In this document: positions 1 to 64,000 of the stretch, piece after piece
Layout of the letters: each line of letters starts with the position of its first letter
Numbering within the stretch: position 1 is the first letter of the stretch
Assembly: GCA_964016885.1 (NCBI GenBank)
Contig: CAXHJY010001394.1
Location: forward strand, 124,001 to 188,000
DNA length: 64,000 nucleotides
DNA from: Eledone cirrhosa
Lineage: Eukaryota
Reading direction: 5' to 3'
Translations under genes and position numbers: made by a program
Notes under the pieces: generated by a model
The model's input: only the letters and a program-made list of their open reading frames with translations
Told to the model about the DNA's origin: nothing
Database searches by the model: none

Positions 1-67
1 TGTGCATACAGGAGTTCCCATGGACAGCCAGTAATATGTAATAGCCTGCAGGATGATAATAAACAGA

Positions 68-120
68 AGAGGGTTAATTACAGAGCCCTGATAGAGGGTT
101 AATAACAGAGCCCTGATAGA
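68..120. repeat. 25-bp tandem duplication inside the RT QGS motif
   Basis: agagggttaattacagagccctgat followed by agagggttaataacagagccctgat; present in all six units. Confidence 0.9.
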
Positions 121-807
121 CTTGTTCACTCAACTCCTCACTATAGCCATCATTACTTTTAACCTTACTGACTGCTCCTCCATACATGGCTTTTACTGCT
201 CTCACAAGCCACTCATATACCCCTAGTTTTCTAAGTTATACATCAGATTATGGAAGGGGGAAGTCTCACAGAAGCTCTCTCTGGGTCAACAAATGCCAAG
301 TAGAGGGGCTTATTTTAGCTAGGTACTACTCTTGCAGTTGCCACACAAGGAAGAGGACATCAGTGGTACTTTTACCTGGCACAAATCCAAACTTCATCTC
401 ATCTAGGTTAACTTGGTCCCTAATCAGCTGTGTTATAAATCTAACACCTTCATGAAGTGGTCCATCTAATATTTCTATAGTTTTCTAGCTCTAGTACATC
501 TCCTTTGCCCTTGTAGCAGTTGATGATGATGATACTACACCATTTATTTGGTATGACACCATTTTGTATTACATGCTGTACGATACCAGTGGTTAAGATG
601 TGACCCACCACCCCAGATACTTTCAGTATCTCAGCAACTATCACCAATGGACAAGATACTTTCTCTGTCTTCATATCCTTAATTACCTTACTACACTACT
701 GCTTACTTGTATGGCTGGACCCTCTGTTGGGCTCACTTTCCGTAGACTATCTTCCTCCCATGCATTCTCCTCATTCAGTAATCTTTCATAAAGGCATTTC
801 CATGTTA

Positions 808-1003
808 CAAAGGTTGGCTGAAAAGTTCATAGACTATCAATGATAGCATGATGCTAGAGCTGTGAAATCTTGCCTGCATTAATTTCAACTCTTCTTATTA
901 ATAACTGCATTGTTTCCTTCCAGGGACTATGTTGAAAAATAAACCTCATTTGGTCATTCCATGAGTGTATCTTGGTCTGCCTATGAACTTTTCAGCTGAC
1001 CCT
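808..1003. mobile_element. Tc1/mariner-like MITE (~195 bp) inserted in the minus-strand LINE
   Basis: Imperfect TIRs aggttggctgaaaagttcatag ... ctatgaacttttcagctgaccct, with TA immediately 5' (806-807); interrupts LINE homology. Copies at 12223-12418, 26804-26999, 39801-39996, 51214-51409. Confidence 0.75.
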
Positions 1004-1717
1004 ATTCAGCATCAGTGAGCCCAAATGCCCCATTATCATCCTGGACACACTTTACCCCAACATCACAATTTGCCCTCACACACTGCCTCACAATCCTGAA
1101 CATCTCATGTATTTCATCCTCACATCATAAAACCAACTGAAATTATATATTCTCTGCTTCCCTCCTTGCAAAGAATACTTCTTGCCTAGCTTCCTGTAGT
1201 GTACCCTCCAGCTGCCTCCATTCTGCCATTATTCCATGCCTGTCTCTTGGCCTTAACTGTCTCATCTACCCTAGTGTTTCACCACCAAGATACTCTCCTC
1301 TCTGAAGCCCTGCTCCAGCCACAGATCTAGTTTGACACCTTCAGCAAAGGTTCTTTAAGGAACTCCCACTGTTCCCCTATATTGTATGTTTCTATTTGTT
1401 CTTCCTTACTGTTGTAAAGATCAAACAAAATATCTCTAAATTTGGAACTGGCTGAGGGGTCCTTTAACTTCCATATCCTTCTCCTCCAAGTTGCCCTCAG
1501 TCTTCAAGTTCATCTAAGTCTATGAAATCACTAACTACTGGGTTATGTTGGGAGGTGCATTCTTCCCCAGGGGGTGGGGATTGTGTGTTTACAAATGTCA
1601 ATATCTCATCTTCTGGTGAGGATAAAAATCTGACTGGCATGCTCCTCTGACCAATAGGTGTTGAAGTGGTTGTCGGGTAAACGTTAAGACCCTCTGATAT
1701 ACATATATATATATATA

Positions 1718-1975
1718 CTAGCAGTGGTACCCGGCGTTGCACGGGATAACGTATTTCGGAACGCGGGCCGCCATCTTCCACTTCAGCCGGTCGCCCTAAA
1801 GTGTTGGCTATTCAGTCTACTTGAGGCCAGTTGGTGAGGGGGGGGTACAGCTTTCAGTGTGCTACTACCCTCACGGTCAAATAGAAAGGGAGAGGAAGAA
1901 AAGTCAGCGTTAATATCGTGCTACACGTTTGAAAGGTTGGATGACCTTAGAGTTCACCAGGGTGGGGGGTTCTAA
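1718..1975 (-). mobile_element. Helitron-type 3' terminus and adjacent fragment (internal extent uncertain)
   Basis: Minus strand reads CCCGTGCAACGCCGGG (GC hairpin, 1730-1745), 8 nt, then CTAG|T (1718-1721) running into a (TA)n tract, the canonical Helitron 3' signature. Copies have CTAG at 13133, 27714, 40711, 52124. No 5' TC end identified. Confidence 0.65.
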
Positions 1976-2039
1976 AAGTATCTATCTTGGTATTTTATCT
2001 TAGAAGTAATCATTACAGAGTGTACTGGGTGTATTTTAG

Positions 2040-2831
2040 TGGGCAGTAATTCCATAAAGAACACAGTATAATCTGTGGACACAAGCCTTGCAGTGTGATT
2101 ACAGGCAGGTTAATGGGAAAGATAGATTATATATGTGACATGATGTACATGAGAAGTGAGGACACAGACCACACATGAAATAGATTCCTACAACTGTCAG
2201 GGAGGCTCCCTAGAATTACAGATGACATATTTCAATATCTCGGTGATCAAGTTAGCAGTGGAGGAAGAATCTCTAAAAGTGTAATACCCAGGATAAGGAC
2301 AGGCTGGAAGAAGTTTAGAGTACTGTTCCATCTGTTGACAACAAAGGGCTTCTCTCTCAGAATGGAGGCTAGACTGCTTGATACTTATGTGTGGTCTGCA
2401 ATCTACACCCCAGCCATGCCCCTTCCACTACCACTCCTTAGCTATTTCTCTCCATTAATACTCCTCACATTTCAAGCAGTTTTCTCATCTCAATGAAAGA
2501 AAAATATTGGGCTCAAGAGAAGTCTTCAGTTATGCCATGGTGTGGCAACCTCCCTAGGGTTGGGCAGAGTGTAAATGAGAGTGAAATTAGGTATGAGAGG
2601 GATCATATGCAGTATACAAGAGAGTAGATTACATTGGTATGGTCATGTGATGGGTATAAAGGATGACAGCTGTATAAAAATGTGCTGGGCAATCAAAGTT
2701 GATGGAAGTTATGAAGGCGGAAGACCCAGGATGACCTGGGATGAGGTGATAAAAGATGACTTTGCACAATTGCAACTCTCAAAGACAATGACACAGGATA
2801 GAGATCTTGAGATGTATGCAGCAATACAGAA
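2040..2831 (+). mobile_element. Decayed RTE-clade LINE C-terminal fragment
   Basis: Translates (with frameshifts) to FQYLGDQVSSGG..RIRTGWKKFR.L..LLTTKGFSLR and RLHWYGHVM..GRPRMTWDEVIK. Interrupted by unrelated sequence at ~2409-2564 and truncated by the satellite at 2832. Confidence 0.88.
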
Positions 2832-5800
2832 GGCCCTGTGCGTCGATCGTGGGCCGGCCGGATGTTGACGGATCGATGTGTAATTAGAAGTACATGTGCG
2901 GACACTCATTGGCTGTGCGTGGTATGCATTTCAGCAAGATATCTCCGTAACATCAAGAGTTATGGCTGTGGAGGCACACCTAGTCAAACGTAAACAAGCT
3001 CTGGAGCGTATACGCTTCGCGATTTTGTTTACGTTTGACTAGGTGTGCCTCCACAGCCACAACTCTTGATGTTACGGAGATATCTTGCTGAAATGCATAC
3101 CACGCACAGCCAATGAGTGTCCGCACATGTACTTCTAATTACACATCGATCCGTCAACATCCGGCCGGCCCACGATCGACGCACAGGGCCGGATGGCCCG
3201 TTTGCAGTGAATTTTCACCGGAATCGATCTGTAATTACTGGTACATGTGCGGACACACATTTGCTGTGTGTGGTGTGATTTTCACGAAAAACTGCCCATG
3301 CTAAATGAGGAAGCTGAAGTCCGCCGGCGAATGGTGTGCTTCGAAGAAAACTAATTCGAAAATGACCGTTTGCAGGCGGAGTAACCTTTTCGATCGTGGG
3401 CCAGCCGCCCGTGGTGGGATACATCTGTAATTACTGGTACATGTGCGGACACACATTTGCTGTGTGTGGTGTGATTTTCGAGAAAGACTGCCCATGCTAA
3501 ATGAGGAAGCTGAAGTCCGCCGGCGAATGGTGTGCTTCGAAGAAAACTAATTCGAAAATGACTATTTGCCGGCGGAATCACCTTTTCGGTCCTGGTCCGG
3601 CCGGATCTTGCCGGATCGATCGGAAATTTGTGGACCATGTTCGGAAGGCCATTGTGCATGTGTGGTGAAAAAAATTTGTGTCGAAATCTTCTCGGAAAAT
3701 AACGGATCGCCGGCGGAGATTGCCATTTCGATCGTGGGCCGGCCGGATCTTGTCGGATCGATTCGGACATATGTGCATCGTGTTCGCAAGGCCCTTGTCT
3801 ATGTGTGGTGTGATTTTCATAAAGAAATTCCGAAAAACCCAGTTTTAAATCTGATTTCGCCAAAGAATTTTGGCTATCAGATCGGGTTGAAAGGTATGGT
3901 TTCAGGTCGATCTGAAAGTCTAAAATGGAATTCACTCGGTTAGCTAACTTTTGATATATCGGAGATATCTTTCTGAAAATCACACCACACACTCCCAATG
4001 AGTGTCTGCACATGTACCAGTAATTACAGATGGATCCCACCACGGGCGGCCGGCCCACGATCGAAAAGGTTACTCCGAAGCACACCATTCGCCGGCGGAA
4101 TTCATTTAGCATGGGCAGTTTTTCTCGAAAATCACACCACACACAGCCAATGAGTGTCCGCACATGTACCAGTAATTACAGATGGATCCCACCACGGGCG
4201 GCTGGCCCACGATCGAAAAGGTTACTCCGCCTGCAAACGGTCATTTTCGAATTAGTTTTCTTCGAAGCACACCATTCGCCGGCGGACTTCAGCTTCCTCA
4301 TTTAGCATGGGCAGTTTTTCTCGAAAATCACACCACACACAGCAAATGTGTGTCCGCACATGTACCAGTAATTACAGATCGATTCCGGTGAAAATTCACT
4401 GAAAACGGGCCATTCTGCCCTGTGCGTCGATCGTGGGCCGGCCGGATGTTGACGGATCGATGTGTAATTAGAAGTACATGTGCGGACACTCATTGGCTGT
4501 GCGTGGTATGCATTTCAGCAAGATATCTCCGTAACATCAAGAGTTATGGCTGTGGAGGCACACCTAGTCAAACGTAAACAAGCTCTGGAGCGTATACGCT
4601 TCGCGATTTTGTTTACGTTTGACTAGGTGTGCCTCCACAGCCACAACTCTTGATGTTACGGAGATATCTTGCTGAAATGCATACCACGCACAGCCAATGA
4701 GTGTCCGCACATGTACTTCTAATTACACATCGATCCGTCAACATCCGGCCGGCCCACGATCGACGCACAGGGCCGGATGGCCCGTTTTCAGTGAATTTTC
4801 ACCGGAATCGATCTGTAATTACTGGTACATGTGCGGACACACATTTGCTGTGTGTGGTGTGATTTTCACGAAAAACTGCCCATGCTAAATGAGGAAGCTG
4901 AAGTCCGCCGGCGAATGGTGTGCTTCGAAGAAAACTAATTCGAAAATGACCGTTTGCAGGCGGAGTAACCTTTTCGATCGTGGGCCAGCCGCCCGTGGTG
5001 GGATACATCTGTAATTACTGGTACATGTGCGGACACACATTTGCTGTGTGTGGTGTGATTTTCGAGAAAGACTGCCCATGCTAAATGAGGAAGCTGAAGT
5101 CCGCCGGCGAATGGTGTGCTTCGAAGAAAACTAATTCGAAAATGACTATTTGCCGGCGGAATCACCTTTTCGGTCCTGGTCCGGCCGGATCTTGCCGGAT
5201 CGATCGGAAATTTGTGGACCATGTTCGGAAGGCCATTGTGCATGTGTGGTGAAAAAAATTTGTGTCGAAATCTTCTCGGAAAATAACGGATCGCCGGCGG
5301 AGATTGCTATTTCGATCGTGGGCCGGCCGGATCTTGTCGGATCGATTCGGACATATGTGCATCGTGTTCGCAAGGCCCTTGTCTATGTGTGGTGTGATTT
5401 TCATAAAGAAATTCCGAAAAACCCAGTTTTAAATCTGATTTCGCCAAAGAATTTTGGCTATCAGATCGGGTTGAAAGGTATGGTTTCAGGTCGATCTGAA
5501 AGTCTAAAATGGAATTCACTCGGTTAGCTAACTATTGATATATCGGAGATATCTTTCTGAAAATCACACCACACACTCCCAATGAGTGTCTGCACATGTC
5601 CCAGTAATTACAGATGGATCCCACCACGGGCGGCCGGCCCACGATCGAAAAGGTTACTCCGAAGCACACCATTCGCCGGCGGAATTCATTTAGCATGGGC
5701 AGTTTTTCTCGAAAATCACACCACACACAGCCAATCAGTGTCCGCACATGTACCAGTAATTACAGATGGATCCCACTACGGGCGGCTGGCCCACGATCGA

Positions 5801-5935
5801 AAAGGTTACTCCGCCTGCAAACGGTCATTTTCGAATTCGTTTTCTTCGAAGCACACCATTCGCCGGCGGACTTCAGCTGCCTCATTTAGCATGGGCAGCT
5901 TTTCTCGAAAATCACACCACACACAGCCAATGAGT
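2832..5935. repeat. Palindromic CpG-rich 1584-bp satellite block, unit 1 (about 2 copies)
   Basis: ORFs recur at +1584 (3113/4697) and the same peptides appear on both strands. Apex loops are at 2998-3024 and 4582-4608. Internal submonomer spacing is 196/152 bp (gtaattac at 3231, 3427, 4020, 4172, 4368). Confidence 0.97.
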
Positions 5936-5978
5936 TTAAAATACTCACCGTTTGATTTGGAAAAACTTAAAATGCTCA

Positions 5979-6010
5979 CATATATATGTGTATGTATTTA
6001 TCTATGCATG

Positions 6011-6056
<46 letters not shown>

Positions 6057-6552
6057 TGTATTTATCTATGTATTTATCTATATGCATGGATATATATATA
6101 TATATATATATTTATCTATGTATTTATCTATATGCATGGATATATATATATATATATATATATATGTATTTATCTATGCATGTATGAATATATAAAATAT
6201 ATATATATATATATGTGTGTATGTATTTATCTATGCATGTATGAATATATAAAATATATATATATATATATATGTATGTATTTATCTATGCATGTATATA
6301 TATATAAATATATACATAAATATATATATATATATATGTATTTATCTATGCATGTGTGCATACATATATATATATATATATGTATTTATCTATACATGTA
6401 TGTATATATATATATATACATATATAAGTATTTATCTATACATGTATGTATATATATATATACATATATATGTATTTATCTATACATGTATGTATATATA
6501 TATATATATATATATGTATATAAGTATTTATCTATACATGTATGTATATATA
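5979..6552. repeat. Compound (TA)n microsatellite/minisatellite punctuated by gtatttatctat(g/a)catg
   Basis: Direct reading. Copies at 20561-21134, 33558-34131, 44971-45544, 57968-58541. Confidence 0.97.
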
Positions 6553-6641
6553 AAATATTGTCATGTTTACAAAAATATTTTTCTAATATCGTGTTTAATA
6601 TTTTATATTGTCGTCTGCTTCTCTTCTCACGTGGTTACTAA

Positions 6642-7016
6642 CTCTCTCACCCTCTCTCTCTTTCCCCTCTCATACAACCCCTTCTTTCTCTTTCTTTCCC
6701 CTCTCACACAACCTCTTCTTTCTCTCTCTTTTTGCCAGTCCCTTCTCTCACTCTCTCTCCCTCTTCCTTTTTTTATCTCTTTCTTTCTGTCTCTGTTTCC
6801 CTCCTATAGACATTCTCTCTCTCTCTTTCTGCTCTCACTCAGCCTTCTCTCTCTTTCCCCTCTCACACAGTCTTCTCTCTCTCTCTTTCCCCTCTCACAC
6901 AGCATTCTCTCTCTCTCTCTCTCTCTTTCCCCTCTCACACAGCATTCTCTCTCTCTCTCTCTCTTTATTTCCCCTCTCACACAGCCTTCTCTCTCTATCT
7001 ATCTATCTCTCTCTCT
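6642..7016. repeat. Polypyrimidine (CT)n minisatellite punctuated by tttcccctctcacacagc
   Basis: Direct reading. Copies at 21224-21597, 34221-34594, 45634-46007, 58631-59004. Confidence 0.95.
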
Positions 7017-7297
7017 GGAGATTTTTTAACACAAAGTCACACAAGGATTAGAAAAATGGCGATTATCACTTTGAAAGTAACAATTATGCAATAAATAGTT
7101 GTTATTGCCACGTCTCGTATCCTCCTTTGGCAATGTGTAAAATGTTAGCGAGATCGAGTGAACAATACACAAGTTATAATACTTTACAGACGGGACTTAT
7201 ACAGTAGATGTAGCAAAATGCGTAGATTACGATTCTTGAGACGAGATTAAAATATACGATTATGGGATACTTTAAGAAGACGAGTAGATGTTTGAGT

Positions 7298-7655
7298 AGA
7301 TTTAGCTGCTTTTTCTAGCATTTTTAGTTATACTTTGAAGCAAATTTTTTTTGTTACTATTATATTAAAAGTTATCTGGTTACGTTATTTGACTGGTATT
7401 TCTAGCATTTTACAAGGACCACGTGTGTGTTTTATTTGAGGAAGATCTAGTTGTTATTTCTGATATTTTCTTCATCAAGTTAGTTGCTATTTCCTGCATC
7501 CTCTTGAAGACAAGGAATAATAATGAATTAGCTGCTGTTTCTAGTAGGTTCTATGGTAGTGGTGAGCGTGGGAGGGAGGTTTGACTGCTATTTTTAGCAG
7601 GTTCTAAGGCATTGAGGTTTATGTTTTACGAGAGATTTGGCTGTTATTTCTAACA
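7298..7655 (+). repeat. Seven degenerate direct copies of a ~23-bp motif (consensus about agatttggctgctatttctagca) with variable spacers
   Basis: Copies start at ~7298, 7385, 7443, 7476, 7524, 7577, 7633, with an eighth at 9273. Repeated in each macro-unit (+14581, +27578, +38991, +51988). Confidence 0.75.
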
Positions 7656-8014
7656 TGTTATAATGGAGAGAGAGAGAGAGAGTATAAGATATACAGAGAG
7701 AGGGAGTATAAGATATAGAGAGAGGGGAAACGGCCGATGTTTACGTTGAGAAAACCTAATAAAATGTTATAAATGGGTTTATAAAGAATAGAATGAGATA
7801 AACAAGACAAAGTTAGATAAAATAAATCAGCTGTAAGGATATTATACGATATATTTATAATATTTTAATATATTTTTCCTGGTCGTCTGCTGCCATTGAT
7901 AGAGAGAGGAGTGGTGGGAGGTAGCCATAACAACCGTGGTAGCAGCACTGAGGTTTGTTTTTAAAGAAGTGAATACAAGAAAAACAAGCAACTAAGAATA
8001 TTAATCTCTTAAAC

Positions 8015-8840
8015 CCTTCAAGATGTGTATGACAAGAAAGAAGACGTTTTAGAGTCGTATGACATAGATGATAACTGGAAATTCTTACGTGACAACTTAC
8101 TGCAGGCTACTGAAGAAACTTGTGGCTGGAGCAGAGCTCCGACCAGACAGAGAGTGACCTGGTGGTGGGACAACACGGTAGATAAGGCCATTAGAGACAA
8201 AAGACTAGCATGGAACACTTGAAAAAATGGTGGGAGTAGAGACCGATACACAGCTGCTAAGAGAGAAGCTAGACGTCAGATGTACTTAGCACGCACGGAG
8301 GCTGAGAGTAGGAGGTTTGCCAATGTTCTGTGATGGGAAGATCAGAGGCGTGCGGTGTTCCACATTGCAAGGCATGGTGTCAGTGTAAATCAGGATGTTG
8401 TTGGAGATAAGTGTATCCGGAATGATGCCAGTGTACTTGGTGTCACGAATGATCAAAAAAAGGAGGCCTGGAAATATCATTATGAGAGGCTGATGAATTG
8501 TGGAGAATGAATGGGAGAGAGGGAAACTATCCCCAGTAGACCCAACAGAGGGACCAGCTATTGAGATTGGGGAATATAGGGTACAAGAGGCAATTAAGGA
8601 AATGAAGAATGGCAAGGCTACTGGACTCTAGGGGATAGTTGCTCAGATGCTGAAGGCATCAGAAGTAGGCACTAAACTGGTTACACACATCATCAATCAA
8701 GCTATATATGGTAGTGTCATACCCAAAGAATGGTGCAGCAGTATTCTCATAAATTGGTACAAAGGTAAAGGGGATGCTCTGGAGAGGAGCAATTATATGG
8801 GCACTTCAATATTTAATGATACAGGTGATAAAACAACAAC
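8015..8840 (+). mobile_element. Decayed RTE-clade LINE fragment (endonuclease-RT linker and RT N-terminus)
   Basis: Peptides WKFLRDNLLQATEETCGW..TWWWDNTVDKAIRDKRLAW, IKEMKNGKATG, IPKEWCSSILINWYKGKGDALERSNY. In-frame stops (e.g. TGA ending 8222) and frameshifts. Confidence 0.9.
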
Positions 8841-8989
8841 TATAAGGTAAATAAGTCACCTTATGTTATTTACAAACATTAACGTCCACCTTAATATGAA
8901 ATAATCACCATAAAAGAGGAAGCGAGGGCATCGGCTACCGGCACCCGGGCTGCTCTCTCATCCTGAGTGGGATCTTCCAGCGTTGATGC

Positions 8990-9658
8990 ATCACCACGTT
9001 GATGTAAAACTTGGTTTTTCACTTTGGGATAATACACGTATTTGCAACTTATTTATGTTTATTTACGTTGAGCGTAATCGATTTGTTTCCATATCTCCAC
9101 GCGTTTTATTTCATAGTCATAGTTATAAAATTAGAAAACTTTCTTTAAAAAAAACAAATTAACGCGGGTAACTACAAGATAACCTTGTTTTGTAATACTG
9201 GCAGACATTGAAGATTCTTTATGGATGGTTGATACTCAGCTGCCAGGAACACAGGATGTGGCAGAGGGTATAAGATTTGCCTGCTATTTCTAGCAACTTC
9301 AATGACCACATAATTGGTTTGTAATTTTGTTTTAAAGTGTAAGGGTTTACACAGCCATTTATGAATTTCTAAGAGATACGTTTACGATGAGATACACTTA
9401 TTAAAAATACTTTCATTGCATAGTTCCGTTTGTAAAGGCTTTAATTTACTGTACTACTCGGGAACCTTTTAATAACACACAGGATTAAGTCCATGTTTGT
9501 TCAACCAATTAATGGTATCTGCTGTAGTAGGGGTAACGATGGAAATATGGCGATGATTAACTCCACCCTGGGGTATAATGTAGAATTCATATTTTTCAAC
9601 TTGCCCATACGTGTATTATCCCAAAGTGAAAAACCAAGTTTTACATCAACGTGGTGAT
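8990..9658. mobile_element. Putative non-autonomous TIR element (MITE) with perfect 52-bp terminal inverted repeats
   Basis: 8990-9041 atcaccacgttgatgtaaaacttggtttttcactttgggataatacacgtat is the exact reverse complement of 9607-9658. Could be CAC..GTG termini with an AT target duplication. Confidence 0.7.
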
Positions 9659-9723
9659 TTCAAAGTTTATTTATTTACACATGGTGGTGGGGGGGGATAC
9701 GGAAATAAACGAAGGTTGACGAA

Positions 9724-9785
9724 TGACGTCACATTCTTCTACTTTCACTTCTGACAGCCAATTCCGTTGTAGTGCCATATATAAA
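9724..9785 (+). promoter_or_regulatory. Putative Pol II promoter-like cluster: CRE, CCAAT, TATA
   Basis: TGACGTCA at 9724-9731, agCCAAT with core at 9758-9762, TATATAAA at 9778-9785, in canonical order. Motif match only, no expression evidence. Copies at +14581, +27578, +38991, +51988. Confidence 0.3.
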
Positions 9786-9910
9786 CATGATGGTCACGGC
9801 TGGAACAACTTTAATTATAGGTCTGCTCAATCATACTAACATGGGATTTAAATTGAGCAAAGTTGGAGTTGTCTCCCTTGGTACTTTACTACGCTACGTT
9901 TGTTTATATA

Positions 9911-12900
9911 TATCATCATCATCATCTTCAACATTATCATTTAACGTTCATTGTTATCACACCTGCATGGGTTATACAGGTTGTCACGTTATGAGACATG
10001 TCAGGTGTGGAGACCAGGTCTCATATGGATGTGTATTTTGGTTTGGTTTCTAAGGCTGGATGCCCTTCTTAACACGAAACACGTTACAATGTGGACTGCA
10101 CACTTTTGTATGACCACCTTACAGGATGAACTGGGTGTTTTTATTGTTGTAGCATCAACGAGGTGTGTGGGATATTTAGCAGGTGAGGGCAGGGCCTTAT
10201 GAATAGGAAGGGGTGATGAGAAGATTGGTGAAGACTAGTGTGTTCTCTACATGTTTGTTTTATTTCATTTTCAGCACATGGGAGGGGGGGGGGGTCTTCT
10301 ACATTACAGCATGACGCCAGAGATCTCGATCCTGTGACATTTCCATTGAGAGGTTTAATTGGGCAAGGCGAGCTTTTATTATTTCATCCCAAGCTTTCCT
10401 AGGTCTTCCCCTTTCATAGTTAACATCGACTTTGACAACCCTGCACCTTGTTATACAGCTGTCACCTTCCATATACATCACATGTCCAAACCACCACAAT
10501 CTCCTCTCCTCTACACTGCATCTGACCTCTCTTATACCTAGTTTCTCTCTCAGTTTATTAATGCTTGTTGTTCATGCACACTATTACACATCTATCAGAT
10601 CCTGTAAACTTCATTTCTTTCCAGTCTTTATAGGTCCTCTGAATATATTGCCCTGGTCTCACTTCAATGTAACATTGCTGTTTGTACACAGACTTCATAC
10701 AATCTGCCTTTCACTTTCAGGGGAAATCATTTTGTAGGCATCAGTAGTAGTAGCTCCCTAAACTGTTTCCATCCCATTCTCACTCAGGCTACTGTACCTT
10801 CAGAACACCCACCTCCACTGTTAATTTGGTTAATTAAGTTAACAGAAATTATGAACCGGTTTCTACAGAGCCTTCTGGACATTTAACCCTTTAGCATTTA
10901 AACCAGCCATACCTAGCCAGAATACTCTCACATCTTTCTGTTCAAACCAGCCATAACTGGCCACTCATACTGACGTTAAGGTATTGTTCTCAATATAAAT
11001 AATATCAAAATCTCATAGATTCGATATTATATGAGATAATTATGTAAGATAAAGCCTTTACCACAAAAATACAATAGTATATATAGAGTAATAAAAATGC
11101 TAAAGGGTAAAAGTAGCTTATTATTTTGTGAGCTCTTGCTACTTATTGCTCTTGTGCATCAAGAACATACACAGCTTACATTTTGTTGCTAATCTCACTG
11201 AGATCCAACTACATCTCTTGTTTATCCATAGTTTGGAATTTCTACCTACTCCTTTCCTTTAGAATGATCAAGGCCATTTTCTTGTGGGGATCTAGGCCCT
11301 GTTTTCCTTTCTATTTTGCCAAGTTATCTTACATCACTTTCATTCTAGACCATGCTTCCAGGTTTGGAATTTCTCCTCTAATTTTACCACAGATTAAGTG
11401 ACAAGGGTTCAATCATGTGCATACAGGAGTTCCCATGGACAGCCAGTAATATGTAATAGCCTGCAGGATGATAATAAACAGAAGAGGGTTAATTACAGAG
11501 CCCTGATAGAGGGTTAATAACAGAGCCCTGATAGACTTGTTCACTCAACTCCTCACTATAGCCATCATTACTTTTAACCTTACTGACTGCTCCTCCATAC
11601 ATGGCTTTTACTGCTCTCACAAGCCACTCATATACCCCTAGTTTTCTAAGTTATACACCAGATTATGGAAGGGGGAAGTCTCACAGAAGCTCTCTCTGGG
11701 TCAACAAATGCCAAGTAGAGGGGCTTATTTTAGCTAGGTACTACTCTTGCAGTTGCCACACAAGGAAGAGGACATCAGTGGTACTTTTACCTGGCACAAA
11801 TCCAAACTTCATCTCATCTAGGTTAACTTGGTCCCTAATCAGCTGTGTTATAAATCTAACACCTTCATGAAGTGGTCCATCTAATATTTCTATAGTTTTC
11901 TAGCTCTAGTACATCTCCTTTGCCCTTGTAGCAGTTGATGATGATGATACTACACCATTTATTTGGTATGACACCATTTTGTATTACATGCTGTACGATA
12001 CCAGTGGTTAAGATGTGACCCACCACCCCAGATACTTTCAGTATCTCAGCAACTATCACCAATGGACAAGATACTTTCTCTGTCTTCATATCCTTAATTA
12101 CCTTACTACACTACTGCTTACTTGTATGGCTGGACCCTCTGTTGGGCCCACTTTCCGTAGACTATCTTCCTCCCATGCATTCTCCTCATTCAGTAATCTT
12201 TCATAAAGGCATTTCCATGTTACAAAGGTTGGCTGAAAAGTTCATAGACTATCAATGATAGCATGATGCTAGAGCTGTGAAATCTTGCCTGCATTAATTT
12301 CAACTCTTCTTATTAATAACTGCATTGTTTCCTTCCAGGGACTATGTTGAAAAATAAACCTCATTTGGTCATTCCATGAGTGTATCTTGGTCTGCCTATG
12401 AACTTTTCAGCTGACCCTATTCAGCATCAGTGAGCCCAAATGCCCCATTATCATCCTGGACACACTTTACCCCAACATCACAATTTGCCCTCACACACTG
12501 CCTCACAATCCTGAACATCTCATGTATTTCATCCTCACATCATAAAACCAACTGAAATTATATATTCTCTGCTTCCCTCCTTGCAAAGAATACTTCTTGC
12601 CTAGCTTCCTGTAGTGTACCCTCCAGCTGCCTCCATTCTGCCATTATTCCATGCCTGTCTCTTGGCCTTAACTGTCTCATCTACCCTAGTGTTTCACCAC
12701 CAAGATACTCTCCTCTCTGAAGCCCTGCTCCAGCCACAGATCTAGTTTGACACCTTCAGCAAAGGTTCTTTAAGGAACTCCCACTGTTCCCCTATATTGT
12801 ATGTTTCTATTTGTTCTTCCTTACTGTTGTAAAGATCAAACAAAATATCTCTAAATTTGGAACTGGCTGAGGGGTCCTTTAACTTCCATATCCTTCTCCT

Positions 12901-13105
12901 CCAAGTTGCCCTCAGTCTTCAAGTTCATCTAAGTCTATGAAATCACTAACTACTGGGTTATGTTGGGAGGTGCATTCTTCCCCAGGGGGTGGGGATTGTG
13001 TGTTTACAAATGTCAATATCTCATCTTCTGGTGAGGATAAAAATCTGACTGGCATGCTCCTCTGACCAATAGGTGTTGAAGTGGTTGTCGGGTAAACGTT
13101 AAGAC
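9911..13105 (-). mobile_element. Decayed 5'-truncated RTE-clade LINE with 3' UTR and (GAT)n tail, containing two nested MITEs
   Basis: (catcat)n tail at ~9911-9925. C-terminal peptide WWFGHV..GRPRKAWDEII at 10299-10499 (W.GHV and GRP are typical of RTE C-termini). Degenerate YADD motif (PWELLYAHD) at ~11410-11437. RT N-terminus at 11865-12089; APE end at ~12912-13100. Confidence 0.9.
10887..11107. mobile_element. piggyBac-like MITE (221 bp) inserted in the minus-strand LINE
   Basis: TTAA|CCCTTTAGCATTT ... AAATGCTAAAGGG|TAAA. CCC..GGG termini and a TTAA target are piggyBac hallmarks; the right TSD is degenerate. Copies at 25468-25688, 38465-38685, 49878-50098, 62875-63095. Confidence 0.8.
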
Positions 13106-13453
13106 CCTCTGATATACATATATATATATATACTAGCAGTGGTACCCGGCGTTGCACGGGATAACGTATTTCGGAACGCGGGCCGCCATCTTCCACTTCA
13201 GCCGGTCGCCCTAAAGTGTTGGCTATTCAGTCTACTTGAGGCCAGTTGGTGAGGGGGGGTAAAGCTTTCAGTGTGCTACTACCCTCACGGTCAAATAGAA
13301 AGGGAGAGGAAGAAAAGTCAGCGTTAATATCGTGCTACACGTTTGAAAGGTTGGATGACCTTAGAGTTCACCAGGGTGGGGGGTTCTAAAAGTATCTATC
13401 TTGGTATTTTATCTTAGAAGTAATCATTACAGAGTGTACTGGGTGTATTTTAG

Positions 13454-14245
13454 TGGGCAGTAATTCCATAAAGAACACAGTATAATCTGTGGACACAAGC
13501 CTTGCAGTGTGATTACAGGCAGGTTAATGGGAAAGATAGATTATATATGTGACATGATGTACATGAGAAGTGAGGACACAGACCACACATGAAATAGATT
13601 CCTACAACTGTCAGGGAGGCTCCCTAGAATTACAGATGACATATTTCAATATCTCGGTGATCAAGTTAGCAGTGGAGGAAGAATCTCTAAAAGTGTAATA
13701 CCCAGGATAAGGACAGGCTGGAAGAAGTTTAGAGTACTGTTCCATCTGTTGACAACAAAGGGCTTCTCTCTCAGAATGGAGGCTAGACTGCTTGATACTT
13801 ATGTGTGGTCTGCAATCTACACCCCAGCCATGCCCCTTCCACTACCACTCCTTAGCTATTTCTCTCCATTAATACTCCTCACATTTCAAGCAGTTTTCTC
13901 ATCTCAATGAAAGAAAAATATTGGGCTCAAGAGAAGTCTTCAGTTATGCCATGGTGTGGCAACCTCCCTAGGGTTGGGCAGAGTGTAAATGAGAGTGAAA
14001 TTAGGTATGAGAGGGATCATATGCAGTATACAAGAGAGTAGATTACATTGGTATGGTCATGTGATGGGTATAAAGGATGACAGCTGTATAAAAATGTGCT
14101 GGGCAATCAAAGTTGATGGAAGTTATGAAGGCGGAAGACCCAGGATGACCTGGGATGAGGTGATAAAAGATGACTTTGCACAATTGCAACTCTCAAAGAC
14201 AATGACACAGGATAGAGATCTTGAGATGTATGCAGCAATACAGAA
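13454..14245 (+). mobile_element. Copy of RTE C-terminal fragment
   Basis: Identical ORF at 13989. Confidence 0.88.
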
Positions 14246-17200
14246 GGCCCTGTGCGTCGATCGTGGGCCGGCCGGATGTTGACGGATCGATGTGTAATTA
14301 GAAGTACATGTGCGGACACTCATTGGCTGTGCGTGGTATGCATTTCAGCAAGATATCTCCGTAACATCAAGAGTTATGGCTGTGGAGGCACACCTAGTCA
14401 AACGTAAACAAGCTCTGGAGCGTATACGCTTCGCGATTTTGTTTACGTTTGACTAGGTGTGCCTCCACAGCCACAACTCTTGATGTTACGGAGATATCTT
14501 GCTGAAATGCATACCACGCACAGCCAATGAGTGTCCGCACATGTACTTCTAATTACACATCGATCCGTCAACATCCGGCCGGCCCACGATCGACGCACAG
14601 GGCCGGATGGCCCGTTTGCAGTGAATTTTCACCGGAATCGATCTGTAATTACTGGTACATGTGCGGACACACATTTGCTGTGTGTGGTGTGATTTTCACG
14701 AAAAACTGCCCATGCTAAATGAGGAAGCTGAAGTCCGCCGGCGAATGGTGTGCTTCGAAGAAAACTAATTCGAAAATGACCGTTTGCAGGCGGAGTAACC
14801 TTTTCGATCGTGGGCCAGCCGCCCGTGGTGGGATACATCTGTAATTACTGGTACATGTGCGGACACACATTTGCTGTGTGTGGTGTGATTTTCGAGAAAG
14901 ACTGCCCATGCTAAATGAGGAAGCTGAAGTCCGCCGGCGAATGGTGTGCTTCGAAGAAAACTAATTCGAAAATGACTATTTGCCGGCGGAATCACCTTTT
15001 CGGTCCTGGTCCGGCCGGATCTTGCCGGATCGATCGGAAATTTGTGGACCATGTTCGGAAGGCCATTGTGCATGTGTGGTGAAAAAAATTTGTGTCGAAA
15101 TCTTCTCGGAAAATAACGGATCGCCGGCGGAGATTGCCATTTCGATCGTGGGCCGGCCGGATCTTGTCGGATCGATTCGGACATATGTGCATCGTGTTCG
15201 CAAGGCCCTTGTCTATGTGTGGTGTGATTTTCATAAAGAAATTCCGAAAAACCCAGTTTTAAATCTGATTTCGCCAAAGAATTTTGGCTATCAGATCGGG
15301 TTGAAAGGTATGGTTTCAGGTCGATCTGAAAGTCTAAAATGGAATTCACTCGGTTAGCTAACTTTTGATATATCGGAGATATCTTTCTGAAAATCACACC
15401 ACACACTCCCAATGAGTGTCTGCACATGTACGAGTAATTACAGATGGATCCCACCACGGGCGGCCGGCCCACGATCGAAAAGGTTACTCCGAAGCACACC
15501 ATTCGCCGGCGGAATTCATTTAGCATGGGCAGTTTTTCTCGAAAATCACACCACACACAGCCAATGAGTGTCCGCACATGTACCAGTAATTACAGATGGA
15601 TCCCACCACGGGCGGCTGGCCCACGATCGAAAAGGTTACTCCGCCTGCAAACGGTCATTTTCGAATTAGTTTTCTTCGAAGCACACCATTCGCCGGCGGA
15701 CTTCAGCTTCCTCATTTAGCATGGGCAGTTTTTCTCGAAAATCACACCACACACAGCAAATGTGTGTCCGCACATGTACCAGTAATTACAGATCGATTCC
15801 GGTGAAAATTCACTGAAAACGGGCCATTCTGCCCTGTGCGTCGATCGTGGGCCGGCCGGATGTTGACGGATCGATGTGTAATTAGAAGTACATGTGCGGA
15901 CACTCATTGGCTGTGCGTGGTATGCATTTCAGCAAGATATCTCCGTAACATCAAGAGTTATGGCTGTGGAGGCACACCTAGTCAAACGTAAACAAGCTCT
16001 GGAGCGTATACGCTTCGCGATTTTGTTTACGTTTGACTAGGTGTGCCTCCACAGCCACAACTCTTGATGTTACGGAGATATCTTGCTGAAATGCATACCA
16101 CGCACAGCCAATGAGTGTCCGCACATGTACTTCTAATTACACATCGATCCGTCAACATCCGGCCGGCCCACGATCGACGCACAGGGCCGGATGGCCCGTT
16201 TTCAGTGAATTTTCACCGGAATCGATCTGTAATTACTGGTACATGTGCGGACACACATTTGCTGTGTGTGGTGTGATTTTCACGAAAAACTGCCCATGCT
16301 AAATGAGGAAGCTGAAGTCCGCCGGCGAATGGTGTGCTTCGAAGAAAACTAATTCGAAAATGACCGTTTGCAGGCGGAGTAACCTTTTCGATCGTGGGCC
16401 AGCCGCCCGTGGTGGGATACATCTGTAATTACTGGTACATGTGCGGACACACATTTGCTGTGTGTGGTGTGATTTTCGAGAAAGACTGCCCATGCTAAAT
16501 GAGGAAGCTGAAGTCCGCCGGCGAATGGTGTGCTTCGAAGAAAACTAATTCGAAAATGACTATTTGCCGGCGGAATCACCTTTTCGGTCCTGGTCCGGCC
16601 GGATCTTGCCGGATCGATCGGAAATTTGTGGACCATGTTCGGAAGGCCATTGTGCATGTGTGGTGAAAAAAATTTGTGTCGAAATCTTCTCGGAAAATAA
16701 CGGATCGCCGGCGGAGATTGCCATTTCGATCGTGGGCCGGCCGGATCTTGTCGGATCGATTCGGACATATGTGCATCGTGTTCGCAAGGCCCTTGTCTAT
16801 GTGTGGTGTGATTTTCATAAAGAAATTCCGAAAAACCCAGTTTTAAATCTGATTTCGCCAAAGAATTTTGGCTATCAGATCGGGTTGAAAGGTATGGTTT
16901 CAGGTCGATCTGAAAGTCTAAAATGGAATTCACTCGGTTAGCTAACTTTTGATATATCGGAGATATCTTTCTGAAAATCACACCACACACTCCCAATGAG
17001 TGTCTGCACATGTACCAGTAATTACAGATGGATCCCACCACGGGCGGCCGGCCCACGATCGAAAAGGTTACTCCGAAGCACACCATTCGCCGGCGGAATT
17101 CATTTAGCATGGGCAGTTTTTCTCGAAAATCACACCACACACAGCCAATGAGTGTCCGCACATGTACCAGTAATTACAGATGGATCCCACCACGGGCGGC

Positions 17201-20200
17201 TGGCCCACGATCGAAAAGGTTACTCCGCCTGCAAACGGTCATTTTCGAATTAGTTTTCTTCGAAGCACACCATTCGCCGGCGGACTTCAGCTTCCTCATT
17301 TAGCATGGGCAGTTTTTCTCGAAAATCACACCACACACAGCAAATGTGTGTCCGCACATGTACCAGTAATTACAGATCGATTCCGGTGAAAATTCACTGA
17401 AAACGGGCCATTCTGCCCTGTGCGTCGATCGTGGGCCGGCCGGATGTTGACGGATCGATGTGTAATTAGAAGTACATGTGCGAACACTCATTGGCTGTGC
17501 GTGGTATGCATTTCAGCAAGATATCTCCGTAACATCAAGAGTTATGGCTGTGGAGGCACACCTAGTCAAACGTAAACAAGCTCTGGAGCGTATACGCTTC
17601 GCGATTTTGTTTACGTTTGACTAGGTGTGCCTCCACAGCCACAACTCTTGATGTTACGGAGATATCTTGCTGAAATGCATACCACGCACAGCCAATGAGT
17701 GTCCGCACATGTACTTCTAATTACACATCGATCCGTCAACATCCGGCCGGCCCACGATCGACGCACAGGGCCGGATGGCCCGTTTTCAGTGAATTTTCAC
17801 CGGAATCGATCTGTAATTACTGGTACATGTGCGGACACACATTTGCTGTGTGTGGTGTGATTTTCACGAAAAACTGCCCATGCTAAATGAGGAAGCTGAA
17901 GTCCGCCGGCGAATGGTGTGCTTCGAAGAAAACTAATTCGAAAATGACCGTTTGCAGGCGGAGTAACCTTTTCGATCGTGGGCCAGCCGCCCGTGGTGGG
18001 ATACATCTGTAATTACTGGTACATGTGCGGACACACATTTGCTGTGTGTGGTGTGATTTTCGAGAAAGACTGCCCATGCTAAATGAGGAAGCTGAAGTCC
18101 GCCGGCGAATGGTGTGCTTCGAAGAAAACTAATTCGAAAATGACTATTTGCCGGCGGAATCACCTTTTCGGTCCTGGTCCGGCCGGATCTTGCCGGATCG
18201 ATCGGAAATTTGTGGACCATGTTCGGAAGGCCATTGTGCATGTGTGGTGAAAAAAATTTGTGTCGAAATCTTCTCGGAAAATAACGGATCGCCGGCGGAG
18301 ATTGCCATTTCGATCGTGGGCCGGCCGGATCTTGTCGGATCGATTCGGACATATGTGCATCGTGTTCGCAAGGCCCTTGTCTATGTGTGGTGTGATTTTC
18401 ATAAAGAAATTCCGAAAAACCCAGTTTTAAATCTGATTTCGCCAAAGAATTTTGGCTATCAGATCGGGTTGAAAGGTATGGTTTCAGGTCGATCTGAAAG
18501 TCTAAAATGGAATTCACTCGGTTAGCTAACTTTTGATATATCGGAGATATCTTTCTGAAAATCACACCACACACTCCCAATGAGTGTCTGCACATGTACC
18601 AGTAATTACAGATGGATCCCACCACGGGCAGCCGGCCCACGATCGAAAAGGTTACTCCGAAGCACACCATTCGCCGGCGGAATTCATTTAGCATGGGCAG
18701 TTTTTCTCGAAAATCACACCACACACAGCCAATGAGTGTCCGCACATGTACCAGTAATTACAGATGGATCCCACCACGGGCGGCTGGCCCACGATCGAAA
18801 AGGTTACTCCGCCTGCAAACGGTCATTTTCGAATTAGTTTTCTTCGAAGCACACCATTCGCCGGCGGACTTCAGCTTCCTCATTTAGCATGGGCAGTTTT
18901 TCTCGAAAATCACACCACACACAGCAAATGTGTGTCCGCACATGTACCAGTAATTACAGATCGATTCCGGTGAAAATTCACTGAAAACGGGCCATTCTGC
19001 CCTGTGCGTCGATCGTGGGCCGGCCGGATGTTGACGGATCGATGTGTAATTAGAAGTACATGTGCGGACACTCATTGGCTGTGCGTGGTATGCATTTCAG
19101 CAAGATATCTCCGTAACATCAAGAGTTATGGCTGTGGAGGCACACCTAGTCAAACGTAAACAAGCTCTGGAGCGTATACGCTTCGCGATTTTGTTTACGT
19201 TTGACTAGGTGTGCCTCCACAGCCACAACTCTTGATGTTACGGAGATATCTTGCTGAAATGCATACCACGCACAGCCAATGAGTGTCCGCACATGTACTT
19301 CTAATTACACATCGATCCGTCAACATCCGGCCGGCCCACGATCGACGCACAGGGCCGGATGGCCCGTTTTCAGTGAATTTTCACCGGAATCGATCTGTAA
19401 TTACTGGTACATGTGCGGACACACATTTGCTGTGTGTGGTGTGATTTTCACGAAAAACTGCCCATGCTAAATGAGGAAGCTGAAGTCCGCCGGCGAATGG
19501 TGTGCTTCGAAGAAAACTAATTCGAAAATGACCGTTTGCAGGCGGAGTAACCTTTTCGATCGTGGGCCAGCCGCCCGTGGTGGGATACATCTGTAATTAC
19601 TGGTACATGTGCGGACACACATTTGCTGTGTGTGGTGTGATTTTCGAGAAAGACTGCCCATGCTAAATGAGGAAGCTGAAGTCCGCCGGCGAATGGTGTG
19701 CTTCGAAGAAAACTAATTCGAAAATGACTATTTGCCGGCGGAATCACCTTTTCGGTCCTGGTCCGGCCGGATCTTGCCGGATCGATCGGAAATTTGTGGA
19801 CCATGTTCGGAAGGCCATTGTGCATGTGTGGTGAAAAAAATTTGTGTCGAAATCTTCTCGGAAAATAACGGATCGCCGGCGGAGATTGCCATTTCGATCG
19901 TGGGCCGGCCGGATCTTGTCGGATCGATTCGGACATATGTGCATCGTGTTCGCAAGGCCCTTGTCTATGTGTGGTGTGATTTTCATAAAGAAATTCCGAA
20001 AAACCCAGTTTTAAATCTGATTTCGCCAAAGAATTTTGGCTATCAGATCGGGTTGAAAGGTATGGTTTCAGGTCGATCTGAAAGTCTAAAATGGAATTCA
20101 CTCGGTTAGCTAACTATTGATATATCGGAGATATCTTTCTGAAAATCACACCACACACTCCCAATGAGTGTCTGCACATGTCCCAGTAATTACAGATGGA

Positions 20201-20517
20201 TCCCACCACGGGCGGCCGGCCCACGATCGAAAAGGTTACTCCGAAGCACACCATTCGCCGGCGGAATTCATTTAGCATGGGCAGTTTTTCTCGAAAATCA
20301 CACCACACACAGCCAATCAGTGTCCGCACATGTACCAGTAATTACAGATGGATCCCACTACGGGCGGCTGGCCCACGATCGAAAAGGTTACTCCGCCTGC
20401 AAACGGTCATTTTCGAATTCGTTTTCTTCGAAGCACACCATTCGCCGGCGGACTTCAGCTGCCTCATTTAGCATGGGCAGCTTTTCTCGAAAATCACACC
20501 ACACACAGCCAATGAGT
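14246..20517. repeat. Palindromic 1584-bp satellite block, unit 2 (about 4 copies)
   Basis: ORF starts 14527, 16111, 17695, 19279 (period 1584); same junctions as unit 1. Confidence 0.97.
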
Positions 20518-20592
20518 TTAAAATACTCACCGTTTGATTTGGAAAAACTTAAAATGCTCACATATATATGTGTATGTATTTATCTATGCATG

Positions 20593-20638
<46 letters not shown>

Positions 20639-22595
20639 TGTATTTATCTATGTATTTATCTATATGCATGGATATATATATATATATATATATTTATCTA
20701 TGTATTTATCTATATGCATGGATATATATATATATATATATATATATGTATTTATCTATGCATGTATGAATATATAAAATATATATATATATATATGTGT
20801 GTATGTATTTATCTATGCATGTATGAATATATAAAATATATATATATATATATATGTATGTATTTATCTATGCATGTATATATATATAAATATATACATA
20901 AATATATATATATATATATGTATTTATCTATGCATGTGTGCATACATATATATATATATATATGTATTTATCTATACATGTATGTATATATATATATATA
21001 CATATATAAGTATTTATCTATACATGTATGTATATATATATATACATATATATGTATTTATCTATACATGTATGTATATATATATATATATATATATGTA
21101 TATAAGTATTTATCTATACATGTATGTATATATAAAATATTGTCATGTTTACAAAAATATTTTTCTAATATCGTGTTTAATATTTTATATTGTCGTCTGC
21201 TTCTCTTCTCACGTGGTTACTAACTCTCTCACCCTCTCTCTCTTTCCCCTCTCATACAACCCCTTCTTTCTCTTTCTTTCCCCTCTCACACAACCTCTTC
21301 TTTCTCTCTCTTTTTGCCAGTCCCTTCTCTCACTCTCTCTCCCTCTTCCTTTTTTATCTCTTTCTTTCTGTCTCTGTTTCCCTCCTATAGACATTCTCTC
21401 TCTCTCTTTCTGCTCTCACTCAGCCTTCTCTCTCTTTCCCCTCTCACACAGTCTTCTCTCTCTCTCTTTCCCCTCTCACACAGCATTCTCTCTCTCTCTC
21501 TCTCTCTTTCCCCTCTCACACAGCATTCTCTCTCTCTCTCTCTCTTTATTTCCCCTCTCACACAGCCTTCTCTCTCTATCTATCTATCTCTCTCTCTGGA
21601 GATTTTTTAACACAAAGTCACACAAGGATTAGAAAAATGGCGATAATCACTTTGAAAGTAACAATTATGCAATAAATAGTTGTTATTGCCACGTCTCGTA
21701 TCCTCCTTTGGCAATGTGTAAAATGTTAGCGAGATCGAGTGAACAATACACAAGTTATAATACTTTACAGACGGGACTTATACAGTAGATGTAGCAAAAT
21801 GCGTAGATTACGATTCTTGAGACGAGATTAAAATATACGATTATGGGATACTTTAAGAAGACGAGTAGATGTTTGAGTAGATTTAGCTGCTTTTTCTAGC
21901 ATTTTTAGTTATACTTTGAAGCAAATTTTTTTTGTTACTATTATATTAAAAGTTATCTGGTTACGTTATTTGACTGGTATTTCTAGCATTTTACAAGGAC
22001 CACGTGTGTGTTTTATTTGAGGAAGATCTAGTTGTTATTTCTGATATTTTCTTCATCAAGTTAGTTGCTATTTCCTGCATCCTCTTGAAGACAAGGAATA
22101 ATAATGAATTAGCTGCTGTTTCTAGTAGGTTCTATGGTAGTGGTGAGCGTGGGAGGGAGGTTTGACTGCTATTTTTAGCAGGTTCTAAGGCATTGAGGTT
22201 TATGTTTTACGAGAGATTTGGCTGTTATTTCTAACATGTTATAATGGAGAGAGAGAGAGAGAGTATAAGATATACAGAGAGAGGGAGTATAAGATATAGA
22301 GAGAGGGGAAACGGCCGATGTTTACGTTGAGAAAACCTAATAAAATGTTATAAATGGGTTTATAAAGAATAGAATGAGATAAACAAGACAAAGTTAGATA
22401 AAATAAATCAGCTGTAAGGATATTATACGATATATTTATAATATTTTAATATATTTTTCCTGGTCGTCTGCTGCCATTGATAGAGAGAGGAGTGGTGGGA
22501 GGTAGCCATAACAACCGTGGTAGCAGCACTGAGGTTTGTTTTTAAAGAAGTGAATACAAGAAAAACAAGCAACTAAGAATATTAATCTCTTAAAC

Positions 22596-23421
22596 CCTTC
22601 AAGATGTGTATGACAAGAAAGAAGACGTTTTAGAGTCGTATGACATAGATGATAACTGGAAATTCTTACGTGACAACTTACTGCAGGCTACTGAAGAAAC
22701 TTGTGGCTGGAGCAGAGCTCCGACCAGACAGAGAGTGACCTGGTGGTGGGACAACACGGTAGATAAGGCCATTAGAGACAAAAGACTAGCATGGAACACT
22801 TGAAAAAATGGTGGGAGTAGAGACCGATACACAGCTGCTAAGAGAGAAGCTAGACGTCAGATGTACTTAGCACGCACGGAGGCTGAGAGTAGGAGGTTTG
22901 CCAATGTTCTGTGATGGGAAGATCAGAGGCGTGCGGTGTTCCACATTGCAAGGCATGGTGTCAGTGTAAATCAGGATGTTGTTGGAGATAAGTGTATCCG
23001 GAATGATGCCAGTGTACTTGGTGTCACGAATGATCAAAAAAAGGAGGCCTGGAAATATCATTATGAGAGGCTGATGAATTGTGGAGAATGAATGGGAGAG
23101 AGGGAAACTATCCCCAGTAGACCCAACAGAGGGACCAGCTATTGAGATTGGGGAATATAGGGTACAAGAGGCAATTAAGGAAATGAAGAATGGCAAGGCT
23201 ACTGGACTCTAGGGGATAGTTGCTCAGATGCTGAAGGCATCAGAAGTAGGCACTAAACTGGTTACACACATCATCAATCAAGCTATATATGGTAGTGTCA
23301 TACCCAAAGAATGGTGCAGCAGTATTCTCATAAATTGGTACAAAGGTAAAGGGGATGCTCTGGAGAGGAGCAATTATATGGGCACTTCAATATTTAATGA
23401 TACAGGTGATAAAACAACAAC
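22596..23421 (+). mobile_element. Copy of RTE linker/RT N-terminal fragment
   Basis: Identical ORFs at 22606 and 23228. Confidence 0.9.
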
Positions 23422-23570
23422 TATAAGGTAAATAAGTCACCTTATGTTATTTACAAACATTAACGTCCACCTTAATATGAAATAATCACCATAAAAGAGG
23501 AAGCGAGGGCATCGGCTACCGGCACCCGGGCTGCTCTCTCATCCTGAGTGGGATCTTCCAGCGTTGATGC

Positions 23571-24239
23571 ATCACCACGTTGATGTAAAACTTGGTTTTT
23601 CACTTTGGGATAATACACGTATTTGCAACTTATTTATGTTTATTTACGTTGAGCGTAATCGATTTGTTTCCATATCTCCACGCGTTTTATTTCATAGTCA
23701 TAGTTATAAAATTAGAAAACTTTCTTTAAAAAAAACAAATTAACGCGGGTAACTACAAGATAACCTTGTTTTGTAATACTGGCAGACATTGAAGATTCTT
23801 TATGGATGGTTGATACTCAGCTGCCAGGAACACAGGATGTGGCAGAGGGTATAAGATTTGCCTGCTATTTCTAGCAACTTCAATGACCACATAATTGGTT
23901 TGTAATTTTGTTTTAAAGTGTAAGGGTTTACACAGCCATTTATGAATTTCTAAGAGATACGTTTACGATGAGATACACTTATTAAAAATACTTTCATTGC
24001 ATAGTTCCGTTTGTAAAGGCTTTAATTTACTGTACTACTCGGGAACCTTTTAATAACACACAGGATTAAGTCCATGTTTGTTCAACCAATTAATGGTATC
24101 TGCTGTAGTAGGGGTAACGATGGAAATATGGCGATGATTAACTCCACCCTGGGGTATAATGTAGAATTCATATTTTTCAACTTGCCCATACGTGTATTAT
24201 CCCAAAGTGAAAAACCAAGTTTTACATCAACGTGGTGAT
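23571..24239. mobile_element. Copy of 52-bp TIR element
   Basis: Same sequence as 8990-9658. Confidence 0.7.
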
Positions 24240-24491
24240 TTCAAAGTTTATTTATTTACACATGGTGGTGGGGGGGGATACGGAAATAAACGAAGGTTGA
24301 CGAATGACGTCACATTCTTCTACTTTCACTTCTGACAGCCAATTCCGTTGTAGTGCCATATATAAACATGATGGTCACGGCTGGAACAACTTTAATTATA
24401 GGTCTGCTCAATCATACTAACATGGGATTTAAATTGAGCAAAGTTGGAGTTGTCTCCCTTGGTACTTTACTACGCTACGTTTGTTTATATA

Positions 24492-27400
24492 TATCATCAT
24501 CATCATCTTCAACATTATCATTTAACGTTCATTGTTATCACACCTGCATGGGTTATACAGGTTGTCACGTTATGAGACATGTCAGGTGTGGAGACCAGGT
24601 CTCATATGGATGTGTATTTTGGTTTGGTTTCTAAGGCTGGATGCCCTTCTTAACACGAAACACGTTACAATGTGGACTGCACACTTTTGTATGACCACCT
24701 TACAGGATGAACTGGGTGTTTTTATTGTTGTAGCATCAACGAGGTGTGTGGGATATTTAGCAGGTGAGGGCAGGGCCTTATGAATAGGAAGGGGTGATGA
24801 GAAGATTGGTGAAGACTAGTGTGTTCTCTACATGTTTGTTTTATTTCATTTTCAGCACATGGGAGGGGGGGGGGGTCTTCTACATTACAGCATGACGCCA
24901 GAGATCTCGATCCTGTGACATTTCCATTGAGAGGTTTAATTGGGCAAGGCGAGCTTTTATTATTTCATCCCAAGCTTTCCTAGGTCTTCCCCTTTCATAG
25001 TTAACATCGACTTTGACAACCCTGCACCTTGTTATACAGCTGTCACCTTCCATATACATCACATGTCCAAACCACCACAATCTCCTCTCCTCTACACTGC
25101 ATCTGACCTCTCTTATACCTAGTTTCTCTCTCAGTTTATTAATGCTTGTTGTTCATGCACACTATTACACATCTATCAGATCCTGTAAACTTCATTTCTT
25201 TCCAGTCTTTATAGGTCCTCTGAATATATTGCCCTGGTCTCACTTCAATGTAACATTGCTGTTTGTACACAGACTTCATACAATCTGCCTTTCACTTTCA
25301 GGGGAAATCATTTTGTAGGCATCAGTAGTAGTAGCTCCCTAAACTGTTTCCATCCCATTCTCACTCAGGCTACTGTACCTTCAGAACACCCACCTCCACT
25401 GTTAATTTGGTTAATTAAGTTAACAGAAATTATGAACCGGTTTCTACAGAGCCTTCTGGACATTTAACCCTTTAGCATTTAAACCAGCCATACCTAGCCA
25501 GAATACTCTCACATCTTTCTGTTCAAACCAGCCATAACTGGCCACTCATACTGACGTTAAGGTATTGTTCTCAATATAAATAATATCAAAATCTCATAGA
25601 TTCGATATTATATGAGATAATTATGTAAGATAAAGCCTTTACCACAAAAATACAATAGTATATATAGAGTAATAAAAATGCTAAAGGGTAAAAGTAGCTT
25701 ATTATTTTGTGAGCTCTTGCTACTTATTGCTCTTGTGCATCAAGAACATACACAGCTTACATTTTGTTGCTAATCTCACTGAGATCCAACTACATCTCTT
25801 GTTTATCCATAGTTTGGAATTTCTACCTACTCCTTTCCTTTAGAATGATCAAGGCCATTTTCTTGTGGGGATCTAGGCCCTGTTTTCCTTTCTATTTTGC
25901 CAAGTTATCTTACATCACTTTCATTCTAGACCATGCTTCCAGGTTTGGAATTTCTCCTCTAATTTTACCACAGATTAAGTGACAAGGGTTCAATCATGTG
26001 CATACAGGAGTTCCCATGGACAGCCAGTAATATGTAATAGCCTGCAGGATGATAATAAACAGAAGAGGGTTAATTACAGAGCCCTGATAGAGGGTTAATA
26101 ACAGAGCCCTGATAGACTTGTTCACTCAACTCCTCACTATAGCCATCATTACTTTTAACCTTACTGACTGCTCCTCCATACATGGCTTTTACTGCTCTCA
26201 CAAGCCACTCATATACCCCTAGTTTTCTAAGTTATACACCAGATTATGGAAGGGGGAAGTCTCACAGAAGCTCTCTCTGGGTCAACAAATGCCAAGTAGA
26301 GGGGCTTATTTTAGCTAGGTACTACTCTTGCAGTTGCCACACAAGGAAGAGGACATCAGTGGTACTTTTACCTGGCACAAATCCAAACTTCATCTCATCT
26401 AGGTTAACTTGGTCCCTAATCAGCTGTGTTATAAATCTAACACCTTCATGAAGTGGTCCATCTAATATTTCTATAGTTTTCTAGCTCTAGTACATCTCCT
26501 TTGCCCTTGTAGCAGTTGATGATGATGATACTACACCATTTATTTGGTATGACACCATTTTGTATTACATGCTGTACGATACCAGTGGTTAAGATGTGAC
26601 CCACCACCCCAGATACTTTCAGTATCTCAGCAACTATCACCAATGGACAAGATACTTTCTCTGTCTTCATATCCTTAATTACCTTACTACACTACTGCTT
26701 ACTTGTATGGCTGGACCCTCTGTTGGGCCCACTTTCCGTAGACTATCTTCCTCCCATGCATTCTCCTCATTCAGTAATCTTTCATAAAGGCATTTCCATG
26801 TTACAAAGGTTGGCTGAAAAGTTCATAGACTATCAATGATAGCATGATGCTAGAGCTGTGAAATCTTGCCTGCATTAATTTCAACTCTTCTTATTAATAA
26901 CTGCATTGTTTCCTTCCAGGGACTATGTTGAAAAATAAACCTCATTTGGTCATTCCATGAGTGTATCTTGGTCTGCCTATGAACTTTTCAGCTGACCCTA
27001 TTCAGCATCAGTGAGCCCAAATGCCCCATTATCATCCTGGACACACTTTACCCCAACATCACAATTTGCCCTCACACACTGCCTCACAATCCTGAACATC
27101 TCATGTATTTCATCCTCACATCATAAAACCAACTGAAATTATATATTCTCTGCTTCCCTCCTTGCAAAGAATACTTCTTGCCTAGCTTCCTGTAGTGTAC
27201 CCTCCAGCTGCCTCCATTCTGCCATTATTCCATGCCTGTCTCTTGGCCTTAACTGTCTCATCTACCCTAGTGTTTCACCACCAAGATACTCTCCTCTCTG
27301 AAGCCCTGCTCCAGCCACAGATCTAGTTTGACACCTTCAGCAAAGGTTCTTTAAGGAACTCCCACTGTTCCCCTATATTGTATGTTTCTATTTGTTCTTC

Positions 27401-27686
27401 CTTACTGTTGTAAAGATCAAACAAAATATCTCTAAATTTGGAACTGGCTGAGGGGTCCTTTAACTTCCATATCCTTCTCCTCCAAGTTGCCCTCAGTCTT
27501 CAAGTTCATCTAAGTCTATGAAATCACTAACTACTGGGTTATGTTGGGAGGTGCATTCTTCCCCAGGGGGTGGGGATTGTGTGTTTACAAATGTCAATAT
27601 CTCATCTTCTGGTGAGGATAAAAATCTGACTGGCATGCTCCTCTGACCAATAGGTGTTGAAGTGGTTGTCGGGTAAACGTTAAGAC
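24492..27686 (-). mobile_element. Copy of decayed minus-strand RTE LINE
   Basis: Same ORF set as 9911-13105 (24880, 26446, 27493). Confidence 0.9.
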
Positions 27687-28034
27687 CCTCTGATATACAT
27701 ATATATATATATACTAGCAGTGGTACCCGGCGTTGCACGGGATAACGTATTTCGGAACGCGGGCCGCCATCTTCCACTTCAGCCGGTCGCCCTAAAGTGT
27801 TGGCTATTCAGTCTACTTGAGGCCAGTTGGTGAGGGGGGGTAAAGCTTTCAGTGTGCTACTACCCTCACGGTCAAATAGAAAGGGAGAGGAAGAAAAGTC
27901 AGCGTTAATATCGTGCTACACGTTTGAAAGGTTGGATGACCTTAGAGTTCACCAGGGTGGGGGGTTCTAAAAGTATCTATCTTGGTATTTTATCTTAGAA
28001 GTAATCATTACAGAGTGTACTGGGTGTATTTTAG

Positions 28035-28826
28035 TGGGCAGTAATTCCATAAAGAACACAGTATAATCTGTGGACACAAGCCTTGCAGTGTGATTACAGG
28101 CAGGTTAATGGGAAAGATAGATTATATATGTGACATGATGTACATGAGAAGTGAGGACACAGACCACACATGAAATAGATTCCTACAACTGTCAGGGAGG
28201 CTCCCTAGAATTACAGATGACATATTTCAATATCTCGGTGATCAAGTTAGCAGTGGAGGAAGAATCTCTAAAAGTGTAATACCCAGGATAAGGACAGGCT
28301 GGAAGAAGTTTAGAGTACTGTTCCATCTGTTGACAACAAAGGGCTTCTCTCTCAGAATGGAGGCTAGACTGCTTGATACTTATGTGTGGTCTGCAATCTA
28401 CACCCCAGCCATGCCCCTTCCACTACCACTCCTTAGCTATTTCTCTCCATTAATACTCCTCACATTTCAAGCAGTTTTCTCATCTCAATGAAAGAAAAAT
28501 ATTGGGCTCAAGAGAAGTCTTCAGTTATGCCATGGTGTGGCAACCTCCCTAGGGTTGGGCAGAGTGTAAATGAGAGTGAAATTAGGTATGAGAGGGATCA
28601 TATGCAGTATACAAGAGAGTAGATTACATTGGTATGGTCATGTGATGGGTATAAAGGATGACAGCTGTATAAAAATGTGCTGGGCAATCAAAGTTGATGG
28701 AAGTTATGAAGGCGGAAGACCCAGGATGACCTGGGATGAGGTGATAAAAGATGACTTTGCACAATTGCAACTCTCAAAGACAATGACACAGGATAGAGAT
28801 CTTGAGATGTATGCAGCAATACAGAA
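28035..28826 (+). mobile_element. Copy of RTE C-terminal fragment
   Basis: Identical ORF at 28570. Confidence 0.88.
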
Positions 28827-31800
28827 GGCCCTGTGCGTCGATCGTGGGCCGGCCGGATGTTGACGGATCGATGTGTAATTAGAAGTACATGTGCGGACAC
28901 TCATTGGCTGTGCGTGGTATGCATTTCAGCAAGATATCTCCGTAACATCAAGAGTTATGGCTGTGGAGGCACACCTAGTCAAACGTAAACAAGCTCTGGA
29001 GCGTATACGCTTCGCGATTTTGTTTACGTTTGACTAGGTGTGCCTCCACAGCCACAACTCTTGATGTTACGGAGATATCTTGCTGAAATGCATACCACGC
29101 ACAGCCAATGAGTGTCCGCACATGTACTTCTAATTACACATCGATCCGTCAACATCCGGCCGGCCCACGATCGACGCACAGGGCCGGATGGCCCGTTTGC
29201 AGTGAATTTTCACCGGAATCGATCTGTAATTACTGGTACATGTGCGGACACACATTTGCTGTGTGTGGTGTGATTTTCACGAAAAACTGCCCATGCTAAA
29301 TGAGGAAGCTGAAGTCCGCCGGCGAATGGTGTGCTTCGAAGAAAACTAATTCGAAAATGACCGTTTGCAGGCGGAGTAACCTTTTCGATCGTGGGCCAGC
29401 CGCCCGTGGTGGGATACATCTGTAATTACTGGTACATGTGCGGACACACATTTGCTGTGTGTGGTGTGATTTTCGAGAAAGACTGCCCATGCTAAATGAG
29501 GAAGCTGAAGTCCGCCGGCGAATGGTGTGCTTCGAAGAAAACTAATTCGAAAATGACTATTTGCCGGCGGAATCACCTTTTCGGTCCTGGTCCGGCCGGA
29601 TCTTGCCGGATCGATCGGAAATTTGTGGACCATGTTCGGAAGGCCATTGTGCATGTGTGGTGAAAAAAATTTGTGTCGAAATCTTCTCGGAAAATAACGG
29701 ATCGCCGGCGGAGATTGCCATTTCGATCGTGGGCCGGCCGGATCTTGTCGGATCGATTCGGACATATGTGCATCGTGTTCGCAAGGCCCTTGTCTATGTG
29801 TGGTGTGATTTTCATAAAGAAATTCCGAAAAACCCAGTTTTAAATCTGATTTCGCCAAAGAATTTTGGCTATCAGATCGGGTTGAAAGGTATGGTTTCAG
29901 GTCGATCTGAAAGTCTAAAATGGAATTCACTCGGTTAGCTAACTTTTGATATATCGGAGATATCTTTCTGAAAATCACACCACACACTCCCAATGAGTGT
30001 CTGCACATGTACCAGTAATTACAGATGGATCCCACCACGGGCGGCCGGCCCACGATCGAAAAGGTTACTCCGAAGCACACCATTCGCCGGCGGAATTCAT
30101 TTAGCATGGGCAGTTTTTCTCGAAAATCACACCACACACAGCCAATGAGTGTCCGCACATGTACCAGTAATTACAGATGGATCCCACCACGGGCGGCTGG
30201 CCCACGATCGAAAAGGTTACTCCGCCTGCAAACGGTCATTTTCGAATTAGTTTTCTTCGAAGCACACCATTCGCCGGCGGACTTCAGCTTCCTCATTTAG
30301 CATGGGCAGTTTTTCTCGAAAATCACACCACACACAGCAAATGTGTGTCCGCACATGTACCAGTAATTACAGATCGATTCCGGTGAAAATTCACTGAAAA
30401 CGGGCCATTCTGCCCTGTGCGTCGATCGTGGGCCGGCCGGATGTTGACGGATCGATGTGTAATTAGAAGTACATGTGCGGACACTCATTGGCTGTGCGTG
30501 GTATGCATTTCAGCAAGATATCTCCGTAACATCAAGAGTTATGGCTGTGGAGGCACACCTAGTCAAACGTAAACAAGCTCTGGAGCGTATACGCTTCGCG
30601 ATTTTGTTTACGTTTGACTAGGTGTGCCTCCACAGCCACAACTCTTGATGTTACGGAGATATCTTGCTGAAATGCATACCACGCACAGCCAATGAGTGTC
30701 CGCACATGTACTTCTAATTACACATCGATCCGTCAACATCCGGCCGGCCCACGATCGACGCACAGGGCCGGATGGCCCGTTTTCAGTGAATTTTCACCGG
30801 AATCGATCTGTAATTACTGGTACATGTGCGGACACACATTTGCTGTGTGTGGTGTGATTTTCACGAAAAACTGCCCATGCTAAATGAGGAAGCTGAAGTC
30901 CGCCGGCGAATGGTGTGCTTCGAAGAAAACTAATTCGAAAATGACCGTTTGCAGGCGGAGTAACCTTTTCGATCGTGGGCCAGCCGCCCGTGGTGGGATA
31001 CATCTGTAATTACTGGTACATGTGCGGACACACATTTGCTGTGTGTGGTGTGATTTTCGAGAAAGACTGCCCATGCTAAATGAGGAAGCTGAAGTCCGCC
31101 GGCGAATGGTGTGCTTCGAAGAAAACTAATTCGAAAATGACTATTTGCCGGCGGAATCACCTTTTCGGTCCTGGTCCGGCCGGATCTTGCCGGATCGATC
31201 GGAAATTTGTGGACCATGTTCGGAAGGCCATTGTGCATGTGTGGTGAAAAAAATTTGTGTCGAAATCTTCTCGGAAAATAACGGATCGCCGGCGGAGATT
31301 GCCATTTCGATCGTGGGCCGGCCGGATCTTGTCGGATCGATTCGGACATATGTGCATCGTGTTCGCAAGGCCCTTGTCTATGTGTGGTGTGATTTTCATA
31401 AAGAAATTCCGAAAAACCCAGTTTTAAATCTGATTTCGCCAAAGAATTTTGGCTATCAGATCGGGTTGAAAGGTATGGTTTCAGGTCGATCTGAAAGTCT
31501 AAAATGGAATTCACTCGGTTAGCTAACTTTTGATATATCGGAGATATCTTTCTGAAAATCACACCACACACTCCCAATGAGTGTCTGCACATGTACCAGT
31601 AATTACAGATGGATCCCACCACGGGCAGCCGGCCCACGATCGAAAAGGTTACTCCGAAGCACACCATTCGCCGGCGGAATTCATTTAGCATGGGCAGTTT
31701 TTCTCGAAAATCACACCACACACAGCCAATGAGTGTCCGCACATGTACCAGTAATTACAGATGGATCCCACCACGGGCGGCTGGCCCACGATCGAAAAGG

Positions 31801-33514
31801 TTACTCCGCCTGCAAACGGTCATTTTCGAATTAGTTTTCTTCGAAGCACACCATTCGCCGGCGGACTTCAGCTTCCTCATTTAGCATGGGCAGTTTTTCT
31901 CGAAAATCACACCACACACAGCAAATGTGTGTCCGCACATGTACCAGTAATTACAGATCGATTCCGGTGAAAATTCACTGAAAACGGGCCATTCTGCCCT
32001 GTGCGTCGATCGTGGGCCGGCCGGATGTTGACGGATCGATGTGTAATTAGAAGTACATGTGCGGACACTCATTGGCTGTGCGTGGTATGCATTTCAGCAA
32101 GATATCTCCGTAACATCAAGAGTTATGGCTGTGGAGGCACACCTAGTCAAACGTAAACAAGCTCTGGAGCGTATACGCTTCGCGATTTTGTTTACGTTTG
32201 ACTAGGTGTGCCTCCACAGCCACAACTCTTGATGTTACGGAGATATCTTGCTGAAATGCATACCACGCACAGCCAATGAGTGTCCGCACATGTACTTCTA
32301 ATTACACATCGATCCGTCAACATCCGGCCGGCCCACGATCGACGCACAGGGCCGGATGGCCCGTTTTCAGTGAATTTTCACCGGAATCGATCTGTAATTA
32401 CTGGTACATGTGCGGACACACATTTGCTGTGTGTGGTGTGATTTTCACGAAAAACTGCCCATGCTAAATGAGGAAGCTGAAGTCCGCCGGCGAATGGTGT
32501 GCTTCGAAGAAAACTAATTCGAAAATGACCGTTTGCAGGCGGAGTAACCTTTTCGATCGTGGGCCAGCCGCCCGTGGTGGGATACATCTGTAATTACTGG
32601 TACATGTGCGGACACACATTTGCTGTGTGTGGTGTGATTTTCGAGAAAGACTGCCCATGCTAAATGAGGAAGCTGAAGTCCGCCGGCGAATGGTGTGCTT
32701 CGAAGAAAACTAATTCGAAAATGACTATTTGCCGGCGGAATCACCTTTTCGGTCCTGGTCCGGCCGGATCTTGCCGGATCGATCGGAAATTTGTGGACCA
32801 TGTTCGGAAGGCCATTGTGCATGTGTGGTGAAAAAAATTTGTGTCGAAATCTTCTCGGAAAATAACGGATCGCCGGCGGAGATTGCCATTTCGATCGTGG
32901 GCCGGCCGGATCTTGTCGGATCGATTCGGACATATGTGCATCGTGTTCGCAAGGCCCTTGTCTATGTGTGGTGTGATTTTCATAAAGAAATTCCGAAAAA
33001 CCCAGTTTTAAATCTGATTTCGCCAAAGAATTTTGGCTATCAGATCGGGTTGAAAGGTATGGTTTCAGGTCGATCTGAAAGTCTAAAATGGAATTCACTC
33101 GGTTAGCTAACTATTGATATATCGGAGATATCTTTCTGAAAATCACACCACACACTCCCAATGAGTGTCTGCACATGTCCCAGTAATTACAGATGGATCC
33201 CACCACGGGCGGCCGGCCCACGATCGAAAAGGTTACTCCGAAGCACACCATTCGCCGGCGGAATTCATTTAGCATGGGCAGTTTTTCTCGAAAATCACAC
33301 CACACACAGCCAATCAGTGTCCGCACATGTACCAGTAATTACAGATGGATCCCACTACGGGCGGCTGGCCCACGATCGAAAAGGTTACTCCGCCTGCAAA
33401 CGGTCATTTTCGAATTCGTTTTCTTCGAAGCACACCATTCGCCGGCGGACTTCAGCTGCCTCATTTAGCATGGGCAGCTTTTCTCGAAAATCACACCACA
33501 CACAGCCAATGAGT
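28827..33514. repeat. Palindromic 1584-bp satellite block, unit 3 (about 3 copies)
   Basis: ORF starts 29108, 30692, 32276. Confidence 0.97.
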
Positions 33515-33589
33515 TTAAAATACTCACCGTTTGATTTGGAAAAACTTAAAATGCTCACATATATATGTGTATGTATTTATCTATGCATG

Positions 33590-33635
<46 letters not shown>

Positions 33636-35592
33636 TGTATTTATCTATGTATTTATCTATATGCATGGATATATATATATATATATATATTTATCTATGT
33701 ATTTATCTATATGCATGGATATATATATATATATATATATATATGTATTTATCTATGCATGTATGAATATATAAAATATATATATATATATATGTGTGTA
33801 TGTATTTATCTATGCATGTATGAATATATAAAATATATATATATATATATATGTATGTATTTATCTATGCATGTATATATATATAAATATATACATAAAT
33901 ATATATATATATATATGTATTTATCTATGCATGTGTGCATACATATATATATATATATATGTATTTATCTATACATGTATGTATATATATATATATACAT
34001 ATATAAGTATTTATCTATACATGTATGTATATATATATATACATATATATGTATTTATCTATACATGTATGTATATATATATATATATATATATGTATAT
34101 AAGTATTTATCTATACATGTATGTATATATAAAATATTGTCATGTTTACAAAAATATTTTTCTAATATCGTGTTTAATATTTTATATTGTCGTCTGCTTC
34201 TCTTCTCACGTGGTTACTAACTCTCTCACCCTCTCTCTCTTTCCCCTCTCATACAACCCCTTCTTTCTCTTTCTTTCCCCTCTCACACAACCTCTTCTTT
34301 CTCTCTCTTTTTGCCAGTCCCTTCTCTCACTCTCTCTCCCTCTTCCTTTTTTATCTCTTTCTTTCTGTCTCTGTTTCCCTCCTATAGACATTCTCTCTCT
34401 CTCTTTCTGCTCTCACTCAGCCTTCTCTCTCTTTCCCCTCTCACACAGTCTTCTCTCTCTCTCTTTCCCCTCTCACACAGCATTCTCTCTCTCTCTCTCT
34501 CTCTTTCCCCTCTCACACAGCATTCTCTCTCTCTCTCTCTCTTTATTTCCCCTCTCACACAGCCTTCTCTCTCTATCTATCTATCTCTCTCTCTGGAGAT
34601 TTTTTAACACAAAGTCACACAAGGATTAGAAAAATGGCGATAATCACTTTGAAAGTAACAATTATGCAATAAATAGTTGTTATTGCCACGTCTCGTATCC
34701 TCCTTTGGCAATGTGTAAAATGTTAGCGAGATCGAGTGAACAATACACAAGTTATAATACTTTACAGACGGGACTTATACAGTAGATGTAGCAAAATGCG
34801 TAGATTACGATTCTTGAGACGAGATTAAAATATACGATTATGGGATACTTTAAGAAGACGAGTAGATGTTTGAGTAGATTTAGCTGCTTTTTCTAGCATT
34901 TTTAGTTATACTTTGAAGCAAATTTTTTTTGTTACTATTATATTAAAAGTTATCTGGTTACGTTATTTGACTGGTATTTCTAGCATTTTACAAGGACCAC
35001 GTGTGTGTTTTATTTGAGGAAGATCTAGTTGTTATTTCTGATATTTTCTTCATCAAGTTAGTTGCTATTTCCTGCATCCTCTTGAAGACAAGGAATAATA
35101 ATGAATTAGCTGCTGTTTCTAGTAGGTTCTATGGTAGTGGTGAGCGTGGGAGGGAGGTTTGACTGCTATTTTTAGCAGGTTCTAAGGCATTGAGGTTTAT
35201 GTTTTACGAGAGATTTGGCTGTTATTTCTAACATGTTATAATGGAGAGAGAGAGAGAGAGTATAAGATATACAGAGAGAGGGAGTATAAGATATAGAGAG
35301 AGGGGAAACGGCCGATGTTTACGTTGAGAAAACCTAATAAAATGTTATAAATGGGTTTATAAAGAATAGAATGAGATAAACAAGACAAAGTTAGATAAAA
35401 TAAATCAGCTGTAAGGATATTATACGATATATTTATAATATTTTAATATATTTTTCCTGGTCGTCTGCTGCCATTGATAGAGAGAGGAGTGGTGGGAGGT
35501 AGCCATAACAACCGTGGTAGCAGCACTGAGGTTTGTTTTTAAAGAAGTGAATACAAGAAAAACAAGCAACTAAGAATATTAATCTCTTAAAC

Positions 35593-36418
35593 CCTTCAAG
35601 ATGTGTATGACAAGAAAGAAGACGTTTTAGAGTCGTATGACATAGATGATAACTGGAAATTCTTACGTGACAACTTACTGCAGGCTACTGAAGAAACTTG
35701 TGGCTGGAGCAGAGCTCCGACCAGACAGAGAGTGACCTGGTGGTGGGACAACACGGTAGATAAGGCCATTAGAGACAAAAGACTAGCATGGAACACTTGA
35801 AAAAATGGTGGGAGTAGAGACCGATACACAGCTGCTAAGAGAGAAGCTAGACGTCAGATGTACTTAGCACGCACGGAGGCTGAGAGTAGGAGGTTTGCCA
35901 ATGTTCTGTGATGGGAAGATCAGAGGCGTGCGGTGTTCCACATTGCAAGGCATGGTGTCAGTGTAAATCAGGATGTTGTTGGAGATAAGTGTATCCGGAA
36001 TGATGCCAGTGTACTTGGTGTCACGAATGATCAAAAAAAGGAGGCCTGGAAATATCATTATGAGAGGCTGATGAATTGTGGAGAATGAATGGGAGAGAGG
36101 GAAACTATCCCCAGTAGACCCAACAGAGGGACCAGCTATTGAGATTGGGGAATATAGGGTACAAGAGGCAATTAAGGAAATGAAGAATGGCAAGGCTACT
36201 GGACTCTAGGGGATAGTTGCTCAGATGCTGAAGGCATCAGAAGTAGGCACTAAACTGGTTACACACATCATCAATCAAGCTATATATGGTAGTGTCATAC
36301 CCAAAGAATGGTGCAGCAGTATTCTCATAAATTGGTACAAAGGTAAAGGGGATGCTCTGGAGAGGAGCAATTATATGGGCACTTCAATATTTAATGATAC
36401 AGGTGATAAAACAACAAC
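35593..36418 (+). mobile_element. Copy of RTE linker/RT N-terminal fragment
   Basis: Identical ORFs at 35603 and 36225. Confidence 0.9.
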
Positions 36419-36567
36419 TATAAGGTAAATAAGTCACCTTATGTTATTTACAAACATTAACGTCCACCTTAATATGAAATAATCACCATAAAAGAGGAAG
36501 CGAGGGCATCGGCTACCGGCACCCGGGCTGCTCTCTCATCCTGAGTGGGATCTTCCAGCGTTGATGC

Positions 36568-37236
36568 ATCACCACGTTGATGTAAAACTTGGTTTTTCAC
36601 TTTGGGATAATACACGTATTTGCAACTTATTTATGTTTATTTACGTTGAGCGTAATCGATTTGTTTCCATATCTCCACGCGTTTTATTTCATAGTCATAG
36701 TTATAAAATTAGAAAACTTTCTTTAAAAAAAACAAATTAACGCGGGTAACTACAAGATAACCTTGTTTTGTAATACTGGCAGACATTGAAGATTCTTTAT
36801 GGATGGTTGATACTCAGCTGCCAGGAACACAGGATGTGGCAGAGGGTATAAGATTTGCCTGCTATTTCTAGCAACTTCAATGACCACATAATTGGTTTGT
36901 AATTTTGTTTTAAAGTGTAAGGGTTTACACAGCCATTTATGAATTTCTAAGAGATACGTTTACGATGAGATACACTTATTAAAAATACTTTCATTGCATA
37001 GTTCCGTTTGTAAAGGCTTTAATTTACTGTACTACTCGGGAACCTTTTAATAACACACAGGATTAAGTCCATGTTTGTTCAACCAATTAATGGTATCTGC
37101 TGTAGTAGGGGTAACGATGGAAATATGGCGATGATTAACTCCACCCTGGGGTATAATGTAGAATTCATATTTTTCAACTTGCCCATACGTGTATTATCCC
37201 AAAGTGAAAAACCAAGTTTTACATCAACGTGGTGAT
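36568..37236. mobile_element. Copy of 52-bp TIR element
   Basis: Same sequence as 8990-9658. Confidence 0.7.
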
Positions 37237-37488
37237 TTCAAAGTTTATTTATTTACACATGGTGGTGGGGGGGGATACGGAAATAAACGAAGGTTGACGA
37301 ATGACGTCACATTCTTCTACTTTCACTTCTGACAGCCAATTCCGTTGTAGTGCCATATATAAACATGATGGTCACGGCTGGAACAACTTTAATTATAGGT
37401 CTGCTCAATCATACTAACATGGGATTTAAATTGAGCAAAGTTGGAGTTGTCTCCCTTGGTACTTTACTACGCTACGTTTGTTTATATA

Positions 37489-40400
37489 TATCATCATCAT
37501 CATCTTCAACATTATCATTTAACGTTCATTGTTATCACACCTGCATGGGTTATACAGGTTGTCACGTTATGAGACATGTCAGGTGTGGAGACCAGGTCTC
37601 ATATGGATGTGTATTTTGGTTTGGTTTCTAAGGCTGGATGCCCTTCTTAACACGAAACACGTTACAATGTGGACTGCACACTTTTGTATGACCACCTTAC
37701 AGGATGAACTGGGTGTTTTTATTGTTGTAGCATCAACGAGGTGTGTGGGATATTTAGCAGGTGAGGGCAGGGCCTTATGAATAGGAAGGGGTGATGAGAA
37801 GATTGGTGAAGACTAGTGTGTTCTCTACATGTTTGTTTTATTTCATTTTCAGCACATGGGAGGGGGGGGGGGTCTTCTACATTACAGCATGACGCCAGAG
37901 ATCTCGATCCTGTGACATTTCCATTGAGAGGTTTAATTGGGCAAGGCGAGCTTTTATTATTTCATCCCAAGCTTTCCTAGGTCTTCCCCTTTCATAGTTA
38001 ACATCGACTTTGACAACCCTGCACCTTGTTATACAGCTGTCACCTTCCATATACATCACATGTCCAAACCACCACAATCTCCTCTCCTCTACACTGCATC
38101 TGACCTCTCTTATACCTAGTTTCTCTCTCAGTTTATTAATGCTTGTTGTTCATGCACACTATTACACATCTATCAGATCCTGTAAACTTCATTTCTTTCC
38201 AGTCTTTATAGGTCCTCTGAATATATTGCCCTGGTCTCACTTCAATGTAACATTGCTGTTTGTACACAGACTTCATACAATCTGCCTTTCACTTTCAGGG
38301 GAAATCATTTTGTAGGCATCAGTAGTAGTAGCTCCCTAAACTGTTTCCATCCCATTCTCACTCAGGCTACTGTACCTTCAGAACACCCACCTCCACTGTT
38401 AATTTGGTTAATTAAGTTAACAGAAATTATGAACCGGTTTCTACAGAGCCTTCTGGACATTTAACCCTTTAGCATTTAAACCAGCCATACCTAGCCAGAA
38501 TACTCTCACATCTTTCTGTTCAAACCAGCCATAACTGGCCACTCATACTGACGTTAAGGTATTGTTCTCAATATAAATAATATCAAAATCTCATAGATTC
38601 GATATTATATGAGATAATTATGTAAGATAAAGCCTTTACCACAAAAATACAATAGTATATATAGAGTAATAAAAATGCTAAAGGGTAAAAGTAGCTTATT
38701 ATTTTGTGAGCTCTTGCTACTTATTGCTCTTGTGCATCAAGAACATACACAGCTTACATTTTGTTGCTAATCTCACTGAGATCCAACTACATCTCTTGTT
38801 TATCCATAGTTTGGAATTTCTACCTACTCCTTTCCTTTAGAATGATCAAGGCCATTTTCTTGTGGGGATCTAGGCCCTGTTTTCCTTTCTATTTTGCCAA
38901 GTTATCTTACATCACTTTCATTCTAGACCATGCTTCCAGGTTTGGAATTTCTCCTCTAATTTTACCACAGATTAAGTGACAAGGGTTCAATCATGTGCAT
39001 ACAGGAGTTCCCATGGACAGCCAGTAATATGTAATAGCCTGCAGGATGATAATAAACAGAAGAGGGTTAATTACAGAGCCCTGATAGAGGGTTAATAACA
39101 GAGCCCTGATAGACTTGTTCACTCAACTCCTCACTATAGCCATCATTACTTTTAACCTTACTGACTGCTCCTCCATACATGGCTTTTACTGCTCTCACAA
39201 GCCACTCATATACCCCTAGTTTTCTAAGTTATACACCAGATTATGGAAGGGGGAAGTCTCACAGAAGCTCTCTCTGGGTCAACAAATGCCAAGTAGAGGG
39301 GCTTATTTTAGCTAGGTACTACTCTTGCAGTTGCCACACAAGGAAGAGGACATCAGTGGTACTTTTACCTGGCACAAATCCAAACTTCATCTCATCTAGG
39401 TTAACTTGGTCCCTAATCAGCTGTGTTATAAATCTAACACCTTCATGAAGTGGTCCATCTAATATTTCTATAGTTTTCTAGCTCTAGTACATCTCCTTTG
39501 CCCTTGTAGCAGTTGATGATGATGATACTACACCATTTATTTGGTATGACACCATTTTGTATTACATGCTGTACGATACCAGTGGTTAAGATGTGACCCA
39601 CCACCCCAGATACTTTCAGTATCTCAGCAACTATCACCAATGGACAAGATACTTTCTCTGTCTTCATATCCTTAATTACCTTACTACACTACTGCTTACT
39701 TGTATGGCTGGACCCTCTGTTGGGCCCACTTTCCGTAGACTATCTTCCTCCCATGCATTCTCCTCATTCAGTAATCTTTCATAAAGGCATTTCCATGTTA
39801 CAAAGGTTGGCTGAAAAGTTCATAGACTATCAATGATAGCATGATGCTAGAGCTGTGAAATCTTGCCTGCATTAATTTCAACTCTTCTTATTAATAACTG
39901 CATTGTTTCCTTCCAGGGACTATGTTGAAAAATAAACCTCATTTGGTCATTCCATGAGTGTATCTTGGTCTGCCTATGAACTTTTCAGCTGACCCTATTC
40001 AGCATCAGTGAGCCCAAATGCCCCATTATCATCCTGGACACACTTTACCCCAACATCACAATTTGCCCTCACACACTGCCTCACAATCCTGAACATCTCA
40101 TGTATTTCATCCTCACATCATAAAACCAACTGAAATTATATATTCTCTGCTTCCCTCCTTGCAAAGAATACTTCTTGCCTAGCTTCCTGTAGTGTACCCT
40201 CCAGCTGCCTCCATTCTGCCATTATTCCATGCCTGTCTCTTGGCCTTAACTGTCTCATCTACCCTAGTGTTTCACCACCAAGATACTCTCCTCTCTGAAG
40301 CCCTGCTCCAGCCACAGATCTAGTTTGACACCTTCAGCAAAGGTTCTTTAAGGAACTCCCACTGTTCCCCTATATTGTATGTTTCTATTTGTTCTTCCTT

Positions 40401-40683
40401 ACTGTTGTAAAGATCAAACAAAATATCTCTAAATTTGGAACTGGCTGAGGGGTCCTTTAACTTCCATATCCTTCTCCTCCAAGTTGCCCTCAGTCTTCAA
40501 GTTCATCTAAGTCTATGAAATCACTAACTACTGGGTTATGTTGGGAGGTGCATTCTTCCCCAGGGGGTGGGGATTGTGTGTTTACAAATGTCAATATCTC
40601 ATCTTCTGGTGAGGATAAAAATCTGACTGGCATGCTCCTCTGACCAATAGGTGTTGAAGTGGTTGTCGGGTAAACGTTAAGAC
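37489..40683 (-). mobile_element. Copy of decayed minus-strand RTE LINE
   Basis: Same ORF set (37877, 39443, 40490). Confidence 0.9.
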
Positions 40684-41031
40684 CCTCTGATATACATATA
40701 TATATATATACTAGCAGTGGTACCCGGCGTTGCACGGGATAACGTATTTCGGAACGCGGGCCGCCATCTTCCACTTCAGCCGGTCGCCCTAAAGTGTTGG
40801 CTATTCAGTCTACTTGAGGCCAGTTGGTGAGGGGGGGTAAAGCTTTCAGTGTGCTACTACCCTCACGGTCAAATAGAAAGGGAGAGGAAGAAAAGTCAGC
40901 GTTAATATCGTGCTACACGTTTGAAAGGTTGGATGACCTTAGAGTTCACCAGGGTGGGGGGTTCTAAAAGTATCTATCTTGGTATTTTATCTTAGAAGTA
41001 ATCATTACAGAGTGTACTGGGTGTATTTTAG

Positions 41032-41823
41032 TGGGCAGTAATTCCATAAAGAACACAGTATAATCTGTGGACACAAGCCTTGCAGTGTGATTACAGGCAG
41101 GTTAATGGGAAAGATAGATTATATATGTGACATGATGTACATGAGAAGTGAGGACACAGACCACACATGAAATAGATTCCTACAACTGTCAGGGAGGCTC
41201 CCTAGAATTACAGATGACATATTTCAATATCTCGGTGATCAAGTTAGCAGTGGAGGAAGAATCTCTAAAAGTGTAATACCCAGGATAAGGACAGGCTGGA
41301 AGAAGTTTAGAGTACTGTTCCATCTGTTGACAACAAAGGGCTTCTCTCTCAGAATGGAGGCTAGACTGCTTGATACTTATGTGTGGTCTGCAATCTACAC
41401 CCCAGCCATGCCCCTTCCACTACCACTCCTTAGCTATTTCTCTCCATTAATACTCCTCACATTTCAAGCAGTTTTCTCATCTCAATGAAAGAAAAATATT
41501 GGGCTCAAGAGAAGTCTTCAGTTATGCCATGGTGTGGCAACCTCCCTAGGGTTGGGCAGAGTGTAAATGAGAGTGAAATTAGGTATGAGAGGGATCATAT
41601 GCAGTATACAAGAGAGTAGATTACATTGGTATGGTCATGTGATGGGTATAAAGGATGACAGCTGTATAAAAATGTGCTGGGCAATCAAAGTTGATGGAAG
41701 TTATGAAGGCGGAAGACCCAGGATGACCTGGGATGAGGTGATAAAAGATGACTTTGCACAATTGCAACTCTCAAAGACAATGACACAGGATAGAGATCTT
41801 GAGATGTATGCAGCAATACAGAA
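41032..41823 (+). mobile_element. Copy of RTE C-terminal fragment
   Basis: Identical ORF at 41567. Confidence 0.88.
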
Positions 41824-44800
41824 GGCCCTGTGCGTCGATCGTGGGCCGGCCGGATGTTGACGGATCGATGTGTAATTAGAAGTACATGTGCGGACACTCA
41901 TTGGCTGTGCGTGGTATGCATTTCAGCAAGATATCTCCGTAACATCAAGAGTTATGGCTGTGGAGGCACACCTAGTCAAACGTAAACAAGCTCTGGAGCG
42001 TATACGCTTCGCGATTTTGTTTACGTTTGACTAGGTGTGCCTCCACAGCCACAACTCTTGATGTTACGGAGATATCTTGCTGAAATGCATACCACGCACA
42101 GCCAATGAGTGTCCGCACATGTACTTCTAATTACACATCGATCCGTCAACATCCGGCCGGCCCACGATCGACGCACAGGGCCGGATGGCCCGTTTTCAGT
42201 GAATTTTCACCGGAATCGATCTGTAATTACTGGTACATGTGCGGACACACATTTGCTGTGTGTGGTGTGATTTTCACGAAAAACTGCCCATGCTAAATGA
42301 GGAAGCTGAAGTCCGCCGGCGAATGGTGTGCTTCGAAGAAAACTAATTCGAAAATGACCGTTTGCAGGCGGAGTAACCTTTTCGATCGTGGGCCAGCCGC
42401 CCGTGGTGGGATACATCTGTAATTACTGGTACATGTGCGGACACACATTTGCTGTGTGTGGTGTGATTTTCGAGAAAGACTGCCCATGCTAAATGAGGAA
42501 GCTGAAGTCCGCCGGCGAATGGTGTGCTTCGAAGAAAACTAATTCGAAAATGACTATTTGCCGGCGGAATCACCTTTTCGGTCCTGGTCCGGCCGGATCT
42601 TGCCGGATCGATCGGAAATTTGTGGACCATGTTCGGAAGGCCATTGTGCATGTGTGGTGAAAAAAATTTGTGTCGAAATCTTCTCGGAAAATAACGGATC
42701 GCCGGCGGAGATTGCCATTTCGATCGTGGGCCGGCCGGATCTTGTCGGATCGATTCGGACATATGTGCATCGTGTTCGCAAGGCCCTTGTCTATGTGTGG
42801 TGTGATTTTCATAAAGAAATTCCGAAAAACCCAGTTTTAAATCTGATTTCGCCAAAGAATTTTGGCTATCAGATCGGGTTGAAAGGTATGGTTTCAGGTC
42901 GATCTGAAAGTCTAAAATGGAATTCACTCGGTTAGCTAACTTTTGATATATCGGAGATATCTTTCTGAAAATCACACCACACACTCCCAATGAGTGTCTG
43001 CACATGTACCAGTAATTACAGATGGATCCCACCACGGGCAGCCGGCCCACGATCGAAAAGGTTACTCCGAAGCACACCATTCGCCGGCGGAATTCATTTA
43101 GCATGGGCAGTTTTTCTCGAAAATCACACCACACACAGCCAATGAGTGTCCGCACATGTACCAGTAATTACAGATGGATCCCACCACGGGCGGCTGGCCC
43201 ACGATCGAAAAGGTTACTCCGCCTGCAAACGGTCATTTTCGAATTAGTTTTCTTCGAAGCACACCATTCGCCGGCGGACTTCAGCTTCCTCATTTAGCAT
43301 GGGCAGTTTTTCTCGAAAATCACACCACACACAGCAAATGTGTGTCCGCACATGTACCAGTAATTACAGATCGATTCCGGTGAAAATTCACTGAAAACGG
43401 GCCATTCTGCCCTGTGCGTCGATCGTGGGCCGGCCGGATGTTGACGGATCGATGTGTAATTAGAAGTACATGTGCGGACACTCATTGGCTGTGCGTGGTA
43501 TGCATTTCAGCAAGATATCTCCGTAACATCAAGAGTTATGGCTGTGGAGGCACACCTAGTCAAACGTAAACAAGCTCTGGAGCGTATACGCTTCGCGATT
43601 TTGTTTACGTTTGACTAGGTGTGCCTCCACAGCCACAACTCTTGATGTTACGGAGATATCTTGCTGAAATGCATACCACGCACAGCCAATGAGTGTCCGC
43701 ACATGTACTTCTAATTACACATCGATCCGTCAACATCCGGCCGGCCCACGATCGACGCACAGGGCCGGATGGCCCGTTTTCAGTGAATTTTCACCGGAAT
43801 CGATCTGTAATTACTGGTACATGTGCGGACACACATTTGCTGTGTGTGGTGTGATTTTCACGAAAAACTGCCCATGCTAAATGAGGAAGCTGAAGTCCGC
43901 CGGCGAATGGTGTGCTTCGAAGAAAACTAATTCGAAAATGACCGTTTGCAGGCGGAGTAACCTTTTCGATCGTGGGCCAGCCGCCCGTGGTGGGATACAT
44001 CTGTAATTACTGGTACATGTGCGGACACACATTTGCTGTGTGTGGTGTGATTTTCGAGAAAGACTGCCCATGCTAAATGAGGAAGCTGAAGTCCGCCGGC
44101 GAATGGTGTGCTTCGAAGAAAACTAATTCGAAAATGACTATTTGCCGGCGGAATCACCTTTTCGGTCCTGGTCCGGCCGGATCTTGCCGGATCGATCGGA
44201 AATTTGTGGACCATGTTCGGAAGGCCATTGTGCATGTGTGGTGAAAAAAATTTGTGTCGAAATCTTCTCGGAAAATAACGGATCGCCGGCGGAGATTGCC
44301 ATTTCGATCGTGGGCCGGCCGGATCTTGTCGGATCGATTCGGACATATGTGCATCGTGTTCGCAAGGCCCTTGTCTATGTGTGGTGTGATTTTCATAAAG
44401 AAATTCCGAAAAACCCAGTTTTAAATCTGATTTCGCCAAAGAATTTTGGCTATCAGATCGGGTTGAAAGGTATGGTTTCAGGTCGATCTGAAAGTCTAAA
44501 ATGGAATTCACTCGGTTAGCTAACTATTGATATATCGGAGATATCTTTCTGAAAATCACACCACACACTCCCAATGAGTGTCTGCACATGTCCCAGTAAT
44601 TACAGATGGATCCCACCACGGGCGGCCGGCCCACGATCGAAAAGGTTACTCCGAAGCACACCATTCGCCGGCGGAATTCATTTAGCATGGGCAGTTTTTC
44701 TCGAAAATCACACCACACACAGCCAATCAGTGTCCGCACATGTACCAGTAATTACAGATGGATCCCACTACGGGCGGCTGGCCCACGATCGAAAAGGTTA

Positions 44801-44927
44801 CTCCGCCTGCAAACGGTCATTTTCGAATTCGTTTTCTTCGAAGCACACCATTCGCCGGCGGACTTCAGCTGCCTCATTTAGCATGGGCAGCTTTTCTCGA
44901 AAATCACACCACACACAGCCAATGAGT
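41824..44927. repeat. Palindromic 1584-bp satellite block, unit 4 (about 2 copies)
   Basis: ORF starts 42105, 43689. Confidence 0.97.
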
Positions 44928-45002
44928 TTAAAATACTCACCGTTTGATTTGGAAAAACTTAAAATGCTCACATATATATGTGTATGTATTTATCTATGCA
45001 TG

Positions 45003-45048
<46 letters not shown>

Positions 45049-47005
45049 TGTATTTATCTATGTATTTATCTATATGCATGGATATATATATATATATATA
45101 TATTTATCTATGTATTTATCTATATGCATGGATATATATATATATATATATATATATGTATTTATCTATGCATGTATGAATATATAAAATATATATATAT
45201 ATATATGTGTGTATGTATTTATCTATGCATGTATGAATATATAAAATATATATATATATATATATGTATGTATTTATCTATGCATGTATATATATATAAA
45301 TATATACATAAATATATATATATATATATGTATTTATCTATGCATGTGTGCATACATATATATATATATATATGTATTTATCTATACATGTATGTATATA
45401 TATATATATACATATATAAGTATTTATCTATACATGTATGTATATATATATATACATATATATGTATTTATCTATACATGTATGTATATATATATATATA
45501 TATATATGTATATAAGTATTTATCTATACATGTATGTATATATAAAATATTGTCATGTTTACAAAAATATTTTTCTAATATCGTGTTTAATATTTTATAT
45601 TGTCGTCTGCTTCTCTTCTCACGTGGTTACTAACTCTCTCACCCTCTCTCTCTTTCCCCTCTCATACAACCCCTTCTTTCTCTTTCTTTCCCCTCTCACA
45701 CAACCTCTTCTTTCTCTCTCTTTTTGCCAGTCCCTTCTCTCACTCTCTCTCCCTCTTCCTTTTTTATCTCTTTCTTTCTGTCTCTGTTTCCCTCCTATAG
45801 ACATTCTCTCTCTCTCTTTCTGCTCTCACTCAGCCTTCTCTCTCTTTCCCCTCTCACACAGTCTTCTCTCTCTCTCTTTCCCCTCTCACACAGCATTCTC
45901 TCTCTCTCTCTCTCTCTTTCCCCTCTCACACAGCATTCTCTCTCTCTCTCTCTCTTTATTTCCCCTCTCACACAGCCTTCTCTCTCTATCTATCTATCTC
46001 TCTCTCTGGAGATTTTTTAACACAAAGTCACACAAGGATTAGAAAAATGGCGATAATCACTTTGAAAGTAACAATTATGCAATAAATAGTTGTTATTGCC
46101 ACGTCTCGTATCCTCCTTTGGCAATGTGTAAAATGTTAGCGAGATCGAGTGAACAATACACAAGTTATAATACTTTACAGACGGGACTTATACAGTAGAT
46201 GTAGCAAAATGCGTAGATTACGATTCTTGAGACGAGATTAAAATATACGATTATGGGATACTTTAAGAAGACGAGTAGATGTTTGAGTAGATTTAGCTGC
46301 TTTTTCTAGCATTTTTAGTTATACTTTGAAGCAAATTTTTTTTGTTACTATTATATTAAAAGTTATCTGGTTACGTTATTTGACTGGTATTTCTAGCATT
46401 TTACAAGGACCACGTGTGTGTTTTATTTGAGGAAGATCTAGTTGTTATTTCTGATATTTTCTTCATCAAGTTAGTTGCTATTTCCTGCATCCTCTTGAAG
46501 ACAAGGAATAATAATGAATTAGCTGCTGTTTCTAGTAGGTTCTATGGTAGTGGTGAGCGTGGGAGGGAGGTTTGACTGCTATTTTTAGCAGGTTCTAAGG
46601 CATTGAGGTTTATGTTTTACGAGAGATTTGGCTGTTATTTCTAACATGTTATAATGGAGAGAGAGAGAGAGAGTATAAGATATACAGAGAGAGGGAGTAT
46701 AAGATATAGAGAGAGGGGAAACGGCCGATGTTTACGTTGAGAAAACCTAATAAAATGTTATAAATGGGTTTATAAAGAATAGAATGAGATAAACAAGACA
46801 AAGTTAGATAAAATAAATCAGCTGTAAGGATATTATACGATATATTTATAATATTTTAATATATTTTTCCTGGTCGTCTGCTGCCATTGATAGAGAGAGG
46901 AGTGGTGGGAGGTAGCCATAACAACCGTGGTAGCAGCACTGAGGTTTGTTTTTAAAGAAGTGAATACAAGAAAAACAAGCAACTAAGAATATTAATCTCT
47001 TAAAC

Positions 47006-47831
47006 CCTTCAAGATGTGTATGACAAGAAAGAAGACGTTTTAGAGTCGTATGACATAGATGATAACTGGAAATTCTTACGTGACAACTTACTGCAGGCTA
47101 CTGAAGAAACTTGTGGCTGGAGCAGAGCTCCGACCAGACAGAGAGTGACCTGGTGGTGGGACAACACGGTAGATAAGGCCATTAGAGACAAAAGACTAGC
47201 ATGGAACACTTGAAAAAATGGTGGGAGTAGAGACCGATACACAGCTGCTAAGAGAGAAGCTAGACGTCAGATGTACTTAGCACGCACGGAGGCTGAGAGT
47301 AGGAGGTTTGCCAATGTTCTGTGATGGGAAGATCAGAGGCGTGCGGTGTTCCACATTGCAAGGCATGGTGTCAGTGTAAATCAGGATGTTGTTGGAGATA
47401 AGTGTATCCGGAATGATGCCAGTGTACTTGGTGTCACGAATGATCAAAAAAAGGAGGCCTGGAAATATCATTATGAGAGGCTGATGAATTGTGGAGAATG
47501 AATGGGAGAGAGGGAAACTATCCCCAGTAGACCCAACAGAGGGACCAGCTATTGAGATTGGGGAATATAGGGTACAAGAGGCAATTAAGGAAATGAAGAA
47601 TGGCAAGGCTACTGGACTCTAGGGGATAGTTGCTCAGATGCTGAAGGCATCAGAAGTAGGCACTAAACTGGTTACACACATCATCAATCAAGCTATATAT
47701 GGTAGTGTCATACCCAAAGAATGGTGCAGCAGTATTCTCATAAATTGGTACAAAGGTAAAGGGGATGCTCTGGAGAGGAGCAATTATATGGGCACTTCAA
47801 TATTTAATGATACAGGTGATAAAACAACAAC
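47006..47831 (+). mobile_element. Copy of RTE linker/RT N-terminal fragment
   Basis: Identical ORFs at 47016 and 47638. Confidence 0.9.
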
Positions 47832-47980
47832 TATAAGGTAAATAAGTCACCTTATGTTATTTACAAACATTAACGTCCACCTTAATATGAAATAATCACC
47901 ATAAAAGAGGAAGCGAGGGCATCGGCTACCGGCACCCGGGCTGCTCTCTCATCCTGAGTGGGATCTTCCAGCGTTGATGC

Positions 47981-48649
47981 ATCACCACGTTGATGTAAAA
48001 CTTGGTTTTTCACTTTGGGATAATACACGTATTTGCAACTTATTTATGTTTATTTACGTTGAGCGTAATCGATTTGTTTCCATATCTCCACGCGTTTTAT
48101 TTCATAGTCATAGTTATAAAATTAGAAAACTTTCTTTAAAAAAAACAAATTAACGCGGGTAACTACAAGATAACCTTGTTTTGTAATACTGGCAGACATT
48201 GAAGATTCTTTATGGATGGTTGATACTCAGCTGCCAGGAACACAGGATGTGGCAGAGGGTATAAGATTTGCCTGCTATTTCTAGCAACTTCAATGACCAC
48301 ATAATTGGTTTGTAATTTTGTTTTAAAGTGTAAGGGTTTACACAGCCATTTATGAATTTCTAAGAGATACGTTTACGATGAGATACACTTATTAAAAATA
48401 CTTTCATTGCATAGTTCCGTTTGTAAAGGCTTTAATTTACTGTACTACTCGGGAACCTTTTAATAACACACAGGATTAAGTCCATGTTTGTTCAACCAAT
48501 TAATGGTATCTGCTGTAGTAGGGGTAACGATGGAAATATGGCGATGATTAACTCCACCCTGGGGTATAATGTAGAATTCATATTTTTCAACTTGCCCATA
48601 CGTGTATTATCCCAAAGTGAAAAACCAAGTTTTACATCAACGTGGTGAT
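47981..48649. mobile_element. Copy of 52-bp TIR element
   Basis: Same sequence as 8990-9658. Confidence 0.7.
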
Positions 48650-48901
48650 TTCAAAGTTTATTTATTTACACATGGTGGTGGGGGGGGATACGGAAATAAA
48701 CGAAGGTTGACGAATGACGTCACATTCTTCTACTTTCACTTCTGACAGCCAATTCCGTTGTAGTGCCATATATAAACATGATGGTCACGGCTGGAACAAC
48801 TTTAATTATAGGTCTGCTCAATCATACTAACATGGGATTTAAATTGAGCAAAGTTGGAGTTGTCTCCCTTGGTACTTTACTACGCTACGTTTGTTTATAT
48901 A

Positions 48902-51900
48902 TATCATCATCATCATCTTCAACATTATCATTTAACGTTCATTGTTATCACACCTGCATGGGTTATACAGGTTGTCACGTTATGAGACATGTCAGGTGTG
49001 GAGACCAGGTCTCATATGGATGTGTATTTTGGTTTGGTTTCTAAGGCTGGATGCCCTTCTTAACACGAAACACGTTACAATGTGGACTGCACACTTTTGT
49101 ATGACCACCTTACAGGATGAACTGGGTGTTTTTATTGTTGTAGCATCAACGAGGTGTGTGGGATATTTAGCAGGTGAGGGCAGGGCCTTATGAATAGGAA
49201 GGGGTGATGAGAAGATTGGTGAAGACTAGTGTGTTCTCTACATGTTTGTTTTATTTCATTTTCAGCACATGGGAGGGGGGGGGGGTCTTCTACATTACAG
49301 CATGACGCCAGAGATCTCGATCCTGTGACATTTCCATTGAGAGGTTTAATTGGGCAAGGCGAGCTTTTATTATTTCATCCCAAGCTTTCCTAGGTCTTCC
49401 CCTTTCATAGTTAACATCGACTTTGACAACCCTGCACCTTGTTATACAGCTGTCACCTTCCATATACATCACATGTCCAAACCACCACAATCTCCTCTCC
49501 TCTACACTGCATCTGACCTCTCTTATACCTAGTTTCTCTCTCAGTTTATTAATGCTTGTTGTTCATGCACACTATTACACATCTATCAGATCCTGTAAAC
49601 TTCATTTCTTTCCAGTCTTTATAGGTCCTCTGAATATATTGCCCTGGTCTCACTTCAATGTAACATTGCTGTTTGTACACAGACTTCATACAATCTGCCT
49701 TTCACTTTCAGGGGAAATCATTTTGTAGGCATCAGTAGTAGTAGCTCCCTAAACTGTTTCCATCCCATTCTCACTCAGGCTACTGTACCTTCAGAACACC
49801 CACCTCCACTGTTAATTTGGTTAATTAAGTTAACAGAAATTATGAACCGGTTTCTACAGAGCCTTCTGGACATTTAACCCTTTAGCATTTAAACCAGCCA
49901 TACCTAGCCAGAATACTCTCACATCTTTCTGTTCAAACCAGCCATAACTGGCCACTCATACTGACGTTAAGGTATTGTTCTCAATATAAATAATATCAAA
50001 ATCTCATAGATTCGATATTATATGAGATAATTATGTAAGATAAAGCCTTTACCACAAAAATACAATAGTATATATAGAGTAATAAAAATGCTAAAGGGTA
50101 AAAGTAGCTTATTATTTTGTGAGCTCTTGCTACTTATTGCTCTTGTGCATCAAGAACATACACAGCTTACATTTTGTTGCTAATCTCACTGAGATCCAAC
50201 TACATCTCTTGTTTATCCATAGTTTGGAATTTCTACCTACTCCTTTCCTTTAGAATGATCAAGGCCATTTTCTTGTGGGGATCTAGGCCCTGTTTTCCTT
50301 TCTATTTTGCCAAGTTATCTTACATCACTTTCATTCTAGACCATGCTTCCAGGTTTGGAATTTCTCCTCTAATTTTACCACAGATTAAGTGACAAGGGTT
50401 CAATCATGTGCATACAGGAGTTCCCATGGACAGCCAGTAATATGTAATAGCCTGCAGGATGATAATAAACAGAAGAGGGTTAATTACAGAGCCCTGATAG
50501 AGGGTTAATAACAGAGCCCTGATAGACTTGTTCACTCAACTCCTCACTATAGCCATCATTACTTTTAACCTTACTGACTGCTCCTCCATACATGGCTTTT
50601 ACTGCTCTCACAAGCCACTCATATACCCCTAGTTTTCTAAGTTATACACCAGATTATGGAAGGGGGAAGTCTCACAGAAGCTCTCTCTGGGTCAACAAAT
50701 GCCAAGTAGAGGGGCTTATTTTAGCTAGGTACTACTCTTGCAGTTGCCACACAAGGAAGAGGACATCAGTGGTACTTTTACCTGGCACAAATCCAAACTT
50801 CATCTCATCTAGGTTAACTTGGTCCCTAATCAGCTGTGTTATAAATCTAACACCTTCATGAAGTGGTCCATCTAATATTTCTATAGTTTTCTAGCTCTAG
50901 TACATCTCCTTTGCCCTTGTAGCAGTTGATGATGATGATACTACACCATTTATTTGGTATGACACCATTTTGTATTACATGCTGTACGATACCAGTGGTT
51001 AAGATGTGACCCACCACCCCAGATACTTTCAGTATCTCAGCAACTATCACCAATGGACAAGATACTTTCTCTGTCTTCATATCCTTAATTACCTTACTAC
51101 ACTACTGCTTACTTGTATGGCTGGACCCTCTGTTGGGCCCACTTTCCGTAGACTATCTTCCTCCCATGCATTCTCCTCATTCAGTAATCTTTCATAAAGG
51201 CATTTCCATGTTACAAAGGTTGGCTGAAAAGTTCATAGACTATCAATGATAGCATGATGCTAGAGCTGTGAAATCTTGCCTGCATTAATTTCAACTCTTC
51301 TTATTAATAACTGCATTGTTTCCTTCCAGGGACTATGTTGAAAAATAAACCTCATTTGGTCATTCCATGAGTGTATCTTGGTCTGCCTATGAACTTTTCA
51401 GCTGACCCTATTCAGCATCAGTGAGCCCAAATGCCCCATTATCATCCTGGACACACTTTACCCCAACATCACAATTTGCCCTCACACACTGCCTCACAAT
51501 CCTGAACATCTCATGTATTTCATCCTCACATCATAAAACCAACTGAAATTATATATTCTCTGCTTCCCTCCTTGCAAAGAATACTTCTTGCCTAGCTTCC
51601 TGTAGTGTACCCTCCAGCTGCCTCCATTCTGCCATTATTCCATGCCTGTCTCTTGGCCTTAACTGTCTCATCTACCCTAGTGTTTCACCACCAAGATACT
51701 CTCCTCTCTGAAGCCCTGCTCCAGCCACAGATCTAGTTTGACACCTTCAGCAAAGGTTCTTTAAGGAACTCCCACTGTTCCCCTATATTGTATGTTTCTA
51801 TTTGTTCTTCCTTACTGTTGTAAAGATCAAACAAAATATCTCTAAATTTGGAACTGGCTGAGGGGTCCTTTAACTTCCATATCCTTCTCCTCCAAGTTGC

Positions 51901-52096
51901 CCTCAGTCTTCAAGTTCATCTAAGTCTATGAAATCACTAACTACTGGGTTATGTTGGGAGGTGCATTCTTCCCCAGGGGGTGGGGATTGTGTGTTTACAA
52001 ATGTCAATATCTCATCTTCTGGTGAGGATAAAAATCTGACTGGCATGCTCCTCTGACCAATAGGTGTTGAAGTGGTTGTCGGGTAAACGTTAAGAC
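48902..52096 (-). mobile_element. Copy of decayed minus-strand RTE LINE
   Basis: Same ORF set (49290, 50856, 51903). Confidence 0.9.
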
Positions 52097-52444
52097 CCTC
52101 TGATATACATATATATATATATACTAGCAGTGGTACCCGGCGTTGCACGGGATAACGTATTTCGGAACGCGGGCCGCCATCTTCCACTTCAGCCGGTCGC
52201 CCTAAAGTGTTGGCTATTCAGTCTACTTGAGGCCAGTTGGTGAGGGGGGGTAAAGCTTTCAGTGTGCTACTACCCTCACGGTCAAATAGAAAGGGAGAGG
52301 AAGAAAAGTCAGCGTTAATATCGTGCTACACGTTTGAAAGGTTGGATGACCTTAGAGTTCACCAGGGTGGGGGGTTCTAAAAGTATCTATCTTGGTATTT
52401 TATCTTAGAAGTAATCATTACAGAGTGTACTGGGTGTATTTTAG

Positions 52445-53236
52445 TGGGCAGTAATTCCATAAAGAACACAGTATAATCTGTGGACACAAGCCTTGCAGTG
52501 TGATTACAGGCAGGTTAATGGGAAAGATAGATTATATATGTGACATGATGTACATGAGAAGTGAGGACACAGACCACACATGAAATAGATTCCTACAACT
52601 GTCAGGGAGGCTCCCTAGAATTACAGATGACATATTTCAATATCTCGGTGATCAAGTTAGCAGTGGAGGAAGAATCTCTAAAAGTGTAATACCCAGGATA
52701 AGGACAGGCTGGAAGAAGTTTAGAGTACTGTTCCATCTGTTGACAACAAAGGGCTTCTCTCTCAGAATGGAGGCTAGACTGCTTGATACTTATGTGTGGT
52801 CTGCAATCTACACCCCAGCCATGCCCCTTCCACTACCACTCCTTAGCTATTTCTCTCCATTAATACTCCTCACATTTCAAGCAGTTTTCTCATCTCAATG
52901 AAAGAAAAATATTGGGCTCAAGAGAAGTCTTCAGTTATGCCATGGTGTGGCAACCTCCCTAGGGTTGGGCAGAGTGTAAATGAGAGTGAAATTAGGTATG
53001 AGAGGGATCATATGCAGTATACAAGAGAGTAGATTACATTGGTATGGTCATGTGATGGGTATAAAGGATGACAGCTGTATAAAAATGTGCTGGGCAATCA
53101 AAGTTGATGGAAGTTATGAAGGCGGAAGACCCAGGATGACCTGGGATGAGGTGATAAAAGATGACTTTGCACAATTGCAACTCTCAAAGACAATGACACA
53201 GGATAGAGATCTTGAGATGTATGCAGCAATACAGAA
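52445..53236 (+). mobile_element. Copy of RTE C-terminal fragment
   Basis: Identical ORF at 52980. Confidence 0.88.
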
Positions 53237-56200
53237 GGCCCTGTGCGTCGATCGTGGGCCGGCCGGATGTTGACGGATCGATGTGTAATTAGAAGTACAT
53301 GTGCGGACACTCATTGGCTGTGCGTGGTATGCATTTCAGCAAGATATCTCCGTAACATCAAGAGTTATGGCTGTGGAGGCACACCTAGTCAAACGTAAAC
53401 AAGCTCTGGAGCGTATACGCTTCGCGATTTTGTTTACGTTTGACTAGGTGTGCCTCCACAGCCACAACTCTTGATGTTACGGAGATATCTTGCTGAAATG
53501 CATACCACGCACAGCCAATGAGTGTCCGCACATGTACTTCTAATTACACATCGATCCGTCAACATCCGGCCGGCCCACGATCGACGCACAGGGCCGGATG
53601 GCCCGTTTGCAGTGAATTTTCACCGGAATCGATCTGTAATTACTGGTACATGTGCGGACACACATTTGCTGTGTGTGGTGTGATTTTCACGAAAAACTGC
53701 CCATGCTAAATGAGGAAGCTGAAGTCCGCCGGCGAATGGTGTGCTTCGAAGAAAACTAATTCGAAAATGACCGTTTGCAGGCGGAGTAACCTTTTCGATC
53801 GTGGGCCAGCCGCCCGTGGTGGGATACATCTGTAATTACTGGTACATGTGCGGACACACATTTGCTGTGTGTGGTGTGATTTTCGAGAAAGACTGCCCAT
53901 GCTAAATGAGGAAGCTGAAGTCCGCCGGCGAATGGTGTGCTTCGAAGAAAACTAATTCGAAAATGACTATTTGCCGGCGGAATCACCTTTTCGGTCCTGG
54001 TCCGGCCGGATCTTGCCGGATCGATCGGAAATTTGTGGACCATGTTCGGAAGGCCATTGTGCATGTGTGGTGAAAAAAATTTGTGTCGAAATCTTCTCGG
54101 AAAATAACGGATCGCCGGCGGAGATTGCCATTTCGATCGTGGGCCGGCCGGATCTTGTCGGATCGATTCGGACATATGTGCATCGTGTTCGCAAGGCCCT
54201 TGTCTATGTGTGGTGTGATTTTCATAAAGAAATTCCGAAAAACCCAGTTTTAAATCTGATTTCGCCAAAGAATTTTGGCTATCAGATCGGGTTGAAAGGT
54301 ATGGTTTCAGGTCGATCTGAAAGTCTAAAATGGAATTCACTCGGTTAGCTAACTTTTGATATATCGGAGATATCTTTCTGAAAATCACACCACACACTCC
54401 CAATGAGTGTCTGCACATGTACCAGTAATTACAGATGGATCCCACCACGGGCGGCCGGCCCACGATCGAAAAGGTTACTCCGAAGCACACCATTCGCCGG
54501 CGGAATTCATTTAGCATGGGCAGTTTTTCTCGAAAATCACACCACACACAGCCAATGAGTGTCCGCACATGTACCAGTAATTACAGATGGATCCCACCAC
54601 GGGCGGCTGGCCCACGATCGAAAAGGTTACTCCGCCTGCAAACGGTCATTTTCGAATTAGTTTTCTTCGAAGCACACCATTCGCCGGCGGACTTCAGCTT
54701 CCTCATTTAGCATGGGCAGTTTTTCTCGAAAATCACACCACACACAGCAAATGTGTGTCCGCACATGTACCAGTAATTACAGATCGATTCCGGTGAAAAT
54801 TCACTGAAAACGGGCCATTCTGCCCTGTGCGTCGATCGTGGGCCGGCCGGATGTTGACGGATCGATGTGTAATTAGAAGTACATGTGCGGACACTCATTG
54901 GCTGTGCGTGGTATGCATTTCAGCAAGATATCTCCGTAACATCAAGAGTTATGGCTGTGGAGGCACACCTAGTCAAACGTAAACAAGCTCTGGAGCGTAT
55001 ACGCTTCGCGATTTTGTTTACGTTTGACTAGGTGTGCCTCCACAGCCACAACTCTTGATGTTACGGAGATATCTTGCTGAAATGCATACCACGCACAGCC
55101 AATGAGTGTCCGCACATGTACTTCTAATTACACATCGATCCGTCAACATCCGGCCGGCCCACGATCGACGCACAGGGCCGGATGGCCCGTTTTCAGTGAA
55201 TTTTCACCGGAATCGATCTGTAATTACTGGTACATGTGCGGACACACATTTGCTGTGTGTGGTGTGATTTTCACGAAAAACTGCCCATGCTAAATGAGGA
55301 AGCTGAAGTCCGCCGGCGAATGGTGTGCTTCGAAGAAAACTAATTCGAAAATGACCGTTTGCAGGCGGAGTAACCTTTTCGATCGTGGGCCAGCCGCCCG
55401 TGGTGGGATACATCTGTAATTACTGGTACATGTGCGGACACACATTTGCTGTGTGTGGTGTGATTTTCGAGAAAGACTGCCCATGCTAAATGAGGAAGCT
55501 GAAGTCCGCCGGCGAATGGTGTGCTTCGAAGAAAACTAATTCGAAAATGACTATTTGCCGGCGGAATCACCTTTTCGGTCCTGGTCCGGCCGGATCTTGC
55601 CGGATCGATCGGAAATTTGTGGACCATGTTCGGAAGGCCATTGTGCATGTGTGGTGAAAAAAATTTGTGTCGAAATCTTCTCGGAAAATAACGGATCGCC
55701 GGCGGAGATTGCCATTTCGATCGTGGGCCGGCCGGATCTTGTCGGATCGATTCGGACATATGTGCATCGTGTTCGCAAGGCCCTTGTCTATGTGTGGTGT
55801 GATTTTCATAAAGAAATTCCGAAAAACCCAGTTTTAAATCTGATTTCGCCAAAGAATTTTGGCTATCAGATCGGGTTGAAAGGTATGGTTTCAGGTCGAT
55901 CTGAAAGTCTAAAATGGAATTCACTCGGTTAGCTAACTTTTGATATATCGGAGATATCTTTCTGAAAATCACACCACACACTCCCAATGAGTGTCTGCAC
56001 ATGTACCAGTAATTACAGATGGATCCCACCACGGGCAGCCGGCCCACGATCGAAAAGGTTACTCCGAAGCACACCATTCGCCGGCGGAATTCATTTAGCA
56101 TGGGCAGTTTTTCTCGAAAATCACACCACACACAGCCAATGAGTGTCCGCACATGTACCAGTAATTACAGATGGATCCCACCACGGGCGGCTGGCCCACG

Positions 56201-57924
56201 ATCGAAAAGGTTACTCCGCCTGCAAACGGTCATTTTCGAATTAGTTTTCTTCGAAGCACACCATTCGCCGGCGGACTTCAGCTTCCTCATTTAGCATGGG
56301 CAGTTTTTCTCGAAAATCACACCACACACAGCAAATGTGTGTCCGCACATGTACCAGTAATTACAGATCGATTCCGGTGAAAATTCACTGAAAACGGGCC
56401 ATTCTGCCCTGTGCGTCGATCGTGGGCCGGCCGGATGTTGACGGATCGATGTGTAATTAGAAGTACATGTGCGGACACTCATTGGCTGTGCGTGGTATGC
56501 ATTTCAGCAAGATATCTCCGTAACATCAAGAGTTATGGCTGTGGAGGCACACCTAGTCAAACGTAAACAAGCTCTGGAGCGTATACGCTTCGCGATTTTG
56601 TTTACGTTTGACTAGGTGTGCCTCCACAGCCACAACTCTTGATGTTACGGAGATATCTTGCTGAAATGCATACCACGCACAGCCAATGAGTGTCCGCACA
56701 TGTACTTCTAATTACACATCGATCCGTCAACATCCGGCCGGCCCACGATCGACGCACAGGGCCGGATGGCCCGTTTTCAGTGAATTTTCACCGGAATCGA
56801 TCTGTAATTACTGGTACATGTGCGGACACACATTTGCTGTGTGTGGTGTGATTTTCACGAAAAACTGCCCATGCTAAATGAGGAAGCTGAAGTCCGCCGG
56901 CGAATGGTGTGCTTCGAAGAAAACTAATTCGAAAATGACCGTTTGCAGGCGGAGTAACCTTTTCGATCGTGGGCCAGCCGCCCGTGGTGGGATACATCTG
57001 TAATTACTGGTACATGTGCGGACACACATTTGCTGTGTGTGGTGTGATTTTCGAGAAAGACTGCCCATGCTAAATGAGGAAGCTGAAGTCCGCCGGCGAA
57101 TGGTGTGCTTCGAAGAAAACTAATTCGAAAATGACTATTTGCCGGCGGAATCACCTTTTCGGTCCTGGTCCGGCCGGATCTTGCCGGATCGATCGGAAAT
57201 TTGTGGACCATGTTCGGAAGGCCATTGTGCATGTGTGGTGAAAAAAATTTGTGTCGAAATCTTCTCGGAAAATAACGGATCGCCGGCGGAGATTGCCATT
57301 TCGATCGTGGGCCGGCCGGATCTTGTCGGATCGATTCGGACATATGTGCATCGTGTTCGCAAGGCCCTTGTCTATGTGTGGTGTGATTTTCATAAAGAAA
57401 TTCCGAAAAACCCAGTTTTAAATCTGATTTCGCCAAAGAATTTTGGCTATCAGATCGGGTTGAAAGGTATGGTTTCAGGTCGATCTGAAAGTCTAAAATG
57501 GAATTCACTCGGTTAGCTAACTATTGATATATCGGAGATATCTTTCTGAAAATCACACCACACACTCCCAATGAGTGTCTGCACATGTCCCAGTAATTAC
57601 AGATGGATCCCACCACGGGCGGCCGGCCCACGATCGAAAAGGTTACTCCGAAGCACACCATTCGCCGGCGGAATTCATTTAGCATGGGCAGTTTTTCTCG
57701 AAAATCACACCACACACAGCCAATCAGTGTCCGCACATGTACCAGTAATTACAGATGGATCCCACTACGGGCGGCTGGCCCACGATCGAAAAGGTTACTC
57801 CGCCTGCAAACGGTCATTTTCGAATTCGTTTTCTTCGAAGCACACCATTCGCCGGCGGACTTCAGCTGCCTCATTTAGCATGGGCAGCTTTTCTCGAAAA
57901 TCACACCACACACAGCCAATGAGT
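53237..57924. repeat. Palindromic 1584-bp satellite block, unit 5 (about 3 copies)
   Basis: ORF starts 53518, 55102, 56686. Confidence 0.97.
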
Positions 57925-57999
57925 TTAAAATACTCACCGTTTGATTTGGAAAAACTTAAAATGCTCACATATATATGTGTATGTATTTATCTATGCATG

Positions 58000-58045
<46 letters not shown>

Positions 58046-60002
58046 TGTATTTATCTATGTATTTATCTATATGCATGGATATATATATATATATATATAT
58101 TTATCTATGTATTTATCTATATGCATGGATATATATATATATATATATATATATGTATTTATCTATGCATGTATGAATATATAAAATATATATATATATA
58201 TATGTGTGTATGTATTTATCTATGCATGTATGAATATATAAAATATATATATATATATATATGTATGTATTTATCTATGCATGTATATATATATAAATAT
58301 ATACATAAATATATATATATATATATGTATTTATCTATGCATGTGTGCATACATATATATATATATATATGTATTTATCTATACATGTATGTATATATAT
58401 ATATATACATATATAAGTATTTATCTATACATGTATGTATATATATATATACATATATATGTATTTATCTATACATGTATGTATATATATATATATATAT
58501 ATATGTATATAAGTATTTATCTATACATGTATGTATATATAAAATATTGTCATGTTTACAAAAATATTTTTCTAATATCGTGTTTAATATTTTATATTGT
58601 CGTCTGCTTCTCTTCTCACGTGGTTACTAACTCTCTCACCCTCTCTCTCTTTCCCCTCTCATACAACCCCTTCTTTCTCTTTCTTTCCCCTCTCACACAA
58701 CCTCTTCTTTCTCTCTCTTTTTGCCAGTCCCTTCTCTCACTCTCTCTCCCTCTTCCTTTTTTATCTCTTTCTTTCTGTCTCTGTTTCCCTCCTATAGACA
58801 TTCTCTCTCTCTCTTTCTGCTCTCACTCAGCCTTCTCTCTCTTTCCCCTCTCACACAGTCTTCTCTCTCTCTCTTTCCCCTCTCACACAGCATTCTCTCT
58901 CTCTCTCTCTCTCTTTCCCCTCTCACACAGCATTCTCTCTCTCTCTCTCTCTTTATTTCCCCTCTCACACAGCCTTCTCTCTCTATCTATCTATCTCTCT
59001 CTCTGGAGATTTTTTAACACAAAGTCACACAAGGATTAGAAAAATGGCGATAATCACTTTGAAAGTAACAATTATGCAATAAATAGTTGTTATTGCCACG
59101 TCTCGTATCCTCCTTTGGCAATGTGTAAAATGTTAGCGAGATCGAGTGAACAATACACAAGTTATAATACTTTACAGACGGGACTTATACAGTAGATGTA
59201 GCAAAATGCGTAGATTACGATTCTTGAGACGAGATTAAAATATACGATTATGGGATACTTTAAGAAGACGAGTAGATGTTTGAGTAGATTTAGCTGCTTT
59301 TTCTAGCATTTTTAGTTATACTTTGAAGCAAATTTTTTTTGTTACTATTATATTAAAAGTTATCTGGTTACGTTATTTGACTGGTATTTCTAGCATTTTA
59401 CAAGGACCACGTGTGTGTTTTATTTGAGGAAGATCTAGTTGTTATTTCTGATATTTTCTTCATCAAGTTAGTTGCTATTTCCTGCATCCTCTTGAAGACA
59501 AGGAATAATAATGAATTAGCTGCTGTTTCTAGTAGGTTCTATGGTAGTGGTGAGCGTGGGAGGGAGGTTTGACTGCTATTTTTAGCAGGTTCTAAGGCAT
59601 TGAGGTTTATGTTTTACGAGAGATTTGGCTGTTATTTCTAACATGTTATAATGGAGAGAGAGAGAGAGAGTATAAGATATACAGAGAGAGGGAGTATAAG
59701 ATATAGAGAGAGGGGAAACGGCCGATGTTTACGTTGAGAAAACCTAATAAAATGTTATAAATGGGTTTATAAAGAATAGAATGAGATAAACAAGACAAAG
59801 TTAGATAAAATAAATCAGCTGTAAGGATATTATACGATATATTTATAATATTTTAATATATTTTTCCTGGTCGTCTGCTGCCATTGATAGAGAGAGGAGT
59901 GGTGGGAGGTAGCCATAACAACCGTGGTAGCAGCACTGAGGTTTGTTTTTAAAGAAGTGAATACAAGAAAAACAAGCAACTAAGAATATTAATCTCTTAA
60001 AC

Positions 60003-60828
60003 CCTTCAAGATGTGTATGACAAGAAAGAAGACGTTTTAGAGTCGTATGACATAGATGATAACTGGAAATTCTTACGTGACAACTTACTGCAGGCTACTG
60101 AAGAAACTTGTGGCTGGAGCAGAGCTCCGACCAGACAGAGAGTGACCTGGTGGTGGGACAACACGGTAGATAAGGCCATTAGAGACAAAAGACTAGCATG
60201 GAACACTTGAAAAAATGGTGGGAGTAGAGACCGATACACAGCTGCTAAGAGAGAAGCTAGACGTCAGATGTACTTAGCACGCACGGAGGCTGAGAGTAGG
60301 AGGTTTGCCAATGTTCTGTGATGGGAAGATCAGAGGCGTGCGGTGTTCCACATTGCAAGGCATGGTGTCAGTGTAAATCAGGATGTTGTTGGAGATAAGT
60401 GTATCCGGAATGATGCCAGTGTACTTGGTGTCACGAATGATCAAAAAAAGGAGGCCTGGAAATATCATTATGAGAGGCTGATGAATTGTGGAGAATGAAT
60501 GGGAGAGAGGGAAACTATCCCCAGTAGACCCAACAGAGGGACCAGCTATTGAGATTGGGGAATATAGGGTACAAGAGGCAATTAAGGAAATGAAGAATGG
60601 CAAGGCTACTGGACTCTAGGGGATAGTTGCTCAGATGCTGAAGGCATCAGAAGTAGGCACTAAACTGGTTACACACATCATCAATCAAGCTATATATGGT
60701 AGTGTCATACCCAAAGAATGGTGCAGCAGTATTCTCATAAATTGGTACAAAGGTAAAGGGGATGCTCTGGAGAGGAGCAATTATATGGGCACTTCAATAT
60801 TTAATGATACAGGTGATAAAACAACAAC
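60003..60828 (+). mobile_element. Copy of RTE linker/RT N-terminal fragment
   Basis: Identical ORFs at 60013 and 60635. Confidence 0.9.
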
Positions 60829-60977
60829 TATAAGGTAAATAAGTCACCTTATGTTATTTACAAACATTAACGTCCACCTTAATATGAAATAATCACCATA
60901 AAAGAGGAAGCGAGGGCATCGGCTACCGGCACCCGGGCTGCTCTCTCATCCTGAGTGGGATCTTCCAGCGTTGATGC

Positions 60978-61646
60978 ATCACCACGTTGATGTAAAACTT
61001 GGTTTTTCACTTTGGGATAATACACGTATTTGCAACTTATTTATGTTTATTTACGTTGAGCGTAATCGATTTGTTTCCATATCTCCACGCGTTTTATTTC
61101 ATAGTCATAGTTATAAAATTAGAAAACTTTCTTTAAAAAAAACAAATTAACGCGGGTAACTACAAGATAACCTTGTTTTGTAATACTGGCAGACATTGAA
61201 GATTCTTTATGGATGGTTGATACTCAGCTGCCAGGAACACAGGATGTGGCAGAGGGTATAAGATTTGCCTGCTATTTCTAGCAACTTCAATGACCACATA
61301 ATTGGTTTGTAATTTTGTTTTAAAGTGTAAGGGTTTACACAGCCATTTATGAATTTCTAAGAGATACGTTTACGATGAGATACACTTATTAAAAATACTT
61401 TCATTGCATAGTTCCGTTTGTAAAGGCTTTAATTTACTGTACTACTCGGGAACCTTTTAATAACACACAGGATTAAGTCCATGTTTGTTCAACCAATTAA
61501 TGGTATCTGCTGTAGTAGGGGTAACGATGGAAATATGGCGATGATTAACTCCACCCTGGGGTATAATGTAGAATTCATATTTTTCAACTTGCCCATACGT
61601 GTATTATCCCAAAGTGAAAAACCAAGTTTTACATCAACGTGGTGAT
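60978..61646. mobile_element. Copy of 52-bp TIR element
   Basis: Same sequence as 8990-9658. Confidence 0.7.
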
Positions 61647-61898
61647 TTCAAAGTTTATTTATTTACACATGGTGGTGGGGGGGGATACGGAAATAAACGA
61701 AGGTTGACGAATGACGTCACATTCTTCTACTTTCACTTCTGACAGCCAATTCCGTTGTAGTGCCATATATAAACATGATGGTCACGGCTGGAACAACTTT
61801 AATTATAGGTCTGCTCAATCATACTAACATGGGATTTAAATTGAGCAAAGTTGGAGTTGTCTCCCTTGGTACTTTACTACGCTACGTTTGTTTATATA

Positions 61899-64000
61899 TA
61901 TCATCATCATCATCTTCAACATTATCATTTAACGTTCATTGTTATCACACCTGCATGGGTTATACAGGTTGTCACGTTATGAGACATGTCAGGTGTGGAG
62001 ACCAGGTCTCATATGGATGTGTATTTTGGTTTGGTTTCTAAGGCTGGATGCCCTTCTTAACACGAAACACGTTACAATGTGGACTGCACACTTTTGTATG
62101 ACCACCTTACAGGATGAACTGGGTGTTTTTATTGTTGTAGCATCAACGAGGTGTGTGGGATATTTAGCAGGTGAGGGCAGGGCCTTATGAATAGGAAGGG
62201 GTGATGAGAAGATTGGTGAAGACTAGTGTGTTCTCTACATGTTTGTTTTATTTCATTTTCAGCACATGGGAGGGGGGGGGGGTCTTCTACATTACAGCAT
62301 GACGCCAGAGATCTCGATCCTGTGACATTTCCATTGAGAGGTTTAATTGGGCAAGGCGAGCTTTTATTATTTCATCCCAAGCTTTCCTAGGTCTTCCCCT
62401 TTCATAGTTAACATCGACTTTGACAACCCTGCACCTTGTTATACAGCTGTCACCTTCCATATACATCACATGTCCAAACCACCACAATCTCCTCTCCTCT
62501 ACACTGCATCTGACCTCTCTTATACCTAGTTTCTCTCTCAGTTTATTAATGCTTGTTGTTCATGCACACTATTACACATCTATCAGATCCTGTAAACTTC
62601 ATTTCTTTCCAGTCTTTATAGGTCCTCTGAATATATTGCCCTGGTCTCACTTCAATGTAACATTGCTGTTTGTACACAGACTTCATACAATCTGCCTTTC
62701 ACTTTCAGGGGAAATCATTTTGTAGGCATCAGTAGTAGTAGCTCCCTAAACTGTTTCCATCCCATTCTCACTCAGGCTACTGTACCTTCAGAACACCCAC
62801 CTCCACTGTTAATTTGGTTAATTAAGTTAACAGAAATTATGAACCGGTTTCTACAGAGCCTTCTGGACATTTAACCCTTTAGCATTTAAACCAGCCATAC
62901 CTAGCCAGAATACTCTCACATCTTTCTGTTCAAACCAGCCATAACTGGCCACTCATACTGACGTTAAGGTATTGTTCTCAATATAAATAATATCAAAATC
63001 TCATAGATTCGATATTATATGAGATAATTATGTAAGATAAAGCCTTTACCACAAAAATACAATAGTATATATAGAGTAATAAAAATGCTAAAGGGTAAAA
63101 GTAGCTTATTATTTTGTGAGCTCTTGCTACTTATTGCTCTTGTGCATCAAGAACATACACAGCTTACATTTTGTTGCTAATCTCACTGAGATCCAACTAC
63201 ATCTCTTGTTTATCCATAGTTTGGAATTTCTACCTACTCCTTTCCTTTAGAATGATCAAGGCCATTTTCTTGTGGGGATCTAGGCCCTGTTTTCCTTTCT
63301 ATTTTGCCAAGTTATCTTACATCACTTTCATTCTAGACCATGCTTCCAGGTTTGGAATTTCTCCTCTAATTTTACCACAGATTAAGTGACAAGGGTTCAA
63401 TCATGTGCATACAGGAGTTCCCATGGACAGCCAGTAATATGTAATAGCCTGCAGGATGATAATAAACAGAAGAGGGTTAATTACAGAGCCCTGATAGAGG
63501 GTTAATAACAGAGCCCTGATAGACTTGTTCACTCAACTCCTCACTATAGCCATCATTACTTTTAACCTTACTGACTGCTCCTCCATACATGGCTTTTACT
63601 GCTCTCACAAGCCACTCATATACCCCTAGTTTTCTAAGTTATACACCAGATTATGGAAGGGGGAAGTCTCACAGAAGCTCTCTCTGGGTCAACAAATGCC
63701 AAGTAGAGGGGCTTATTTTAGCTAGGTACTACTCTTGCAGTTGCCACACAAGGAAGAGGACATCAGTGGTACTTTTACCTGGCACAAATCCAAACTTCAT
63801 CTCATCTAGGTTAACTTGGTCCCTAATCAGCTGTGTTATAAATCTAACACCTTCATGAAGTGGTCCATCTAATATTTCTATAGTTTTCTAGCTCTAGTAC
63901 ATCTCCTTTGCCCTTGTAGCAGTTGATGATGATGATACTACACCATTTATTTGGTATGACACCATTTTGTATTACATGCTGTACGATACCAGTGGTTAAG
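61899..64000 (-). mobile_element. Copy of decayed minus-strand RTE LINE, cut by the window end
   Basis: Same ORF at 62287 and same flanking sequence. Confidence 0.9.

Follow-up and report, generated by a model that had tools for sequence, protein, structure and literature searches.

Palindromic satellite islands alternate with transposon-debris blocks in a homogenized tandem array of the octopus Eledone cirrhosa

What kind of locus is built from long, homogenized tandem units that carry no gene to account for their amplification? Arrays of rDNA, 5S, histone, and snRNA genes consist of homogenized 10-15-kb units whose length changes with the number of inner sub-repeats. The array described here, which fills the 64,000-nucleotide stretch of E. 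cirrhosa DNA that we analyzed (the window, positions 1 to 64000), resembles them in its homogenized unit and variable sub-repeat number, but unlike them it has no such gene that we could find. Palindromic satellite islands alternate head to tail with ~8.3-kb blocks of transposon debris throughout the window (Table 1). The original prediction of near-identical units in which a 1584-bp satellite is present 2, 4, 3, 2, and 3 times is borne out by the coordinates and by a block identity of 99.9 to 100%, as is the three-level nesting of monomer-like segments within the 1584-bp unit within block plus island. The 14 copies are spaced 1584 bp apart inside the islands, the last copy of every island being shortened to 1516 bp, and the macrosatellite periods are 11414, 14581, 12997, and 11413 bp. 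When six blocks were compared (two of them partial), five were identical across their overlaps and the remaining one, C1, had 6 differing sites; on a larger scale, positions 17415-39590 and 41825-64000 show 1 difference in 22,176 bases. Satellite makes up 34% of the array and other sequence 66%. The array continues past both window edges, its ends lie outside, and doubled telomeric hexamers, a mark of subtelomeric repeats, are absent from the window itself. We consider it probable, on the sequence, that this is a young composite macrosatellite in which the debris block and the palindromic island form one unit; it is likely heterochromatin free of genes, unequal recombination probably maintains its uniformity, and no selected function is apparent.

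Table 1 Features of the window and of its representative repeat units
Feature	Position	Strand	Details
Partial constant block C0	1..2832		Extends beyond window
Satellite island 1	2833..5932		2 copies: first-type and terminal-type
Older degenerate fold-back	3423..4379		72%; axis ~3901; forward monomers meet reverse monomers
Long fold-back (example)	4067..5132		Arms ~520 bp; 502/524 columns matched (95%); spans each copy-to-copy junction
Inner hairpin	4417..4773		165-bp arms, 1 mismatch; 27-base loop 4582-4608; opens all 14 copies
Terminal-copy edge segment	5534..5932		Unit positions 1118-1516; 8 variants in 5/5 terminal copies, 0/9 others
Constant block C1	5933..14246		8314 bp; its differences are private
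AT-rich compound microsatellite	5980..6552		574-bp AT tract identical in 5/5 copies
TC-rich minisatellite tract	6653..7016	+	
AT-rich segment	7030..8075		No protein or RNA family matches; CpG o/e 0.93 over 7030-7900
Broken non-LTR retrotransposon fragment	8076..8823	+	tblastn E 5e-61 to P0066
MITE-like element	8990..9658		~60-bp terminal inverted repeats, 95%
Broken RTE-type copy, ~2.5 kb	10212..12783	-	Collinear with P0066/P0002; split by two MITE-like insertions
MITE-like insertion	10882..11112		18-bp terminal inverted repeats; family very abundant in run X1
MITE-like insertion	12232..12411		16-bp terminal inverted repeats
Short hairpin then CTAG, next to AT run	13133..13160	-	Presumed Helitron-like 3' end
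3' part of broken RTE-type copy	13470..14246	+	End adjoins first satellite copy exactly at inner-hairpin base
Satellite island 2	14247..20514		4 copies; copy 2 of recombinant type
Constant block C2	20515..28827		8313 bp; majority type
Satellite island 3	28828..33511		3 copies; inferred parental arrangement
Constant block C3	33512..41824		8313 bp; no differences from C2
Satellite island 4	41825..44924		2 copies; leading copy of middle type
Constant block C4	44925..53237		8313 bp; no differences from C2
Satellite island 5	53238..57921		3 copies; copy types as in island 3
Partial constant block C5	57922..64000		Extends beyond window

The 1584-bp unit comprises a ~1070-bp fold-back (95%) and a spacer, and it resolves into 9 monomer-like segments of 142 to 200 bp, 5 in forward and 4 in reverse orientation, with pairwise identities of 47 to 98%. 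A 196-bp period is confined to a single pair of neighboring segments, so the predicted ~196-bp submonomers stand as related subunits but not as plain 196-bp repeats. Related subunits in both orientations that form a long inverted repeat are a feature that the unit shares with palindromic higher-order satellites of the TmSat2 type, a type otherwise characterized by large (peri)centromeric blocks on all chromosomes. The description of the satellite as dyad-rich likewise holds in part: one long fold-back (4067-5132) dominates, whereas the enrichment in short dyads (<10 bp) is modest, with a coverage of 0.178 vs 0.103 ± 0.024 in shuffles, 0 of 60 of which reach the observed value. For four sub-segments, 1, 10, 10, and 200 of 200 shuffles equaled or exceeded the observed short-dyad value, the youngest arm being without enrichment, and an RTE control was equaled or exceeded by 10 of 60 shuffles.

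The constant block is made of RTE-LINE and MITE debris, with retrotransposon-protein matches over 3589 of 8314 bp, three MITE-like elements, and two simple-repeat tracts, in agreement with its predicted nature as a transposon mosaic. The fragment at 8076..8823, which we take to be RTE-type, matches a protein (P0066) that carries RVT_1 and PHD; a protein search by word index gave no hit when the RTE fragment served as query. We also considered a Helitron spanning the island, given the 3'-like end at 13133-13160, and rejected it because no matching 5' end was seen beyond the island.

None of 122 reading frames of at least 36 aa reaches the Pfam cut-off, although short spliced exons may fall below this length; three matches fall below it at E 0.017-0.045, and ten longer frames have no Pfam matches. 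Three scans gave no match at an Rfam gathering score, the AT-rich miRNA-family matches in the microsatellite and seven weak ones elsewhere lying far below, and tRNA genes number zero. The unit therefore contains no recognizable gene by Pfam, Rfam, or tRNA thresholds, as had been proposed, and lacks the RNA or histone gene per unit that defines rDNA, 5S, snRNA, tRNA, and histone arrays. It is highly unlikely that a multigene array is nevertheless present, with an unrecognized gene at 7030-8075, either one of short spliced exons or a small non-coding RNA, and with the satellite in the enhancer role that spacers have in rDNA or snRNA arrays. The rDNA-like homogeneity, the variable inner sub-repeats, and the undepleted CpG of 7030-7900, which has no TE protein match, would suit such a gene, but no match reaches threshold and, in public sequencing run X1, depth over the left part of the block does not amount to half of that over its right part, the opposite of the outcome under selection on a gene there.

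Could unit number or order be a product of assembly, arising from fold-back chimeras or from reads of one or a few units placed again and again? A stretch of 22,176 bp that recurs with 1 difference, and microsatellite tracts without length variation, are what such an error might leave. Against it stand the recombinant island types, the diverged block C1, a contig of X3 that runs across the hairpin loop (14382-14468) and shows no differences, and exact contigs of the block in X1 at word depths of 2,071-5,740. The six X1 contigs listed at the high end have unscaled word depths from 4,844 to 5,740 and the two at the low end from 2,071 to 2,146; run X1 possibly derives from the very sample that was assembled. 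Such depths make it likely that the array extends far beyond five units. An artefact thus appears very improbable, and the array is truly high-copy rather than over-expanded: a collapsed array is more likely than an inflated one, and unit order within the window may be imperfect. Elsewhere, 20 runs under 18 labels contain part of 2700-4500, including 5 rows with a share below 0.2 (one labeled wastewater). Three of 12 rows from other-label runs with a share of at least 0.26 were examined, with listed pieces at depths of 2-8.5, and we read all three as trace host DNA. Parts of the block have no cover in X3, X6, and X10, to which we attach no weight, and the absence of RNA data sets among the listed runs speaks neither for nor against expression. 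The 1584-bp unit has no match among plasmids or phages, and a 21-base monomer motif has 0 matches in viral, prokaryote-genome, or metagenome contigs.

The array likely grows and shrinks through unequal recombination. For all three islands that depart from three copies, a single exchange with a 1584-bp shift is enough to derive them from the 3-copy type, with a different exchange interval for each (1216-2701, 1956-2799, and 0-371), a reading based on two biallelic sites and one edge marker; gene conversion could produce the same allele strings. The intervals do not point to a clustering of crossovers at the hairpin center above chance: the center falls inside two of the three, one of which spans 94% of a unit. 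The whole unit may have spread by exchange, break-induced copying, or rolling-circle copying; the inner islands fit single unequal exchanges in 3 of 3 cases.

From these observations we propose the following history. Monomers of ~140-200 bp would have undergone fold-back inversions to give the 1584-bp unit, whose alternating orientation is directly visible. Three such units would then have been joined to an old RTE copy at its end, where the junction is preserved, and the island with its 8.3-kb flank would have been amplified in tandem, as seen in the window and, judging from contig depth, probably well beyond it. Misaligned exchange between 1584-bp copies may subsequently have changed islands of three copies into islands of two or four, in keeping with the allele pattern. 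Long palindromes are known to stall replication forks and extrude cruciforms; by analogy, the near-perfect hairpins here may do the same, and the resulting breaks could sustain high turnover.

The same fold-back invites a distinctly doubtful interpretation in which the islands are hairpin-RNA genes, read-through would supply ADAR or the Dicer/Piwi pathways with ~520-bp stems, and the dose of these would be what maintains the array. As in endo-siRNA loci, a long inverted repeat able to fold is present, and its predicted RNA stem is very stable (z = -47.5), but DNA inversion alone suffices to give the stem. CpG is undepleted in the satellite (o/e 1.15 vs 0.06-0.35 in RTE debris), although retained CpGs fit youth as well as an unmethylated active element, and CCAAT-type words number 3 in 1584 bp vs 2 in 8313 bp. 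Internal copies differ from the unpaired terminal arm at six arm sites, and at 6 of 6 they match the partner arm, which could reflect selection on pairing. Conversely, the span common to the terminal copy retains 7 substitutions of older date, as well as a 9-bp indel, in all copies compared, and the arm mismatches show no one-strand bias to G-U pairs of the kind expected for endo-siRNA hairpins (2/13 on the + strand, 3/13 on the - strand, a small sample).

The composite macrosatellite that we favor has close architectural counterparts. Human composite repeats (TELO_Comp, LSAU-BETA, and ACRO_Comp) are tandem units of at least three repeat types whose copy number is attributed to unequal crossing over and not to retrotransposition of the unit, TELO_Comp contains an inner satellite array of variable length, and some arrays are near 100% identical (Hoyt et al., 10.1101/2021.07.12.451456). 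By the definition given there, the Eledone array has at least three repeat types (RTE-type fragments, MITE-like elements, simple repeats, and satellite) in a head-to-tail array of high identity, and the unequal-crossover origin described for composites would fit it. Both systems join transposable elements, simple repeats, and satellite in one tandem unit with a variable inner array; unlike in the human composites, the inner unit here measures 1584 bp and its diverged monomers form a ~1070-bp palindrome, and the host is a cephalopod, so the likeness is one of architecture with no homology implied. A second counterpart is found in beetles, where, according to PMC13081366, Tribolium madens TmSat2 and the T. 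brevicornis major satellite have palindrome arms of ~300 bp and ~470 bp and are putatively (peri)centromeric. They share with the present satellite a higher-order monomer of related subunits in opposite orientation that forms a large palindrome, and short arrays of few repeats that interrupt other DNA. Cichlid centromeres with inverted 'centroid' elements, as far as the text of PMC13652916 was available, also combine satellite in alternating orientation with TE-like sequence, in alternating satellite blocks and ~15-kb TE-like stretches. Their inverted elements occur as one pair per centromere, ~200 kb apart and tied to a methylation dip, whereas the array here is head-to-tail, has inversions every ~800 bp, and is known from sequence alone.

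These parallels bear on whether the array is functional centromere DNA, in which long dyads would form cruciforms or hairpins that favor CENP-A loading and retroelement debris would space them. Such a role is possible, because long intra-monomer palindromes occur in the putatively (peri)centromeric Tribolium satellites, and the ~520-bp arms exceed the ~470-bp arms that PMC13081366 ranks as the most prominent dyad on record inside a monomer; PMC13081366, however, states that satellite function is unverified. High copy number, homogeneity, ~200-bp monomers, and C-bands located mainly at centromeres in three octopods point in the same direction. Satellite bins in X1 are also deeper than the block, but cross-mapping and contig overlap inflate this excess, as does, possibly, GATC density (12.6 per kb in the satellite vs 1.9). 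Further against a centromere are the non-satellite majority of the array, the modest short-dyad enrichment that vanishes in the youngest arm, and, from the parts of Hoyt et al. consulted, the same architecture in gene-free human composites that are no centromere cores. The unit has 0 exact matches to a CENP-B-box-like word and one single-mismatch word per arm; the CENP-B box is not required outside mammals. On this evidence we regard a centromere function as unlikely. Equally unlikely is its fullest form, candidate octopus (peri)centromeric DNA that would be the first at the sequence level: a multi-megabase array with cruciform-competent palindromes, their ~520-bp arms among the longest known inside a satellite unit, every 1.6 kb in islands between fixed retroelement blocks, which would both drive turnover and mark the centromere.

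Overall, the best reading by analogy combines the composite macrosatellite architecture known from humans with a palindromic satellite like those of Tribolium; should the array be plain heterochromatin, it would illustrate a known class in well-resolved form. Our literature search returned no description of a cephalopod satellite or centromere sequence, although supplementary repeat libraries could contain this one, and the available portions of 10.1101/2022.06.24.497555, PMC13218726, and PMC12988792 hold nothing on this repeat. This high-copy homogenized family, with its unique loop and unique junctions, therefore offers a probe that could be put to immediate use in FISH and CENP-A mapping. 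The array also demonstrates that long near-perfect palindromes persist in tandem in an animal genome, and because its copy-number events can be read from a few variants, it lends itself naturally to testing whether array turnover is driven by palindromes and whether their arms convert each other.

The window holds an array that continues past both of its ends, with dominant k-mer offsets of 12997, 1584, 11413, and 14581 bp when it is compared with itself. The 1584-bp satellite unit occurs in 14 copies grouped into five islands, the terminal copy of every island ending at 1516 bp. Constant blocks of transposon debris lie between the islands, and five of the six (two of the six being partial) are identical over shared stretches, with six differing sites in the first complete block; a 574-bp AT tract is identical in all five of its copies.

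Islands, intervening blocks, and broken retrotransposon copies in the window, with the exchange intervals of the islands
Feature	Position	Strand	Copies or length	Exchange interval	Method
Island 1	starts 2833		2 copies	1216-2701	
Island 2	starts 14247		4 copies	1956-2799	
Island 3	starts 28828		3 copies		
Island 4	starts 41825		2 copies	0-371	
Island 5	starts 53238		3 copies		
Block, islands 1 to 2	5933-14246		8314 bp		
Block, islands 2 to 3			8313 bp		
Block, islands 3 to 4			8313 bp		
Block, islands 4 to 5			8313 bp		
Broken retrotransposon copy	8076-8823	+			tblastn
Broken retrotransposon copy, two interruptions	10212-12783	-			tblastn
Broken retrotransposon copy	13470-14246	+			tblastn

Proteins match 3589 of the 8314 bp of the block (tblastn, 150 proteins) in three broken retrotransposon copies, which we take to be of the RTE type; relatives of these fragments carry reverse transcriptase, endonuclease, and PHD domains. 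The best matches, to unnamed proteins, reach 51-52%; one named relative comes from Octopus vulgaris (43% over 67 aa), and the other named matches are plant proteins (36-43%). Together with the look of the element ends, these matches make an octopod host likely. Three MITE-like elements with terminal inverted repeats are also present. None of 122 reading frames (at least 36 aa, outside simple-repeat tracts) reached the Pfam cut-off, Rfam gave no match at gathering score, and ARAGORN reported 0 genes; short spliced exons may escape such scans. An array built on an unrecognised gene is very unlikely. At 7056-7080, within a CpG-undepleted segment, a presumably YY1-like word overlaps an ATG and is followed by a possible splice donor, with no exon found in support of it. 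The satellite has a CpG o/e of 1.15 and the retrotransposon debris values of 0.06-0.35; across 11400-14246 the RTE debris stands at 0.06 versus 0.83-0.93 in the younger DNA-element-like parts. This contrast in composition points to a long methylated past for the block, unlike the satellite. Methylation in octopus is concentrated in gene bodies in the available text of one report (PMC9476566), so the CpG-poor debris may derive from an old methylated region.

The plain series of ~196-bp submonomers that had been proposed does not describe the satellite unit; Tandem Repeats Finder gives about two 196-bp copies per unit. Cut at its orientation switches, the unit falls into five forward and four reverse segments, nine in all, each 142-200 bp long and pairwise 47-98% identical. 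Its main feature is a fold-back, a long inverted repeat spanning every junction between successive copies: the two halves of 4067-5132 pair at 95% (502 of 524 columns matched), and the 165-bp inner arms, with one differing site, enclose a 27-base loop. From this dominant feature and a second, older axis at ~3901 (72%), we infer that the unit arose as an inverted dimer, then amplified head to tail. Island starts (2833 and equivalents) coincide with the exact end of a near-perfect inner arm, directly on the end of an RTE copy, and the first copy of an island lacks the outer left arm. Loose ends at 14464 and 15703 in X1, a public sequencing run with contigs matching the array, join two monomer types directly, without the fold-back loop, so variants without the fold-back centre are present elsewhere in the X1 genome; these ends may point to an origin of the hairpin in a longer monomer that was not palindromic.

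The fold-back stem has z = -47.5 folded as RNA and -57.5 as DNA, yet a source of hairpin RNA is quite unlikely, the arm mismatches being without strand bias for G-U pairs (2/13 and 3/13). Short dyads cover 0.178 of the unit versus 0.103 ± 0.024 in shuffles, a modest enrichment; the observed value was reached by 1, 10, 10, and 200 of 200 shuffles in four unit segments and by 10 of 60 in an RTE control. No exact match to a CENP-B-box-like word occurs in the satellite unit. Cichlid centromeres have been linked to inverted satellite blocks (PMC13652916, available text), and octopod C-bands are described as centromeric, terminal, and interstitial (PMC6160780, available text); that the present array is centromere DNA, as the original prediction had suggested, is unlikely. 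The nested array, its island copy numbers, and the lack of a recognised gene at these thresholds stand from that prediction, the interpretation of which is supported in part; the plain 196-bp repeats do not, and the dyad symmetry lies chiefly in the one long fold-back.

Thirteen sites vary among the 14 unit copies. Eight of them (unit positions 1118-1512) are common to all five terminal copies and occur in none of the nine others, so the island edge behaves as though it belonged to the constant block. First and middle copies are told apart by sites 372 and 1216. Islands 3 and 5 carry the same three copy types, and islands 1, 2, and 4 are each derivable from this arrangement by one exchange shifted 1584 bp. 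The three distinct exchange intervals argue for independent events, though they are read from only two informative sites, and conversion could produce the same patterns. Where terminal and internal copies differ in the arms, the internal copy agrees with the partner arm at all six sites (1 in 64 if changes are equally likely on both lineages), which hints at arm-to-arm conversion within the fold-back. Counting against conversion, seven older substitutions and a 9-bp indel are kept in the same arm span. Their persistence makes a mutation cluster at the island edge a fair rival, as do five of the eight edge variants (5534-5932 and equivalents, 400 bp), which are changes to C on the + strand. The variants adjoin the junction with the AT tract, possibly the seat of such a cluster.

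Among the matches listed for X1 (59,620 records), which may be the assembled sample itself, six exact block contigs at 12389-14204 have word depths of 4,844-5,740 and two at 7346-8077 have 2,071-2,146. With five copies, such depths would call for roughly thousand-fold coverage of a genome with 1,381 million letters of contig sequence, which would make an array of tens to hundreds of units more likely. Read depth, proposed earlier as a check in which fewer units would indicate misassembly, favours more units than five, and an artefact is highly improbable. Cross-mapping and overlap, and possibly GATC density, raise the summed satellite depth in X1 (31,102 in the lowest bin, up to 533,358), which gives no copy number. 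Against X1 being the assembled sample, its dominant contigs show differences from the window at 7263, 7438, 7515, and 7562. The right part of the block (12389-14204) is ~2.5 times deeper in X1 than the left (7100-8100), and a contig of X6, a run labelled as another organism, departs from the window at 14249; related arrays may share the right part only or join it to another partner. In three runs with other labels, the listed pieces derive from both satellite and block, with depths of 2-8.5 and mostly 0-2 differences, a pattern expected when high-copy DNA is carried over in traces; a contig from one of these runs crosses the hairpin loop without change. A 22-bp duplication at 12083, present in the one contig that covers the site in X6 and likewise in X10 (also labelled otherwise) but not in the window or X1, hints that unit variants differ between individuals. 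Runs labelled with many different organisms, dated 2022 to 2025, contain the repeat, which could be used as a marker of library cross-contamination.

In the available text of Hoyt et al. (10.1101/2021.07.12.451456), composites are units of at least three repeat types arranged in tandem, one human example having a variable inner satellite array; the present array has this structure. Tribolium satellites have inverted arms of ~300 bp and ~470 bp, long dyads that the available text calls uncommon and unverified in function (PMC13081366), and macrosatellites and dyads have been reviewed (PMC8122249, available text). A literature search covering main texts and few subscription papers found no description of the 1584-bp repeat or of a cephalopod centromere sequence. 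The array is probably a young composite macrosatellite without selected function. A satellite family would have folded back into a palindromic unit, been captured together with flanking transposon debris, and been amplified in tandem; unequal exchange would then have resized the islands, and the palindromes would provide breaks. What is new is that a composite macrosatellite and a palindromic satellite unit of great length, each kind being known separately, occur together, in a clade for which the literature searched describes no centromeres.

Follow-up and report, generated by a model that had tools for sequence, protein, structure and literature searches.

A near-perfect palindrome within a CpG-rich satellite of 1,584-bp units in Eledone cirrhosa

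Introduction

Satellite monomers with long inverted segments are known but uncommon to rare, according to the accessible text of PMC13081366. This source describes the 1061-bp major satellite of Tribolium brevicornis, with an inversion of ~470 bp, as the most prominent case reported (citing Mravinac et al. 2005). It also lists inverted segments of 80 bp in a Trichogramma satellite and of ~300 bp in TmSat2 of Tribolium madens, whose arrays occupy the putative (peri)centromeres of all chromosomes and form macro-dyad symmetries. Long near-perfect palindromes with short spacers are fragile sites, and replication in eukaryotic cells was found to stall with a spacer of 12 bp and not with one of 52 bp (PMC7999016, accessible part).

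We analyzed a 64,000-nt stretch of DNA from Eledone cirrhosa (the window) that contains a palindrome of ~1 kb. The palindrome is real and belongs to the repeat unit, 1,584 bp long, of an animal satellite rich in CpG. By analogy, the unit probably works like known palindromic monomers, of which those of T. brevicornis and TmSat2 are closest. Compared by description with the T. brevicornis satellite as summarized in PMC13081366, the unit has four inversion centers, nine subrepeats, 98% identical arms and a 27-nt center, and it is nested in a macro-unit with an 8.3-kb non-satellite segment. As in TmSat2 (same source), the monomer consists of short subunits, some of them inverted, the inversion sites are conserved, and hairpins are predicted only; unlike in TmSat2, whose arrays invert at kilobase scale, all units in the window point one way.

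Two further classes and one looser analog share parts of this architecture, as far as the accessible sections of the sources describe them. Like the transposons Tetris, FB and Galileo (PMC4079207), the unit has long non-coding inverted arms made of ~200-bp tandem subrepeats and a link to satellite DNA. Like the macrosatellites D4Z4, DXZ4 and NBL2 (PMC8122249), the locus combines kilobase-scale tandem units with a CpG-rich component, whereas its 11–15 kb unit contains an internal palindromic sub-array of variable number, and no gene or Rfam RNA was found in it. The cichlid centromere ‘centroids’ (PMC13652916) likewise show inverted architecture and transposon relics mixed with satellite, but they consist of two 15-kb inverted elements ~200 kb apart, while here a sub-kilobase palindrome recurs in every monomer. 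What sets the unit apart from the known palindromic monomers is the combination of 98% identical arms around a 27-nt center, four inversion centers, CpG-island-like composition and a nested variable-number sub-array. A search of open-access titles and the beginnings of abstracts returned no description of a palindromic satellite from a cephalopod or of a palindromic macrosatellite, and the accessible part of PMC12988792 contains no description of a 1,584-bp repeat.

Organization of the array

The entire window is a single tandem array in which satellite blocks of 2, 4, 3, 2 and 3 units alternate with a constant 8.3-kb segment. Block length equals n × 1584 − 64 bp, and the macro-unit measures 8245 + 1584n bp (11.4–14.6 kb).

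2832–5935, no strand: satellite block 1, n = 2, loops at 2998 and 4582; 3104 bp
14246–20517, no strand: satellite block 2, n = 4, loops at 14412, 15996, 17580 and 19164; 6272 bp
28827–33514, no strand: satellite block 3, n = 3, loops at 28993, 30577 and 32161; 4688 bp
41824–44927, no strand: satellite block 4, n = 2, loops at 41990 and 43574; 3104 bp
53237–57924, no strand: satellite block 5, n = 3, loops at 53403, 54987 and 56571; 4688 bp
5936–14245, no strand: constant segment of the macro-unit, first full copy; 8310 bp
20518–28826, 33515–41823 and 44928–53236: further copies of the constant segment, 8309 bp each
1–2831 and 57925–64000: partial copies of the constant segment

The satellite has the features of a complex satellite, with head-to-tail monomers of constant length, related subunits that are partly inverted, near-identical copies and, by rough depth, a high copy number; its arrays in the window are pure over blocks of only 2–4 units. 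At the level above, the array has a kilobase-scale, highly homogeneous tandem unit in many copies by depth, as macrosatellites do. The satellite accounts for 34% of the window.

The constant segment is 99.97% identical among its four full copies, with 2 variable columns. It is ordinary animal repeat DNA with transposon relics: besides (TA)n and (TC)n microsatellites, it contains fragments of LINE-like reading frames, small inverted-repeat elements and an end that resembles that of a Helitron. These repeats are reminiscent of octopods. A motif in the LINE-like fragments suggests that they are RTE-type. Searches for homologs of two of them at E ≤ 0.001 returned none, and the Atlas gave a weak link to an endonuclease-reverse transcriptase cluster (0.96, with a recognition value below threshold). 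Pfam returned 0 families at E ≤ 0.1 in 10 open reading frames, two of the unit included, and only two chance-level matches (E 0.13 and 0.88) in five fragments. ARAGORN found 0 tRNA-type genes, and no Rfam family reached its gathering score in positions 1–17500, where all 26 sub-threshold matches were miRNA families on the (TA)n tract.

The palindrome at apex A

The reference palindrome comprises two ungapped arms of 480 bp around a 27-nt loop.

4102–4581, no strand: left arm of the reference palindrome (apex A), 480 bp; subrepeats m7 (part), m8 and m9
4582–4608, no strand: loop of apex A, 27 nt; decayed palindrome center
4609–5088, no strand: right arm of the reference palindrome, 480 bp; subrepeats m1 (inverted), m2 and m3 (part)

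An earlier note on this DNA, made from the sequence alone, had given these arms and this loop, counted roughly nine mismatches by eye, and described a recurrence every 1584 bp with nine full-armed apexes and a left arm shortened to ~166 bp at the first apex of each block. Its description holds in every one of these points. The nine mismatches lie 36, 166, 168, 260, 261, 397, 429, 434 and 462 bp from the loop, giving an arm identity of 98%; with one gap allowed, symmetry reaches 4067–5132 at 95%. The window holds 14 loops, all in the same orientation and none reverse-complemented, spaced by 1584 bp in all nine within-block intervals and by 9829–9830 bp across blocks. Nine of the 14 apexes have 480-bp arms (eight with nine mismatches, one with ten), and the remaining five, each the first in its block, have a left arm of only 166 bp with one mismatch.

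The potential for a very stable hairpin, which the earlier note had also raised, is borne out by modeling: the 987-nt strand is predicted to fold as DNA with −644.9 kcal/mol, compared with a mean of −141 (sd 6.4) for shuffled sequences, none of 20 being as good. The fold of the apex 101-mer has z = −14, with 0 of 200 shuffles as good. Inside the loop lies a centered perfect palindrome of 12 bp (4589–4600), and the loop aligns loosely with its own reverse complement; it thus reads as a probable decayed continuation of the arms rather than as a random spacer. With its paired tip, the 27-nt loop would fall in the uncertain range for replication stalling, between the spacers of 12 and 52 bp (PMC7999016, accessible part). 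Selection for an RNA hairpin was considered and rejected, as just two of the nine arm mismatches are G-T compatible on either strand.

Subrepeat architecture of the unit

The unit is 48% GC and has a CpG observed/expected ratio of 1.15, compared with 0.34 in the constant segment and 0.04–0.36 in the LINE-like pieces. It contains nine related subrepeats of ~140–200 bp, which are 48–98% alike and change orientation four times per unit, at A, C, B and C′.

4764–4781, no strand: inversion center C, head-to-head junction of m1 and m2, ~69% symmetric; ~190 bp right of apex A, with its mirror C′ at ~4410–4427
5461–5499, no strand: decayed apex B, center 5480 (relative position, rel, 899), flanks ~70–72% symmetric; first-unit copy at 3877–3915

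The arms are composed of internal subrepeats, as the earlier note had it. Identity is 98% for the outer pair m2/m8 and 93% for the outer pair m3/m7, and ~60% among the inner subrepeats. Apexes A and B have a tail motif in common, which lies 73/73 nt from center A and 73/72 nt from center B, and the m9/m6 tail alignment was matched by 0 of 2000 shuffles. The case for homology of A and B is carried by the proximal motif and its spacing, since over their distal 50 nt the two tails show no significant similarity (993 of 2000 shuffles scored equally well). These alignments suggest that A and B are paralogous junctions of long standing, left by the tandem duplication of a palindromic unit. Among the symmetries of the monomer the palindrome is the youngest, and the arms around A appear to have been equalized after its center had decayed.

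Block junctions and a possible transposon origin

Two features define the block boundaries.

2572–2836, + strand: LINE-like reading frame, putatively RTE-type, 3′ end; terminates at the left block junction
4352–4415, no strand: left-arm stretch missing at every block boundary, 64 bp, replaced by the 8.3-kb segment

At the left junction, the LINE-like frame can be aligned with a paralogous copy in the constant segment as far as 14250 (2836 in block 1), and it overlaps the satellite arm by 5 nt. The paralog extends ~360 bp further, up to a (GAT)n tail; both 3′ UTR and tail are lacking in the junction copy. LINE integration starts from the 3′ end. A copy that lacks its tail thus does not represent a LINE insertion into the arm, except if the tail was deleted afterwards, and the earlier proposal that a LINE cut the left arm is unlikely. 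In unit phase, the two ends of a block are 64 bp apart. This is most simply read as a replacement, in one left arm, of 64 bp by the 8.3-kb segment, followed by amplification of the composite. By our estimate, a phase match of this kind could arise by chance in ~8% of cases.

The block ends also bear on a possible descent of the unit from a foldback or MITE-like DNA transposon, non-autonomous and of the Tetris, FB or Galileo type, that formed tandem dimers and was then amplified. The unit can be parsed in this way: a C-to-C′ element of ~1,230 bp, whose outer terminal inverted repeats of 315 bp are near-identical and whose inner subrepeats have decayed, would alternate with a hairpin element of 380 bp. 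The gradient from outer to inner subrepeats suits this parse, the left block end coincides with the C′ junction, and diverged relatives of the unit are present in sequencing run X1 (see below). There are also precedents in the Tetris TIR-220 satellite and in tandem transposon dimers that seed satellites (accessible parts of PMC4079207 and PMC5932611, respectively). At the ends of block 1, however, there is no target-site duplication: the direct repeat at the exact junctions is ≤2 bp, and the best one, of 5 bp, requires 4-bp shifts on both sides. Inverted termini are absent, both block ends being in left-arm orientation, and the 480-bp arms terminate at an internal indel. Unlike Tetris, which has target-site duplications of 8–10 bp in the accessible text of PMC4079207, the unit has neither defined ends nor a flanking non-repeat domain or middle domain; Pfam found no family in the two of its open reading frames that were scanned; and the depth ratio in X1 leaves little room for the dispersed near-identical copies expected of such an element. 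A foldback ancestry is therefore unlikely in our view. From the earlier note's suggestion of such an element, the long inverted repeats made of tandem subrepeats stand, while the target duplication and the defined inverted termini do not.

Sequence variation and homogenization

The nine full palindromes differ by at most one base between left arms, by none between right arms and by 9–10 bases between left and right. The full set of nine mismatches is present in all nine, the one at 36 bp from the loop recurs at each of the 14 apexes, and a private SNP at d = 97 has no mirror change in the other arm. Together with the unflipped loops, the fixed arm mismatches and the unmirrored SNP indicate, at the sequence level, that recent homogenization acts between direct copies, unit to unit.

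Ongoing arm-to-arm conversion after hairpin or cruciform formation, which the earlier note had offered as a reason for the likeness of the arms, fits poorly with these observations. It would account for arms of 98% identity around a decayed center, and it could explain why SNPs accumulate where an arm has no partner: in the partner-less terminal arm, 250 bp hold seven diagnostic SNPs, and at the right block edge there are nine in 402 bp compared with 0–1 in the 359-bp first-unit palindrome (Fisher P = 0.004–0.02). The terminal SNPs are explained equally well by an edge effect or by a donor that had diverged, and the gradient of mismatches along the arm is not significant (P = 0.13). We consider conversion at present quite improbable. 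The data do suggest that some process has kept the arms more alike than their age implies, the other half of the earlier claim. At rel 1347 and 1352 the internal left arms agree with the right arm, whereas the terminal unit, which has no partner arm, shares its state with m1, m6, m7 and m9. This makes an older arm-to-arm conversion plausible; its signal is a single two-SNP patch within 8 bp of the junction.

Among the 14 units there are 15 variable columns in 1520, and SNP haplotypes distinguish the first, penultimate and terminal units of blocks. Nine SNPs are specific to terminal units (5/5), and one tags the penultimate unit in four of five blocks. The first unit of block 4 carries the penultimate-type SNP and is devoid of the first-unit SNP at rel 207; it looks like a first/penultimate recombinant, with a breakpoint somewhere from rel −165 to 207. 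For the additional unit in block 2, a breakpoint between rel 207 and 1051 would fit. The haplotypes, the block 4 hybrid and the extra unit of block 2 together suggest that n changes by unequal exchange. One of the two mappable exchanges falls inside the 372-bp apex interval (~23% of the unit), which is no enrichment.

CpG transitions make up two of 23 differences (junction base excluded), with P = 0.0005 under 10-fold and P = 0.035 under 5-fold CpG hypermutation. The unit appears to be free of methylation-driven decay, that is, it is probably unmethylated.

Formation of the array

We favor, with a probability of roughly 65%, a neutral complex satellite with alternately inverted subunits, carried in a young macrosatellite and homogenized by unequal exchange; neutral satellite DNA is also our default reading of its function. 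In such a history, a palindromic unit of core and tail would have been duplicated in tandem, creating alternating head-to-head and tail-to-tail junctions, and duplication of cores on the B side would have formed the 1,584-bp higher-order unit. The arms around A would have been made nearly identical in the past, by hairpin-templated conversion or by one inverted re-copying, while the unpaired center and the B arms decayed. The asymmetric 27-nt center likely damps extrusion enough for the palindrome to survive. The repeat-rich 8.3-kb piece likely took the place of 64 bp in one left arm, in the manner of break repair. Recent amplification may then have brought the composite to hundreds of copies or more, while unequal exchange let n drift. 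Uniformity would be kept by exchange between neighboring direct copies, rather than by transposition or current arm-to-arm conversion.

An array of this kind, likely with hundreds to thousands of palindromes in one homogeneous context, offers a natural test of how fragile structures are tolerated, and the nine fixed mismatches and the asymmetric loop provide built-in markers of arm-to-arm correction that can be scored in long reads.

Copy number and the question of a centromeric role

We mapped four public sequencing runs (X1, X2, X17 and X23) onto window positions 500–4101. X1, from organism A, is possibly the source sample of the window itself and hence not independent. Its six listed contigs of the flank, with 0–1 differences, have depths of 4,844–5,740 (~5,400), and the depth at 3819, a single unit-specific position, is 15,000. 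The resulting unit/flank ratio of 2.79 matches the 14/5 = 2.8 of the window, which suggests that little room is left for near-identical units outside the macro-array and that a large pure array of exactly this unit is absent. The match likewise argues against many dispersed near-identical copies, as would be expected of the mobile element that the earlier note had raised. Summed X1 depths of 1e5–1e6 over subrepeats do not represent copy number, as they are inflated by overlapping short contigs and paralogs within the unit.

Two X1 contigs of diverged LINE paralogs have depths of 5.2 and 3.7. If these two represent single-copy depth, there would be, as a rough figure, ~1,000–1,500 macro-copies (13–18 Mb); a single-copy depth of 10–30 would give, equally roughly, 180–540. 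The macro-array thus likely comprises ~200–1,500 copies over 2–18 Mb, with palindromes in the thousands genome-wide. X1 also contains diverged core and tail relatives absent from the window unit, recognizable by other letters at 3095–3099 and by loose ends at 3050, 3094, 3513 and 4077. A wider family of such relatives exists in this run, and its members could be mobile.

A likely megabase-scale size (2–18 Mb), high homogeneity and low CpG decay would also suit (peri)centromeric or structural chromatin DNA, in which the palindrome and the CpG richness are selected for non-B structure or protein binding; dyad symmetries have been proposed as features of centromeres (PMC13081366 and PMC13652916, accessible parts). 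We regard this as improbable, given that the satellite forms just 34% of the window and the remainder, made of transposon relics, is more like a young segmental amplification. The broader form, in which thousands of unmethylated, 98% perfect palindromes would be selected as (peri)centromeric or domain-organizing DNA and breaks at the apexes would drive turnover of the array, seems to us just as doubtful. Under that form, the lineage would have a satellite whose monomer equals in length the longest intra-monomeric dyad symmetry reported and is nearly perfect. If the array bound CENP-A, it would be the centromere DNA of its lineage and would support the model based on non-B structure; if it did not, it would be a clear case of repeat evolution on three levels (subrepeat, palindromic monomer and macro-unit).

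Occurrence in other public runs

Parts of the unit are present in 20 of 24 listed runs, from 17 studies with 16 organism labels plus two wastewater metagenomes; none of the listed runs that contain it is an RNA run. The evidence drawn on here comes from three of these 20, namely X1, X2 and X17. X2 (nine contigs) and X17 (two contigs) contain only pieces of the unit, 95–100% alike, at depths of 2–3.4, and the flank and the LINE paralogs are represented by no contig in either. This fits trace carry-over rather than conservation.

The breadth of occurrence and the CpG richness could be taken to mean that the unit is left over from a hairpin replicon, viral or extrachromosomal, or that many species share it by conservation or transfer. 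Alternating inverted junctions such as those of the unit resemble rolling-hairpin concatemers. Replicons of that type would leave flip and flop isomers of the loop, which are absent, all 14 loops having one orientation. The low depths in X2 and X17 also speak against transfer, and the sequence collections gave no real match: blastn returned nothing from plasmid and phage collections, and exact-pattern scans gave 1 + 1 matches among viral contigs (IMG/VR), 0 and then 1 in JGI metagenomes and 0 in GTDB. The three pattern matches are alike over only 20–26 bp and were rejected as chance. We hold an origin as replicon or transferred sequence to be very improbable.

Inverted repeats trouble long-read sequencing (accessible part of 10.64898/2026.07.13.738322), which raises the further concern that the palindrome is a long-read fold-back or assembly artifact. 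This is largely refuted, and we give it hardly any credence. The nine fixed arm mismatches and the position-specific SNP haplotypes argue against it, as do the X1 flank depth of ~5,400 and an 87-bp contig from X2, a different sample. This contig (2968–3054) consists of the loop and 30 bp of each arm with no difference, which is the shape that a real hairpin takes in a 31-mer graph; a second X2 contig has left-arm alleles. X23, a raw-read run that shares its organism label with X11, yielded 0 reads from 1,938 million letters and counts as no test. A repeat found at trace depth in unrelated public runs, as this one is, can mimic conservation across species.

Homogeneity of the macro-units

Each macro-unit joins a block of the 1,584-bp satellite units to a constant 8.3-kb segment of transposon relics, which was probably captured. 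The length of a compound (TA)n microsatellite of about 570 bp (5980-6552), put at 573 bp by TRF, does not vary among the five macro-units, and alignment of four copies gave zero variable columns. This uniformity indicates that amplification was very recent or homogenisation strong.

The probably captured segment and its small elements

Two LINE-like pieces of the 8.3-kb segment (13404-14245 and 11400-12700) have CpG observed/expected ratios of 0.04-0.06, whereas the ratio is 1.15 in the adjoining satellite unit at 15830-17413. The boundary in CpG content is very sharp and suggests that the segment derives from DNA that was once heavily methylated. The segment also carries several smaller elements:

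13133-13160, repeated at 1719-1746 and elsewhere, minus strand: 3' end of Helitron-like type, a short GC hairpin followed by CTAG, adjoining a (TA)n run
10883-11112: element of about 230 bp with short terminal inverted repeats beginning CCCTT, preceded by TTAA
8990-9050 and 9598-9658: pair of 61-bp inverted repeats, 95% alike, with about 550 bp between them
7298-7660 and 9273-9300: degenerate 28-bp motif (family D9), six dispersed copies

We assume the Helitron-like family for the first of these, of which the 3' end alone was located at 13133-13160. The element of about 230 bp is presumably a piggyBac-type MITE; together with the LINE-like 3' tails it is reminiscent of octopod repeats. The 61-bp pair could represent the ends of a MITE or two inverted fragments.

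Relatives of the unit in sequencing runs

In X1, a public run of organism A and possibly the source sample of the window, loose ends or other letters occur at 3050, 3094, 3095-3099, 3513, 3765 and 4077. They represent diverged relatives of the unit's core and of the tail at the palindrome apex A, one of them joined directly to sequence of the m3 subrepeat type. The X1 genome thus contains a wider family, which is perhaps non-palindromic.

Parts of the unit also turn up under 15 further organism labels and in two wastewater metagenomes (runs X2-X20, 2022-2025), at trace depth in both non-source runs compared in detail (X2 and X17). Organism A is represented by one listed sample only, in contrast to the widespread apparent carry-over of the unit in other runs.
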